This document shows, one piece after another, positions 1 to 64,000 of a DNA stretch of 64,000 nt. This DNA comes from Anolis carolinensis. Its lineage: Eukaryota. The stretch lies in the NCBI RefSeq assembly GCF_035594765.1, contig NC_085843.1, positions 25,497,955-25,561,954 on the forward strand, written 5' to 3'. Below the pieces are notes generated by a model, which was not told the origin of the DNA, did no database searches, and worked only from the letters and a program-made list of their open reading frames with translations. Every line of letters starts with the position of its first letter. Position 1 is the stretch's first letter. A program made the position numbers and the translations under genes.

Positions 1-170
1 CAGACCATTCATCATTTTTGTCATCCTCCTCTGGATGCTTTCCAGCTTGTCAACATCTCCCTTCAATTGCGGTGCCCAAAATTGGACACAGTATTCCAGG
101 TGTGGTCTGATCAAGGCAGAATAGAGGGGGAGCATGACTTCCCTGGATCTAGACACTATACCCCTATTTA
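1..170 (-). mobile_element. CR1 LINE fragment (3' part of RT), left piece of a CR1 split by an L2 insertion
   Basis: Reverse complement matches the CR1 at ~28095-28270 ([20 protein letters not shown] region); joins seamlessly to 2413 onward. Confidence 0.9.
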
Positions 171-2361
171 GCACGGGCTAAAGCCGCTATTAAGGCTTAC
201 TCCATGGCTCTGCGAGCAGCCAGGAAAGCTTTCACGACTGCCCGCATAGCGTCTGCGGCCAATAGGCCATCGGAGTTGTTCCGAGTAGTAGGGGAGCTCC
301 TACGGCCCCCCGAGACCCAGGAGCTTCCCGATGACTCGGTAACTAGGTGCAGCGAGTTCGCGCATCATTTCGCAGGCAAAGTTGCTCAGATACGTCGTGA
401 GTTGGACTCCAGCTTAACTGTGGTTTCAGCGGAGGTAACCGAGGCACCTGTCGGTTCGATCTTATGGGATTCTTTTCGGCTTGTTCTTCCTGATGACGTG
501 GAGGGGATTCTTGGGTCTGTGAGGGCGACCACTTGCGCTCTGGATCTTTGTCCCTCTTGGCTGGTTAAACTGGCCAAGGATGGGTTGTTGGAGTGGTTTG
601 TGGCTATAATAAATGCCTCCTTGGGTCAGGGGTCATTTCCTTCTTGTTTTAAGCAAGCGGTGGTAAAACCACTACTAAAAAAGACCTCGTTAGACCCATC
701 GGTTTGTGACAATTACAGACCAATCTCCAACCTCCCATTTTTGGGCAAGGTTCTGGAGCGGGTGGTTGCCACGCAGCTCCAGGGGTTTCTCGATGACACC
801 GATTTTCTGGACTGCTCGCAGTCTGGCTTCAGGCCTGGACACAGTACCGAGACGGCTCTGGTCGCCTTGGTGGATGACCTCCGCAGGGAACTGGACAGGG
901 GGAGTGTGACCCTGTTGGTTCTCCTGGATATCTCAGCGGCTTTTGATACCATCGACCATGGTATCCTTCTGGGGCGGCTCTCTGGGATGGGGCTGGGTGG
1001 CACAGTTCTGCAGTGGCTCCAGTCCTTCCTGGAGGGCCGCTCCCAGATGGTGAAGCTGGGGGACACCTGCTCGGACCCCTGGCCATTGACCTGTGGGGTT
1101 CCGCAGGGGTCTATCTTATCCCCCATGCTATTTAACATCTACATGAAACCGCTGGGAGAGGTCATCCGGAGTTTTGGAGGGTGTTGCCATCTCTACGCAG
1201 ATGACACGCAAATCCACTACTCGTTTCCATCTGATTCCAAGGAAGCCCCTCAGATGCTGAACCAGTGCCTGGCCGCTGTGGCGGACTGGATGAGGAGGAA
1301 CAAGCTGAGAATCAATCCCGACAAGACAGAGGCCCTCCTGGTCAGTCGTGCATCGGATCGGGGCATTGGGTGGCAACCTGTGCTGGATGGGGTTGCACTC
1401 CCCCTGAAACCACAGGTCCGCAGTTTGGGGGTCCTCCTGGACTCAGCGTTGACGCTTGAAGCACAGGTGTCGGCGGTGGCCGGGAGGGCCTTTGTACAAC
1501 TCAAACTTGTGCGCCAACTGCGACCATACCTCGTGAAGTCTGACTTGATCACGGTGGTCCATGCCTTAGTTACCTCTAGACTGGACTACTGTAATGCACT
1601 CTACGTGGGGCTTCCCTTGAAGATGGCCCGGAAATTACAATTGGTCCAACACTCGGCTGCCAGATTAATAACGGGGGCAAGTTACAGGGAGAGATCCACT
1701 CCCTTGTTTAAGGAGCTCCACTGGCTGCCGTTCATCTTCCGGTCCCAATTCAAGGTGCAGACCATCATCTATAAAGCCCTAAACGGTTTGGGACCCACCT
1801 ACCTCCGTGACCGTATCTCCCTCCATAAACCTGCCCGATCTTTACGATCATCCGGGGAGGCCCTTTTATCACCACTGTCTATATCCCAGGCCCGCCTTGT
1901 GAGTACAAGGGAAAGGGCCTTTTCTGCTGTGGCCCCCCGACTATGGAACTCACTGCCTACTGAAATCAGGCAAGCTCCCACTTTGTCAGCTTTTAGGAAA
2001 GACCTGAAAACATGGCTCTTTCGCTGTGCTTTCGGTGAGTAATTTCTGTTATATATTTCTGTGTTACTCCCCCCCGAACATCTATCCTCTAAACTGCCCC
2101 ACTTTCATATGTCCCTGTCCACATTGGAGTACCCCTCTGTCCCTCTCACTCTGGGTTTTATCTTTGTGTTCATGCGGCCTGCTCTTGTTTTACTGTTTCT
2201 TGATTCCTTGATGTGATGTTTATTATTATCTATTGTATTATTTTTAATTATGCTATGATATGCTGTTTTTATATTTTATTATATTGTATTGCTCTGGGCA
2301 TGGCCCCATGTTAGCCGCCCCGAGTCCCCGCTGGGGAGATGGTGGCGGGGTATAAATAAAG

Positions 2362-2412
<51 letters not shown>
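171..2412 (+). mobile_element. L2-clade LINE, 5'-truncated, with uninterrupted reverse-transcriptase ORF (204-2042)
   Basis: QSGFRPGHSTET, LLDISAAFDTIDH, GVPQGSILSP, YADD and SRLDYCN motifs; 3' UTR ends in a stem-loop plus (TTA)n tail; probable TSD TATTTA at 165-170 and 2413-2418. Confidence 0.92.
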
Positions 2413-2416
<4 letters not shown>

Positions 2417-3860
2417 TATGCAGGCCAAAATCTAATTGGCTTTTTTCACCGCCACATGACATTGTAGGCTCATGTTTAACTTGTTGTCCACAAGAAGTCC
2501 AAGATCTTTTTCACACATACTGCTGTCGAGCCAGGCGTCCCCCATTCTATATCTTTGCATTTCTTTTTTCTTTTTCTTTTTCTTTTTGCCGAAGTGAAGT
2601 ATCTTGCATTTGTCCCTGTTGAACTTCATTTTGTTAGTTTTGGCCCATCTCTCTAATCTGTCGAGATCATTTTGAATTCTGCTCCTGTCTTCTGGAGTGT
2701 TGGCTATCCCTCCCAATTTGGTGTTGTCTGCAAACTTGATCATGTCTTCTAACCCTTTATCTAAGTCGTTAATAAAGATGTTGAACAGAACCGGGCCCAG
2801 GACAGAAGCCTGCGGCACTCCACTCATGACTTCTTTCCAGGATGAAGAAGATGCATTGGTGAGCACCCTTTGGGTTCGTTCGCTTAACCAATTACAGATC
2901 CACCTAACTGTAGTTTTGCCTAGCCCACATTTGACTAGCTTGTTTGCCAGAAGGTCATGGGGGACCTTGTCAAAGGCCTTACATCCACGGCATTCCCCAC
3001 ATCTACCCAGCTTGTAACTTTTATCGAAAAAAGAGATCAGATTAGTCTGGCATGACTTGTTTTTGGTAAATCCATGTTGACTATTAGCAATGACCACATT
3101 TGTTTCTAAGTGTTAGCAGACCACTTCCTTAACGATCTTTTCCAGAATCTTGCCTGGTATCTACATGAGGCTGACCAGACGGTAATTGTTTGGGTCATCT
3201 TTTTTTCCCTTCTTGAAGGTAGAGACCACATTGCCCTCCTCCAATCTGCTGGGACTTCTCCTGTTCTCCAAAAACTCTCAAAAATGATTGCTAGTGGTTC
3301 TGAAATAACTTCCGCTAGTTCCTTCAATACTCTTGGGTGGCCCTGGAGACTTAAATTCATTTATTCCTGGACGACTTCTTTCCGCAGTTGGGGTTGGATT
3401 TCCCCCAATCCTTCATCCACTCCATGTTGCTGAGGTTGAGGCTGGCTTTCTTTTGTGAGAAGACTGAGGCAAAGAAGACATTAAATAGTTCTACCTTTTC
3501 CCTATCCCCTGTTGGAATTTCCCCATCTTCTCCTTGCAGAGGCCCTATCGCCTCCCTGTTCTTTCTTTTCCTACCAACGTAAACAAAGAAGCCCTTTTTA
3601 TTGTTTTCAGTATCTCTGGCAAGCCTGAGCTCATTTTGCACTTTAGCCTTGCGAACCTTTTCCCTACAGGAGTTGGCTATTTGTTTGAATTCTTCTTTGG
3701 TGATTTCTCCCCTTTTCCATTTCTTGTGCATGTCTCTTTTGAGCCTTAGCCCAGTTAGAAGTTCTTTGGACATCCATTCTGGCTTTCTTTGCACTTGTCT
3801 TATTTTTTTTTCTTTGTTGGTACTGTTTGCATTTGCGCCTTGAGTATTTCACTTTTGAAA
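2413..3860 (-). mobile_element. CR1 LINE ORF2 fragment, degenerate, with internal deletions
   Basis: ORFs 3357-3794, 3106-3360 and 2432-3097 carry CR1 motifs (VPADWRRA, SQHGFTKNKSCQTNLISFFD, GVPQASVLGP, KFADNTKL). Confidence 0.92.
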
Positions 3861-5090
3861 AAGACTCCCTTGTCTTTTAGTATTGGCATCCACAGAATGG
3901 CACTCAGTATTTGTGATAAATGTATACTACAAGTGTGAAAAGTTTTGTCCTGTTAGCCACAAAAATGACAGAGAAATTAGCCTTTAAATTTTCCCCTACA
4001 GGACCACTAAAGGCATCTAGTCCAACCCAACTCAAAAGACTGCAATTGAAAAAAAATCTTAAAATTCAAGTTAACATTAAAATCCTACAAGTGTGGCAAC
4101 TTTCATCCTGAAAGCTGTAAAAAAAAAATTGAAAGCCCAAAGTTCTCTGTAGCTGAGACAATGTGCTTGACCAAGGTGCTTAAATTGCTTAAATTGAAAA
4201 AAAAAACCTAAAAATCAGTGGATGACCAAATTTTTCTGAAACTGCAGAAATGATGCCCTACTCATGCTCTGTTGCTGTGGAGAAATTTAAGAGGATACCT
4301 CTTTTGATTTTTAAAATAAAATTTGTGAAATCTTCTAAATTTTCCTAAAAATCAGTGGATGAGTGAAATGTTTTGAAACTTGTCAGGTTTACAGTTGTAA
4401 ATGTCCCAAGTTTCATAAAAATGATGGAGAAATTAGCCTCTGAAGTTCCCCCATTGCTCCAATGAAATAAAACTAACAAAACGATAACAAATCTTCTGAA
4501 ATTCAGATTTGAAATGAACCACCACCCATATACGACTATTTTGAAATATTTTCAAAACAAAACAATTGACCATCCAAATTTAGAAATGAAATTCAAAACG
4601 GATTTCTGCCATTTAGCACACCCCTATATATAATGGGTATTCTTGTTCTATCATAAGCAAATTATTGTTGAACATATATACCTAGAATTGCACATATTCA
4701 CTGGACACAGAAATGTATTAACTTAAACCAAGATTATTGGCAGATATGCAACAGTTTTGAAATTGTTTTGCCATAGGCCTAGCATGAGTTTAACCTATAC
4801 TGAAAAAAGGTGTATTTATAGATCGGGGAAATGCAAAGTATGGCCCACAGATCACACATTATAGCATCCCAGTACCTTAAGATTGTCCCCAAACCCCTAT
4901 ACATACATACACTTAAAATAATTTAAACAAATCCCAGTAAGACCTGTTGAAGACTAGAATAGATTATTTCTGGGGGTGGTGGGCTCTCCCACTTTGAAGG
5001 TCTTTATATTAGAATTGAATTCCATGATCTTGAAAGTGCTGTAGTTGTATATTTCATCTCTCCAAATCTAAATGCCAAACACCCCTAGAC

Positions 5091-5212
5091 TTCTTCTTTA
5101 CTCGTTCAGTCGTTTTCGACTCTTTGTGACCTCATGGACCAGTCCACGCCAGAGCTCCCTGTCAGCCGTTGCCACCCCCAGTTCCTTCAAGGTCAAGCCA
5201 GTCACTTCAAGG
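5091..5212 (-). mobile_element. BovB-like RTE 3' end fragment
   Basis: Matches the 3' ends of the copies at 20371, 38443 and 44833; 13-bp TSD AACACCCCTAGAC at 5078-5090 and 5213-5225. Confidence 0.85.
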
Positions 5213-5427
5213 AACACCCCTAGACAGCTTGGAATAATTAGACCTGATCTTTAGCCAGATCTAACTCTTGAAAATAGAAGTCACCTAAAATAGGCTTTTT
5301 CTGGTTTGAAGCAGCACCAGGGGTAGAGTACTATGTTAAAGTCTTGGGGGTGCTGAAAATGGTCTCAGGACCTTAGAAGTTCCCAGTTACAAACAAGACA
5401 AATACAGGAATGGTAAAATAGAAACAC

Positions 5428-5598
5428 CTTAATAGAAAAACCATACGCATATCCTTGAGGGCATAGCACCACATCACCCCAGGTGCCCCACGCTCCTCCA
5501 TTTGGCACAGTGATAACAGAACTATGCTGCCGGGCTTCAGACATCCAGAGGCAGTGGATGAGGATCAAGGATTGCACAGCTCTGACCCAGAGGACCAT
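5428..5598 (-). CDS. VMO1: VMO1-like paralog A, coding exon 1 (signal peptide plus first beta-prism strands); exons 2-3 not in window
   Basis: 57 codons MVLWV...ITVPNGGAWGTWGDVVLCPQGYAYGFSIK, same length as exon 1 of B, C and E; donor AAG|GTGTTT. Confidence 0.85.
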
Positions 5599-5859
5599 TT
5601 TAAGTCTTTGGTTCTAGAAACAAGAACATTTGGGGAGAAGAACAGCCTTGAGAATGTGCTAAATACCATATTTTCTTAAATGTGTGTTTCATTGTAACAG
5701 ATTTGAGATTTTAAAAATAGCTTAGATATTCTCCAGCAAATTATAGATACTGATACTCAAAATACATACAAATTGGAGACCAAGATGCCATCAGTGGTTT
5801 TTTTTACTGTTTTATAGTTTTCCTGTTGTTTTGCAAACAGCAACTTCCTCCCCCAATAT

Positions 5860-8130
5860 TATAGACCCAGACCCTGACCAGATTCGTCCCTATTGAGCCC
5901 CAGAACTAAAGCCACAGCGAATTGGTGTATCAGGAGGGCCTTTTAGACCAGATTAGCCCTGCAGATTAATGTGTGTGGCCCCAGAAGGATTCTCTTTTAA
6001 GGATTATCTCCTGGAACATTGCTGGTTGGGCAAATAAAAGTGGGGATTGTTATTTTAGTAAATATATTTCCGCCTTCGATGTGATCCTGCTGCAGGAAAC
6101 ATGGGCAAATTATACTATTGTTTTAAATGGTTTTGCCACCTATTCCTTGAATGCTAGTCAGGTAAGCAAAAAAGGACGTGCTTGGGAAGGCCTTGCTGTT
6201 CTGGTTTCAACATTATCTGTGTAAGAGACTTTCTTTCCTTTTGGAGTCAAATAATATAATTAATGAGGCACAAGCAGCATTTAGAAAGAACTATTCCACT
6301 ATTGATCATTGCTTAGTGCTCTCTCATCTTGCTGAGAAACACATCAGATTGCTACAGGGTAAGCTGTTTGTGGCCTTCTAGAAAACAGCATTTGACTCCA
6401 ACTCCAAAAATAAATTATGGGAAAAATTGAACATGACTTTGAATGATAAAAGACTTCTAGGCCTTATTAAGGCCCTGTATAGTGACAGCATACTACACAT
6501 CAGATGTGCAACCTGGGATAACACATATTCATCTGTCTAAAGGGGTCAGACAGGGCTACATCTTGCTCCCACCTTTTTAAACATATTCATTAATAATCTG
6601 GAAGAAGTTCTATTGGACCCCAGTGTTCATTTGCACAAGCTCAGAACAAGAAGTCCCTTGTTGTTCTATGCTGATGATGGTGCTATCATCTCACACTCCA
6701 GGGCAGGACTAAGTTACCTACTAAGGAAATTCCTAAATTATTGCTCATCGAATGTCCTAAAAATCAATCACAGGAAATCTAAAGTTCTGGTTTTTGAGGA
6801 AAAAATTCCCCATGCCACCGGTCCCTTGATGGGCATCCTTTAGAACAGGTTAGAAGCTTCCCATATCTGGGGCTGCTTTTCCATCACACTTTGTCCTGGT
6901 TCACTCATATATCTTCTATTTCCCTGAAAGCACAAGTAAGCAGATTTTGTGTTTTAGCTTTGCCAAGGGGTGTTGGTATATACCATTTTCTATTAAAGTT
7001 TTTAACTCCAAGATAGCTACCCAGCTGCTGTATGCTTCCAGCATCTGGATTGGTGGCCTAACATTTAGGATAGATAGGCAAGCACCATTTTTGAGGGCTT
7101 TCTACCAGTTCCACAGATGTATGTTATCCTGTGTCTTACTACTAGAATCCAGGGAAATCCCCCTGTCAGCTAGAGTTTGGAGGTCGGCCCTTAAATATTG
7201 GCTTAAGGTCAATGTTTTCTGTTTGGGCTCGGGTCTAAGTCTCAGCTATCCCCAACAAGCTGACCCGTTCACACCGTGCCAGTTAATTGGAATGGGAGTA
7301 CAGGAATGGCTTTGATGATAAGGGCCATCTGGTTTGGGAGGGAACCATCATCTATCTGGGAATGGAATGTTAGCACTTAGGTGTAGTGTAGAAGGGGGAC
7401 CATGGGGGGGTGGTTTTGATATACTAGTGTTTTGGCGGGATTTAGTCAGAAGTAGCTTCTTTTTCAACTTGGTAAGAAGGATCAATAAAGTGTTTCCAAG
7501 GATTTGCCTGTGTGAGCCTGCTTTGTATACAAGAACTTCTAAGAACTGACAGGATGAGTACACTAGTAGCTGGTTTAAGCTTAATTCTAAAAAGCCTATT
7601 CTATTGGCCTTTCTTTGCCCCTCTTAACTCACATGGGTTTCAACATGGCACTTCAATCTATTAAATAAAGATTGTGGGACACTGCCTTCTGTGAGCTGCA
7701 CTCTCGCTCATATGTTTCTTGTTCCCCAAGAGCCCTGTGTATACACTATGCTGGGTCTCTCCATGAAGCAAATTTTCTTAAGAACTTCACTGTGTCCAAA
7801 TATTGTTGCCTATTCTCCAAGGCAAGATGTATTGTATTCTCATCTAAATTGCTTTGAGATAGATTTGTTAGAGTCCCAAATAATGCAAGACTTTGCCCAT
7901 GCAATAACCAGGAAGTTGAATGTATGTATCACATCTTATTGTTCTGCAGTTTTTACAAACAGGCCTGATTATATATTATTAGCCCACTACTGAGAAACTT
8001 ACTGGGTAGATCAGCCCAATTCCACGTAAAGTTTTTATTAGGAGATAATCTCTCCCACATGACCTTGGCTGGTGACAAGTTTATCTCCGAGATAGCCAGG
8101 ATCATACAATTTCCTGTATTAGACTCAGGC
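5860..8130 (+). mobile_element. Old degenerate LINE ORF2 (APE endonuclease, RT, C-terminal Zn knuckle), probably RTE-X clade
   Basis: IISWNIAGW and ILLQETW (APE); QAAFRKNYSTIDH and LFYADD (RT); RLCPC...HILLFC near 7890-7950; many stops and deletions; boundaries approximate. Confidence 0.7.
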
Positions 8131-8434
8131 TGAAACTTTCCCTGTATTAATTTGCAGTGTTTTCACTCTTGTTCATATGCATCTTGTATAGCATGTTGTA
8201 CTGCATTTTAATCAGTTTTATCAGTTTATTAATATGTCTGCACTTTGTGCACCTTTTACTGCTGAGTCAATTGGGTATTTGGATTGATTGATTGACTGAC
8301 ATTTACATAGATTTATACACAGCAATACTTTCCTACCTTTACTTTACAATCTGAGACCTATTGCTGGGTCTCTTCCTCTTTAGTCGTACTCCCTTTGAAT
8401 CTTGTTTTTCTGAAATTATCCCAAAGGAGACATA

Positions 8435-9073
8435 CCGTGTTTCCCCGAAAATAAGACATCCCCATAAAATAAGACCTAGTAGAGATTTGGGGGAGTTGTC
8501 TAATATAAGACACCCCCTGAAAGTAAAACCTAGGAAGAGGGAGCCGAAAAAGGGAAGGTGCGGCTTCCCCAGCGGCGATGGGAAGGCAAAGGAGGAGCCC
8601 TCCTTCACTTTCCCCAGTGGCGGTGGCCTCCTTCGCCGCCAGGGAAGGAGAGGAGGGAGCCCTTCTTCTCCTTCCCAGGCGGCAGCGGCAGCAGCCCCCT
8701 TCACCGCCCGGGAAGGAGAAGGACGAGCCCTTCTTCTCCTTCCCAGGCGGCGATGGCTCTCTCTTTCGCCGCCCGGGAAGGAGAGGAGGGAGCCCTTCTT
8801 CTCCTTCCCAGGCGGCGGTGATGGCGATGGCCCCCTTTGCCGCCCATGAAGGAGGAGCCCTTCTTCTCCTTCTCGGCTGGCGATGGCTCTCTTTCACCGA
8901 GAAAGGTAAAGGAGAAGAGGGAAAGGCGCACGCCTTTCGCTCCTTCTCCTGCACACTGCAGCCGTGGTGGAGGAGAAGAGAGTGAAATAAGGCCTCCCCT
9001 GAAAGTAAGACCTAGCGTGTCTTTAGAGCCAAAAAATAATATAAGACAGTGTCTTATTTTAGGGGAAACACGG
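8435..9073. mobile_element. Non-autonomous Tc1/mariner-type DNA transposon with an internal GC-rich minisatellite
   Basis: TIRs CCGTGTTTCCCCGAAAATAAGAC and GTCTTATTTTAGGGGAAACACGG; TA on both flanks; about five ~62-bp units at 8570-8890. Confidence 0.85.
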
Positions 9074-9130
9074 TACCTTAGTTTGAAAAACAACACAGAT
9101 TTGCTGACCTTTCTAACTACAATTTTGTTT

Positions 9131-9345
9131 CAAAGGGCTGTTGTAGCACTTTTGAAACTGAGAGACAAAATTTAGTAACATAAGCTTTAGTAAAGTATAT
9201 TCTCTCAAATTTCAGGTTATCTGAGGAAGTACACTTAAGTTTACGAAAGTTTACGATTCCAACTTTGGTCTGTCAGTTAAATCTTAAAAGTGCTACAATA
9301 TCTCTTTGCATCCTGATTTTCCAGATTGACATGGTGATATCTTTG
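9131..9345. mobile_element. Old Penelope-like (Neptune-type) inverted terminal remnants with a degenerate hammerhead core
   Basis: 9131-9195 is a diverged reverse complement of ~9241-9310; CTGAGGA...CGAAAG core at 9222-9249. Confidence 0.5.
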
Positions 9346-11150
9346 AGTGATACAATTCGATTGTTACAACTAACACAAGAGGTGTCATCCAGTTCATTTG
9401 GGTCAATTCTAAGAACCAAAACCAAGCCTACCTGAGAATCAAAACATAGTTTGGATTTCGTTATGAGAGGCAGGGCTACAATGAAAGGTTTATTCTACTT
9501 TTTCTTTATAGTAAAGATAATATAGTAATTGATTAAATAGTTTGGTTCTGTAGACAGCTTAGACTTATTGAAAAATTACTCTGGATCAACACACAATTGC
9601 TCTTCTCATCATTTCTGTATATCTTTCTATACAACTTTAGAATCGTATAATAACAATACCAGTGGCAAGATGGAGAGAAAAAATAAATAGAATTATGAAG
9701 TTTCTAGGATGAGGGATGCTTTTAGAAAAACAAAAGAAGACTCCAATTTTATTCATTTATTGATTTCCCTATCTATAGCAAAGAGCCATGAAATAACCCT
9801 TCCTGGAACCCTGAAAAGTCAATGCTGGCAGTCAGAGCAGATAGAACGGGTCTAATCAATTATCTGATTAACTATAACGTAGCTTCCTCTGCTTCTAACT
9901 GACAGGGTTAGGATCCTTTTCCTTCTTTCCTGCATTGCTGAAGTAGTAAGATAAAAACTATGCAACCCTACTTACAAGCTCACAGCAAGATGTTTTCTGT
10001 AGCCAGAATGAGAGAAAGCTCCTAATGATTTTTTTAAATATGAAAGTGGGTTGGCCTGTAAGCCTGTACAGGAGAGAGACACATTGGCTGTTGTTTCTCA
10101 TGTATAACATTATGTGATTTGCTCCGCTGCTCTGGTTTTTAGCAATTCCAGGCTGATGGAAAGCAATTCATTCGCTTTTCTTTTGTGTCTATCCACCCAT
10201 CCACCACTGACATTGTTGTCCACTATTAAGAAGTTCCTCCATTATCTCCATGTTAGGGATTCACTTTGAAATATTTCAAAAGATCACTGCAGAACCATAG
10301 ATTACAATGGGTTGCTGAGTGAATCTTTTAACAATGATATAAAAATTCATAGCTATATTCTATTCTACCCTTACCAACCATTCTTGGTTGACTATTGTCT
10401 CTGGGATGGCCCCAAAACATTTTAGTTGACTCATATGAAGAAAGAGTTGCCATTTCTCCAGATTTTGTGTGCCAAAAGTTCTTACCTCAAAATTTGTAAT
10501 AGAAGACAAGATGTCTAACATAGCCAATGATGGATTTGAAGATACAGGGGAGGCTGCCTGTCTCCTCTAGTGCCTCTGTGCCCCAGCTCTCCCCTTAGCA
10601 TGTGTCACCTAAAATAGACATCTTCCTCTTTGGAATGGCAAATCCAGCTTTGGTAAGATAAGTTAGAACCACTTTTCATAGACAGATAGAAGAGAGAGGG
10701 AGTGGCAAGCACTGAATAATACATTAATACAGTATGTATGCTCCAGCTCCATATTCCAAAAGAAATATCATGATACTTAGTTCTCTCATTATGGAAATGG
10801 CTACAACAAAAAGAACAGGGAAGGAACAAAGACAAAATTCATATGCTAAAATGAATTGACCTAATTCATAATAAACCATATTAGTACTAATATACAAACT
10901 GCCTAACATTTTTTGCAGTTTGGTCATTTAACTCGGTTCGGATATACACTCTGTGCGATAATGTTTTTACTAACTGTTATGTTTAAATATTTTTTTCTAA
11001 TTTGGAATTTTTAATATAAGAGGTACATTACTGTTATTTTATACCCTTTGATATTAAATGATGTAATTGTGGGATTGAAGGTTTACCATTTTATATGAAT
11101 ATTAACTCTCCTGAGTCCCTCTGGGGAGAGAGGGTGATCTAGAAATAAAG

Positions 11151-11198
<48 letters not shown>

Positions 11199-11730
11199 TA
11201 CAAAGCACATTTTAGTAAATTTCCATATTTTGAAATACTAGACCGTATCACATGGCTGATGGAGTTGCTCTGCTTCGTGAGGGGGGGGGGCATGGGGGAA
11301 GTGTGGGGAGCACATGGAGCTCCTGTGTTGCCATGGTGACGGCATGCGCCAGTTTCATCCTCCTTCACCTACAGAGCCATGACGGCATAGTATGATAGGA
11401 GCTGGAGGGCTCTGTGGATGACTTGGGATAAACCACCACATGCTGCTGAATTTAGCCCTTAGCGATGAGGTGGGCAGACCTTTGAGACAGAGCCAATTTG
11501 TATCTGCTTTTTTAAAATTAAAAAATCCATCATATCAAACTTGGTTGAAAGGATATATGGATAGGATGAGTGCCTACATCAAGGTTCTGTAGTATAACTC
11601 TCTGCATGTAGAGTAATGCATTGATTGTGTTACACAACCCTTGATTTGAAAGGCAGACTTACATAATTACATACATACCTGCATATGCAAGAATATTTGC
11701 CAGAGTCATAGTTTAATACTCAAGCCACTA

Positions 11731-11936
11731 TGGATCTCATCACACTAGAGAATGGATCCACTTTAAATCCGGTTGCTCCTTCTGCAGAATTCTGGAACTT
11801 GTAGTTTAGGGAGGGGCTTTTAAACTGGTCAGTCAGAGAGGTCCTGGGCCTCACAAGACTACAGACCCCAGAATTCTGCAGAAGGCAGTAACCGGATTTT
11901 AAGTGGATCCATGCTTGAGTCTAGTGTGTTGATGCA
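11731..11936. mobile_element. Palindromic MITE (Harbinger-like ends)
   Basis: Long inverted arms ATGGATCCACTTTAAATCCGGTT...AACCGGATTTTAAGTGGATCCAT; related copies near 23477-23680, 24005-24220, 26802-27020 and 58885-59080. Confidence 0.6.
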
Positions 11937-12140
11937 GTAAACCACATTGGCTTTCCAAGGACAAACTATACATTATATTAAGTATATAGTGTGCAAATTC
12001 CTGCTACTTTGTCTATATTTGAAAGTAAGTACTATACAATCTTTCAATTCCTGCTTTCTTCTCAACCCAAATTATCCGGCATGTGCAAATTTGGGGTGGT
12101 GATGGGATGACTGGGGAAATAAAGTTCAAATCTCCCCATC

Positions 12141-13020
12141 TGTTGCACCCCAAGGCAGAGCGAGCACTCGAAAACCAGACCAGAGCCAATATAACACACA
12201 AGACATTTATTGAAGCAGAATATATATATCTATGCGCATTTAAACTGGAAAGTCAGAGTAAGAAATAGTCCATAATACATAGTCTATTGCAATTCAGAAA
12301 GAGTTTATCAGTGTCCAATTTGTAATCCACAAGTGAAGCTCTATAGCTTCCTTTAGAAATAAAAGTTTGTCCATGAAGCAATAGCAGAAACAAAGCACTG
12401 CAAAACTTCTTGAAAAGTCCCGTAGCAAAGTCAAGGAAGCAAGGTAAACAAAGCAGAGTCGATCTCGATTTAGGAACAAGAAAGTCGCGGTAACAAGGCA
12501 AGGTCTACTCAGGAGTCGCAGCTCGGTGCAGCTCTCCTGAAACTGGAAACTCGGCACGGATTCAGAAGACAAGGCAAGGAGCTGGAAACTGGAACCTCTT
12601 CCGAGGAAAGGCAAAGTTGACACTGCAATCAGAATAAAGTGAGGAGTACTTTTAACAGAATCCCAAGTCTGCAAGAATTAGGGAGTGCAGGACCCACAAA
12701 GTTCTCATGGGAAATTTAATCATTATCCAATTTGAGAGCGAGTCTTTGACTTCTTCTCACCCCTTGTTTCCTGCTTCTATCTTTTGTAACAAAATCTCTC
12801 CGATTAAAAGTTCCATTCTTCCCCACGTCTGTACCATCTGGTACAGGTAACACCGGAGAGACTTTGGAATGTCCGTCAATTAGCGGATCCTGTAATATCA
12901 CAATATCCAGCACCTGCAAGGCCTGAAACTGAAGCAGGAATGCCCTCAAAATCCATCGCCTTATCTGTTTCTAACTCTAACTCTCGATGAAACCTGGGCC
13001 ATGATGGCTGAGCCACAACA
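12141..13020 (-). mobile_element. Solo LTR (880 bp, probably Gypsy-type)
   Basis: TGTTG...CAACA ends; 5-bp TSD CCATC (12136-12140 and 13021-13025); AATAAA on the minus strand at ~12206; terminus shared with the LTR at 22447. Confidence 0.85.
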
Positions 13021-14588
13021 CCATCTGAAGTGTGGAATCTCTAGTTATGATTGGGAAGACAAAAATTGCAAACAAATCCTTTGGAATTAAATACCAGGGA
13101 GCCTTCGTGAACACCAGCAATTTCTTTTCAGTAGCAAAATATAATGGAGTTCAGTCTCTTCACACACACAAAAGGACAATTTCCAGGTTATCCTAAATAT
13201 TCCTCTCTAGGTCCCCCCAGTATGATATTACAGTCAGTTTCCAGTGGACATTGATCAGAGAGTTGAAGAAAATCCCTGGAAAGGTGTTTACTCAGGTTAA
13301 AAATAGCAATTATTTTATTTGTGGTTTTTCAGGGGTCCTGTTCTCTGAACTCTGGTGAATGTGGAGAGCTGACTGTACTAAGAAAATGAGCCTAGTGATA
13401 GCAATTGATTTCAAGCATGATAGCTTTCTATGTACTCTGAAAGGTACGTCTTCTCCCTTTGTGACTTTGGAAGACATTAGAAAGGAAAGTACACCATGGA
13501 ATTGCTGGATATCTAAAATCACGAAATAGATTGTCCCATTCAAATTGTTGGGGCAAATGGAGCAAGGAACAAATGAGAACTTTATGTATCAGGTTTCCTT
13601 TATTCGACTCTGACTAGTAGAATACAGTCAGTTCCTCTAAATAATATTACAGTTGTATACTATTTTACAACCAAATGGGTTTTTAACATAATTTTGTATC
13701 CAGTACATCAATTGAAAAATGTTGCAAACTTGAATAGATGTGAATTTTGCTCAGTATGTTTGTTCATTAAGATAAATAATATGAACATCAATGTGGGAAA
13801 CAAAAAAAAAACTAGCAAATCAGTGTATATATCATATTTCTTCAATTCTAAAATGCCATTGTTTGTAAGATGCACACTAATTTCAATACCACCAACAGAA
13901 AAAGATAGATATAGGTATATGGATATAGATGTATGTAACACATGCAATTCTAAGATGCACCCCATTAGAGCTATTTATATGGAGATAAAATGTGTCTTAA
14001 AATTGAAGAAATAAAGTGTTCATGTATAAGTCAACCTTGTGCATAAGTCAAGGACAACCTTTGAGACTAAAATTATGGATTTTGATATGACCTGTGGATA
14101 AGTAGAGTTTCATTCCCCAGAGAAGGGAAAGTACCAGTGTGGCCTCAGGTTGCCATCCAAACCTGACCACTGCTGCCACCATTCTCCTGACTAGGGATTC
14201 AAAAAGATATTTTCCCACTTTATTCTGAGAAGGAGATTATTCCTTTTTTATAAGAGTTAACACCAGAGTGAAATTGATGGCAATTACCATATATAGCCAT
14301 CTATCATACCCCATTTGGGTATACTGCCCATCTCTTGGCCCTAAGATATGTACATAAGTTTTCTATCCCTAATATGGTCCATGTCAATTTGCTCTGACTA
14401 ATGATTCCTGCCCCCTTGAGTGAAAGTTCTGACTGAGATTGTTTATTTTATCTATTGTTATTTTAACTGATCTGTTTTATTATAACGATGTATTTTATTG
14501 TATCAAATTATTGTATATTGTATGTTGTTTTGCACTCGTTGGAAACTGTCCTAAGTCCCTTCGGAGAGACAGAACGGTATATGAATAA

Positions 14589-14638
<50 letters not shown>

Positions 14639-15537
14639 TATTATTATTATTATTATATGTTTTTTTAATGTCAAGAAATTGAACCAAAAAAAGTAATAAA
14701 CCTATACACAGATCACTGTGATACTTCTGTTAGCCACAGTACTGCTTCTGGCCCTATGAACCTCATCCTACTGAAGGGAGCAGAGTATTTATCCCATTGC
14801 GTTCATTGTGTAAATCATTCTGTAATCAGGTGGGATTAATACTTACACTATCATACAATGTCTATTCCAGCCCATCTTGAATTTAAGAATGTGTGTTTCC
14901 CATCAGTACACATTGAATGGCTGTTTTATCTGATTCCATCAGGACCATCCCCTTGTATCACTCCCCTTAAGGGGCAGGGGGGCGGGGTCAGCAATTTGCA
15001 AGACTGAAAAGAGCATTGAGAGGGATGTTAGAACCACCCATGATACACGTCCACCACACATGCCATCAGGGAAGTGGATGAAGTGCAGTTGGGTGTAAAT
15101 GATACAGAACCTATCCCACACAAAACAGAATAATTATGATACATTTGAGAGCACTTAAGACAATTCCTGCCCATCTTTCAAAATGGACAGGAAGCAGACA
15201 GATTTCCTGGAACATCAAACAGAATATCTACTAAATGGGATACATGTCATGGGATAGCAAACATTGAATAACATCTAAAACACTTCAAAAACATCAGGGT
15301 ATTTAGGCAGCCAAGATACAATTAGTCAACTAAGCAATTCAAAACAGATGACATTGCAGGTCCCATACACATTTGAAAATGGTCAACAAAAATAGTAGAT
15401 TTGGCATTAATTACTCTCTTTCAGCCCAACCAATATATACATTTATCATCACATACGTGTAGCAAACACACCCCCTCAAACCAAACCAGCTTCAGAATTG
15501 GTTAGCAAATGGCCCTCAATGCCATTTCCTATTGGAG

Positions 15538-16319
15538 TGATTTCAGCTACCCACTAAAACCATGGGTTCAGAGCTCAGCGTGCTTCACTACTCCAAAGGT
15601 CAAATCAGGACATGAATCAAGTTTGAAGGCAACAGGAACAGAGGTTTATTTCTTTCAGGCCTGACAAGATGTCAGAGTCTGCTCTCTCAAAGATCCGACA
15701 TAACTCAATGCAAAATACAGAACATATTTATACACTTTTGATAGCTATTCAAAACACCCGTGCCAGCCTCTGATTGGCTGAAAGCTGCCCCAGCTAGGAT
15801 CCGGGCTGTCATTGGTTGCTGGATCTATGAGGCAGTCCGGTGATTGGTCCTCATGGCAGCAGGAAATTAAAGGAGCTGTTATTTGTTAATTTGAAGCATG
15901 CGTCTGTTAAAAAGTCTGCCCCGGAGGGGACCTCTGGAATGCAGTGCTACGATATGCAAAATAGTCTGTGATGGGATTAATTGCTCGGTCCAGTTTATAC
16001 AAAGGAAGAAGTCCAGTAAACACAATGGGTAGTTATGCTGATGGAACACTTTGATGAAGCACATACACTGGCAATCTGTGTGCTTATCCTCTGGAGCAGA
16101 TACCTCCTGATTCTTGATAACAGGAGGAAAAGCAGCAGGTGAACCATGAGTGGAATCAAACTGGAGTGATCAATTTGGGTGAAATTTGATATGGACTACT
16201 AGAATACCTGAAAATGACTGCTCGGAAAAATATTTACCTTTAAGGAGAATCCATTAGCATGATAAATGGGGCAAAATCATGCCATCCCCCAATCAATTTC
16301 TTGTCCTTGGTTAGAATCA
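15538..16319 (-). mobile_element. Solo LTR (782 bp)
   Basis: TGATT...AATCA ends; 5-bp TSD TGGAG; the minus strand carries three CCAAT boxes, a TATA (~15726-15732) and AATAAA (15645-15650) in U3-R order. Confidence 0.8.
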
Positions 16320-17816
16320 TGGAGATAGAAAAAAAGTCAGCCTTCTACACCATGGATGCAACAAGAAAGAATCAAGATGAAAACAGTTCTCATAGAGAGA
16401 TCCATTTCGGATGGGGAATCTTTTCCAAGTTTTAGCTATGCCAGGTGTTGAATTTTTTTCCAAAATAAATTCAGCATCTTGGATAGCCCATTTGACACCC
16501 CATCTAAATCTTGCCATGTGTTCACTAATCCACTATCATGAAAGCCATCAGCTGCCAAAGCTTGATGGTATCTTGCCTCTCAGTTCTATGTCCATGATCC
16601 TGAACAACTGTTTTGCTCATACATTTTTAGTGCTAATGGAAACTGGAATCAGCCTAGAATCCTAAGATCAATTCACACCTAGTCCTTGGTGGCTTTCCAG
16701 CCTCAAGTATCATCACCCCATAGTTTCCTGCAGGAAAGCTCTGCGGATACGTATTTATATTTACTTTATCTAACAAATGCAACAAGACACTATGGAGCTG
16801 GATCTACAGTGCCCTATATCCCGAGATCTCTTCCCAAATTATTTGCTTTGAACTAGATTATATGAGTCTCTGCTGCTATATAATCTGGAATCAGATCCTG
16901 GAATATTGGGCAGTGTAGAAGGGGCCTATATGAATACAGAACATCACAAGGAGGACAGTTACTGAATTAAGAAGAACTTTTCAGTTGTAACTCTCTGGCT
17001 TTAGAATGCTTTCTCCAGTGTGGGCCATATAGCTCAAATAGTATCATTGTCTCAGCACCAAATTAATTTTTTTTCTCTCTTCTCAGTTATCTGATGCAAT
17101 GTTAGCAGGATATGTTAGCAGGAAAGAGAGTATGTGAGAAGGAACTGGTTGTCAGGGTGGATTGGGGAGGCTGGAGTTCATGTGTGCATGTGTAGCAGTT
17201 GTCATCAAGGTGAGGATGGAAAGCAATAGAATGGATTGCAAGGTGGACACCTCAGCTCTTTGCTCACTTAAGCACTCTCTATATAAGGTATTTGAGCATC
17301 TGTGTTCTTGGAATCTGTAGGGAGTATGGGTGTCTTGGAACCACTCCCCAAAAAATGCAATGGGCCAACTGTATAATGATAAGTTATACTCTTCTATAAC
17401 TTTGATTTAATAAACCATTACACTGAGAACATATGGTCCTCTATTTCTTCCCAGATTCAGATTTCCATCTGATCCAACTAATAAGAACAAGGACCATGGA
17501 ACCTGAGAATTTTAGTCTAACAATAGCAGATGGGTCACAGGTTATCAACTCCGCATTTGTTTTTAAATTAATTATAAACATATCTTGGTGGGGGGGGGGG
17601 TTACTAATTCTCTTAACAAAATAACAATAAATTAAAATATGTCTCAGAATAAATTCAAGCCAAGTGTAAGTAAGGTGAATTACTATTTGGAATCCCATTA
17701 TTCGATATGCAGAATCTAAGGTCATCAGGTATCATCGTCTAACATTTTTAAAAGTTATAATTTATAGATACAATGTGTCTAAGCTTGGTATAAAGCTTAA
17801 GCTATTTGCAATTAAG

Positions 17817-18282
17817 GCTGCATCTACACATGCCATATGATGCAACTTGAAGCCAGCTTACAGTTGGCTTGCCCACAAAACATACACTCCAAAACATACA
17901 GCACACATTAAGCCAGAAAATCCATTGCAACTGATTGGAATATATCCTGTGCAGGGCCTGAATCCGAGACTGAAAAATGTGGAGCGCTTGTCAGGACAGC
18001 CCTAGCACTGATGCACTTTATCATACCCCAAAATACAACTGACTGAAACTCTTGCTTTCTGTGAAAGCTATTCATTTCCTGTGCCCTATCACATTTTCAG
18101 GCTGATCCCAAATGAACTGGTTAAGGGGATAAACATGTATTTCCTCCACAATCAGTGAATACTATGGCCACCATCCCAGCCCCAAACCAGTTCCTGGGAT
18201 ATTTGCATAGGCACTGCAAAGTGAAACCGGTTCATTTTAATCTACTTCCAAACTGCATTATAGTTTCTATGTGGAAGCAGCC
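17817..18282. mobile_element. Non-autonomous DNA transposon (Harbinger-like TIRs)
   Basis: Imperfect TIRs GGCTGCATCTACACAT...ATGTGGAAGCAGCC; related small elements near 16795-16926, 25782-26481 and 36424-36560. Confidence 0.5.
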
Positions 18283-18556
18283 TAAAATGTATTGCAAAAC
18301 TCATATATTTTAGTGTTTGGAACAGAAAAATGATAAGTGTCAAAAAAGAGATCGTGATACCCTTGCTATCTGATGGCTCATGAGCCTTTGTTTCATGCAC
18401 ACACATATTAAATTATTTTAAAATGCTAAATTCATTTTCAGGCTTTGTGTACAAGGTGTATATAGAACATAAATGAACTTCATCTTTAGACTCAGATCCC
18501 ATTTCCAAGATATCTTATTATGCAAACAGAAACATCCTGAATTCAAAAAATATATA

Positions 18557-18869
18557 CAGTAGAGTCTCACTTATCCAACACTCGCTTCTGGATTATCCAA
18601 TGCATTTTTGTAGTCAATGTTTTCAATGCATTGTGATATTTTGGTGCTAAATTCGTAAATACAGTAATTACAACATAGCACTAATGTGTAATGAACTACT
18701 TTTTCTGTCAGATTTGTTGTATAACATGATGTTTTGGAGCTTAATTTGTAAAATCATAACCTATTTTGATGTTTAATAGTCTTTTTCTTAATCTCTCCTT
18801 ATTATCCAACATATTCTCTTATCCAACGTTCTGCCGGCCCGTTTATGTTGGATAAATGAGACTCTACTG
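18557..18869. mobile_element. Tc1/mariner (Tigger-like) MITE, copy 1
   Basis: TIR CAGTAGAGTCTCACTTATCCAA; TA TSD; four copies in the window. Confidence 0.9.
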
Positions 18870-19120
18870 TATTCAAAATCCAAGCATTTTGTATATGGGA
18901 TATTCAAGCTTTATCTCCATGTTTGTTAATGAACCCCCACATAATTCTGCCCCATTGGTCTTTTTAGAGTTTTTTTCTCTATCTTACCCTGCAGAATACC
19001 GTGAATGAGGTCCACATGGCTATAGGCACACAAATCTCAGATCATTACGAAAATGTGATTAACATACATGGTTAACAAACTCTTGTAGACACTGCCACTC
19101 ATAGGAGTGGAAACACTTGT

Positions 19121-19415
19121 TCATCTACAGCAGAACAATCGCAGATCATTAAGGGCTGTGTCATCACCCCTCCCTTGATAACCCTCCACTTTTGTCTGGA
19201 TCCCACACACAGACCCAGAAGAGCAACGGCGACTCCAAGGGCCAAAGCTACCCCAGTGATTTCCTTGGCCCATAAGTCTAGTTCCGTCTTCACAGGTAAC
19301 CTGGAAATTGTTGGCAGCTGTATCATCACCACTCCTTTGATGCTCTTCCACTCTCAGAGAATAAGAAATCAGATTGCCTTTTGGACAATACTGAATGGAC
19401 GTCCATGTTCCCCAC
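19121..19415 (-). CDS. VMO1: VMO1-like paralog B, exon 3 (terminal); full protein 186 aa
   Basis: CAG| acceptor; [13 protein letters not shown]...GDDTAANN...WGSFGPWS...[15 protein letters not shown]-stop; 295 bp; phase fits exon 2. Confidence 0.93.
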
Positions 19416-20370
19416 CTGTGAAGAAACCAAAGTTGTTTGAAATGCTCACAATGCCTTATGTGTTTTGTATCTATTCCATTCAGTCTGCAATCAATCAGTG
19501 GACTCAAGAAGACAAACCCCATTATTTCATGGTACTACATAGACTAAAGCATTGGGTTGAAATAGACCTTAACCCTGTATTACTGTATTTCCATGGAAGA
19601 AACAAGCCTTATATTAATTATATTAAAATTCATACAAATACATCCAACCACAATACATAATCAGTTAAAACATCATATCTTGATATAGACCAGAGCCTAG
19701 ACCAGAGCCTAGACCAGACCTTCTTAAACTTTTCCCACTTGTAGCCCCTTTCCATCTGATAAATATTTACATGGCACCAGGTATATAAATATATTATTAA
19801 AAGGTATAAAATCAAATTTACTGATAATAAATCAGTATTTTCAAGGTATTCTAAACAGACTGATTTTTATTTTTATGAAGTACAGCTGAAACTTTGTCTA
19901 CAGAGTCCATTGTATGTTGATAATAACAGACTTAGATAAATGTCTACAACAGCCACTGGGTGGAGTCTGGAAACTTTTTATTATTGCCAAATATTTTGTG
20001 ACGCCCACATTCTCTTACGGGACCCTATTTGAGTTGAGACATATAGTTTAAGAAGCAGTGGCCTACACTGCCGCTCCCACCCCCGAACTACTGCCCACCC
20101 CCAGATAGGTTTTCTGGGTCATTTGGTGTGAGAAAGGAGTGACAGAGTTGGTTTCTTTGTCCCTGTCACAATAAGATCATGTACATTTCTATTTTTTAGT
20201 ACCAAGTCCCTCACAGTCCCTAATGCTATATCTGACTAATACATACAAGTATTTACAAGTAATATTTATCCTTCTACACGTTTGACAATGTCAACTTAGT
20301 GGGTAGCCAGAAGTAATCCCCATTAAGTTTGATTGGAGTCACTCTGAAGTCACTGTTGGCTTATGACTCC

Positions 20371-21114
20371 TGCTGCTGCTGCTCAATCATATAGTCGCTT
20401 CCGACTCTTTGTGACCTCATGGACCAGTCCACGCCAGAGCTCCCTGTCAGCCATCACCGCCCCCAGTTCCTTCAAGGTCAAGCCAGTCATTTCAAGGATA
20501 CTGTCCATCCATCTCGCCCTTGGTCAGCCTCTCTTCCTTTTTCCTTCCTTTTTCCCCAGCATCATGATCTTTTCCAAGCTTTCCTGTCTTCTCATGATGT
20601 GGCCAAAATACTTCATCTCTATCTCTAGTATCCTTCCCTCCAGTGAGCAGCCGGACACTATTTCCTGGAGTATGGACTGGTTGGATCTTCTTGCGGTCCA
20701 AGGCACTCTCAGGATTTTCCTCCAGCACCAAAGTTCAAAAGCATCTATCTTCCTTCGCTCAGCCTTCCTTATGGTCCAGCTCTCGCATCCATAGGTTACT
20801 ATGGGGAATACCATTTCTTTCACTATGCGGACCTTCGTTGCCAGTGTGATGTCTCTGCCCTTCACTATTTTATCAAGGTTGGCCATTGCTCTCCTCCCAA
20901 GAAGTAAACGTCTTCTGATTTCATGGCTGCAGTCTGCCTCTGCAGTGATCTTCGCACCTAGAAATATAAAGTCTGTCACTGCCTCCATGTTTTCTCCTTC
21001 TATTTGCCAGTTATCGATAGGTGTGGTTGCCATGACCTTGGTTTTCTTGATGTTTAACTGCGACCCAGCTTTTGCACTTTCTTCTTTCACCCTGGTGATA
21101 AGGCTCCTCCTCAG
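20371..21114 (-). mobile_element. BovB-like RTE LINE, 5'-truncated (intron 2 of paralog B)
   Basis: YGCESWTIRKAERRKIDAFELWCWR, typical of the BovB C-terminus; (GCA)n tail. Confidence 0.9.
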
Positions 21115-22446
21115 ATCTTTCATGAAGTTATTAAATGTCACTTGGAGCAATTCTCTGCAATAGATGCTCTACAACAAAACATAAGATCTCCTGGGCCAGA
21201 AAAGATTAATTAAAATTAGGTGTTTACTTTTAAAAAAGAAAAAGCTAAATAAAATTCCACATTTTCTGCTTTGAACTGGAATATATGGCAGTGTGGACTC
21301 AGATAACCCAGTTCAAAGCAGATATTGTGAGATTTTCTGTCTTATTATGGGTTATATTGCTGTGTGGAAGGGCCCAAAGATGCACACGTCAGGTTTCAAC
21401 TACACCATACAATTATGATATGTTGAATCCACTGCCATGGATTCCTGGAATTTGTGCTGTAATTTAATTAGTTTATCTAATTTGACTCAAATACAATATT
21501 CTTCTGATTCTCTGGGAAAACAGTAGCTTTCATCTTCTAAAATAAGGGGGCAGTGAAAGAAATAAGAAAGGAAAATGTTGAAAATGGATAATATTTAATC
21601 TGTTGTATAATATAGAGTCAAAGTCATGGTGGTTATTTTATTCTCAAAATTATTATTTTGTGTATTATGTTTATTTATATTCCACTTTATCTCTCCTGCA
21701 GGAGACTCACAGCAGCTAACATTAAAAGCATTACAATACAATTTATAATTTACAAATATACAATATTAAAACAGTATTAAAAACAAATCAAATGAACACA
21801 CAAATACAAGTTATAATTGATAGGCCGGCAGGTCTTAACATGCAAGCGTAGGCAGGCAAGTTTGTCACTCATTGTCTGGAAATCCAGCATGCATTAGCAG
21901 CAATAGTTGTGTGTAACAGCTTCTTTTTAATACGAAACTATAAATAAGGCAAAGCATATGAAATCAAATTGAGACTGTTTCTGAATAGTGCGACAAACAG
22001 TTAACAAGCTGCTAACAAAAGCTGATCATTAATTGGTTGATAGCAGTGCATCAGAATCATCCTTCTCATTTAGGATCATTTTAAATGTAACTTGTAGTTT
22101 TTGTTTTAAAATCAACATTAATTATCTTAATTATCTGTGTGTAATGCAAATATTATTATGGTTGGTTTCAATAAATCATTTTATAATTCAAAATTTCAAG
22201 GTGTCTTATTTACAATAACATCTTTCTTTATCATGTTGTAGGATGAAGGTAGAAATACATTAAAATACATAAAAGAATGCAAATTTGGGATTGCATCTTT
22301 CTGTTTGCTCACTAAAAGAAGGTAAGTTTTCAAGGGGTGGTAAGTAGTTTGTGTTCTGAAAATGCATTTAGGAACCTCTGGTCTAGGCCAGAACTACATA
22401 AATTGTGGGACCTGACCCCAAAGGGTCCCACCTCTTAGAGGCTTCC

Positions 22447-23404
22447 TGTTGTATTCCAGCCTGCATCTGAGCTGTCAGGTGAGCCTGGGGTTGGGCCTGT
22501 TCAGCCTGTGATAGTACTTGCACCTGACCTGTCAGATGAATCTGGGTTGGGGCCTAGGATTCCTCTGGAGCCAGAGGTAAATGATTATGTACAGCCAGAG
22601 TTAAATGAGGCAGCTGTTCCTGGACAGCCAGAGTTAGATGAGGTTGCTGTTCCCGAGGATTCTGGGAGCAGGCATTCAACGATTTCAAGCAGGCAGCTTG
22701 AACCACATTCTTTGGGAGAGTCAAGGTCGAGTTATCCCTTGGCAGATGGGCATTCCAGTCTTGCTAAGAGTAATGAGGTTGACAGAAAGAAAGCTATATG
22801 TCAACAGAGACAAGAAAAGGAGGTTTTGAGAAGGCGTAAATGGTTACTAATGAGAAAGGTGTTTGATCAAATTTCCCATGGAAAGAGGCTTTGATTTTAG
22901 CTTTAAGAGGAATTGCTGCTGAGAGTAAGTTCAGAGGTGGTAACTTTGCTCATCGAGAAGTTTGATCCTGCTTCATGGACTCTTGTTTCATGTTTCCTTT
23001 GGACTTTCTTGCCAAGTTCCTGTAAGCCTTGTATCTTGAGTTTTATTCCAGTTCTTGTTCTTGTTCCTGAGTATTGGATTATGAAGTCATGTTCCTGAAA
23101 GCCTTGCATTTTGAATCTCTTGTTCCAGTTCAAGATCCTATTCTTTGTTCTAGTTCATGATCCTATTCCCTGGACTAATTTTAGTTACCTTGACTAAAGT
23201 TTATTCTTGTGTTCGGATTTCTATGGACACCTGCTTCAAGATTCTCAAATGCCTCGTACCTTCTGGACTAGAACATTATTTTATTGACTTTGAAACTTTG
23301 ATTTGCTAATGCTTACAAATTATCTTCAATAGACAGCTTGCATTGCTTAGAACCTTGTGCTCCAGTGTGGTTTTAAGGTGTCTCTGGAGCCTAGGGGTGC
23401 AACA
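22447..23404 (+). mobile_element. Solo LTR (958 bp, probably Gypsy-type) in intron 2 of paralog B
   Basis: TGTTG...CAACA ends; 5-bp TSD CTTCC (22442-22446 and 23405-23409); 3' end GGGGTGCAACA shared with the LTR at 12141. Confidence 0.85.
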
Positions 23405-23735
23405 CTTCCTCCCCACCCCTTTGCTAAGAGAAAGGAAACAGGCCCAGCGAGGGCAGCCAGTCAAATGGATGATGTGGACCTCATCACACTAGAGATTAAA
23501 GAGTAGCTAAAAGAGTGTTCAAATCATGTGGCTTCCTCCTTCAGCATTCTGGAGTTAGATCTCTCTGGCTGAGTGGTTTAGAGGTCTCTCCCTGAACTAC
23601 AAACCCCAGAATTTTGCAGGGGCAACCACAGGATTTAAACACTATTTCCCTCCTTTTCAGACTCTTGAAACCAGTGGCAGTGAACAACAAAGTCAATGAG
23701 AAAGAAGATTTTTTTAAAAAAAAAATATTACTCAC

Positions 23736-23830
23736 GGTGCAACTATAGATTCAATTACAGAGCCGTCGGTGCAGTACAGGCGGATTCCATTCAGGGCTGT
23801 GTCATCCTGGTTAACAAGATGTGGTTCTAC
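23736..23830 (-). CDS. VMO1: VMO1-like paralog B, exon 2
   Basis: 95 bp; CAG| acceptor and |GTGAGT donor; [32 protein letters not shown]. Confidence 0.93.
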
Positions 23831-23918
23831 CTGGTGGCAGGAATATTTAAAAAGATAATGTTAATGTTATGGATGCACCTGGGGGTTTCAATATTGCGCA
23901 TATATATATATATCTCCC

Positions 23919-23954
<36 letters not shown>

Positions 23955-26900
23955 GCACACACATATCAGTAAGGGAAACTGGGTTAGTGACAGGTAATCC
24001 CTGTAGTGCATCTACACTCTAGAATTATTGTAATTCGACACAACTTTAATTGCCATGGCCCAATGCTGTGAAATCCTGGGATTTGTAGTTTGGTGTGTTA
24101 CCAGTACTCTGGCAAAGACTAAAGAATTTGTAAAATTAAAACTCCCATGATTCTGTAGCATTGAACAATGACAGTTAAAGTGGTGTCAAACTACATTACT
24201 TCTACAGTGTAGGTGCACCCTACATCTCAATGGGACCTATGATCTACAAGACTTTCTCCATAGCGGCATCGCCGTTGTAGATCTTCCTTCCAGGAGAAGT
24301 CTGATGGGTTCCATCCATCAGATTCTTTCAGTGATCAATCTAAACTAAAATGTTTCATATGGCTCTTGGTCCTTAGGGAAGACAACCTTTTCTTATTGTT
24401 TTAGGTTTGTATGTTTTGTGAAAGAAGCCTTGTTTTTATTCATTTTATCTATTTTTATTTGCTTTATTTATATAATGTGGTAAACTGAGATGCAAACACA
24501 TTTTAAAAAATAACTTTACAGAGAGGCTGCAGCAGTTTGCTTGTTGGATTAGTGATATTCTTTCCCCGTCCTTTCCTCTTCCTATACTGAGTTAACGACC
24601 TACTTTTGCAATTTTAATCAGTTGGTGCCAACTGAAGTAGCCAAGGATAAACTGACTATGTGGAAGAAAGAAAAATTGGGATGTTCTAAAAGCAGCCCCA
24701 AAAAGTGAGATTACAGATTATTCACTGAGACTGTCACTGCTAAATTGGAACAGAGGATATCTGAGCAGGGAAGAGGAGACTGGAGTAACTAGCGAAATTG
24801 GAGTAGCAGCCAATATCAATCTCAGCTTTTCCTTACATCCTACAGTTTATTGTGTAAGAGAAACAAAACATGAGTGGAAGAGAGAATGTACTTCTAACAT
24901 TTTTTCCCTTTCTTTCTTTTTTTGGTGGCATTCTAGCAAAGCTAAAGGGATTTGAACAAATAACTCTCATTGAACACTGTAATATGATACCTGGACATCT
25001 ACCAGTGGTTCACAGTGAGTTTGAAATCTCTCTACCTGGGGAATATGTTTAGCTAGTTTCATGGACACAATTTCTAGTCCCCTCCCCTCCTCCAATTATT
25101 TATGGAGAATTCCATATCCTACACACTTGTGATTAATCCTGTAGCCCAATGGTGGATTTTTTCCACATGAATTATTATGGCTTTGTTTTTCATTTTGTTT
25201 TGATTTAACAAAGAGTGCTGCCTCATTCCAGGAACTGTGCAGAGCAGGGGGCAAAGAACATTATCTCACACTTGAAATCTTCCAAATTCTTAAAAATTCG
25301 TTCCTTCTGTAAAAAAAAAAAAAAAAAAAACTGATCTAGTGGAAAAGACAAATTAACTGCACAATTCCTTTTCACCAATACCACCAAAGGTATTCTATCT
25401 AGAAATGCCCAGTCTTTCTCTGAACTACAGCCTCATCACACTTACCTTAAATAGCATCCTATGACACTTCCAACTTGTCTGGGGACAGAGCCCCATGCTA
25501 GCATGACATCGTGTAACTTCCGGCAGAAGCCTCATCCCCAACCAGGGTGAAAGCATCACCCGAGGCTTCACCCACAACATGGGAGACTTCCCATGTTGTA
25601 CTGGCTCCAATTGAGCCAGTATGGATCCTCTACACTCTGGCAATGCTTCCCCAGCATCGCTGAAAAGGAGCTGCGTGCAAGACAACAGATTTGCCCCACT
25701 GCTCCTCTCTTTTCTACCGGAAGCCAAGCCAAGTGGGATGCTTTGCCTTGCCTTTGTGATGAGGCCCTTAGTCACAACTAGGAGCCCATCTACAATGTCA
25801 TTTAATCCAGTGAAGACATTGTATTAGCTTGAGCATCCACACAAGGCACACATAGGCTAATGCAATTGAAGCTCGGGTAAGCCAGTTAATCCATCTTAAA
25901 TCCTGGGAAAGATCTGAATCCTCCAGGAAGATCTGGACCTTTACTGGTGCTTCAGCAGTGGGGACTGCTACCTCAGATCACCATGTACAATCCAATATTG
26001 CATTCCCCACAGCTATCCTTCACTCCCCGAGCTCAGGCAGCCCAGGAGGGCTGAGATGCCAGTGACTTTCTGCCTCTCTGCATCCCTAATATTGCCACAA
26101 AAAAAGTACAGAAAATGATCCCTTATCATTCCAGCAGGCTTTGTACTTCCTGATTCAGTGTCATTCTAGCAGCTACAGATCTTTAGAGGAGGGGAAGGGG
26201 CTTACTGCTCACAGGCTCAATCGCTGTGACAATTACACTGAATCAGGAAATAAAGAGCCTGCAGGAATTGCACTACAGTCTTCTGTATGTTTATTTCTTT
26301 TTGGTGGATATGGGGGTCGAGGGAAGGTAGAAAAGTCAGCTGATACCCAGCATTTCTGAACTAGGTTTGGCATGACCAGGCTGTTGGGATGGTCTTCCAC
26401 CGCAGAGGTGGCTTTGGGTAGACTGGTGTGGCCACTTTTCATTCCAGTTCCAGACACCTTTTATAACTATGTGGATGGGCCCTAGAAGGAAAGAAAGGAC
26501 ACTGACCTTTAAAGTAGGTATAATAGAGACTTCTGGATTTATTTATTCCTTAATAGTAATGATGCCTCACGTTTCTACCACTACTTCAACATTATCCTCC
26601 TAGCAACCTTGAAATGTAGATTAGCCTGAGAAATACTAGTGGCACAAAAACAACCAATGTGGTACATAATTGAATATGGATTTGAATTCACATCTCCCTC
26701 AAACTACTGTAAGACTCTGCCACCTTGCTTTCAAAAGGAGGAGGAGGAGGAGAAGGAGAAGAAGTAGTTGTTGTTGTTCACTGAGTCAAGCCATCTGACC
26801 GAGGGCCCCCTTCACACTACACAATTATGACACTATGATTCCACTTTAACTAATATGGCAACATCCTATGGAATCACACGACTTTAGGGGGCATTTGCAA

Positions 26901-27600
26901 TTCTCAACCAAAGAACTATACTGTCTGATCACACAATAAGTCCCAGGATCTCATAAAATACAGCTATGGGAGATAAAGAGGAATTATAGTGTCCTGGTTG
27001 TGACGTGTGAAAGGGTCCCAGGTTTGTGCATTCAGGATTCTTCAGAATCATAAATCAGATTGTACTGCTACTAGTAATTTACTTGGGAAGAGCATCTTAA
27101 AAATGAAGCCTTGGCCCTTTTGCATGTTATATTTTTTATAATTATGCAATGCTCCATTCTTGCTTTCCCATCTTGCCCAACATCTGCTTTAAAAATACTG
27201 GTTTCTCTTAAACAGTTACACAGGCTTGCCCAGGATCTCAATGTAACATCTTCCCCAATCTAGTGCTTTCCAACTGCTTGAGACTGCAATTCTCATAATC
27301 CCTAGCCACAAACCAGGCTGAAACTGATGAAAAGTATAACCCAAACTATCTGGAAGACATTATTATAGTTGATTTCACACCTTTTGGTTGGTCTTAAAAG
27401 GGTATCATCATAACTGGCAAAAAAAAAAATACAGAAGACTCTCAGTTAACTGGCAGAATAAAGATTGATAGATAATTAATAAATATACAAGCTTTCTAGG
27501 ATGCAGTATTAGGCCTAACAAATACTAAACTCCATATTATACCATACCAGTAACCAAAAGAGAAACTAATTTTGGTTGCTGGTTGATGCCTTTTTATATA

Positions 27601-28883
27601 CAGTAGAGTCTCATTCGCTTATCCAATGTTCTGGATTATCCAACGCATTTTTGTATTCAATGTTTTCAATATATCGTGATATTTTGGTGCTAAATTTGTA
27701 AATACAGTAATTACTACATAGCATTACTACGTATTGAGCTGTTCAACATCTTTATTAATGACTTAGACGAAGGGTTAGAAGGCACAATCATCAAGTTTGC
27801 AGACGACACAAAACTGGGAGGGATAGCTAACACTCCAGAAGACAGGAGCAGAATTCAAAACGATCTTGACAGACTAGAGAGATGGGCCAAAACTAACAAA
27901 ATGAAGTTCAACAGGGACAAATGCAAGATACTTCACTTCGGCAGAAAAAATGCAAATCAAAGATACAGAATGGGGGACGCCTGGCTTGACAGCAGTGTGT
28001 GCGAAAAAGACCTTGGAGTCCTTGTAGACAACAAGTTAAACAGAGAGCCAACAATGTGATGCGGCTGCTAAAAAAGCCAATGGGATTCTAGCCTGCATCA
28101 ATAGGGGAATAGTGTCTAGATCCAGGGAAGTTATGCTCCCCCTCTATTCTGCCTTGGTCAGACCACACCTGGAATACTGTGTCCAATTTTGGGCACCACA
28201 GTTGAAGGGAGATGTTGACAAGCTGGAAAGCGTCCAGAGGAGGGTGACTAAAATGATTAAGGGTCTGGAGAACAAGCCCTATGAGGAGCGGCTTAAAGAG
28301 CTGGGCATGTTTAGCCTGCAGAAGAGAAGGCTGAGAGGAGACATGATAGCCATGTACAAATACGTGAAGGGAAGTCATAGGAAGGAGGGAGCAAGCTTGT
28401 TTTCTGCTGCCCTGCAGACTAGGACGCGGAACAATGGCTTCAAACTACAGGAAAGGAGATTCCACCTGAACATCAGGAAGAACTTCCTCACAGTGAGAGC
28501 TGTTCGACAGTGGCTCTCTCTCCCCGGGGCCGTGGTGGAGGCTCCTTCTTTGGAGGCTTTTAAGCAGAGGCTGGATGGCCATCTGTCGGGGGTGCTTTGA
28601 ATGCGATTTCCTGCTTCTTAGCAGGGGGTTGGACTGGATGGCCCATGTGGTCTCTTCCAACTCTACTATTCTATGATTCTATGATTCTATGATTCTATGA
28701 TTCTATGAACTACTTTTTCTTTCAAATTTGTTGTATAACATGATGTTTTGGTGCTTAATTTGTAAAATCATAATCTAATTTGATGTTTAATAGGCTTTTC
28801 CTTAATGCCTCCTTATTATCCAACATATTCGCTTATCCAACGTTCTGCTGGCCCGTTTATGTTGGATAAGTGAGACTCTACTG
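27601..28883. mobile_element. Tc1/mariner MITE, copy 2, interrupted by a CR1
   Basis: Same TIRs and TA flanks as copy 1; halves at 27601-27740 and 28706-28883. Confidence 0.88.
27741..28705 (+). mobile_element. Young CR1 LINE, 5'-truncated
   Basis: KFADDTKL; [12 protein letters not shown]; (ATTCTATG)n tail; imperfect TSD TGAGCT/TGAACT. Confidence 0.93.
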
Positions 28884-28986
28884 TATTGCTATAATGTTGT
28901 TTTATTGTCTACATTGTTGAACTGCATTTTTAACTGTGTTGTTTGGGTTTGGCCCCATGTAAACTGCCCCAAGTCCCTTCGTTATA

Positions 28987-29037
<51 letters not shown>

Positions 29038-29234
29038 CCATAAACGCTGTATGTACTTGATATTAATATTGAAATACTGTAATTAAAAGCAAATAAAGAC
29101 AACACAAACTTAAACTTACATTCTGCTGAAAATTGATCTTATTTTAATTTTTATTAAAATTATTACTTTTTTGCTGGTTGCTTGAGAGTTCTGGCTGCTG
29201 GATTTCTGGTTAACTAAGAATCTACTGTACTTAC

Positions 29235-29405
29235 CTTTAGTGAAAAACCATGCACATAACCTTGAGGACAAAAATCAATGTCCCCCCAGACACCCCATAA
29301 TCCTCCGTTTGACACTGTGATTATAGAGTTATAATTTCGAGCTTCTGCATCCCAAAGGCAGCAGGAGAGGATCAAGTTGAAGACAGAGTAGATGGAGAGG
29401 TCCAT
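29235..29405 (-). CDS. VMO1: VMO1-like paralog B, exon 1
   Basis: [22 protein letters not shown] signal peptide followed by ITVSNGGLWGVWG...FCPQGYVHGFSLK; donor AAG|GTAAGT. Confidence 0.93.
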
Positions 29406-29487
29406 AGCAAGCCAACTGCTTTGAATCTAGGTAGAGCAATTCAGCAGAAAAACAACTGCTTTGAAGGTCCATAACTTGGCAATTTAA

Positions 29488-29497
29488 GCTGAGTCAC
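29488..29497 (-). promoter_or_regulatory. AP-1/ARE-like site GTGACTCAGC in the paralog B promoter
   Basis: At the same position relative to the ATG as the sites in promoters C, D and D'. Confidence 0.5.
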
Positions 29498-30098
29498 ATG
29501 TGAAAACTAGGAAATCCTTTTCAGTAGAAAGGCAGAGTATGTAGTTAATTAATAAATAAGTAAACACTGTGAGAGCTAGGGATATGTTTGCACATTACCC
29601 TAAATACACATTGCATTCAGTGATGGTTAAACAAGGGATAAGTAGGGTCTTATGAAACTGAAGTTTCTGGGAAATTCAGGTGATATGGGTTCACATGATA
29701 AGGAGATTCTTATGAAACCATATGGTTTATGGGAACTTTAGGTAGAATGGATTCAAAATAGTTATATATATGACATGATAAACTGCAACTCTCTGGGATA
29801 TGGCTTGGTGGCTACTCCTAGTTCTTCTAGACAACAAATAGCAGAGTACAGAAATTGAATTCTAGAAAAGGAACTTTATGATCTTCTCCAGTGCACATCT
29901 GTAATCATAACATGACAAACATAAGTAAAGGAATCATTATGATGCCCTGTGTATTAATCATAATAAAGAAAATGGAGAAGAGATGCCTGTTACGTATTTT
30001 GAAGTGTATTCCCTATGATTAAGGAGTATTGTCTCTGAGAGGCCATAAAAAATTGATGCTACAACTCATTCAGGTGTCCTTCCTGATCACACACTCCT

Positions 30099-30137
<39 letters not shown>

Positions 30138-30515
30138 TATTTACTTTATTTATAGTCAGCCTTTCTCCCCATGGGAAGTAAAGGTGGCTGGCTAATAGTC
30201 ATGTATTTTTGTCACAATAGAAGACAAAGTGAATATAAAAAATTCAAAAAACAATTAAATAGAGATGTATAGTTTTGGTTAAAATATAGTTAAAATATAA
30301 CTTAAAATAGCTTTTAAAATTCACTACCACCACCACCCTCCGAATCCCACCCACAACCTCCCCAGAATCATGCCCCTCATCCTTCTGAAGGCAAGCAGAG
30401 ATGGGGCCATCCTGGTCCCTCTCAAGAGAGAGTTCTACCATCTAGGAGCATTCTTCACCTAAGAGGAATGCTTTTTCTTCTCTTTCTGATGGGTTTTGGA
30501 GCTAATCCTCTAACT

Positions 30516-30650
30516 CAGTGATTCTCAACCTGTGAGTCTCCAGGTGTTTTGACCTACAATTCCCAGAAATCCCAGCCAGTTTACCAGCTGTTATGATTTC
30601 TGGAAGCTGAAGGCCAAAACATCTGGGGATCCACAAGTTGAGAACCACTG
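30516..30650. mobile_element. hAT-Charlie-type MITE
   Basis: TIRs CAGTGATTCTCAAC and GTTGAGAACCACTG; degenerate 8-bp TSD CTCTAACT/GTCTCACT. Confidence 0.75.
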
Positions 30651-31533
30651 GTCTCACTAAAGCACCATTCTGGCTTTCTTTTGATGGACAAGTCACACAT
30701 GTGAACTTTAATAGACAGGAACACGGCAAGCAAAATAAGAATGAATACACACTCACACATAGTTGCATTTACTCTAGGTTTTTATTTTATTTTAAAGCTT
30801 TGAAAGTGTTTTTTTTTTCCCCTACAGGAAAAACGATATAGTTTCCTGTTGGAAAAGTTAAAATGGTTGTGGCTTCTGGAATCACCATAGTAAGTCCTGG
30901 GAAATCAAGTTGGATAGTTACTCTGAGCATAACTTTGATTGCAGCTCAGAATTTATTCTTACCGAAACAAACAGAGCTTGCCTATCTTGTTAAAAATAGT
31001 TTTTACAATTCTGATGAATGGAGAGATCAGGGAACAAATGTGCAGTATAAATCTACCCAAATGTGAGATTGTGGTTAATTGAATTTTATTCAAACACATC
31101 ATGAATTTTGATAGGATTAAAATAAACTCATTTCTGTTGACATATGATCAAAAAGGAAATAAGGAACCAAATATGGATTTTCATAGACAGTAGTTTGATC
31201 ATTTTGTAACATATTGTTTGAAGAAAATGGAGAACCTGTGAAATTTACAGACAATCCATGATTAGGTTAACAAAGGGCACATCCAGACTGATTAAAACAT
31301 CTTTTAGATTTTGTTCCAATAAACAGTAATTTATGTAGAAGACATCCTTGTTAATAACTATGTCCTGATTATTAGTTCTACACATCATGACTGCAGAATG
31401 CTTCATATTGCTGTTTTGAGAACCAGATAGCAATAAGTCAATAAGAAGGTTCTTGGCAAGCTCTTGAAAAAACTAAGCTAGTTGCCATACTTTTTGGAAA
31501 ATGATTGGTTCAAAGAGGTAACCCATTTTTAGT

Positions 31534-31828
31534 TTAGTCACAGCAGTAGAACTTCACATCATTAAGTGCAGTGTTATCACCCTTTCCTTTGTCCTCCTCC
31601 ACCATTGTTTGGAGTCCACATATGCCGCCAATGGGACACAGACGACTCTTTTGGCCAAATTCACCCCAATCGGTTCCATGACCAGTGAGTACAGTTCCAT
31701 CTTCACAGGAAAACCGGATGTTGTTCGCTGCTGTATCATCACCAGCAAGTTGCTTTTTTTCTACTCTTAGGGAGAAAGAGTTTAGATTCCCACTTGGACA
31801 GCGCTGAATCGCTGTCCAGTCTCCCCAC
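31534..31828 (-). CDS. VMO1: VMO1-like paralog C, exon 3 (terminal); full protein 186 aa
   Basis: CAG| acceptor; [13 protein letters not shown]...[13 protein letters not shown]...[15 protein letters not shown]-stop; 295 bp; candidate AATAAA at 31085-31090 (-). Confidence 0.93.
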
Positions 31829-32103
31829 CTGTCAAAGAAAACAATGATGTCAACCAGAGATGGATAAGCACCCACCCCAAAGCCTTTGAGAATATCACAA
31901 GTGGACAAATAATGCTTTTGCTGATTTACTTGAAATAAGTGGCTGGAGACCCATAAAGCTGTGCCCTCTAAGTTTTGATTGAGTGTAAGAATCCGTAGTA
32001 CATTGGTAGGCAATGACGTTTCAAATTAGGGCTACAGGGATGGATTGGAGGGAATTCTTATCAACGTTGCAAATGGTACAAAATTCAGAGTGATATCAAA
32101 TAC

Positions 32104-32158
<55 letters not shown>

Positions 32159-32514
32159 CAACAACAACAACAACAACAGCTTTATTTATCACCCGCCCTC
32201 TCTCCTCGAAAGGACTCAGGGTGGCTTACAAAAACAAACTAGAAATAAACAGCAGTAAAAAAAACAATTGAAACAAGCAATTAAAAATTCACAAATAACA
32301 CAATTATAATTAAAACAGGTAATAAGTTCCATAAATAACATAGTGAATTAATAAAATCAACATGAGAAATTAGCAATAAAAACGTGGCTGTGCAATGAGT
32401 TAGGGCAATATGTTCTCAGTCAGCCTCATCAGGCAGAATAGAAGCATAAGAAGTTAATAAAAGCTAATTATCCTCCTCTCCAAAGTCCAGTGTACAGAAG
32501 TGTGTTCAGTAATA

Positions 32515-33560
32515 AGAACAGAATTTAAGAGGATCCCAATAAACTAGAAAATTGGGCTGAAACAAATAGAATGAATTTAAACAAATATAAAAATTTTCAT
32601 TGAGGCCAAAAGAATCAAATGCAAAATGCTTGGCCTACCACAGGAATTCTGAATGCAGACTGAAATAGTGTTCGCTCATAAATTCAGGACCCAGCAGTTT
32701 GGTGCAGCTTTATAAAAAGCAAATACAGTAGAGTCTCACTTATTCAAGCTAAATGGGCCGGCAGAAGCTTGGATAAGTGAATATCTTGGATAATAAGGAG
32801 GGATTAAGGAAAAGCCTATTAAACATCAAATTAGGTTATGATTTTACAAATTAAGCACCAAAACATCATGTTAGACAACAAATTTAACAGAAAAAGTAAT
32901 TCAATACGCAGTAATGCTATGTTGTAATTACTGTATTTACGAATTTAGCACCAAAATATCACAATATATTGAAAACATTGACTACAAAAATGATTTGGAT
33001 TATCCAGAGGCTTGGATAAGTGAGGCTTGGATAAGTGCGACTCTACTGTACTATTTCAGTCTGCATTAATATAATTGTAGTTTCCAAGGTGCAAAAAATA
33101 TTTATCCCATTGTATCTGTACTAGTCAGGATTCATTTGGCTTAATGTTTTCAATTCTGGGCACCTCATTACAGCAAAGATATAGAGAAGTTGGAGAAGGT
33201 TCAGAGAATGATAAAAAGGATGATATGTGGTATGGAGACCAAAATATATGAAGAAAAATTGAGAGAGCTAAACATCTTCATTCTTGTGGAGAGAAGCCTG
33301 AGAAGTCACATCATCTAAAAGAGGAGGATGCAAACTTGTTCTCTACTTCGATGGTAGGACAAGTACATGAGAGTAAATTCTGATTGAACTTTGAAAGGAC
33401 GAGGGAACAAACAGAGAAATATTAAGGTTTCTTTCTCTGGAAATCTTAAGACAGAAGCTAAACAGCTGTTCTCTGGGGATGCTCTAGCTGGAATTTCTGA
33501 TTTGAACAGGAGTGTGGGAAGAGGTTGGACAATAGGACCCCTTCCATTGCTATGATGCCA
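32515..33560 (+). mobile_element. Old CR1 3' fragment, interrupted by a MITE
   Basis: Diverged match to the CR1 at 27741 (CAATTCTGGGCACC and AAGTTGGAGAAGGTTCAGAG segments); boundaries approximate. Confidence 0.7.
32726..33048. mobile_element. Tc1/mariner MITE, copy 3 (opposite orientation)
   Basis: Same TIRs; TA TSD. Confidence 0.9.
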
Positions 33561-33819
33561 ATATTATGTAATGGTAGTGCCACATACAATGAAATAGCCT
33601 TGCTCAATCACTGTAGAGTTATTTAAAGTGACCAGGTGAACAGATAGCTAGAAGCAGAGGAACATTTAGGCCTGCATGTTAGTTCCAGTGACCCCATTCT
33701 GGGATATGAGGCTGAGTAAGTATCCAAGAATTTTCTTGAGTAGGGTTTAGTGAAAAATGCCAGAAGCCAAGAAAATAGTAACTGGGGTGTTTGGAAAGCT
33801 ACAAGCAATCTAAGCAAAT

Positions 33820-34018
33820 GTGTTGTTGAAGGCTTTCATGGCTGGGATCACAGGGTTGTTGTATGTTTTCCGGGCTGTATGGCCATGTTCTAGAAGTATT
33901 CTCTCCTGACATTTCACCCACATCTATGGCAGGCATCCTCAGAGGAAATGTGGGTGAAACGTCAGGAGAGAATACTTCTAGAACATGGCCATACAACCCG
34001 GAAAACATACAATAACCC
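33820..34018. mobile_element. Miniature Penelope insertion made only of inverted pLTR ends (intron 2 of paralog C)
   Basis: GTGTTG...AACCC ends; internal palindrome; 13-bp TSD AATCTAAGC(A/G)AAT. Confidence 0.88.
33905..33945 (-). ncRNA. Minimal hammerhead ribozyme motif (Penelope pLTR), with two CpG-type changes
   Basis: CCU-CUGAGGA-U-GCCUGC-loop-GUGGGU-GAAA-UG-UC-AGG. Confidence 0.65.
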
Positions 34019-34143
34019 AATCTAAGCGAATTCTAGCTTAACCTTGGCTGGATGCTGAACTCATGTAATACAAATTGTCTTAGCTATGCCATCTTACAAA
34101 TAATAATAAAGGAAAATAAAAAGGAAGTAAGGCATCTACATAC

Positions 34144-34238
34144 GGTCCAGCAGCAGATTGAATGACGTCCCCATTGGTACAATACAGGCGGATTCCATTC
34201 AGGGCAGTGTCATCTCCCTTTCCTTGACTTTTTTGCAC
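34144..34238 (-). CDS. VMO1: VMO1-like paralog C, exon 2
   Basis: 95 bp; AAG| acceptor and |GTATGT donor; [32 protein letters not shown]. Confidence 0.92.
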
Positions 34239-34353
34239 CTTGAAGGAGAAGAAATAAAGAGACAATGATAAAATTGTAGATGCCTCTAGCCCACACCATT
34301 GCTCAGATTTATCCATGAATAGACAGTACTGTTTTGGAGTCAATGATACTCAT

Positions 34354-35062
34354 GTGTTGTCGAAGGCTTTCATGGCCGGGATCACAGGGATGTTGTATGT
34401 CTTTCGGTCTGTGTGGCCATGTTCCAGAAGTATTCTCTCCTGACATTTCGCCCACATCTATGGCAGGCATCCTCAGAGGTTGTGAGGCATGGATAAACTA
34501 GGCAAAGAAGGTAAATATATATCTGTGGAGAGTCCAGGGTGTGGCAAGAGTCCTTTGTCAGTTGGAAGCCAGTGTTAATGTTGCAGTTAATCACCCTAAT
34601 TAGCATTGGAAAGGTTTGTCTCTTGCCTGAGGGGCATCCTTTGTTCAGAGTCATTAGCCGTCCTTGGGGCTCCTCTGCCCTCAGAGTGTTGCTTCCCATC
34701 TACTGTTCTGATTTTTGAGTTTTTTTAATACTGGTAGCCAGATTTTGTTCATTTTCATGGTTACCTCCTTTCTGTTGAAGGTGTCCACATGCTTGTGGAT
34801 TTCAATGGCTTCTCTGTGTAGTCTGACATGATAGTTGTTGGAATGGTCCAGCATTTTTGTGTTCTCAAATAATATCCTGTGTCCAGGCTGGTTCATCAAA
34901 TGCTCTGCTATGGCTGATTTCTCTGGTTGAATTAGTCTGCAGTGCCTTTCATGTTCTTTGACTCGTGTTTGGGCGCTGCGTTTGGTGGTCCCTATGTAGA
35001 CTTGTCCACAGCTGCATGGTATCCGGTAGACTCCTGCAGAGGAGAGAGGATCTCTCCAACCC
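34354..35062 (-). mobile_element. Penelope (Poseidon-type) element, 5'-truncated: GIY-YIG endonuclease end plus pLTR (intron 1 of paralog C)
   Basis: GVYRIPCSCGQVYIGTT...RVKEH...REAIEI...NR; TSD AATGATACTCAT at 34342-34353 and 35063-35074. Confidence 0.92.
34439..34479 (-). ncRNA. Minimal hammerhead ribozyme motif (Penelope pLTR)
   Basis: CCU-CUGAGGA-U-GCCUGC-loop-GUGGGC-GAAA-UG-UC-AGG; stem III palindrome ACGU changed to AUGU. Confidence 0.7.
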
Positions 35063-35561
35063 AATGATACTCATGTTTAATACCTTTTGGGGGGTGAAAA
35101 TAAGTGTGTGAAAGGTGCCTTGGATTTAGTTTGGAGTCCAGTTTAGCACTTTGGAAAATAATTTTTAAAGAACTTATTTAGCACACATTCCTCTCTTTGG
35201 TTAGGAAGGGATTGATTTACATCTGTTTGGACAGAATTGGAAAGTATAGGAAAGAAGACCACAATTATTTAAATTCTAAATCAATATAAATGAGTTATAT
35301 AAGCACATCATAAATAATGTCAAAATACAAGTGTTTTAAAAAATCTAATGAAATATAATATTTTAGTATTTCCCTATTGTTCATTTGACAATACTCTTCT
35401 GGGACCTGCCCATAACAGGCTGATCTATGACATTAGAGTAATTTATTTTCCAGAGTTGGTGCCTGGGATTTCTAGATGTTTGGGATTAAAATTTTTGTTG
35501 TATGTATTTATTGCTAAATTATCTAATGGGCAAAAGGGTCTGAAAAACAGAAATAACTTAC

Positions 35562-35732
35562 TTTCAATGAGAAGGCATTGGCGTAGCCTGTGGGACAACT
35601 TTGACCAAATTCCCAGTTACCCCAAGATCCTCCATTCGGTACTGTGAGAATAAAATTGACTATTCGAGCATCTGCATCCCAGAGGCAGCAGGAAAGGACC
35701 AAGAAGAAGGCAGTGTTAATGGACAAGTCCAT
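35562..35732 (-). CDS. VMO1: VMO1-like paralog C, exon 1 (an in-frame upstream ATG lies at 35747)
   Basis: [22 protein letters not shown]...[12 protein letters not shown]...[12 protein letters not shown]; donor AAA|GTAAGT. Confidence 0.93.
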
Positions 35733-35785
35733 TACAGCTCTGAGCATAGATGGAGAATTGTATTAGAAGATCACCAGTTTGAGAA

Positions 35786-35816
35786 TATATAGCCCAGGTT
35801 TTTTGAGCTGAGTCAT
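35786..35816 (-). promoter_or_regulatory. Paralog C core promoter: AP-1/ARE-like ATGACTCAGC plus TATA box
   Basis: TGACTCA at 35809-35815; TATATA at 35786-35791; spacing as in D. Confidence 0.6.
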
Positions 35817-36745
35817 ACCTGGAAACAGGGATTAAAAAAAATAAATTTTCTGGATGTTAACACATAAAGATAGAATTTGCTTTAAAATACTTTCTGTTTC
35901 AATGGGGCCAAATTTCATAAGCAAGAAAGAGATTCCTGTAACGCCATTCAAAATTGCTGAGTATGTGGGCTGGGACTAATCCAAACAAAGTTATAAGTGA
36001 TAAATACTGACCTTTTCTTTGCCCTGATAGTATCTTGCAACTTCCTTGACCCAAAATATTTCCCTTCCTTTTACAAAAAAATTTTTTTGCAATGAATATG
36101 TAGAACTGAGATCTTGTAAATTATCTAGATCCATTTTAGTGTAGTTTCAGAGTGACATTTGAAACTGAAATCATCTTTAACTGTGTGCTGTTTGATAGCC
36201 TCCTACAGTACAAAGATAGGAAGCGCTGCCCTGTTGATTTGCCCTGCTCTTCCTACAGTTTTTGATAGGATTTTTACAAAATGCTTTAATTCTTCCAAAC
36301 AATAATCCGTTACATCCCTGGAAATAAATAGCCATTTAAACTGTGCAAACTTTCCCTTGCTTTGCTGTTTGTTGATGGCCTTCACAGGCTAGTTCACATG
36401 TTACTTTTTTCTCTGGTGACTCAGGGCCCTTCCACACAGAATATAAAGGCAGAAAATACCTTAATATCTGCTTTGAACTGGGTTATCTGAGTCCACACTG
36501 CCATATATTCCAGTTCAAAGAAGATAATGTGGGATTTTATTCAGCTGTATAGAAGGGACCTGGCTAGCTAGAAAAGATTATTATGTTCTGTATCATAGAA
36601 GGCAGTAGCAAAAGATTGGTGGATAGACTCAATTAAAGAAGCCACAACCTGGAGCAGGACTTGTGAAAATAAGGTATCTTGGAAATTCATTGTTTACCAT
36701 AGGTTGAGGTCAACTTGAAAGCTGTCAATAACAAAATGACCAGTA

Positions 36746-37633
36746 CAGGCCTGTAGCCAGAATTTTGATTGGGGGGGGAGGGGGATGAGTGAGTGAGAGA
36801 GATCTACCTTAGCAAACCTTTTGTATCATTATCCCAATACTCCCATGCATATGGGATATATTGAGCATGGTGATCAAATCATGATATGAATAAACATCAC
36901 AGTTTAAATAATAAATGTTATTTATTTACTTTCATTAACAAAATGTTTAGAATACTTTTTGACTTATTTTTTTACTTTACAGCAACAGACTTCTTTTCTT
37001 CTCCCCGGCCATTTTGTCAATTACTTTTTCTGTGATAGTGATGTTCCAATGGATGGAAATCATTGCTAGTCCACTAAGTCTGGTCTGTCATTAAACTTCT
37101 AGATACACTTTTCACTCTCTTTATGAAAACGATCTTTCCACACTGCATGTCGTTACTGGTAGAGTAGCTAACACAGTCAAAAGGAAATTTATTGACCGAT
37201 AGTAGGTTTTGTCACACAGTTCCAACACTTTAAGTACCTCAGTATCTTTCTTAATTGATGGTGTAATATTACACCACATTATGTATTCAGCCTTGACGGA
37301 AGCAAGTGCTGCATCATTTTCAAAGTATTCTGACAGTTGTTCCATATGGTGAACTTTGTCTAGACCTGAAAAACAGGGAGGAGAACCTGGAAACTGGTTA
37401 AAATGTCTTCATTTGACATGAACCTTTCAGTAGTGTTCTGTATGAGTGAATCGATACATGGTATGAACACCGCAATTCTGAAATAATCTTCTAAAGAATT
37501 AGTCCCTGGATTTGCCCGATGCACCTGTCTTGAATTTTGTCTTAGAATAGTCAAGTTGCTTTGAAATATGTTTTATTAGTAGCATAAATAACTTAATTTT
37601 AATGTAGAAGAACTGTTTGATAATAATAATAAT

Positions 37634-37670
<37 letters not shown>

Positions 37671-38207
37671 GGGCATTGAACCAAGCCAATGCTGGATCTG
37701 GACCAAACTTGGCACATAGAGCCAATGGGCCCAACAGTGCATACAGGCAGGGATTGGGGAATGATTGCTCTTTTTCAAATGGGAGTTGTTGTTTACCTGG
37801 ATCCAGATAGTCCCAGAAGGCAGCTGATGGGCTCGACGCACTCCACTCCCAGCCACGAGTGTGGTGAGACTTTACTGCACAGGCACGAACGCCTGCCGAG
37901 TGCACAGGTGCAAAGGCCTGCCGAGTCCACGGGTGCAAAGGCCTATTGTGGCCTCCAAATGGTCTGTGGTGCGGCGCCATCGTCTTTGGCGCATGGGCTG
38001 TCAGTGCACTCCCCTTCCTCTCCCAGCAACGAAGGCTGAAACCAAGGGCACCAAAAAGGAAAGAGAGTGTGGCAATTGCCCAGGCGCGGACAAAGACGCA
38101 ACCATGCCATGTACCAGTAAGGCTTTCTCACGGACCACCCTGAGAATTTCGGGGGGGGGGAGGGCTGAAGCCCCTCAAGCCCCCCCCCCCACCCAGCTAC
38201 ATGCCTG
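36746..38207 (-). mobile_element. Internally deleted hAT DNA transposon with a transposase C-terminal remnant
   Basis: 12-bp TIR CAGGC(C/A)TGTAGC; perfect 8-bp TSD GACCAGTA; hATC motif LATLPVTTCSVERSFS (37121-37345) and EDYFRIAVFIP. Confidence 0.9.
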
Positions 38208-38442
38208 GACCAGTATCAATTTAATAATGTAATCTTCTTATCTGAAGTTTCTTAAGCAGAAGCTGGATGGCCATCTATTAGAGGTGTTTTGATTGTGTGT
38301 GTTCCTTGCATGGCAGGAGATTGGATTAGATGGCCCTTGGACTCTCTTCCTACTCTGTGATTCTATATTTTATTGAATCCTTACAGCCCTAACATGCAAC
38401 CACCAAGATGTATGCGGTAGGTTGCAGTAGTTTGTATTTGTC

Positions 38443-39212
38443 TGCTGCTGCTCAGTCGTTTAGTCATCTCCGACTCTTCGTGACCTCATGGACCAGTCCA
38501 TGCCAGAGCTCCCTGTCGGCCGTTGCCGCCCCCAGTTCCTTCAAGTTCATGCCAGTCACTTCAAGGATACCATTCATCCATCTTGCCCTTGGTCAGCCTC
38601 TCTTCCTTTTTCCTTCCATTTTCCCCAGCATCGTTATCTTTTCCAAGCTTTCCTGTCTCCACATGATGTGGCCAAAATACTTCAGCTTTGCCTCTAATAT
38701 CCTTCCCTCCAGTGAGCAGTTGGGCATTATTTCCTGGCGGATGGACTGGTTGGATCTTCTTGCGGTCCAAGGCACTCTCAGGATTTTCCTCCAGCACCAG
38801 AGTTCAAAAGCGTCTATCTTCCTTCGCTCAGCCTTCCTTATGGTCCAGCTCTCGCAGCCATAGGTTACTATGAGGAATACAATTGCTTTGACTATGCAGA
38901 CCTTCGTTGCCAGTGTAATGTCTCTGCTCTTCACTATTTTGTCAAGGTTGGCCATTGCTCTCCTCCCAAGAAGTAAACGTCTTCTGACTTCTTAGCTGCA
39001 GTCTGCATCTGCAGTGATTTTTGATCCTAGAAATATAAAATCTGTCACTGCCTCCAAGTTTTCTCCTTCTATTTGCCAGTTATCAATAGGTGTAGTTGCC
39101 ATGATCTTGGTTTTCTTGATGTTTAACTGCAACCCAGCTTTTGCACTTTCTTCTTTCACCTTGGTGATAAGGCTCCTCCTCAGCTCTTCCTCACTTTCGG
39201 CCATCAGAGTGG
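38443..39212 (-). mobile_element. BovB-like RTE LINE, 5'-truncated (left edge of duplication copy 1)
   Basis: ORFs 38992-39204 and 38593-38955 with BovB motifs; (GCA)n tail. Confidence 0.9.
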
Positions 39213-40079
39213 TATGCTTAGTGTGTTTTTAGAGGAAATGGTGAAAAAATGCTACTTTATCTTAGTAGTGATGTATGTTGCACCAATTAGGCTGTATCTG
39301 GATTGGTCATTGAAGGTAAATTAGGCTTAATATACAAGTCTCAATCACTGACACACATATATCCAAGGAAAAACTGGTGTGGGGCAGAAAACAATCTAAT
39401 TCATGTCACCCTTTCAACCTCATGCCTTGTTTGAGATGAGGAGATAACCTGCTAATTTATCTTAAAACTATGCCACGTAGTACATAGGAGGAAGAAATGT
39501 TATGAGAGACAGGCTGGAGTGGGAGACTAGCCACAGGAGAAACAAACAGGAAAGAACTGGTTGGAGTGGAGAGAATGAAAACTGCTTGCACACACATAAA
39601 GAACGAGAAAAGCAAGAAACACAAGAAGAGATAAACAGCCGGTTTGACTGTAGAGTCCTTAAACACTTCCCAGATGTTTTTATTTATGTGTTGTACTTCA
39701 AAAGCAAACAGACAATATAACCTTTTGACAATTGAGATTTCAATATTTTTCTGGATGGAACTGGTGTGCATCCTGGGAGTGCTCTTAGATCTGATGTGCT
39801 CCCAAATTGTTATGTGGTCAGCTTTCTCTGTCTTTATAAGGTACTTTCTACTAGAGGCAGAGGATTTTTGCTTTTAATAATGAACAATGAGTTTCTCATG
39901 TTCTTGAATTTTAAGAATTTGAGCCTTTAAGCTCATTCCTGCAGACTCAGTAATTAGAAAACCAGTTGTGCCTTTTGTAGAGGTTGCTTTATTGGTTCAC
40001 TGGGCGGTAAAGACTCACGGCACACAAGCAAATTGAGAGCCCCTAACATCAGAGAATTATAGCTTATATGCATTTTTTA

Positions 40080-41900
40080 TCTTCATCATGGACAATCACT
40101 CATGGCTGAGTATGATTGCATTCCAAGGGTGGTGGCTCTGTAAGTGACTGTGAAGACCCATTCTGGATCTACTGGTCTTTCACATTGAGGACATAGTTTT
40201 CCAGACTGAGAGCAGTCACAATTTGCTTAATGTGCCTTCCTCTTGACATGTTTCTTTCTTTTACCCTGTATTCGATCTTCTAAATGCATAGCACTATTGG
40301 TAACAGCTGACCTCCAGTTTCAATGCTCAAGTGCCAAGGCTTCCAGTTCTTGGTGTTTATATATAAAAAAATTAGGTTAGCTTTAAGCCCATCTTTAAAT
40401 CTCTTTTGTTGTCCGTTTTTCATTCTTGAGTTGAGACTAGAGTAACTGCTTTGAGAGACAGTGATCGGGCATTTGAACAACATGGCCAGTCCAGCGAAGT
40501 TTATGGTGGAGAATCATCACTTCAGTGATACTGGTTTTTGCTCCTTCCAGAATGCTGGCATTTGTCCACCTGTCTTCCCAAGAAATGTGCAGGATTTTTC
40601 AGAGGCCACAGTGATGGTATCTTTCCAGAGATTGAGAGTGATGTTTATAGATGATCCATGTTTCACAGACATACAGTATGGTTGGAAGGACAATAGCTTT
40701 ATAAATATACATCTTGATATCCCTTTAAATGTCCTGATTCTCAAGCATTCGATGCTTAATTTGAAATAATGCTACACTCACAGAGCTTAGACAGTGGTGC
40801 ATGTTGGCATCAATGCCAACTTTTGTGGGAAAGTGGCAGCCTAGGTTGACATTTTTGAGCATTACACCATTAAGCTGTATTGCTGGTGTTGCAGAGGGAT
40901 TGATTTATGCCTGCTGGTAGAGCACTTTGGTTTTTTAATGTCAAGTGATGTTAAGTCCCATTCTTAGGACACTTCTATGGGCTGCTTTTGTTCTCAATCC
41001 CCATTCTTAAAAGACACCCCATCGGAATGCCCCTCAAAACACAACAGTGCAACAACAAAACGGGGCGGGCAAGTTAGACACTTCCCTTTCCACGTGTTTT
41101 CTAGGTGTCTTCAGAGCTTCCTCTTCAGAGGACACTTCTGCTACATTTCAAGGGCAGGGAGCTATGTATGATGGCCGGAAGTGCTTAAACATCATGTGAT
41201 GAGCTCCATGCCTCTCTGTGCTTGAAAAGCTGCTCAAGTGTCCTACAATGGGGAAACTTCTCCATGTGATCAAACTATATTATCATCACCATACTGGAGT
41301 TCTATAACAAAAGTTATTGTTACTTTACTTTTGGTTTTCAGCCTGCTGAGGTTAAAGAGCTTGCAGTCAGTTTGAGAGGGGATTTCCACACCGGTGGGAA
41401 GTTTCCTGTCAACAAGATATGGAATCATAATGATAAAGATATACATGAGCATTTGAAGCAATGGCGCAACCCTGCTTGGCACCTGATCTCACTTTAAATT
41501 GATTACTTTGGGAACCATTGCCATCCAAGACTGTTGCCATCATGTCATTATGGAGGAACCACAGGATGCTCATAAATTTATCAGGATATCCCATTTTTAA
41601 GACGATAGTTCAGAGAGCATTATGATTCACAACGTCAAAGGTGAATGAATGCCATGTACAAAGGTTGATTTTGTCCCCTACATTTCTCTTGGAGCTATTT
41701 TGCAGTGAAAATCATATCCACTGTTCCTCCAAAGGGGCAGAAGCCATTTTTGGGATTCAGGGAGGATTTCTTCTGAAACAGGTAGAAGGCGGTTTGCAAG
41801 GATTCTTGCAAGGGTTTCTGACAAAATTTGGAATTCCCCTTTTTACCCATATTTGCTTGTTTCCTGTTTCACCCCCATGCATCCCTTATATGGGTAAGTT
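40080..41900 (-). mobile_element. Old RTE-clade LINE fragment (non-BovB), degenerate; duplicated at ~46480-49430
   Basis: GYPDKF, KQGC.IA, IELQYGDD and YKAIVLPTILY.CETW motifs; probable small TIR element nested at ~40950-41270. Confidence 0.75.
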
Positions 41901-42084
41901 TTTCAATGTGTGATAATTTGTTTCTTTGGTTTATTACCCAACTTATCTTCTAGCCTAGGATAAAGATTCTTGCTCCATCATTTGAAAAACTAAATGTCTC
42001 ATTGTAGCAATTCTCCCTTAGAGCACAGTCCTAGGAATTTCCATATTTCACAATGTTCTTAAAGAATTTTTTGGTTTGCGGATG

Positions 42085-42113
42085 TGAGTCAGTTCAAATA
42101 CCTGGCCTATAAA
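42085..42113 (+). promoter_or_regulatory. Duplicated core promoter of D': AP-1 plus TATA
   Basis: TGAGTCA at 42085-42091; TATAAA at 42108-42113; identical to 49610-49638. Confidence 0.6.
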
Positions 42114-42174
42114 TTCGCAGTGCTGTTCCTTTTCAGTTAGGTTTCTGCATCTAGACTCAAAAGTATTTGGTACA

Positions 42175-42351
42175 ATGTACAGAATGCTCTCTATCAGTAC
42201 TCTGCTCCTCCTGATCCTTTCCTGTTGCCTCTGGGACGCAGATGCCCGAGCCTATAATTCTGTTATTGAGGTGCCAAATGGAGGCCCTTGGGGTATATGG
42301 GGAAACATTCATCTTTGCCCCTATGGGTATGCCAAAGGTTTCTCATTAAAG
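42175..42351 (+). pseudogene. VMO1: Orphan duplicate of VMO1 paralog D exon 1 (D') with a destroyed splice donor
   Basis: One coding difference (L/F at codon 5) from 49700-49876; donor reads AAG|ATAAGT instead of AAG|GTAAGT; no private exons 2-3. Confidence 0.85.
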
Positions 42352-42679
42352 ATAAGTTTCTTTTCCTTTTCAGACACTGTACTGATGCCTCCAAGCAATT
42401 TAGAATGCAACTTTAACCACCCTAGCCAACATGACAGTCATGTATCATGAGTGTTGTGGTCCCAGATATCTGGAGAGCACCAGGTTAGGAAAATTTGATC
42501 TAATGGCACAGATCTCATATTTGGTACAGAGAAAGCCCATGCAACTGAAAAGGAGAGGGTGTTGCTCCTAACAAAATTGTGGTGGGGTAGGAAAGGCACA
42601 GTGAGCCAGTGTGTGTGTGTGTGTGTGTGTTGATATCTCTGCAGACAAAAGCTACATCTCCAATGCATGCTGAAGCATA

Positions 42680-43004
42680 GGTAAAGGTTTTCCCCTGACG
42701 TTAAGTCCAGTCATGTCTGCCTCTGGGGGTTGGTGCTCATCTCCATTTCTAAGCCGAAGAGCCGGCGTTGTGCGTAGACACCTCCAAGGTCATGTGGCCG
42801 GCATGACTGCATGGAGCGCCGTTACCTTCCCGCCGGAGTGGTACCTATTGATCTACTCACATTGGCATGTTTTCGAACTGCTAGGTTGGCAGAAGCTTGA
42901 GCTAACAGTGGCCGCTCATGCCGCTCCCGGAGTTTGAACCTGGGACTTTCGGTCTGCAAGTTCAGCAGCTCAGTGCTTTAACACACTTTGCCACCGGGGC
43001 TCCT
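42680..43004 (-). mobile_element. Sauria SINE
   Basis: tRNA-like head; ACCTTT-type tail; 13-bp TSD ATGCTGAAGCATA. Confidence 0.9.
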
Positions 43005-43704
43005 ATGCTGAAGCATACAAAAAGTCAAAAACAGCACATTAAAAAACCTCACCAGTAAGTTCAGAAAAAGTCAAATAATGCACTGCATCTGATCAAAGTA
43101 TATCCTATGCAGGGCTCAAATCCGGATATGCTTTGATTGTCTGCAGTTTGAGCCACCCTGATCCTCCAACTGAGAATCAGACTTCCCTGTGGTTCGCTGA
43201 CCACAGACACTGACTGACTGACTGAGTTTCCCTCCAAATTCTGCTCTCTCTTCAGCTAACCCAGTTGTGGCTCCGCCCCCTTCTCCATGGCAACCAACTC
43301 TGAGTGATGAGTAACTGAAATATTAACCCTTTTTAAAACACAGTTAAACATGACTTTTAAAACAAAATTAAACATGACATCTGTAAACTAAAATTCATAC
43401 TTCTTTACACATGTGTTTTGAACTTCAGTGCACAGAATTCCTGAACATTGAACAAGTTGGCTAGAGTTTTTGGGAGTTGGAGGCCCAAATACCTGCCCTA
43501 AAACCACACGTGATTTTCAACATTACCTATCACTCTTAAGGTGTTGAATTTACCCTCTCTGGCAGCCATCTTGGGTTCCACTTTGGATAAAAGGCAGCAT
43601 ACAATTGAAATAAATGAACAAATTCCAAAGGTTAAATTTTCCTGGGCACTGTTACAAATACTCCTTTGTATACTACAGTATATGCAGTGCACAAAATAAT
43701 AATA

Positions 43705-44130
43705 ACATACTTTATTTATATTCCACTTTATCTCTCCGAGGGGACTCAGAGCAGATTACAGATACATATATGGCAAACATGAAATGCCATTATGCAATTG
43801 ACAAAGACAGATCGTACATAAACTGAGGCAAGCTTCCCTCATTTTCCATCTAGGGCATCTGAAGGCTGTGCTCGATTCGGCCATGGGGAGGCACTGTTGT
43901 TTCATTTTTCCACACCAAGGAGCCCATTGTTTGTGGACGCCTTCCTGAGCAAATTACGGGCATGTTTTTCAGGGGCATCTTTTACTTCCCCATCAAAGTG
44001 GTACCTATTTATCTACTCACATTGTTGTTTTCGAACAGTTAGACAAGCAAAAGGTACAGTTGATGGCAGGAACTCACTCCACCCGTGGCTTGAACTGGTC
44101 AGCAAAATCTTCTGTAGCTGGCGGTTTACC
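43705..44130 (-). mobile_element. tRNA-head SINE with an L2-type 3' tail (older relative of 53183-53668)
   Basis: Shared GGGGACTCAG tail stem, AAGTGGTACCTATT core and B-box-like GAAC segment. Confidence 0.6.
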
Positions 44131-44832
44131 AAAATATTCGTTAACAAAATATAAACCTCATAATGCAGAGGTGGTCAGGACTTCTTAATTTGATATAGGG
44201 GATATAAAAATAGTGGATGAAATCTCAAAAAGTGTAAAATTTTATAAGTACATTTTTGATAAATAGCACATTTTCCATAAATAGCTGGAACAGGAATGAA
44301 AATATGCAACATAACCCCAAAACCTGCAAAAATACTTTACAAAGTGAAGGTTTGGTTGTTAAACATTTGATGCTTTCAGTATGAATGTGCTGTACACTAC
44401 ATGTAAAGTCCATGGGTACCTAAACCTGCATGGGTACCCAAACCTAAAGTGCTGTTTCGGACCAGCCTCAAATTCTGCAGAAGTGTTTACACATTCTACT
44501 CCTGAATAGTGGCAGCAGTGCATAGCCAGAGACTCAGAATGCACATTTTGGAGGAGTTACATCCCTGCAGCAGCACTTAGCTAAACACACTTTGAACTTT
44601 TTCATAGCACTTTGGCAAATGCTTGGTTCAATCACAAGCAAGATGGCTTTGCAACAGAAGAACTTGTTTTCAGTAGCCTCGTGTGAGAATGTCCTAAGTT
44701 GCACATTTTCAAAAAATGATTGATTTATTTATGTTTGGAAGATATTCTATCCAATACCAGCCTTCTTTCTGCTTTATTGAACTTGCAGAATCACATCTCC
44801 AAAGTGCTTGTGCAGACTCCTCAAGTTGGCAA

Positions 44833-45610
44833 TGCTGCTCTGCTGCTGCTCATTTGTTTAGTCGTCTCCGACTCTTCATGACCTCCTGGACCAGTCCACA
44901 CCAGAGCTCCCTGTCGGCCGTCACTGCCCCCAGTTCCTTCAAGGTCAAGCCAGTCACTTCAAGGATACCGTCCATCCATCTTGCCCTTGGTGGGCCTCTC
45001 TTCCTTTTTCCTTCCATTTTCCCCAGCATCGTGATCTTTTCCAAGCTTTCTTGTCTCCTCATGATGTGGCCAAAATACTTCAGCTTTGCCTCTAATATCC
45101 TTCCCTCCAGTGAACAGCCGGGCATTATTTCCTGGAGGATGGACTGGTTGGATCTTCTTTTGGTCCAAGGCACTCTCAGGATTTTCCTCCAGCACCAGAG
45201 TTCAAAAGTGTCTATCTTCCTTCGCTCAGCCTTCCTTATGGTCCAGCTCTCGCAGCCATAGGTTACTATGGGGAATACCATTGCTTTGACTATGCGGACC
45301 TTCGTTGCCAGTGTGATGTCTCTGCTTTTCACTATTTTGTCAAGGTTGGCCATTGCTCTCCTCCCAAGAAGTAAACGTCTTCTGATTTCCTGGCTGCAGT
45401 CTGCATCTGCAGTGATCTTTGCACCTAGAAATATCAAGTCTGTCACTGCCTCCACGTTTTCTCCCTCTATTTGCCAGTTATCAATAGGTGTCATTGCCAT
45501 GATCTTGGTTTTCTTGACGTTTAACTGCAACCCAGCTTTTGCACTTTCTTCTTTCACCTTGGTGATAAGGCTCCTCCTCAGCTCTTCCTCACTTTCGGCC
45601 ATCAGAGTGG
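44833..45610 (-). mobile_element. BovB-like RTE LINE, 5'-truncated (left edge of duplication copy 2)
   Basis: Open ORF 44850-45602 with BovB motifs; same 5' junction as the 38443 copy. Confidence 0.9.
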
Positions 45611-47106
45611 TATGCTTAGTGTGGTTTTAGAGGAAGTGGTGAAAAAATGCTACTTTATCTTAGTAGTGATGTATGTTGCACCAATTAGGCTGTATCTGGA
45701 TTGGTCATTGAAGGTAAATTAGTCTTGATATACAAGTCTCAATCACTGACACACATATCTCCAAGGAAATTCTGGTGTGGGGCAGAAAACAATCTAATTC
45801 ATGTCACCCTTTCAACCTCATGCCTTGTTTGAGATGAGGAGATAACCTGCTAATTTATCTTAAAACTATGCCACGTAGTACATAGGAGGAAGAAATGTTA
45901 TGAGAGACAGGCTGGAGTGGGAGACTAGCCACAGGAGAAACAAACAGGAAAGAACTGGTTGGAGTGGAGAGAATGAAAACTGCTTGCACACACATAAAGA
46001 ACGAGAAAAGCAAGAAACGCAAGAAGAGATAAACAGCCGGTTTGACTGTAGAGTCCTTAAACACTTCCCAGATGTTTTTATTTATGTGTTGTACTTCAAA
46101 AGCAAACAGACAATATAACCTTTTGACAATTGAGATTTCAATTTTTTTCTGGATGGAACTGGTGTGCAACCTGGGAGTGCTCTTAGATCTGATGTGCTCC
46201 CAAATTGTTATGTGGTCAGCTTCCTCTGTCTTTATAAGGTACTTTCTACTAAAGGCAGAGTAATTCTTCTTTTAATAACGAACAATGAGTTTCTCATGTT
46301 CTTGAATTTTAAGAATTTGAGCCTTTAAGCTCATTCCTGCAGACCCAGTAATTAGAAAACCAGTTGTGCCTTTTGTAGAGGTTGCTTTATTGGTTCACTG
46401 GGCGGTAAAGACTCACGGCACACAAGCAAATTGAGAGCCCCTAACATCAGAGCATTATAGCTTATATGCATTTTTTTATCTTCATCATGGGCAATCACTC
46501 GTGGCTGAGTATGATTGCATTCCAAGGTTAGAATCTTGGTGGTGGCTCTGTAAGTGACTGTGAAGACCCATTCTGGATCTACTAGTCTTTCACATTGAGG
46601 ACATAGTTTTCCAGACTGAGAGCAGCCACAATTTGCTTAATGTGCCTTCCTCTTGACATGTTTCTTCCTTTCACCCTGTATTCGATCTTCGAAATGCATA
46701 GCACCATTGGTAACAGCCAACCTCCAGTTTCAATGCTCAAGTGCCAAGGCTTCCAGTTCTTGGTGTTTATATCAAAAAAAATTTAGGTTAGCTTTAAGCC
46801 CATCGTTAAATCTCTTTTGTTGTCCGTTTTTCATTCTTGAGTTGAGACTAGAGTAACTGCTTTGGGAGACAGTGATCGGGCATTTGAACAACATGGCCAG
46901 TCCAGCGAAGTTTATGGTGGAGAATCATCACTTCAGTGATACTGGTTTTTGCTCCTTCCAGAATGCTGGCATTTGTCCACCTGTCTTCCCAAGAAATGTG
47001 CAGGATTTTTCAGAGGCCACAGTGATGGTATCTTTCCAGAGATTGAGAGTGATGGGGTTGTTGTATGTCTTTCGGGCTGTGTGGCCATGTTCCAGAAGTA
47101 TTCTCT

Positions 47107-47147
47107 CCTGACGTTTCGCCCACATCTATGGCAGGCATCCTCAGAGG
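47107..47147 (-). ncRNA. Minimal hammerhead ribozyme motif, intact
   Basis: CCU-CUGAGGA-U-GCCUGC...GUGGGC-GAAA-CG-UC-AGG. Confidence 0.8.
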
Positions 47148-48037
47148 TTGTGAGGTATGGATAAACTAAGTAAGGAAAGGAAATAATATATATCTGTGTA
47201 GAGTCCAAGGTGTGGCAAGAGTTCTTTGTCACTGGGAGCCAGCATTAATGTTTCAGTTAATCACCCTAATTGGCAATGGAAATGTTTTGTCCCTTGCCTG
47301 GGGGCATCCTTTGTTCAGTCAAGTCCTCATTGTGTTGGTTCCCATCTACTGTTTTGATTTTGGAGTTTTGTAATACTGGTAGCCAGATTTTGTTTATTTT
47401 CATGGTTTCTTCCTTTCTGTTGAAGTTGTCCACATGCTTGTGGATTTCAATGGCTTCTCTGTGTAGTCTGACATGATAGTTGTTAGAATGGTCCAGCATT
47501 TTTGTGTTCTCAAATAGTATCCGGTGTCCAGGCTGGTTTATCAAATGCTCTGCTATGGCTGATTTCTCTGGTTGAATTAGTCTGCAGTGCCTTTCATGTT
47601 CTTTGACTCTTGTTTGGGCGCTGCGTTTGGTGGTCCCTATGTATACTTGTCCACAGCTGCATGGTATCCGGTAGACTCCTGCAGAAGAGAGAGGATCCCT
47701 CTTGTCCTTCGCTGACCGTAGCATTTGTTGGATTTTCTTTGTGGGTCTGTAGATAGTTTGTAGGTTGTGCTTCTTCATCACTTTGCCTATGCGGTCAGTA
47801 GTTCCCTTGATGTATGGTAAGAACACCTTTCCTCTGGGTGGATCTTTGTCTTGACTCTCATGGCTTGTTCTTGGCCTTGCAGCTCTTCTGATATCTGTGG
47901 TGGAGTATCCATTGGCCTGTAGAGCCCAGTTTAGGTGGTTGAGTTCACCTTGGAGGAGGTGAGGTTCGCAGATTCTTTGTGCATGGTCTATCAGGGCTTT
48001 GATTGATTTGATTACTTAGTTTATCCATACCTCACAA

Positions 48038-48078
48038 CCTCTGAGGATGCCTGCCATAGATGTGGGCGAAACGTCAGG
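48038..48078 (+). ncRNA. Minimal hammerhead ribozyme motif, intact
   Basis: Same motif in the inverted pLTR; predicted cleavage after C48075. Confidence 0.8.
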
Positions 48079-49609
48079 AGAGAATACTTCTGGAACATGG
48101 CCACACAGCCCGAAAGACATACAACAACCCTGTGATCCTGGCCATGAAAGCCTTCGACAACACATTGAGAGTGATGTTTATAGATGATCCATGTTTCACA
48201 GACATATAGTATGGTTGGAAGGACAATAGCTTTATAAATATACATCTTGATATCCCTATAAATGTCCTAATTCTCAAGCACTCAATGCTTAATTTGAAAT
48301 AATGCTACACTCACAGAGCTTAGACAGTGGTGCATGTTGGCATCAATGCCAACTTTTGTGGGAAAGTGGCAGCCTAGGTTAACATTTTTGAGCATTACAC
48401 CATTAAGCTGTATTCTTGACGTTGCAGAGGGATTGAGTTGTGCCTGCTGGTAGAGCACTTTGGTTTTTTAATATCAAGTGATGTTAAGTCCCATTCTTAG
48501 GACACTTCTATGGGCTGCTTTTGTTCTCAATCCCCATTCTTAAAACGCACCCCATCGGAATGCCCCTCAAAACACAACAGTGCAACAACAAAATGGGGCG
48601 GGCAAGTTAGACACTTCCCTTCCCACGTGTTTTCTACGGGTTTTCCTCTTCAGAGGACGCTTCTGCTACATTTCAAGGGCAGGGAGCTATGTATGATGGC
48701 CGGAAGTGCTTAAACATCATGTGATGAGCTCCATGCCTCTCTGTGCTTGAAAAGCTGCTCAAGTGTCCTACAATGGGGAAACTTCTCCATGTGATCAAAC
48801 TATATTATCATCACCATACTGGAGTTCTATAACAAAAGTTATTGTTACTTTACTTTTGGTTTTCAGCCTGCTGAGGTTAAAGAGCTTGCAGTCAGTTTGA
48901 GAGGGGATTTCCACACCGGTGGGAAGTTTCCTGTCAACAAGATATGGAATCATAATGATAAAGATATACATGAGCATTTGAAGCAATGGCGCAACCCTGC
49001 TTGGCACCTGATCTCACTTTAAATTGATTACTTTGGGAACCATTGCCATCCAAGACTGTTGCCATCATGTCATTATGGAGGAACCACAGGATGCTCATAA
49101 ATTTATCAGGATATCCCATTTTTAAGACGATAGTTCAGAGAGCATTATGATTCACAACGTCAAAGGTGAATGAATGCCATGTACAAAGGTTGATTTTGTC
49201 CCCTACATTTCTCTTGGAGCTATTTTGCAGTGAAAATCATATCCACTGTTCCTCCAAAGGGGCAGAAGCCATTTTTGGGATTCAGGGAGGATTTCTTCTG
49301 AAACAGGTAGAAGGCGGTTTGCAAGGATTCTTGCAAGGGTTTCTGACAAAATTTGGAATTCCCCTTTTTACCCATATTTGCTTGTTTCCTGTTTCACCCC
49401 CATGCATCCCTTATATGGGTAAGTTTTTCAATGTGTGGTAATTTGTTTCTTTGGTTTATTACCCAACTTATCTTCTAGCCTAGGATAAAGATTCTTGCTC
49501 CATCATTTGGAAAACTAAATGTCTCGTTGTAGCAATTCTCCCTTAGAGCACAGTCCTAGGAATTTCCATATTTCACAATGTTCTTAAAGAATTTCTTGGT
49601 TTGCGGATG

Positions 49610-49638
49610 TGAGTCAGTTCAAATACCTGGCCTATAAA
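49610..49638 (+). promoter_or_regulatory. Paralog D core promoter: AP-1 plus TATA
   Basis: TGAGTCA at 49610-49616; TATAAA at 49633-49638, ~60 bp before the ATG. Confidence 0.65.
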
Positions 49639-49699
49639 TTCGCAGTGCTGTTCCTTTTCAGTTAGGTTTCTGCATCTAGACTCAAAAGTATTTGGTACA

Positions 49700-49876
49700 A
49701 TGTACAGAATGTTCTCTATCAGTACTCTGCTCCTCCTGATCCTTTCCTGTTGCCTCTGGGACGCAGATGCCCGAGCCTATAATTCTGTTATTGAGGTGCC
49801 AAATGGAGGCCCTTGGGGTATATGGGGAAACATTCATCTTTGCCCCTATGGGTATGCCAAAGGTTTCTCATTAAAG
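49700..49876 (+). CDS. VMO1: VMO1-like paralog D, exon 1
   Basis: [24 protein letters not shown]...[13 protein letters not shown]...[12 protein letters not shown]; donor AAG|GTAAGT. Confidence 0.93.
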
Positions 49877-50133
49877 GTAAGTTTCTTTTCCTTTTCAGAC
49901 ACTGTACTGATGCCTCCAAGCAATTTAGAATGCAACTTTAAGCACCCTAGCCAACATGGCAGTCATGTATCATGAGTGTTGTGGTCCCAGATATCTGGAG
50001 AGCACCAGGTTAGGAAAATTTGATCTAATGGCACAGATCTCATATTTGGTACAGAGAAAGCCCATGCAACTGAAAAGGAGAGGGTGTTGCTCCTAACAAA
50101 ATTGTGGTGGGGTAGGAAAGGTACAGTGAGCCA

Positions 50134-50164
<31 letters not shown>

Positions 50165-50207
50165 TGTGTGTTGATATCTCTGCAGACAAAATGCATGCTG
50201 AAGCATA

Positions 50208-50566
50208 GGTAAAGGTTTTCCCCTGACGTTAAGTCCAGTCATGTCTGACTCTGGGGGTTGGTGCTCATCTCCATTTCTAAGCCGAAGAGCCGGCGTTGTG
50301 CATTCACTTCAGTTCCTAGGTATGGTTCTTATATCGTCCCAGCCTCCATCCAAGGTCATGTGGCCGGCACGACTGCATGGAGCGCTGTTACCTTCCCGCC
50401 AGAGGATCTATTGATCTACTCACATTGGCATGTTTTCGAACTGCTAGGTTGGCAGAAGCTGGACTAACAGTGGCCGCTCATGCCGCTCCCAGAGTTTGAA
50501 CCTGGGACTTTCGGTCTGCAAGTTCAGCAGCTCAGTGCTTTAACATACTTCGGCACCGGCACTCCT
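50208..50566 (-). mobile_element. Sauria SINE (duplicate of 42680) carrying a templated insertion
   Basis: Same TSD ATGCTGAAGCATA; foreign segment at 50302-50348. Confidence 0.9.
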
Positions 50567-50892
50567 ATGCTGAAGCATACAATAAGTCAAAAACAACACA
50601 TTAAGAAACCTCACCAGTAAGTTCAGAAAAAGTCAAATAATGCACTGCATCTGATTAAAGTATAGCCTATGCAGGGCTCAAATCCAGATATGCTTTGATT
50701 GTCTGCAGTTCATTGGTGTATCTCAGTGAACTGGTTAAAAAAATACTCTGTATTTTCTGGTGACTGTTTAGCCCCATTGCCAGGTACAGTTCCTAGGTAT
50801 GATTTGCATTCACTTCAGTTCCTAGGTATGGTTCTTATATCGTCCCAGCCTCCATCCAGTTCCTGAGATGTCGATGTACAGTGAAGCCAGCT

Positions 50893-51365
50893 CATAGAAT
50901 CATGGAATTGGAGGGAGTACAAAGGTCATTCAGTCCATCCTCTTGCCATGCAAGAAAACACAATCAAAGCACTCCAGGCAGATGCCATCTAGCATCTGCT
51001 TTAAAACCTCCAGAGAAGGAGACTCCTCCACCCTGCAAGGCAGCATATTCCTATATCAAACTGCTCTTGCAATCAGGAAGTTTTTTTAATGTTTAAATTG
51101 GATCTTTTTTTCCCCTGCGATTTGAGTCCATTGCTCCATGTCCTAGTCTCCAGATGAAAAGATGATGTGACATTTCAGATATTGAAACATGGCTATCATA
51201 TCTCCTCTGGGCCTTCTTTTCTCCAAGCGAAATATACTCAGCTCACTCAACTGTTTCTCATAGGGTTTCATTTCCAGTCTTGGTCCCCCTTCTCTGGATA
51301 TGTTCTAACTTGTCAATATATTTCTTGACTTGCGGTGCCCAAAAATGGACACAGTATTCTAGATG
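50893..51365 (-). mobile_element. Older CR1 3' fragment
   Basis: [12 protein letters not shown] motif; CATAGAATCAT tail. Confidence 0.75.
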
Positions 51366-51561
51366 AAATCTATGATTTCGTTCAATCACAACGCTACTCT
51401 CTGATTGATGCAGTTTATAATCATTTTCATCCACTTCCAAATTGGAATATAGTGTCTGTGTAGAACTGTATTTGGTCTCAATTCATGGAGAAATATGCAC
51501 AGTGTGGCAGTTCTAGATTTATCCAGTTTCACAAAAGTCTCTTTCTCTTTTTCTCCGCCAG

Positions 51562-51656
51562 GTGGAACCCGGTCAAGGTAAAGGGGATGACACAGCCTTG
51601 AATGGAATACGCCTATATTGTAATGATGGAACAATAATAGAGTCAAAAGTTGGAGC
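51562..51656 (+). CDS. VMO1: VMO1-like paralog D, exon 2
   Basis: 95 bp; polypyrimidine CAG| acceptor and |GTGAGT donor; [32 protein letters not shown]. Confidence 0.94.
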
Positions 51657-52397
51657 GTGAGTATTTATCAGTTTGTTTGACCATGCTTCGCTTTCTCTTC
51701 TTCTTTGGCATTGTTGTTTGGAAGGTGATGATTGGAAAGACTAGGCAAAAATTCTTTATTTCATACCTTCCAGGTCTGGTAACAGACACAGGTGATGAAA
51801 TCTCATCAAAATGCAGTCAGTGTGGAAAAACTTATTAATGAAGAAGAAAACACAAGCTGTGAAAGTGTACAAATAATGCCAATCTGGCATGCCATGAAAG
51901 GGTCGAAAATGGTGGGACACCTAATATTACTACATGTTTACTGTCAGGGAGCAAGAAACTGCTTACAGGATGTTTTGTCTTATAGGGTAATTTGACTGAC
52001 ATCTTGTTGTGTTGTCTCAGGCAGAAAAATGTATACAGCTGGTTCTGTTTTGTACCCAGAGGAAAAGGTCAAAAGAAAAGGCAGTTGGGGGGGGGGGGGG
52101 GAGAGACAAAGAGCATTTGCCCATATTTTGGCCCTGAAATAACCCATTTCAGACTTGAAAAGCAAGGAACACCAAGTCTGTCAAGTTCTGGGAGGATGTT
52201 CCCTGGGAGAACAGTTGGAGAAAGCCATTTTTCTAGTGAGGATCAAGTGATTTAGCCCAATTCTTAACACATGTAAAGTACTGACACATGGATGAAGGAA
52301 ATATTACCTCTTAGTTATTAAAACACTTCTGTATGATTTTTATTATAGTATCTCAAGATGGCATGCAGTATAAGCAAAACACTTCTAGATTAATAGC

Positions 52398-52433
<36 letters not shown>

Positions 52434-52467
52434 TATAATAATAATAATAATAATAAATAAATAAATA

Positions 52468-52556
52468 ATCACACAGTCCTAGACACTTGGGAAGTGTTCA
52501 ACTTGTGATTTTGTGATACAAAATCCAGCATATCTATCTTGTTTGCTGTGTCATAC

Positions 52557-52610
<54 letters not shown>
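52468..52610 (+). mobile_element. Probable R4/Dong LINE 3' end embedded in (AAT)n
   Basis: Short unique 3'-UTR-like segment with (AAT)n on both sides; family recalled from memory, and Dong elements are known to target TAA repeats. Confidence 0.5.
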
Positions 52611-52611
<1 letters not shown>

Positions 52612-52612
52612 T

Positions 52613-52835
52613 ATCTTGTCGAAGGCTTTCATGGCCGGGATCACAGGGTTGTTGTATGTTTTCCGGGCTGTATGGCCATGTTCTAGAAGTATTCTCTCCT
52701 GACGTTTCGCCCACATCTATGGCAGGCATCCTCAGAGGTCGTGAGGTATGGATGCCTGCCATAGATGTGGGCGAAACATCAGGAGAGAATACTTCTAGAA
52801 CATGGCCATACAGCCCAGAAAACATACAACAACCC
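52613..52835. mobile_element. Miniature Penelope insertion (inverted pLTR ends) with an intact hammerhead on the minus strand at 52698-52738
   Basis: TTGTCGAAGG...CAACAACCC ends; ~85-bp inverted arms. Confidence 0.88.
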
Positions 52836-53182
52836 AATAATTAAATCGATCTTTATTTATACCGCCCTATCTCCTTAAGGGACTCAGAGCAGTTTCCAAC
52901 ATAGCAAGAAACCATACAACAGCTTAAAACCATACAGCATAGTACAATAGTACAATAATGAACATAAATAAAACAAGACATACAAATCAATCAATTAACA
53001 CAGAATAAGGACTAATGTCAAAATACTTCATCAAGGGCCGAGATACAGAGGCCAGAGTTAATAAATAATTTAAAAGAGATATAAACACATACATTTTCAA
53101 TGTGTTGAAAAGGGAAAAAGGGAAAAAATAAAGCCCTCCAAATATTGTTGGAATGTGATCCCAGCCGCATAAGTAAGTAAGA

Positions 53183-53668
53183 TTTATTTATTTATTTATT
53201 TACAGTATTTATATTCCGCCCTTCTCACCCCGAAGGGGACTCAGGGCGGATCACATTATGTACATATAGGGCAAACATTCAATGCCCATAAAACACATCG
53301 AACCGAGACAGAGACAACAGACAGACAGACGCAGAGGCAATTTAACCTTTTCCTGAGGGGATGTTCGATTCTGGCCACAGGGGGGAGCAGCTGCTTCATC
53401 ATCCACTCTGATGGCACTTCCTCACTTCCTCATTCCAACGTTGTAAATTAGTTAAACTTGCCTCCCCACTTTTATAAGTGGTACCTTATTTCCTACTTGA
53501 TAGATGCAACTATCTTTCGGGTTGCTAGGTCAGCAACGAGCAGGGGCTATATTTTATTTTTAATTAACGGGTGCTCACCCCGCCATGGGCTGGCCTCGAA
53601 CTCATGACCTCATGGTCAGAGTGATTTATTGCAGTAGCTGTTTACCAGCCTGCGCCACAACCCGGCCT
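53183..53668 (-). mobile_element. tRNA-head SINE with an L2-type 3' stem-loop and (TAAA)n tail (Anolis SINE2-like)
   Basis: A/B-box-like head at ~53590-53668; tail resembles the L2 3' ends in this window. Confidence 0.7.
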
Positions 53669-53981
53669 AGATGTCTCATTTTACTTTGCTCTGGTAACAG
53701 ATATTTTAGGTAATATTACTGTCTTAATCTGTCTGAAGATATTATTTCTGTATGCGTTTGAATGATAGGCTGTGACCAACACTTAGTACATCAGCAAAAG
53801 CCTTCCCTTTGTCTCAGGCTTGGAACAGAACCTTCAGGTTCTTGAATGACCCTGAACTGGTGACCCTACAAGGGAATAAACCCCAATCCTGATGCAGTCC
53901 AATCTTCCTTCAAATATTGAGGCTCTAAACTGTTCAGAACTTAGATTTGTTTGTTTAGAATTCATTTGTTTTCTTTGGCAG

Positions 53982-54276
53982 ATGGGGAGCTTGGACGGCG
54001 ATTCAATATTGCCCCCAAGGCAATCTGGTCTCTTTCTCTTTGAAAATGGAAGGACTCCAAGGGAAGGATGACGATACGACAGCCAATAGCCTCCAGTGCA
54101 CCTGCGAAGATGGGACTGCACTTATTGGGCATGGAGGACCCTGGGGTCAGTTTGGCCCATGGAGCCCTCGCTGCTCTCATGGCTCCATCTGTGGAATCCA
54201 GACAAGGGTGGAGGATCCCCAAGGGAAGGGTGATGACACGTCCCTTAATGATGTGAAGTTCTTCTGCTGCAGCTAA
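53982..54276 (+). CDS. VMO1: VMO1-like paralog D, exon 3 (terminal); full protein 188 aa
   Basis: CAG| acceptor; [13 protein letters not shown]...[11 protein letters not shown]...[15 protein letters not shown]-stop; 295 bp. Confidence 0.93.
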
Positions 54277-55329
54277 ACCAGAGCCATTTCCCTACCAAGA
54301 ATTGGTCATCTTTTCATCAATATCGAGTGCTGTGAGAACCAGCAATGGTGTACTGACTTGGGTGTTGATCTTATGTGCTCGCCGATTGTTATGTGGCCAG
54401 CTTTGTCTGTCTTTGTTAGATGCTTTGTCAGTTATTTCTCTTATCTGTAATAATTTTCTAACCAAGATGTCCTAGCAATTCATAGAGGGGGTGCAACCCT
54501 TCAGAAATCTTAGTTTAAGCCATTCTGAGCTTTATAGAAATAGTTGTGCTTGGAAACGAACTGAAAACTATTGTAGCTATTTCAAGACTGTTGACAAGCC
54601 TTTGAATAATTTGTTAGAAAATAATTCACTGCCCTTAATTCATTAAAATGATCAACATCCATTTTTTTTACATTTTTATGTCAACTATGTGAAATTTTTA
54701 GAGTAGCAATTAATGTTTCACATTACTTCATTATGTTACTTCTGGGAGTAATTTGTTGATTAGGTTTTAGTTTTCAAAAATAATGTAATAAGTTTTCAAA
54801 TATAATGTAATAATGATTAAAATAAATTACATTTCTTTTTAAAATCCCTTAACATTTTAATAACAGCCAACACATTTAATTTTAACATTAATAACCAACA
54901 CATTTAATTTTCTTAATGAATTACGTTATAACTGTGAAGTAACAATTTGCATGGCTTTTGTACCCAACTTGGTTTCAAAATGTAAAAGTGCAGCCCTACT
55001 TAGAACAAATTAAAGTAATCTAAGCTTAAAATGATGAAAGCATGAATCACGCTGCCTTCAATAATAAGCATCTCACAACGGCAGATAATCTGAGACAACA
55101 TCAGATCCAGGAGCATTCCCAGGTTGTACACCAGATCTATCCAGAAAAAGGTTGAATTCTCAGTTCCCAAAAGGTTATATTGCCTACAAATTAAAATCAT
55201 ACATATTTTGTCTACACTGAACTTTTGTTGGTGTGACCATCTGTGACATCTCACTTTATCCAGACACTAATTCAAAACTGCTGCAGCCTCCTTGGAAGCA
55301 GAGAAATTGTGTGTGTCATAATACTTGTT

Positions 55330-55787
55330 TATTCATTCAGTAGCTTCATTGACCTCATGGACCAGCCCACGCCAGAGCTTCCTGTCAGCTGTTGCCATCT
55401 CCAGCTCCTTCAAGATCAAGCCAGTCACTTCAAGGATAACATCCATCCACCTTGCCCTTAGTCGGCCCCCCCTTCCTTTTTCCTTCCATTTTCCCCAGCA
55501 TCATAATCTTCTCCAAGCTTTCCTGTCTTCTCATTTTGTAGTCAAAGTACTTCATCTTTGCCTCCAATATCCTTCCCTCCAGTGAGCAGCCTGCCATTAT
55601 TTCCTGGAGGATGGACTGGTTGGATCTTCTTGGGGTCCAAGGCACTCTCAGGATTTTCCTCCAACACCACAGTTCAAAAGCGTCTATCTTCCTTCGCTCA
55701 GCCTTCCTTATGGTCCAGCTCTCACATCCATAGGTTACTACAGGGAATGCCATTGCTTTAACTATGCGGGCCTTTGTTGCCAGTGTC
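55330..55787 (-). mobile_element. BovB-like RTE 3' fragment
   Basis: YGCESWTIRKAERRKIDAFELWCWR. Confidence 0.88.
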
Positions 55788-56128
55788 ATAATAGTAGAGT
55801 GATAAAAACTAACAGCCAAATTCTGGATGGCTTCATCCTGTGGCTTTCTAGAGATGTTTAAATATATTTGAAGTTTTCTTATGTGTTTAGAAGTCACCAC
55901 CTTCAAGATATTTTCTGTGGTCCAGGGCTATATTACTATACTGTACAATGCCCCAATCCAGGGGAAATACATTCCTGAACATATCATGGAACCATGGATA
56001 ATAGTGAACTCTAATGAAATGAATGACTTCATCCTGGGGGGGGGGGGGAGGCTAGAAAATTCCTAGAGATGTATCCTTTCTAACAATTTGTTAGATTCTC
56101 CAGGGTAATTGTAGTATAAATGCCAACA

Positions 56129-56181
<53 letters not shown>

Positions 56182-56661
56182 CTTTATTTGTACCCCTCCA
56201 CTATCTCCCCAACGGGGACTTGGGGCGGCTTACATGGGGCCATGCCCAGAACAGTACAATATAGCAAAATATAAAAACAACATAAAATACAATTAAACAA
56301 TACAATAAATAATCATGTACAGTGCAACACAAAATCATATATATATATATAACAGAAGCATGCCATAGAACTGCATGAAAGACCTAGAACATTTTTGGAG
56401 GGACATCTTTTCTTGGATGAGGTTGTGAAACTCTGGGTAATAATTCCGTGGTATGGGGGATGTACTGTATAGCAAACTGATTAAAAATTACATTGCTTCC
56501 TAATGAGTTTTAACTTGGTTGTCATGTGTCTTGGATTCCTCTATAAGGAAAGAGTATATTACACTAAGAAACATTTTGAGAGAAGCAGCTTCCACCAGAA
56601 TGAGTAAGATCAACACCAACTGTTCTTATTATGGAAGGACAATGTTTGTTATTTCTAAAAA

Positions 56662-56989
56662 AGGTAAAAGTAAAGGTTTCCCCTGATGTTAAGTCCAGTC
56701 ATGACCAACTCTGGGGGTTGGTGCTCATCTCCATTTCTAAGCCAAAGAGCCAGCGTTGTCCATAGACACCTCCAGGTCATGTGGCCAGCATGACTGCATG
56801 GAGCGCCGTTAGCTTGCCGCCGGAGTGGTACCTACTGATCTACTCACATTTGCATGTTTTCGAACTGCTAGGTTGGCAGGAGCTGGGGCTAACAGAGGGC
56901 ACTCATTCCGCTTCCGGGATTTGAACCTGGGACCTTTTGGTCCACACGTTCAGCAGCTCAGCGCTTTGACTATGCCACCGGGGGGGCCC
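56662..56989 (-). mobile_element. Sauria SINE
   Basis: Full-length match to the 42680 copy with different flanks. Confidence 0.9.
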
Positions 56990-58209
56990 TTCTATAACTA
57001 ACTAATTAAAATTAATATACCACTTTTTAATATACCTTACTTTGAAATTTTGGCACAAGGAAAATTAATTAATGTGTTTTTCGTCCCTTGATCGTTTCTA
57101 AATTCTATAATTCTATAATTCACATTCTATAATAGCTAAGACTTAGCTTGCATGTAGGATTAACCTATATTTGGCACCTCTATTTAAAATGGAAATTAAA
57201 AGTTTTGTTATCTTGAACAAAAAGATGATATATTCCCATGGACCGTTTTAGCATGGGCACATCTCTGGGAAAATCTGAACTGTAATAATCATAGCCAAAA
57301 TATTAAATCCCATAATCAAAATATGATATACAATCTGAATTCCTAAAAGTGAAAGGGTCATATTTTTTGAAATATATTCACTTCAAATGTAAGTCATTCA
57401 GTGAAATGCCTCTATGTTAAACCACTCCAGCAGTTATACCCCATTGCTCCTCCTTTAATGTTTTTATACCCTGTCTCATATAACTGACTGATATGACAGA
57501 GTAAAGTAAATCAGATCAAGACACACACATTTCTTTGAGTTCCAGGTAGAGGTGCCAATAATGGGATAAGACTGATGTCAGAAGTTAGAACGTGATTCAG
57601 CAAAATGTTTCCATATTCCTTAATCAGCCTGCATGACTTTGTCTCCATGGATGTTTCTTTAATATTTTTATTTCCTTTCATCCCTGCACATGTAGTGTAA
57701 AGTATTTCACATCAACTGTCGCACCTGACACGGAAAAAAACCAGAGATACACACTTCACATTATTCAGTGTTGTTGTGTGCCTTCAATCTATGGTGACCA
57801 CAAGGCAAATGAGGTTTTCTTGGCAGGATTTGTTTAGAGAGGATATTCTATTGCCCTTCTCTGAGGCTGAGTGTGATTTGCCTAAGGTGACCCACTGGGT
57901 TTCCATGGTCAAGAGAATTTCACCCTCTCATCTCCAAAGATCTAATCTGTCACAGACTCTGTGTGGTGTATTCAAGACACCATCACATCTCCCATGCCAT
58001 GGGTTCATAGCCAAAGTTGAGAAATGAAAACAGTGAAAACATCTTGAGCTCTGCATGGGAAAGAGCCTGACAAGACAAACTGGCTCAGACTGGAAGACCT
58101 GGAGCTGTACAGAGGAAATTGAGTGGTGAGGCTTTGGGGGTTATTAAACAGAAAACTTGCCCACATTTCATTTTGCTGTATTAAATAAATTTCCAAGATT
58201 TCATTGTGA

Positions 58210-58725
58210 GTGATTCTTATCTGTCCGAACGTGTCTCCCGCTACGACCCACCTCGAAGCTTAAGATCGTCAGATGAGGCCCTGCTCGCGGTCCTGTCAGC
58301 CTCACAGATGCGGCTGGCAGGGACGAGAGACAGGGCCTTTTCAGTGGTGGCTCTCCGCCTATGGAACGCCCTCCCCATTGAAGTCAGGCAGGCTCCCTCC
58401 CTCCTGTCTTTCCGAAAGAGGACAAAAACGTGGTTATGGGACCAGGCATTTGAGCATGAGTAGCAGCAAAAATGAGATAAGAATATATGACCTACTGACA
58501 GACCGCACATGAACATGGAAAGCGCCTTAAATGTATATTTAAATGTATAATTATGTATATTTTAATGGATATTCTTAATTTTATTGTAATTTTTAATCTT
58601 GATGGATTTTTAAATTTGATGACAACTGTTTTTAATGTGTATGGTTATACTGTAAGCCGCCCTGAGTCCCCTGATGGGTGAGAAGGGCGGGGTAGAAGTG
58701 ATGTAATAAATAAATAAATAAATAA
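58210..58725 (+). mobile_element. L2 LINE 3' fragment
   Basis: RSLRSS...RDRAFSVVA.RLWNALP; 3' stem-loop plus (TAAA)n. Confidence 0.85.
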
Positions 58726-59174
58726 TTGCTAACTGCAATCATCACATTATCCAACATCCAGACCACTACACCATGCTGGCGCTCACAGTACTCAAGTAGT
58801 CCATAAAATGTTTCTTTATTGCATTTCAACTATAGGGAACATAAACAGAGAAGAGTAATTCAAATCAGCACAGAAACATATAGCTCATCCACACAATGTG
58901 CTTATATTGCTATTATTCCATTTAAACTATAATGGTTCCATCCTATGTTCTGGAGTGCTCTGGTGAAGAATTCTAAATATAGCTCCCTAATCTATCAGTC
59001 CCAAAATTCCATAGGATGGAACCATTTCAGTTAACATGGAGTAATGAAGTTATAAATCGGTAGAGTGGAATGGACCCATAGAGACATGTACACATTACCC
59101 AGGTAAATACAAATGAATGAATGATTAATTATTCATGGGAAGAGTAACAAGTCTTAGAAGAGAAGCACTTCACA

Positions 59175-59481
59175 TCATTCAGAAGAACAGCAGAAGAACT
59201 TCACATCATTAAGGGCCGTGTCATCACCTTTCCCTTGGGGATTCTCCACCCTTGTCTGGATTCCACAGATGGAGCCATAAGGATGAGGACAGCGAGGGCT
59301 CCATGGGCCAAACTGACCCCAGCCTTCTCCATGTCCAGTGAGTGGAGTCCCATCTTCACAGGTGAACTGGACATTGTTGGATGCCGTATCATCACCTTTT
59401 CCTTGGCTTCCTTCCACCCTCTGTGAGAAAGAGACCAGATTGCCTTTGGGGCAATACTGAATTCCTGTCCAATCTCCCCAC
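59175..59481 (-). CDS. VMO1: VMO1-like paralog E, exon 3 (terminal); full protein 190 aa
   Basis: CAG| acceptor; [13 protein letters not shown]...[17 protein letters not shown]-stop; 307 bp; candidate AATAAA at 58815-58820 (-). Confidence 0.93.
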
Positions 59482-59511
59482 CTGCCAGAGAAAACAAATG
59501 ACATTAGCTAG

Positions 59512-60456
59512 CAGCATACATGGAGCATACTAACCCCCTGTTACATCTGCTCCACTGGCTGCCAGTCTGCTACTGAGCACAATTCAAAGTGCTGGCTTTA
59601 GCGTATAAAGCCCTAAACGCTTCTGGCCCAGCTTACTTGTCCGAACATATCTCCCTCTATGATTCACCTCAGAAGTTAAGATAGTCAGGGGGAGGCCCTG
59701 CTCTTGATCCCACCTCCTTCGCAGGCGCAATTAGTAGGGACAAGAGACAGGGCCTTCTCAGTGGTGGCCCCCCATCTATTGAACTCCCTCCCTAATAAAA
59801 TCAGTTTGGCACCCTCCCTCCTGTCCTTTAGGAAAAAACTCAAAACATGGCTGTGGGACCAAGCGTTTGAGCAGTAGTGACAGCAATAATTAATGAGAAT
59901 GATTTATGTGACCAACAATGGACAGACTCTGGCCTATGACTTTGAACTGGTGTAATTTTTTAAATGATATTTTATAATGGATGATTTCAACTACAGCAGA
60001 GTCTCACTTATCCAACATTCGCTTATCCAACATTCTGGATTATCCAACACATTTTTGTAGTCAATGTTTTCAATACATTGTGATATTTTGGTGCTAAATT
60101 CGTAAATACAGTAATTACTACGTAGCATTACTGCATATTGAACTATTTTTTCTATCAAATTTGTTGTATAACATGATATTTTGGTGCTTAATTTGTAAAA
60201 TCATAACCCAATTTGAAGTTTAATAGGCTTCTCCTTAATCTCTCCTTATTATCCAACATATTTGCTTATCCAACGTTCTGCCGGCCCGTTTATGTTGGAT
60301 AAGTGAGACTCTACTGTAATTGTTTTAACTGTATTTGTTTTATTATTGTTATGGTCGGCATCTAATGGTTGCCAGTTGTGAAGCCGCCCTGAATCCCCCT
60401 CCGGGGATGAGAAGGACAGGATATAAATGTATGAAGTAATAAAAATAATAATAATA
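59512..60456 (+). mobile_element. L2 LINE 3' fragment starting ~30 bp from the exon 3 acceptor of E; interrupted by a MITE
   Basis: LHWLPV...FKVLALAYKALN motifs; L2 3' stem-loop. Confidence 0.85.
59994..60316. mobile_element. Tc1/mariner MITE, copy 4
   Basis: Same TIRs; TA TSD. Confidence 0.9.
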
Positions 60457-61301
60457 GCTCAAAATGTACCAGTCTTTATTGGTTATTAATAGTTTTCCAG
60501 TCCAATTTCAAGGTGCTGGTGACAAAATCCTATACAGTTTGGGACCTTGATCCTTGATACTTGAAAGAATATTGGCCTGCTTCAGGGCTGTGAACAATCC
60601 TCTGCACGGTCACCAATTTAGGATCTTTCAAGGCCTTAAAGTTTCCATTCAAATCCCAAGACAAAGGAAAGGTTTTTGCTGATGCCATTACACAAGATGT
60701 CAATTACAAGCAGTCTCCGAGTTACAAAAATCCAACTTAAAAATCTCTCATAGTTACAAATAAGTGTGAGGCAACAGGAAATGAGAGAAATCTACCCCTA
60801 GGAAGAGAAATTCACTTCTAAAAGAGTTATCATGGGGAAAAGGTGTCTCAATGAAGTTTTATCGCCAATCCTTGTTTTTACAACAATCCAAATTTTTCAA
60901 AATCCATTATCCCAGGGATAGAAAGTGAGGTGAAACAGGGGCTCAGACAGCAAAACAAACACCACAGCAGCGTTAACCCTTCCCTGTGCTGTCCAAAGAT
61001 AGAATATATGTATTTAATGTGTGTGTGTGTGTGTCCCAATTTCCTTCCTTTTCATGGCATGCCAGATCAGCATTCCTTACACACTTTCCTAGGTTGTGCT
61101 TCTCCTTCATTAATAACCTTTTCCACACTGACTACATTGTGATGTTGTTTGGTCACCTGTGTCCTTATTTTCATCTGTGAAATGTTGAAGGATATAAGAT
61201 AAAGTATTTTATCCTAAGCTTTCTGATCATCACTTTTCAAATGATAATGCCAAAAGGAAAGCAGAAGTGAAGCATAAGCAAACAAATTGATAAATACTCA
61301 C

Positions 61302-61396
61302 GGCCCAACTTTAGACTCTATTAATGTTCCATCAGTGCAATGTAGGCGTATGCCATTCAGGGCTGTGTCATCCCCTCGACCTTGGTGGCGTTCCAC
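61302..61396 (-). CDS. VMO1: VMO1-like paralog E, exon 2
   Basis: 95 bp; CAG| acceptor and |GTGAGT donor; [32 protein letters not shown]. Confidence 0.94.
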
Positions 61397-61789
61397 CTGG
61401 TGGATGAAAAGATAAAGAGAGTATTGTAAAACTGGGTAAATCTAGAATTGCATCACTGTGCAGATTTGTCCACATTCAGAAGTACTAAGTTGGACTGGGA
61501 CCAAGCTAGCCATGCACAATCTCACTGGAATGCATGTTAAAATGTGAAAGAAGATCTAGTTTTGGCTTAAGTCTAATTTAGCACTTTGGGTGATGGATTT
61601 TAGGGACCATTCTTTTCACCTGCAATAAGACAAAGGTGTTGAATTGGACCCAATGTCAAGTTCCTATCCTATGCCATGATTTGGAAACCAGAAGGTTTGT
61701 GCCTTCCATTGACAACCCTGGAAAATCTGAATGTAGCTATCAATTTGGGAGTTTCTGTGATTGATTTTGCAGCTTCATGGCTATTTAAG

Positions 61790-61992
61790 CTTGTTAATTG
61801 CAATATTCACACTTTCTTTAAAGAGACAAGGGTTCTTTCTTCCACCCTGGACATCCCATAGATATATATACAATCCACTTGCCTCATCTCCAACAGATCT
61901 CTGAAGATGCCAGCCACAGATGCAGAAGAAACATCAAAAGATAATGGTACCGGAACATGGCCATACAGCCCAAAAAACTCACAGCAATCTAG
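61790..61992 (+). mobile_element. Old Penelope pLTR remnant with a decayed hammerhead
   Basis: CTGAAGATGCCAGCCACAGATGCAGAAGAAACATC...GAACATGGCCATACAGCCC resembles the young pLTRs. Confidence 0.7.
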
Positions 61993-62356
61993 TGAATCAG
62001 CTAAGTTCCCCAAAGAGTCTCTAACAGCCACATTGAAGTTGCTTGGCAAGACAGGGACGAGAGAGATTGAGAGAGAGATTCCTGCCGTTTTCACAGAACT
62101 AGAGAAGATTAGATCCTCACATGTTGGAAGCCTGCCTACTAAGGTTAAGCATCTAATGTGGATTTGAAGCTACATATTTCCAGTTCTTGTCTGATATTCT
62201 AACCACTATGTCACAGTGCAACATGTGGAGTTGGCTTTTATTGAGTCAAACCAATTGGTCAACATCTCAAGTCCCATCAGGATTCTCAAGAGTTTGACTG
62301 AACCTGTATATTGAGCTTAACAAGGATGCCTGGGTACTGTCCTAGGGGTTTTTGTC

Positions 62357-63178
62357 TTCCAATTCAAAATGATCTTAACAGATTAGAAAGAGAGGCCAAA
62401 ACTAACAAAATGAAGTTCAACAGGGACAAATGCTAGATACTCCACTTAGGCAGAAAAAATGAAATGCAAAGATACAGAATGGGGGGACGCCTGGCTCGGC
62501 AGCAGTATGTGTGAAAAGGATCTTGGAGTTCTCGTGGACAACAAGTTAACATGAACCAACAATGTGATGTGACGGCAAAAAAAGCCAGTGGGATTTTGGC
62601 CCACATAACTAGGAGTATAGTGTCTAGATCATTGTGTCTAGATCATTGTGTCTAGATCCTTGATCAGACCACACCTGGAATACTGTGTCCAATTCTGGGC
62701 ATCACAGTTGAAGGGAGATGTTGACAAGCTGGAATGTGTCTAGAGGAGGGCAACTAAAATAATCAAGGGTCTAGAGAACAAGCCCTATGAGGAGCAGCTG
62801 AAAGAGCTGGGCATGTTTAACCTGCAGATGAGAAGGTTAAGAGGAGACATGATAGCCAGGTATAAATATGTGAGGGAAAGTCATTGGGAGGAGGGAGCAA
62901 GCTTGTTTTCTGCTGCCCTGAAGAATAATGGCTTCAAACTACAAGAAAGGAGATTCCACCTGAACATTAGAAATAACCTCCTAACCTTGAGAGCTGTTCA
63001 GCAGTGAAACTCTCTGCCCTGGAGTGTGGTGGAGGCTCCTTCTTGGGAAGCTTTTAAGCAGAGGCTGGATGGCTATCTGCCGGGCATGCTTTGAATGCAA
63101 TTTTCCTGCTTCTTGGCAGGGAGTTGGACTGGATGGCCCACTAGGTCTCTTCCAACTCCATGATTCTATAATTCTATA
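62357..63178 (+). mobile_element. CR1 LINE 3' fragment (intron 1 of paralog E)
   Basis: Collinear with ~27850-28690; ATTCTAT tail. Confidence 0.92.
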
Positions 63179-63184
63179 ATAGCC

Positions 63185-63387
63185 TGTTGACTTATGGCAA
63201 CACCATGAATTTCAAAGGGTTTTTTTTTGCAATGACTACTCAGTGGTGGTTTTGCCTGCTCCTTCCTCTGAAATATAGCTTACAGCACCTGATATTCTTT
63301 GACAGTTTCCTACTCAAGAAGTAACCAGTTAATCCTTATCAGCTTCCAAGATCAAATAGAATCTGGTGCCATTCAAATATTTAGGTT
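63185..63387 (-). mobile_element. Degenerate 5S-rRNA-derived SINE
   Basis: 63278-63387 resembles the reverse complement of 5S rRNA (TACAGCACCTG.TATTC...TAACCAG...AGCTTCC.AGATCA) joined to a non-5S body. Confidence 0.6.
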
Positions 63388-63643
63388 ATCTCACAAGTAA
63401 TCAGTTGCCTTAATCGACCACAATGTTGTTAGAAGCATCGCCCTCTCTTTCACAATTGCATGGGCTTACCCAGTACCAAAAGAGAACTGTGCCATTAAAA
63501 CAAACTTTCCGAACCTGGTGCTCTCCAGGGACCACAACACCCATTATGCCTTATTCACTGTCATGTTTGCTACGGTGGTTAAAGTGGTATTCTAAATTAT
63601 TGGGAGGCACAAGCACGGTGTATAAAAAGGAAAAGAAACTTAC

Positions 63644-63814
63644 CTTCAATGAGAAACCATTAGCATAACCTTGGGGACAAAATTGAGCATCGCCCCAAAT
63701 ACCCCAAGGGCCTCCATTTGGCACTGCAATGATAGAATTATAGTCTCGGGCTTCTACATCCCAGAGGCAACAGGAAAGGACCAGGAAGAGCAGAGCACTG
63801 ATAGAGAGGTCCAT
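63644..63814 (-). CDS. VMO1: VMO1-like paralog E, exon 1
   Basis: [22 protein letters not shown]...[13 protein letters not shown]...[13 protein letters not shown]; donor AAG|GTAAGT; the ORF-track start at 63823 is TTG. Confidence 0.93.
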
Positions 63815-63876
63815 TGTACCCAAACACTTTGAGTCTAAATGCAGAAACCTAACTGGAAATGCAACAGCCTTAAGAA

Positions 63877-63882
63877 TTTATA
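63877..63882 (-). promoter_or_regulatory. TATA box of paralog E
   Basis: TATAAA aligned with the D promoter; the AP-1 position reads TGAGCTA (63899-63905). Confidence 0.6.
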
Positions 63883-64000
63883 GCCCATGTATTTGAACTA
63901 GCTCACATCTGCAAACCAGGAAATTCCGTAAGGATATTGTGAAAACTAAACAGACATATCCTTAAAAGACACTGTTACTGGGAATTTGGATTGGAATTGA

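Follow-up and report, generated by a model that had tools for sequence, protein, structure and literature searches.

This locus raises the question of why a lizard should carry VMO1 as a cluster of neighbouring genes, and whether the copies do one job or several. Chicken VMO1 is an oviduct product. A review (PMC9363672) describes VMO1 as having an acidic cavity and as occurring in tears and a snake venom gland, and reports that the chicken protein, so far the only one, binds carbohydrate, while calling the main function uncertain even for the chicken protein. We analysed one 64-kb stretch of DNA, here called the window, which a preliminary description had taken to be from a lizard; it does come from Anolis carolinensis. 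The window holds a tandem VMO1 cluster of four complete genes, one gene that crosses the window edge and two dead copies of exon 1.

In the order A, B, C, D, E, F, the copies have the orientations -,-,-,(+),+,-, and a further copy, G, lies on the minus strand between A and B. Genes B, C, E and F each have three exons, an open frame and a product of 186-191 aa. All eight of their introns are GT-AG, with intron 1 in phase 0 and intron 2 in phase 2, in line with the intact GT-AG sites, matching phases and open frames given in the preliminary description. That description also had the right orientations, and included the first exon of a fifth gene (A) and a duplicated exon 1 (D), both of which we recovered, but it had missed G. 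Gene B (minus strand, 19121..29405; exons 29405-29235/23830-23736/19415-19121) is complete and encodes 186 aa, a 100% match to P0052. Gene C (minus strand, 31534..35747; exons 35747-35562/34238-34144/31828-31534) is complete at 191 aa, matches P0063 at 100% and has a second ATG at 35732 beside the first at 35747. Gene E (plus strand, 49700..54276; exons 49700-49876/51562-51656/53982-54276) is complete at 188 aa and matches P0003 at 100%. Its inverted relative F, tail-to-tail with it (minus strand, 59175..63814; exons 63814-63644/61396-61302/59481-59175), is complete at 190 aa and shares 90.5% identity with A. sagrei P0007. For gene A, the window contains coding exon 1 (minus strand, 5428..5598), with an intact open frame and a GT donor; it encodes a signal-like peptide and the start of the VOMI domain, and is 100% identical to the opening 57 residues of P0130, a 189-aa VMO1-like protein (isoform X2) from A. 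carolinensis. Since P0130 starts with this exon and an exon profile search of 1-5428 found neither exon 2 nor exon 3, these must be outside the window, presumably to its left. The same search found no additional degraded exon 2 or 3 in the window, and weak extra matches were rejected as further exons, being located on VMO1's own internal repeats. Genes A, B, C and E are already annotated as VMO1 in databases. The window is also rich in repeats: Pfam was run on 11 other long frames (19 listed), of which two match reverse transcriptase and nine have no match, and an Rfam search of the window gave no matches.

The window genes belong to the VMO1 family, as first proposed. Genes A, B, C and E cover the Pfam VOMI profile (PF03762) from position 1 or 2 to 167 with 162-179 bits, against a cut-off of 25, and exon 3 of F alone scores 113.5 bits. 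A beta-prism fold of three Greek-key sheets is predicted for E, whose model (pLDDT 86.3) has 1vmo_A, the chicken protein VMO-I (1VMO), as its top fold (E = 1.6e-20, TM 0.81/0.93, rmsd 2.0). The likeness to chicken VMO1 includes 61% identity, a mature chain of 163-168 residues, eight conserved cysteines and three Asp-Asp-Thr (DDT) repeats; the mature proteins of B, C and F have eight cysteines, whereas E has a ninth. Three internal repeats are visible from cross-matches among exons. The strongest hydrophobic 11-mer (1.95-2.91) is N-terminal in all six proteins tested, where it would be a candidate signal peptide, and the model of E has a helix at residues 8-19. The next folds after 1VMO are jacalin-related beta-prism I lectins (artocarpin, banana lectin and frutapin; TM 0.5-0.57 by query), but these share 10-17% identity and there is no jacalin Pfam match, and their sugar specificity is not transferable. 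The clearest departure from chicken VMO1 is in charge: computed mature pI is 4.7 for A, 5.5 for B, 5.1 for C, 5.0 for E and 5.1 for F, compared to 10.0 in chicken. The chicken-type cationic character (pI about 10) is absent from all window proteins, so a chicken-type cationic heparin-binding or antibacterial patch is probably absent too. A. carolinensis also differs in having at least seven VMO1 paralogs, among which P0025 (pI 9.5), encoded outside the window, is the only cationic one.

Two copies have died. Pseudo-exon G (minus strand, 16238..16405) keeps its ATG and GT donor, but two TGA stops interrupt its frame and it bears small deletions. It is 48-63% identical in DNA to the other exon-1 copies, and a profile from which it was left out still detects it at E = 1e-10, compared to a best E of 8 in the reversed window. 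Orphan exon D (plus strand, 42175..42351) has an open frame and promoter-like upstream sequence, yet its donor has changed from GT to AT at 42352, AT being the derived state by comparison with E and F; exon D alone gave no Pfam match. In the window, neither G nor D comes with its own second or third exon. We considered G (with A) and D (with E) as alternative coding first exons on shared downstream exons and rejected this, because the two stops in G and the lost donor in D make such coding use implausible.

D lies in a duplicated 4.7-kb segment (plus strand, 38441..43148) whose counterpart is at 44839-50710, with 95-96% blastn identity and 2.1-3.5% substitutions. Exon D differs from exon 1 of E at one of 177 coding bases, and around it lies a low-divergence tract (41135..42700) that spans promoter and exon 1 and includes 778 bp (41135-41912) with zero substitutions. 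Such similarity could be due to a duplicated haplotype or a mis-join, in which case some of the cluster, and D in particular, would be an assembly artefact. We consider this very improbable, as the flanks are 2.7-5.9% different and an insertion of ~1.1 kb (47042..48163), with a target-site duplication of ~13 bp, is present only in the E-side copy. The intact genes cannot be artefacts at all, given that the five intact-looking paralogs are 54-76% identical in protein (A through its exon 1 and database protein) and have separate relatives in other species. Within the tract, the stretch 41201-42700 shows 9 differing columns out of 1487, and non-CpG differences number 8/1465 versus 57/2362 (Fisher p = 4e-6, with tract edges picked post hoc). 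From this pattern, gene conversion is the likely origin of the tract.

Duplicates of differing ages together with the pseudogenes D and G are what a birth-and-death family should contain, and the birth-and-death mode and the several duplication ages that had been suggested from the sequence are borne out. Three ages can be seen: dS is 0.8-1.2 (about 1) among B, C and E/F, 0.27-0.35 (about 0.3) between E and F, and divergence is 2-3.5% (2.1-3.5% as measured) between D and E. Purifying selection acts overall on the retained copies, with dN/dS of 0.19-0.52 in all six pairs of complete genes over four methods. Three loops adjoining the conserved Asp-Asp-Thr motifs change faster, with dN of 0.48-0.66 versus 0.17-0.28 in the core for the five old gene pairs, and within the mature domain it is these loops that the model of E predicts with least confidence (pLDDT 69-78). 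Among 61 squamate sequences (a conserved clade was left out), loop entropy is 2.02 versus 1.12 bits (p = 1e-4), DDT is retained at the three sites in 53, 55 and 56 sequences, and pI ranges from 4.1 to 9.6. The cluster had been called diversifying; this is borne out as faster loop change but not as a dN/dS above 1: loop dN/dS is 0.38-1.06 (21 codons, four genes), and no region is clearly above 1. The loop variation may therefore be mere tolerance of surface loops.

This last point bears on a largely neutral or dosage-driven turnover, in which all copies do the same bulk secreted job, duplication goes on at a locus full of repeats, and the tolerance of the fold lets loops and charge drift. It would account for a dN/dS below 1 in every whole-gene pair, for variation scattered over many surface positions (among the 30 sites that vary most in the 61 sequences, only 8 fall in the three loops), and for two dead copies and many repeats within 64 kb. 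The gene tree argues the other way. Gene B is sister to Sceloporus P0015 (SH-aLRT 93), gene A groups with two Sceloporus proteins (91), gene C is sister to A. sagrei P0091 (99), and C, E and F each group with A. sagrei proteins, so distinct paralogs have been retained for long periods. Charge can be retained as well: the sister of cationic P0025 is A. sagrei P0067, which is also cationic (pI 9.6). We therefore regard largely neutral or dosage-driven turnover as rather unlikely. We think it reasonably probable that VMO1 copies have been added to and dropped from this cluster at different times, and that its intact members are likely secreted carbohydrate-binders with somewhat differing binding surfaces.

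The expansion is not peculiar to this lizard. Three to five VMO1 copies are found in many squamates and a turtle, and an Anolis-only clade of all Anolis copies was rejected (AU p = 0.00017, 10 rows versus 23, quick LG+G4 tree; the test left out the conserved cross-squamate copy). The family combines orthologs shared between species with species-limited clades, the latter in Erythrolamprus (4 rows, 100), Emydura (4 rows, 99) and Anolis E+F (5 rows, 95), next to one cross-squamate clade (7 rows, 100). The preliminary description gave VMO1 as single-copy in human and chicken, but birds have two VMO1 lineages, both present in Turnix velox. One-to-one orthology across all sauropsids, which the preliminary description had named as evidence against its reading, does not appear in the tree. 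The tree comes from a quick search, with 13 of 62 inner branches starred and 27 open, and its deep-node support is weak. As many other species of lizard, snake and turtle have related proteins in several copies, the cluster is an ordinary case of gene-family turnover, probably supplying varied secreted sugar-binding proteins.

The copies could instead be an adaptation of the egg: their products, made in the oviduct, would help to form the vitelline membrane or the parchment eggshell or would shield it. Apart from the oviduct origin of chicken VMO1 (PMC9363672), this finds a precedent in the Amur ide, Leuciscus waleckii: PMC5854124 gives about eight VMO1 genes for this fish, says that vertebrates otherwise have one or two, and interprets the expansion as embryo protection. 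Both are vertebrates with many VMO1 paralogs. However, that paper takes the fish expansion for an adaptation of this one species to alkaline water, whereas the reptile multi-copy state spans lizards, snakes and turtles and comes with pseudogenes and several duplication ages. Sites of occurrence also point beyond the egg, since VMO1 ranked third in loggerhead turtle tears (PMC7412644) and is reported from a snake venom gland and frog lip glands. The window proteins are acidic, unlike the chicken egg protein. Moreover, Thamnophis elegans, which is live-bearing, has at least five copies. An egg-specific role for the whole set thus appears improbable.

A candidate control element lies upstream of exon 1. 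Gene B has a TGA(C/G)TCA site, which we take to be AP-1-type, at 29490..29496 (minus strand), about 80-95 nt before the ATG. When the upstream sequences are aligned, C (35809), D (42085) and E (49610) have the site in the equivalent place, while it is altered in F and not seen in A or G; the window has 10 such sites, four of them at these positions. Gene F is spliced: two of three RNA-like runs, X7 and X8, have contigs with its exon 2-3 joint, which is not among the joints listed for the DNA-like run. For E, the run contigs give a weak hint of expression. Contig depths of E versus F vary from run to run and are no basis for ranking genes.

These observations are consistent with the following mechanism for the turnover that we favour. 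Copies would arise by local tandem and inverted duplication amid abundant repeats; partial copies such as D and G would die, and young neighbours may swap sequence through gene conversion. A signal peptide would export the protein, four disulfides and a three-fold core would stay fixed, and the three Asp-Asp-Thr motifs may, by analogy, line an acidic pocket for sugar like the one that chicken VMO1 is described as having. Varying loops before these motifs and varying surface charge could then tune ligand or partner (mucins, lysozyme, microbial glycans). The shared AP-1-type site near a TATA-like box may give B, C and E inducible epithelial expression, and the intact members would probably act in mucus or tears, in glandular secretions or in egg coats.

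Beta-defensins, C-type lectins and lysozymes form birth-and-death clusters of secreted defence genes. The VMO1 cluster resembles them in being a tandem array whose products keep a constant cysteine scaffold under a variable surface, and in having pseudogenes and species-limited clades. Those families, however, have well-established positive selection and defence activity, whereas dN/dS is not clearly above 1 in the VMO1 cluster. It is tempting to speculate, though only tentatively, that squamate VMO1 is a fast-turning secreted lectin repertoire, with a fixed three-pocket acidic beta-prism, hypervariable rim loops, a pI from 4 to 9.6 and a conserved AP-1 switch, that reads the glycans of microbes or mucins on the skin and in the eye, mouth and oviduct.

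A VMO1 expansion has already been published for a fish; for reptiles, we found no description of a cluster in the literature searched, which contained few subscription papers. The surprise is modest, as the genes were already annotated and the evolutionary mode is common. Nevertheless, the statement of one or two copies in vertebrates, as it stands in PMC5854124, fails for reptiles. Given that VMO1 function is called uncertain even in chicken (PMC9363672), the anole paralogs are informative: seven proteins with common pocket motifs but differing loops and charge offer a direct test of VMO1 as a lectin of tunable specificity. If the lectin-repertoire reading were true, an innate-immune receptor family of reptiles would stand under the name of an egg protein, and its members would be a natural variant panel for finding VMO1's ligand.

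Comparison of the window with itself revealed short segments in three sets, alike within each set. The four complete VMO1 genes of the preliminary description were recovered as B, C, E and F, each with three exons, an open frame of 186–191 residues and an exon 2 of 95 nt; all eight introns are GT-AG, in phases 0 and 2. The exon 1 it assigned to a fifth gene (gene A, 5598–5428, minus strand) is intact and identical (100%) to the start of P0130, an A. carolinensis protein of 189 residues; an exon-profile search found no exon 2 or 3 of this gene in the window. The duplicated exon 1 it described is also present (copy D, 42175–42351, plus strand), with an open frame and an AT donor where E and F have GT. 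A further exon-1 copy had been overlooked: G (16405–16238, minus strand) retains its ATG and donor, carries two in-frame stops, and is matched at E = 1e-10 by a profile from which it had been withheld; the best match in the reversed window has E = 8. The totals are seven copies of exon 1, four of exon 2 and four of exon 3.

In gene A, the ATG is preceded at a distance of 15 nt by a pyrimidine tract that ends in AG (5614–5640, minus strand). This tract could be the acceptor of a non-coding exon further upstream (an isoform X2 is named in the database) or simply the homologous 5′ UTR. Two frames matching the reverse transcriptase family RVT_1 of Pfam (153–2042, plus, 629 aa; 2432–3112, minus, 226 aa) probably belong to LINE-type elements in an intron of A. 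Between G and A, a repeat-like element includes tandem copies of a G+C-rich unit, period about 65 (8580–8889).

At the protein level, B, C and E are identical over their whole length to the A. carolinensis proteins P0052, P0063 and P0003, and F shares 90.5% identity with an A. sagrei protein. P0025 and P0046 are two further A. carolinensis paralogs not encoded by the window, bringing the species total to at least seven. The Pfam VOMI profile is matched over its full length by A, B, C and E. A structure predicted for E (pLDDT 86.3) matches chicken 1VMO (E = 1.6e-20, rmsd 2.0); the next-best folds are jacalin-type lectins, which share 10–17% identity. The VMO1 genes of the window are therefore already known and annotated.

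A database search with E gave 446 proteins with E-values no higher than 1e-15, of which the best 120 were listed. Among 122 aligned sequences, counted per species as lower bounds on 90% clusters, we found at least six copies in A. carolinensis (F left out), at least five each in Thamnophis, Erythrolamprus and A. sagrei (the last from two record sets, with alleles possible), at least four each in Sceloporus, Elgaria and Emydura, and at least three each in Hemicordylus, Pogona, Protobothrops and Pseudonaja. Proteins on equal-sized contigs (three in Protobothrops, 187,905 bases; two in Python, 104,975; two in Turnix, 407,298) suggest tandem arrays in these genera. A 645-aa protein of Lerista edwardsae (P0002), with several VMO1 units each having a signal-like start, probably represents tandem paralogs fused by annotation.

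We built trees from 121 rows, after removing 9 records that were fragments, fusions, isoforms or unnamed, and from 65 rows by quick search. They contain a cross-squamate clade including P0046 (support 100), clades limited to one species in Erythrolamprus (100) and in Emydura (99), a clade of Anolis E and F (95), B grouped with Sceloporus (93) and A next to two proteins of Sceloporus (91); support is weak at the deep branches (13 of 62 starred). Two VMO1 lineages exist in birds, a 183-aa type resembling chicken 1VMO and a mostly acidic 189-aa type; Turnix velox has both (P0077 and P0099), on contigs equal in size. The earlier proposal of an expansion confined to Anolis did not hold: a single clade of the ten Anolis rows outside the P0046 clade was rejected (AU p = 0.00017, 33 rows, tested after the trees were seen), and other squamates and Emydura are multi-copy. 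The overall pattern is one of birth-and-death turnover common to reptiles rather than an anole peculiarity. PMC5854124 reports eight VMO1 paralogs for the Amur ide and puts the number in vertebrates at one or two. VMO1 as a reptile-wide family is apparently new to the literature; we found no description of a reptile VMO1 cluster in the literature searched, which was mostly open-access.

The duplications differ in age. For the pairs formed among B, C and E/F, dS is 0.8–1.2, and for the E–F pair it is 0.27–0.35. The tail-to-tail layout of E and F and their DNA identity of 78–86% around all three exons fit an inverted duplication. A duplicated segment of 4.7 kb, with 2.1–3.5% divergence between its copies, is common to D and E; a 1.1-kb insertion with a target-site duplication is present in the E copy alone. 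Within the segment is a low-divergence tract (41135–42700 vs 48660–50230) with 778 bp free of any substitution. Over 41201–42700, 9 of 1487 columns differ, against 2.7–5.9% in the flanks; without CpG sites the contrast is 8/1465 vs 57/2362 (p = 4e-6, overstated because the edges were chosen post hoc and substitutions are non-independent). This pattern in the alignment suggests gene conversion across the promoter and exon 1.

A TGA(C/G)TCA heptamer, which we take to be an AP-1-type site, occurs at an equivalent position before B, C, D and E (29490, 35809, 42085 and 49610), making up four of the ten such sites in the window. It is conserved across lineages with dS of about 1 and altered in F. 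The TATA-like box of B is degenerate.

Expression was checked for E and F (48200–64000) using contigs of four runs, three RNA-like and one DNA-like, the run types being guessed. The exon 2–3 joint of F (1820 bases skipped, GT-AG, minus strand) appears in contigs of X7 and X8, from two studies, and is absent from the joints listed for X14 and X17. One low-depth X14 contig matches exon 1 of E without difference and stops where the exon does, hinting weakly at expression. Contigs of the RNA-like runs (54184–55379 and 56224–59273) extend more than 1 kb past the E stop and as far as about 3 kb past the F stop; these strandless contigs possibly reflect long convergent 3′ UTRs. About 518 bases at 58218–58735 are missing from X7, X8 and X17 contigs, likely a polymorphic insertion downstream of the F stop codon.

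Whole-gene dN/dS is 0.19–0.52 by four methods in all six pairs. In the loops, the seven residues before each Asp-Asp-Thr (DDT) motif, dN is two to three times that of the core in the five old pairs; loop dN/dS is 0.38–1.06, so the case for positive selection falls short. Across 61 squamate sequences (conserved clade left out), the three DDT motifs, which may form an acidic cavity, are kept in 53, 55 and 56; the loops are more variable than the remainder (2.02 vs 1.12 bits, p = 1e-4) but account for just 8 of the 30 sites with the greatest variability. The main rival to a reading of glycan-binding proteins with paralog-specific surfaces is that the genes are plain dosage copies whose loops are drifting.

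The window proteins are acidic (pI 4.7–5.5), in contrast to chicken VMO1 (pI 10.0; PMC9363672, Table 1), and the 61 squamate sequences span pI 4.1–9.6. P0025 and its A. sagrei counterpart P0067 form a strongly cationic paralog (pI 9.5–9.6), the one in Anolis nearest chicken VMO1 in charge. Section 3.1.2 of PMC9363672 describes VMO1 as binding carbohydrate and heparin, with an acidic cavity that suits sugars and a weak antibacterial action linked to the cationic patch, and calls its main function uncertain. VMO1 is reported as the third most abundant tear protein of the loggerhead turtle (PMC7412644), is listed among frog lip-gland proteins (PMC8613984), and has one peptide match in a pit viper venom table (PMC8635378). 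The window VMO1 genes are real, annotated members of a known family with a common evolutionary mode, and we predict that they most likely encode secreted proteins that bind glycans, serve wet surfaces and egg coats, and differ in surface from paralog to paralog.
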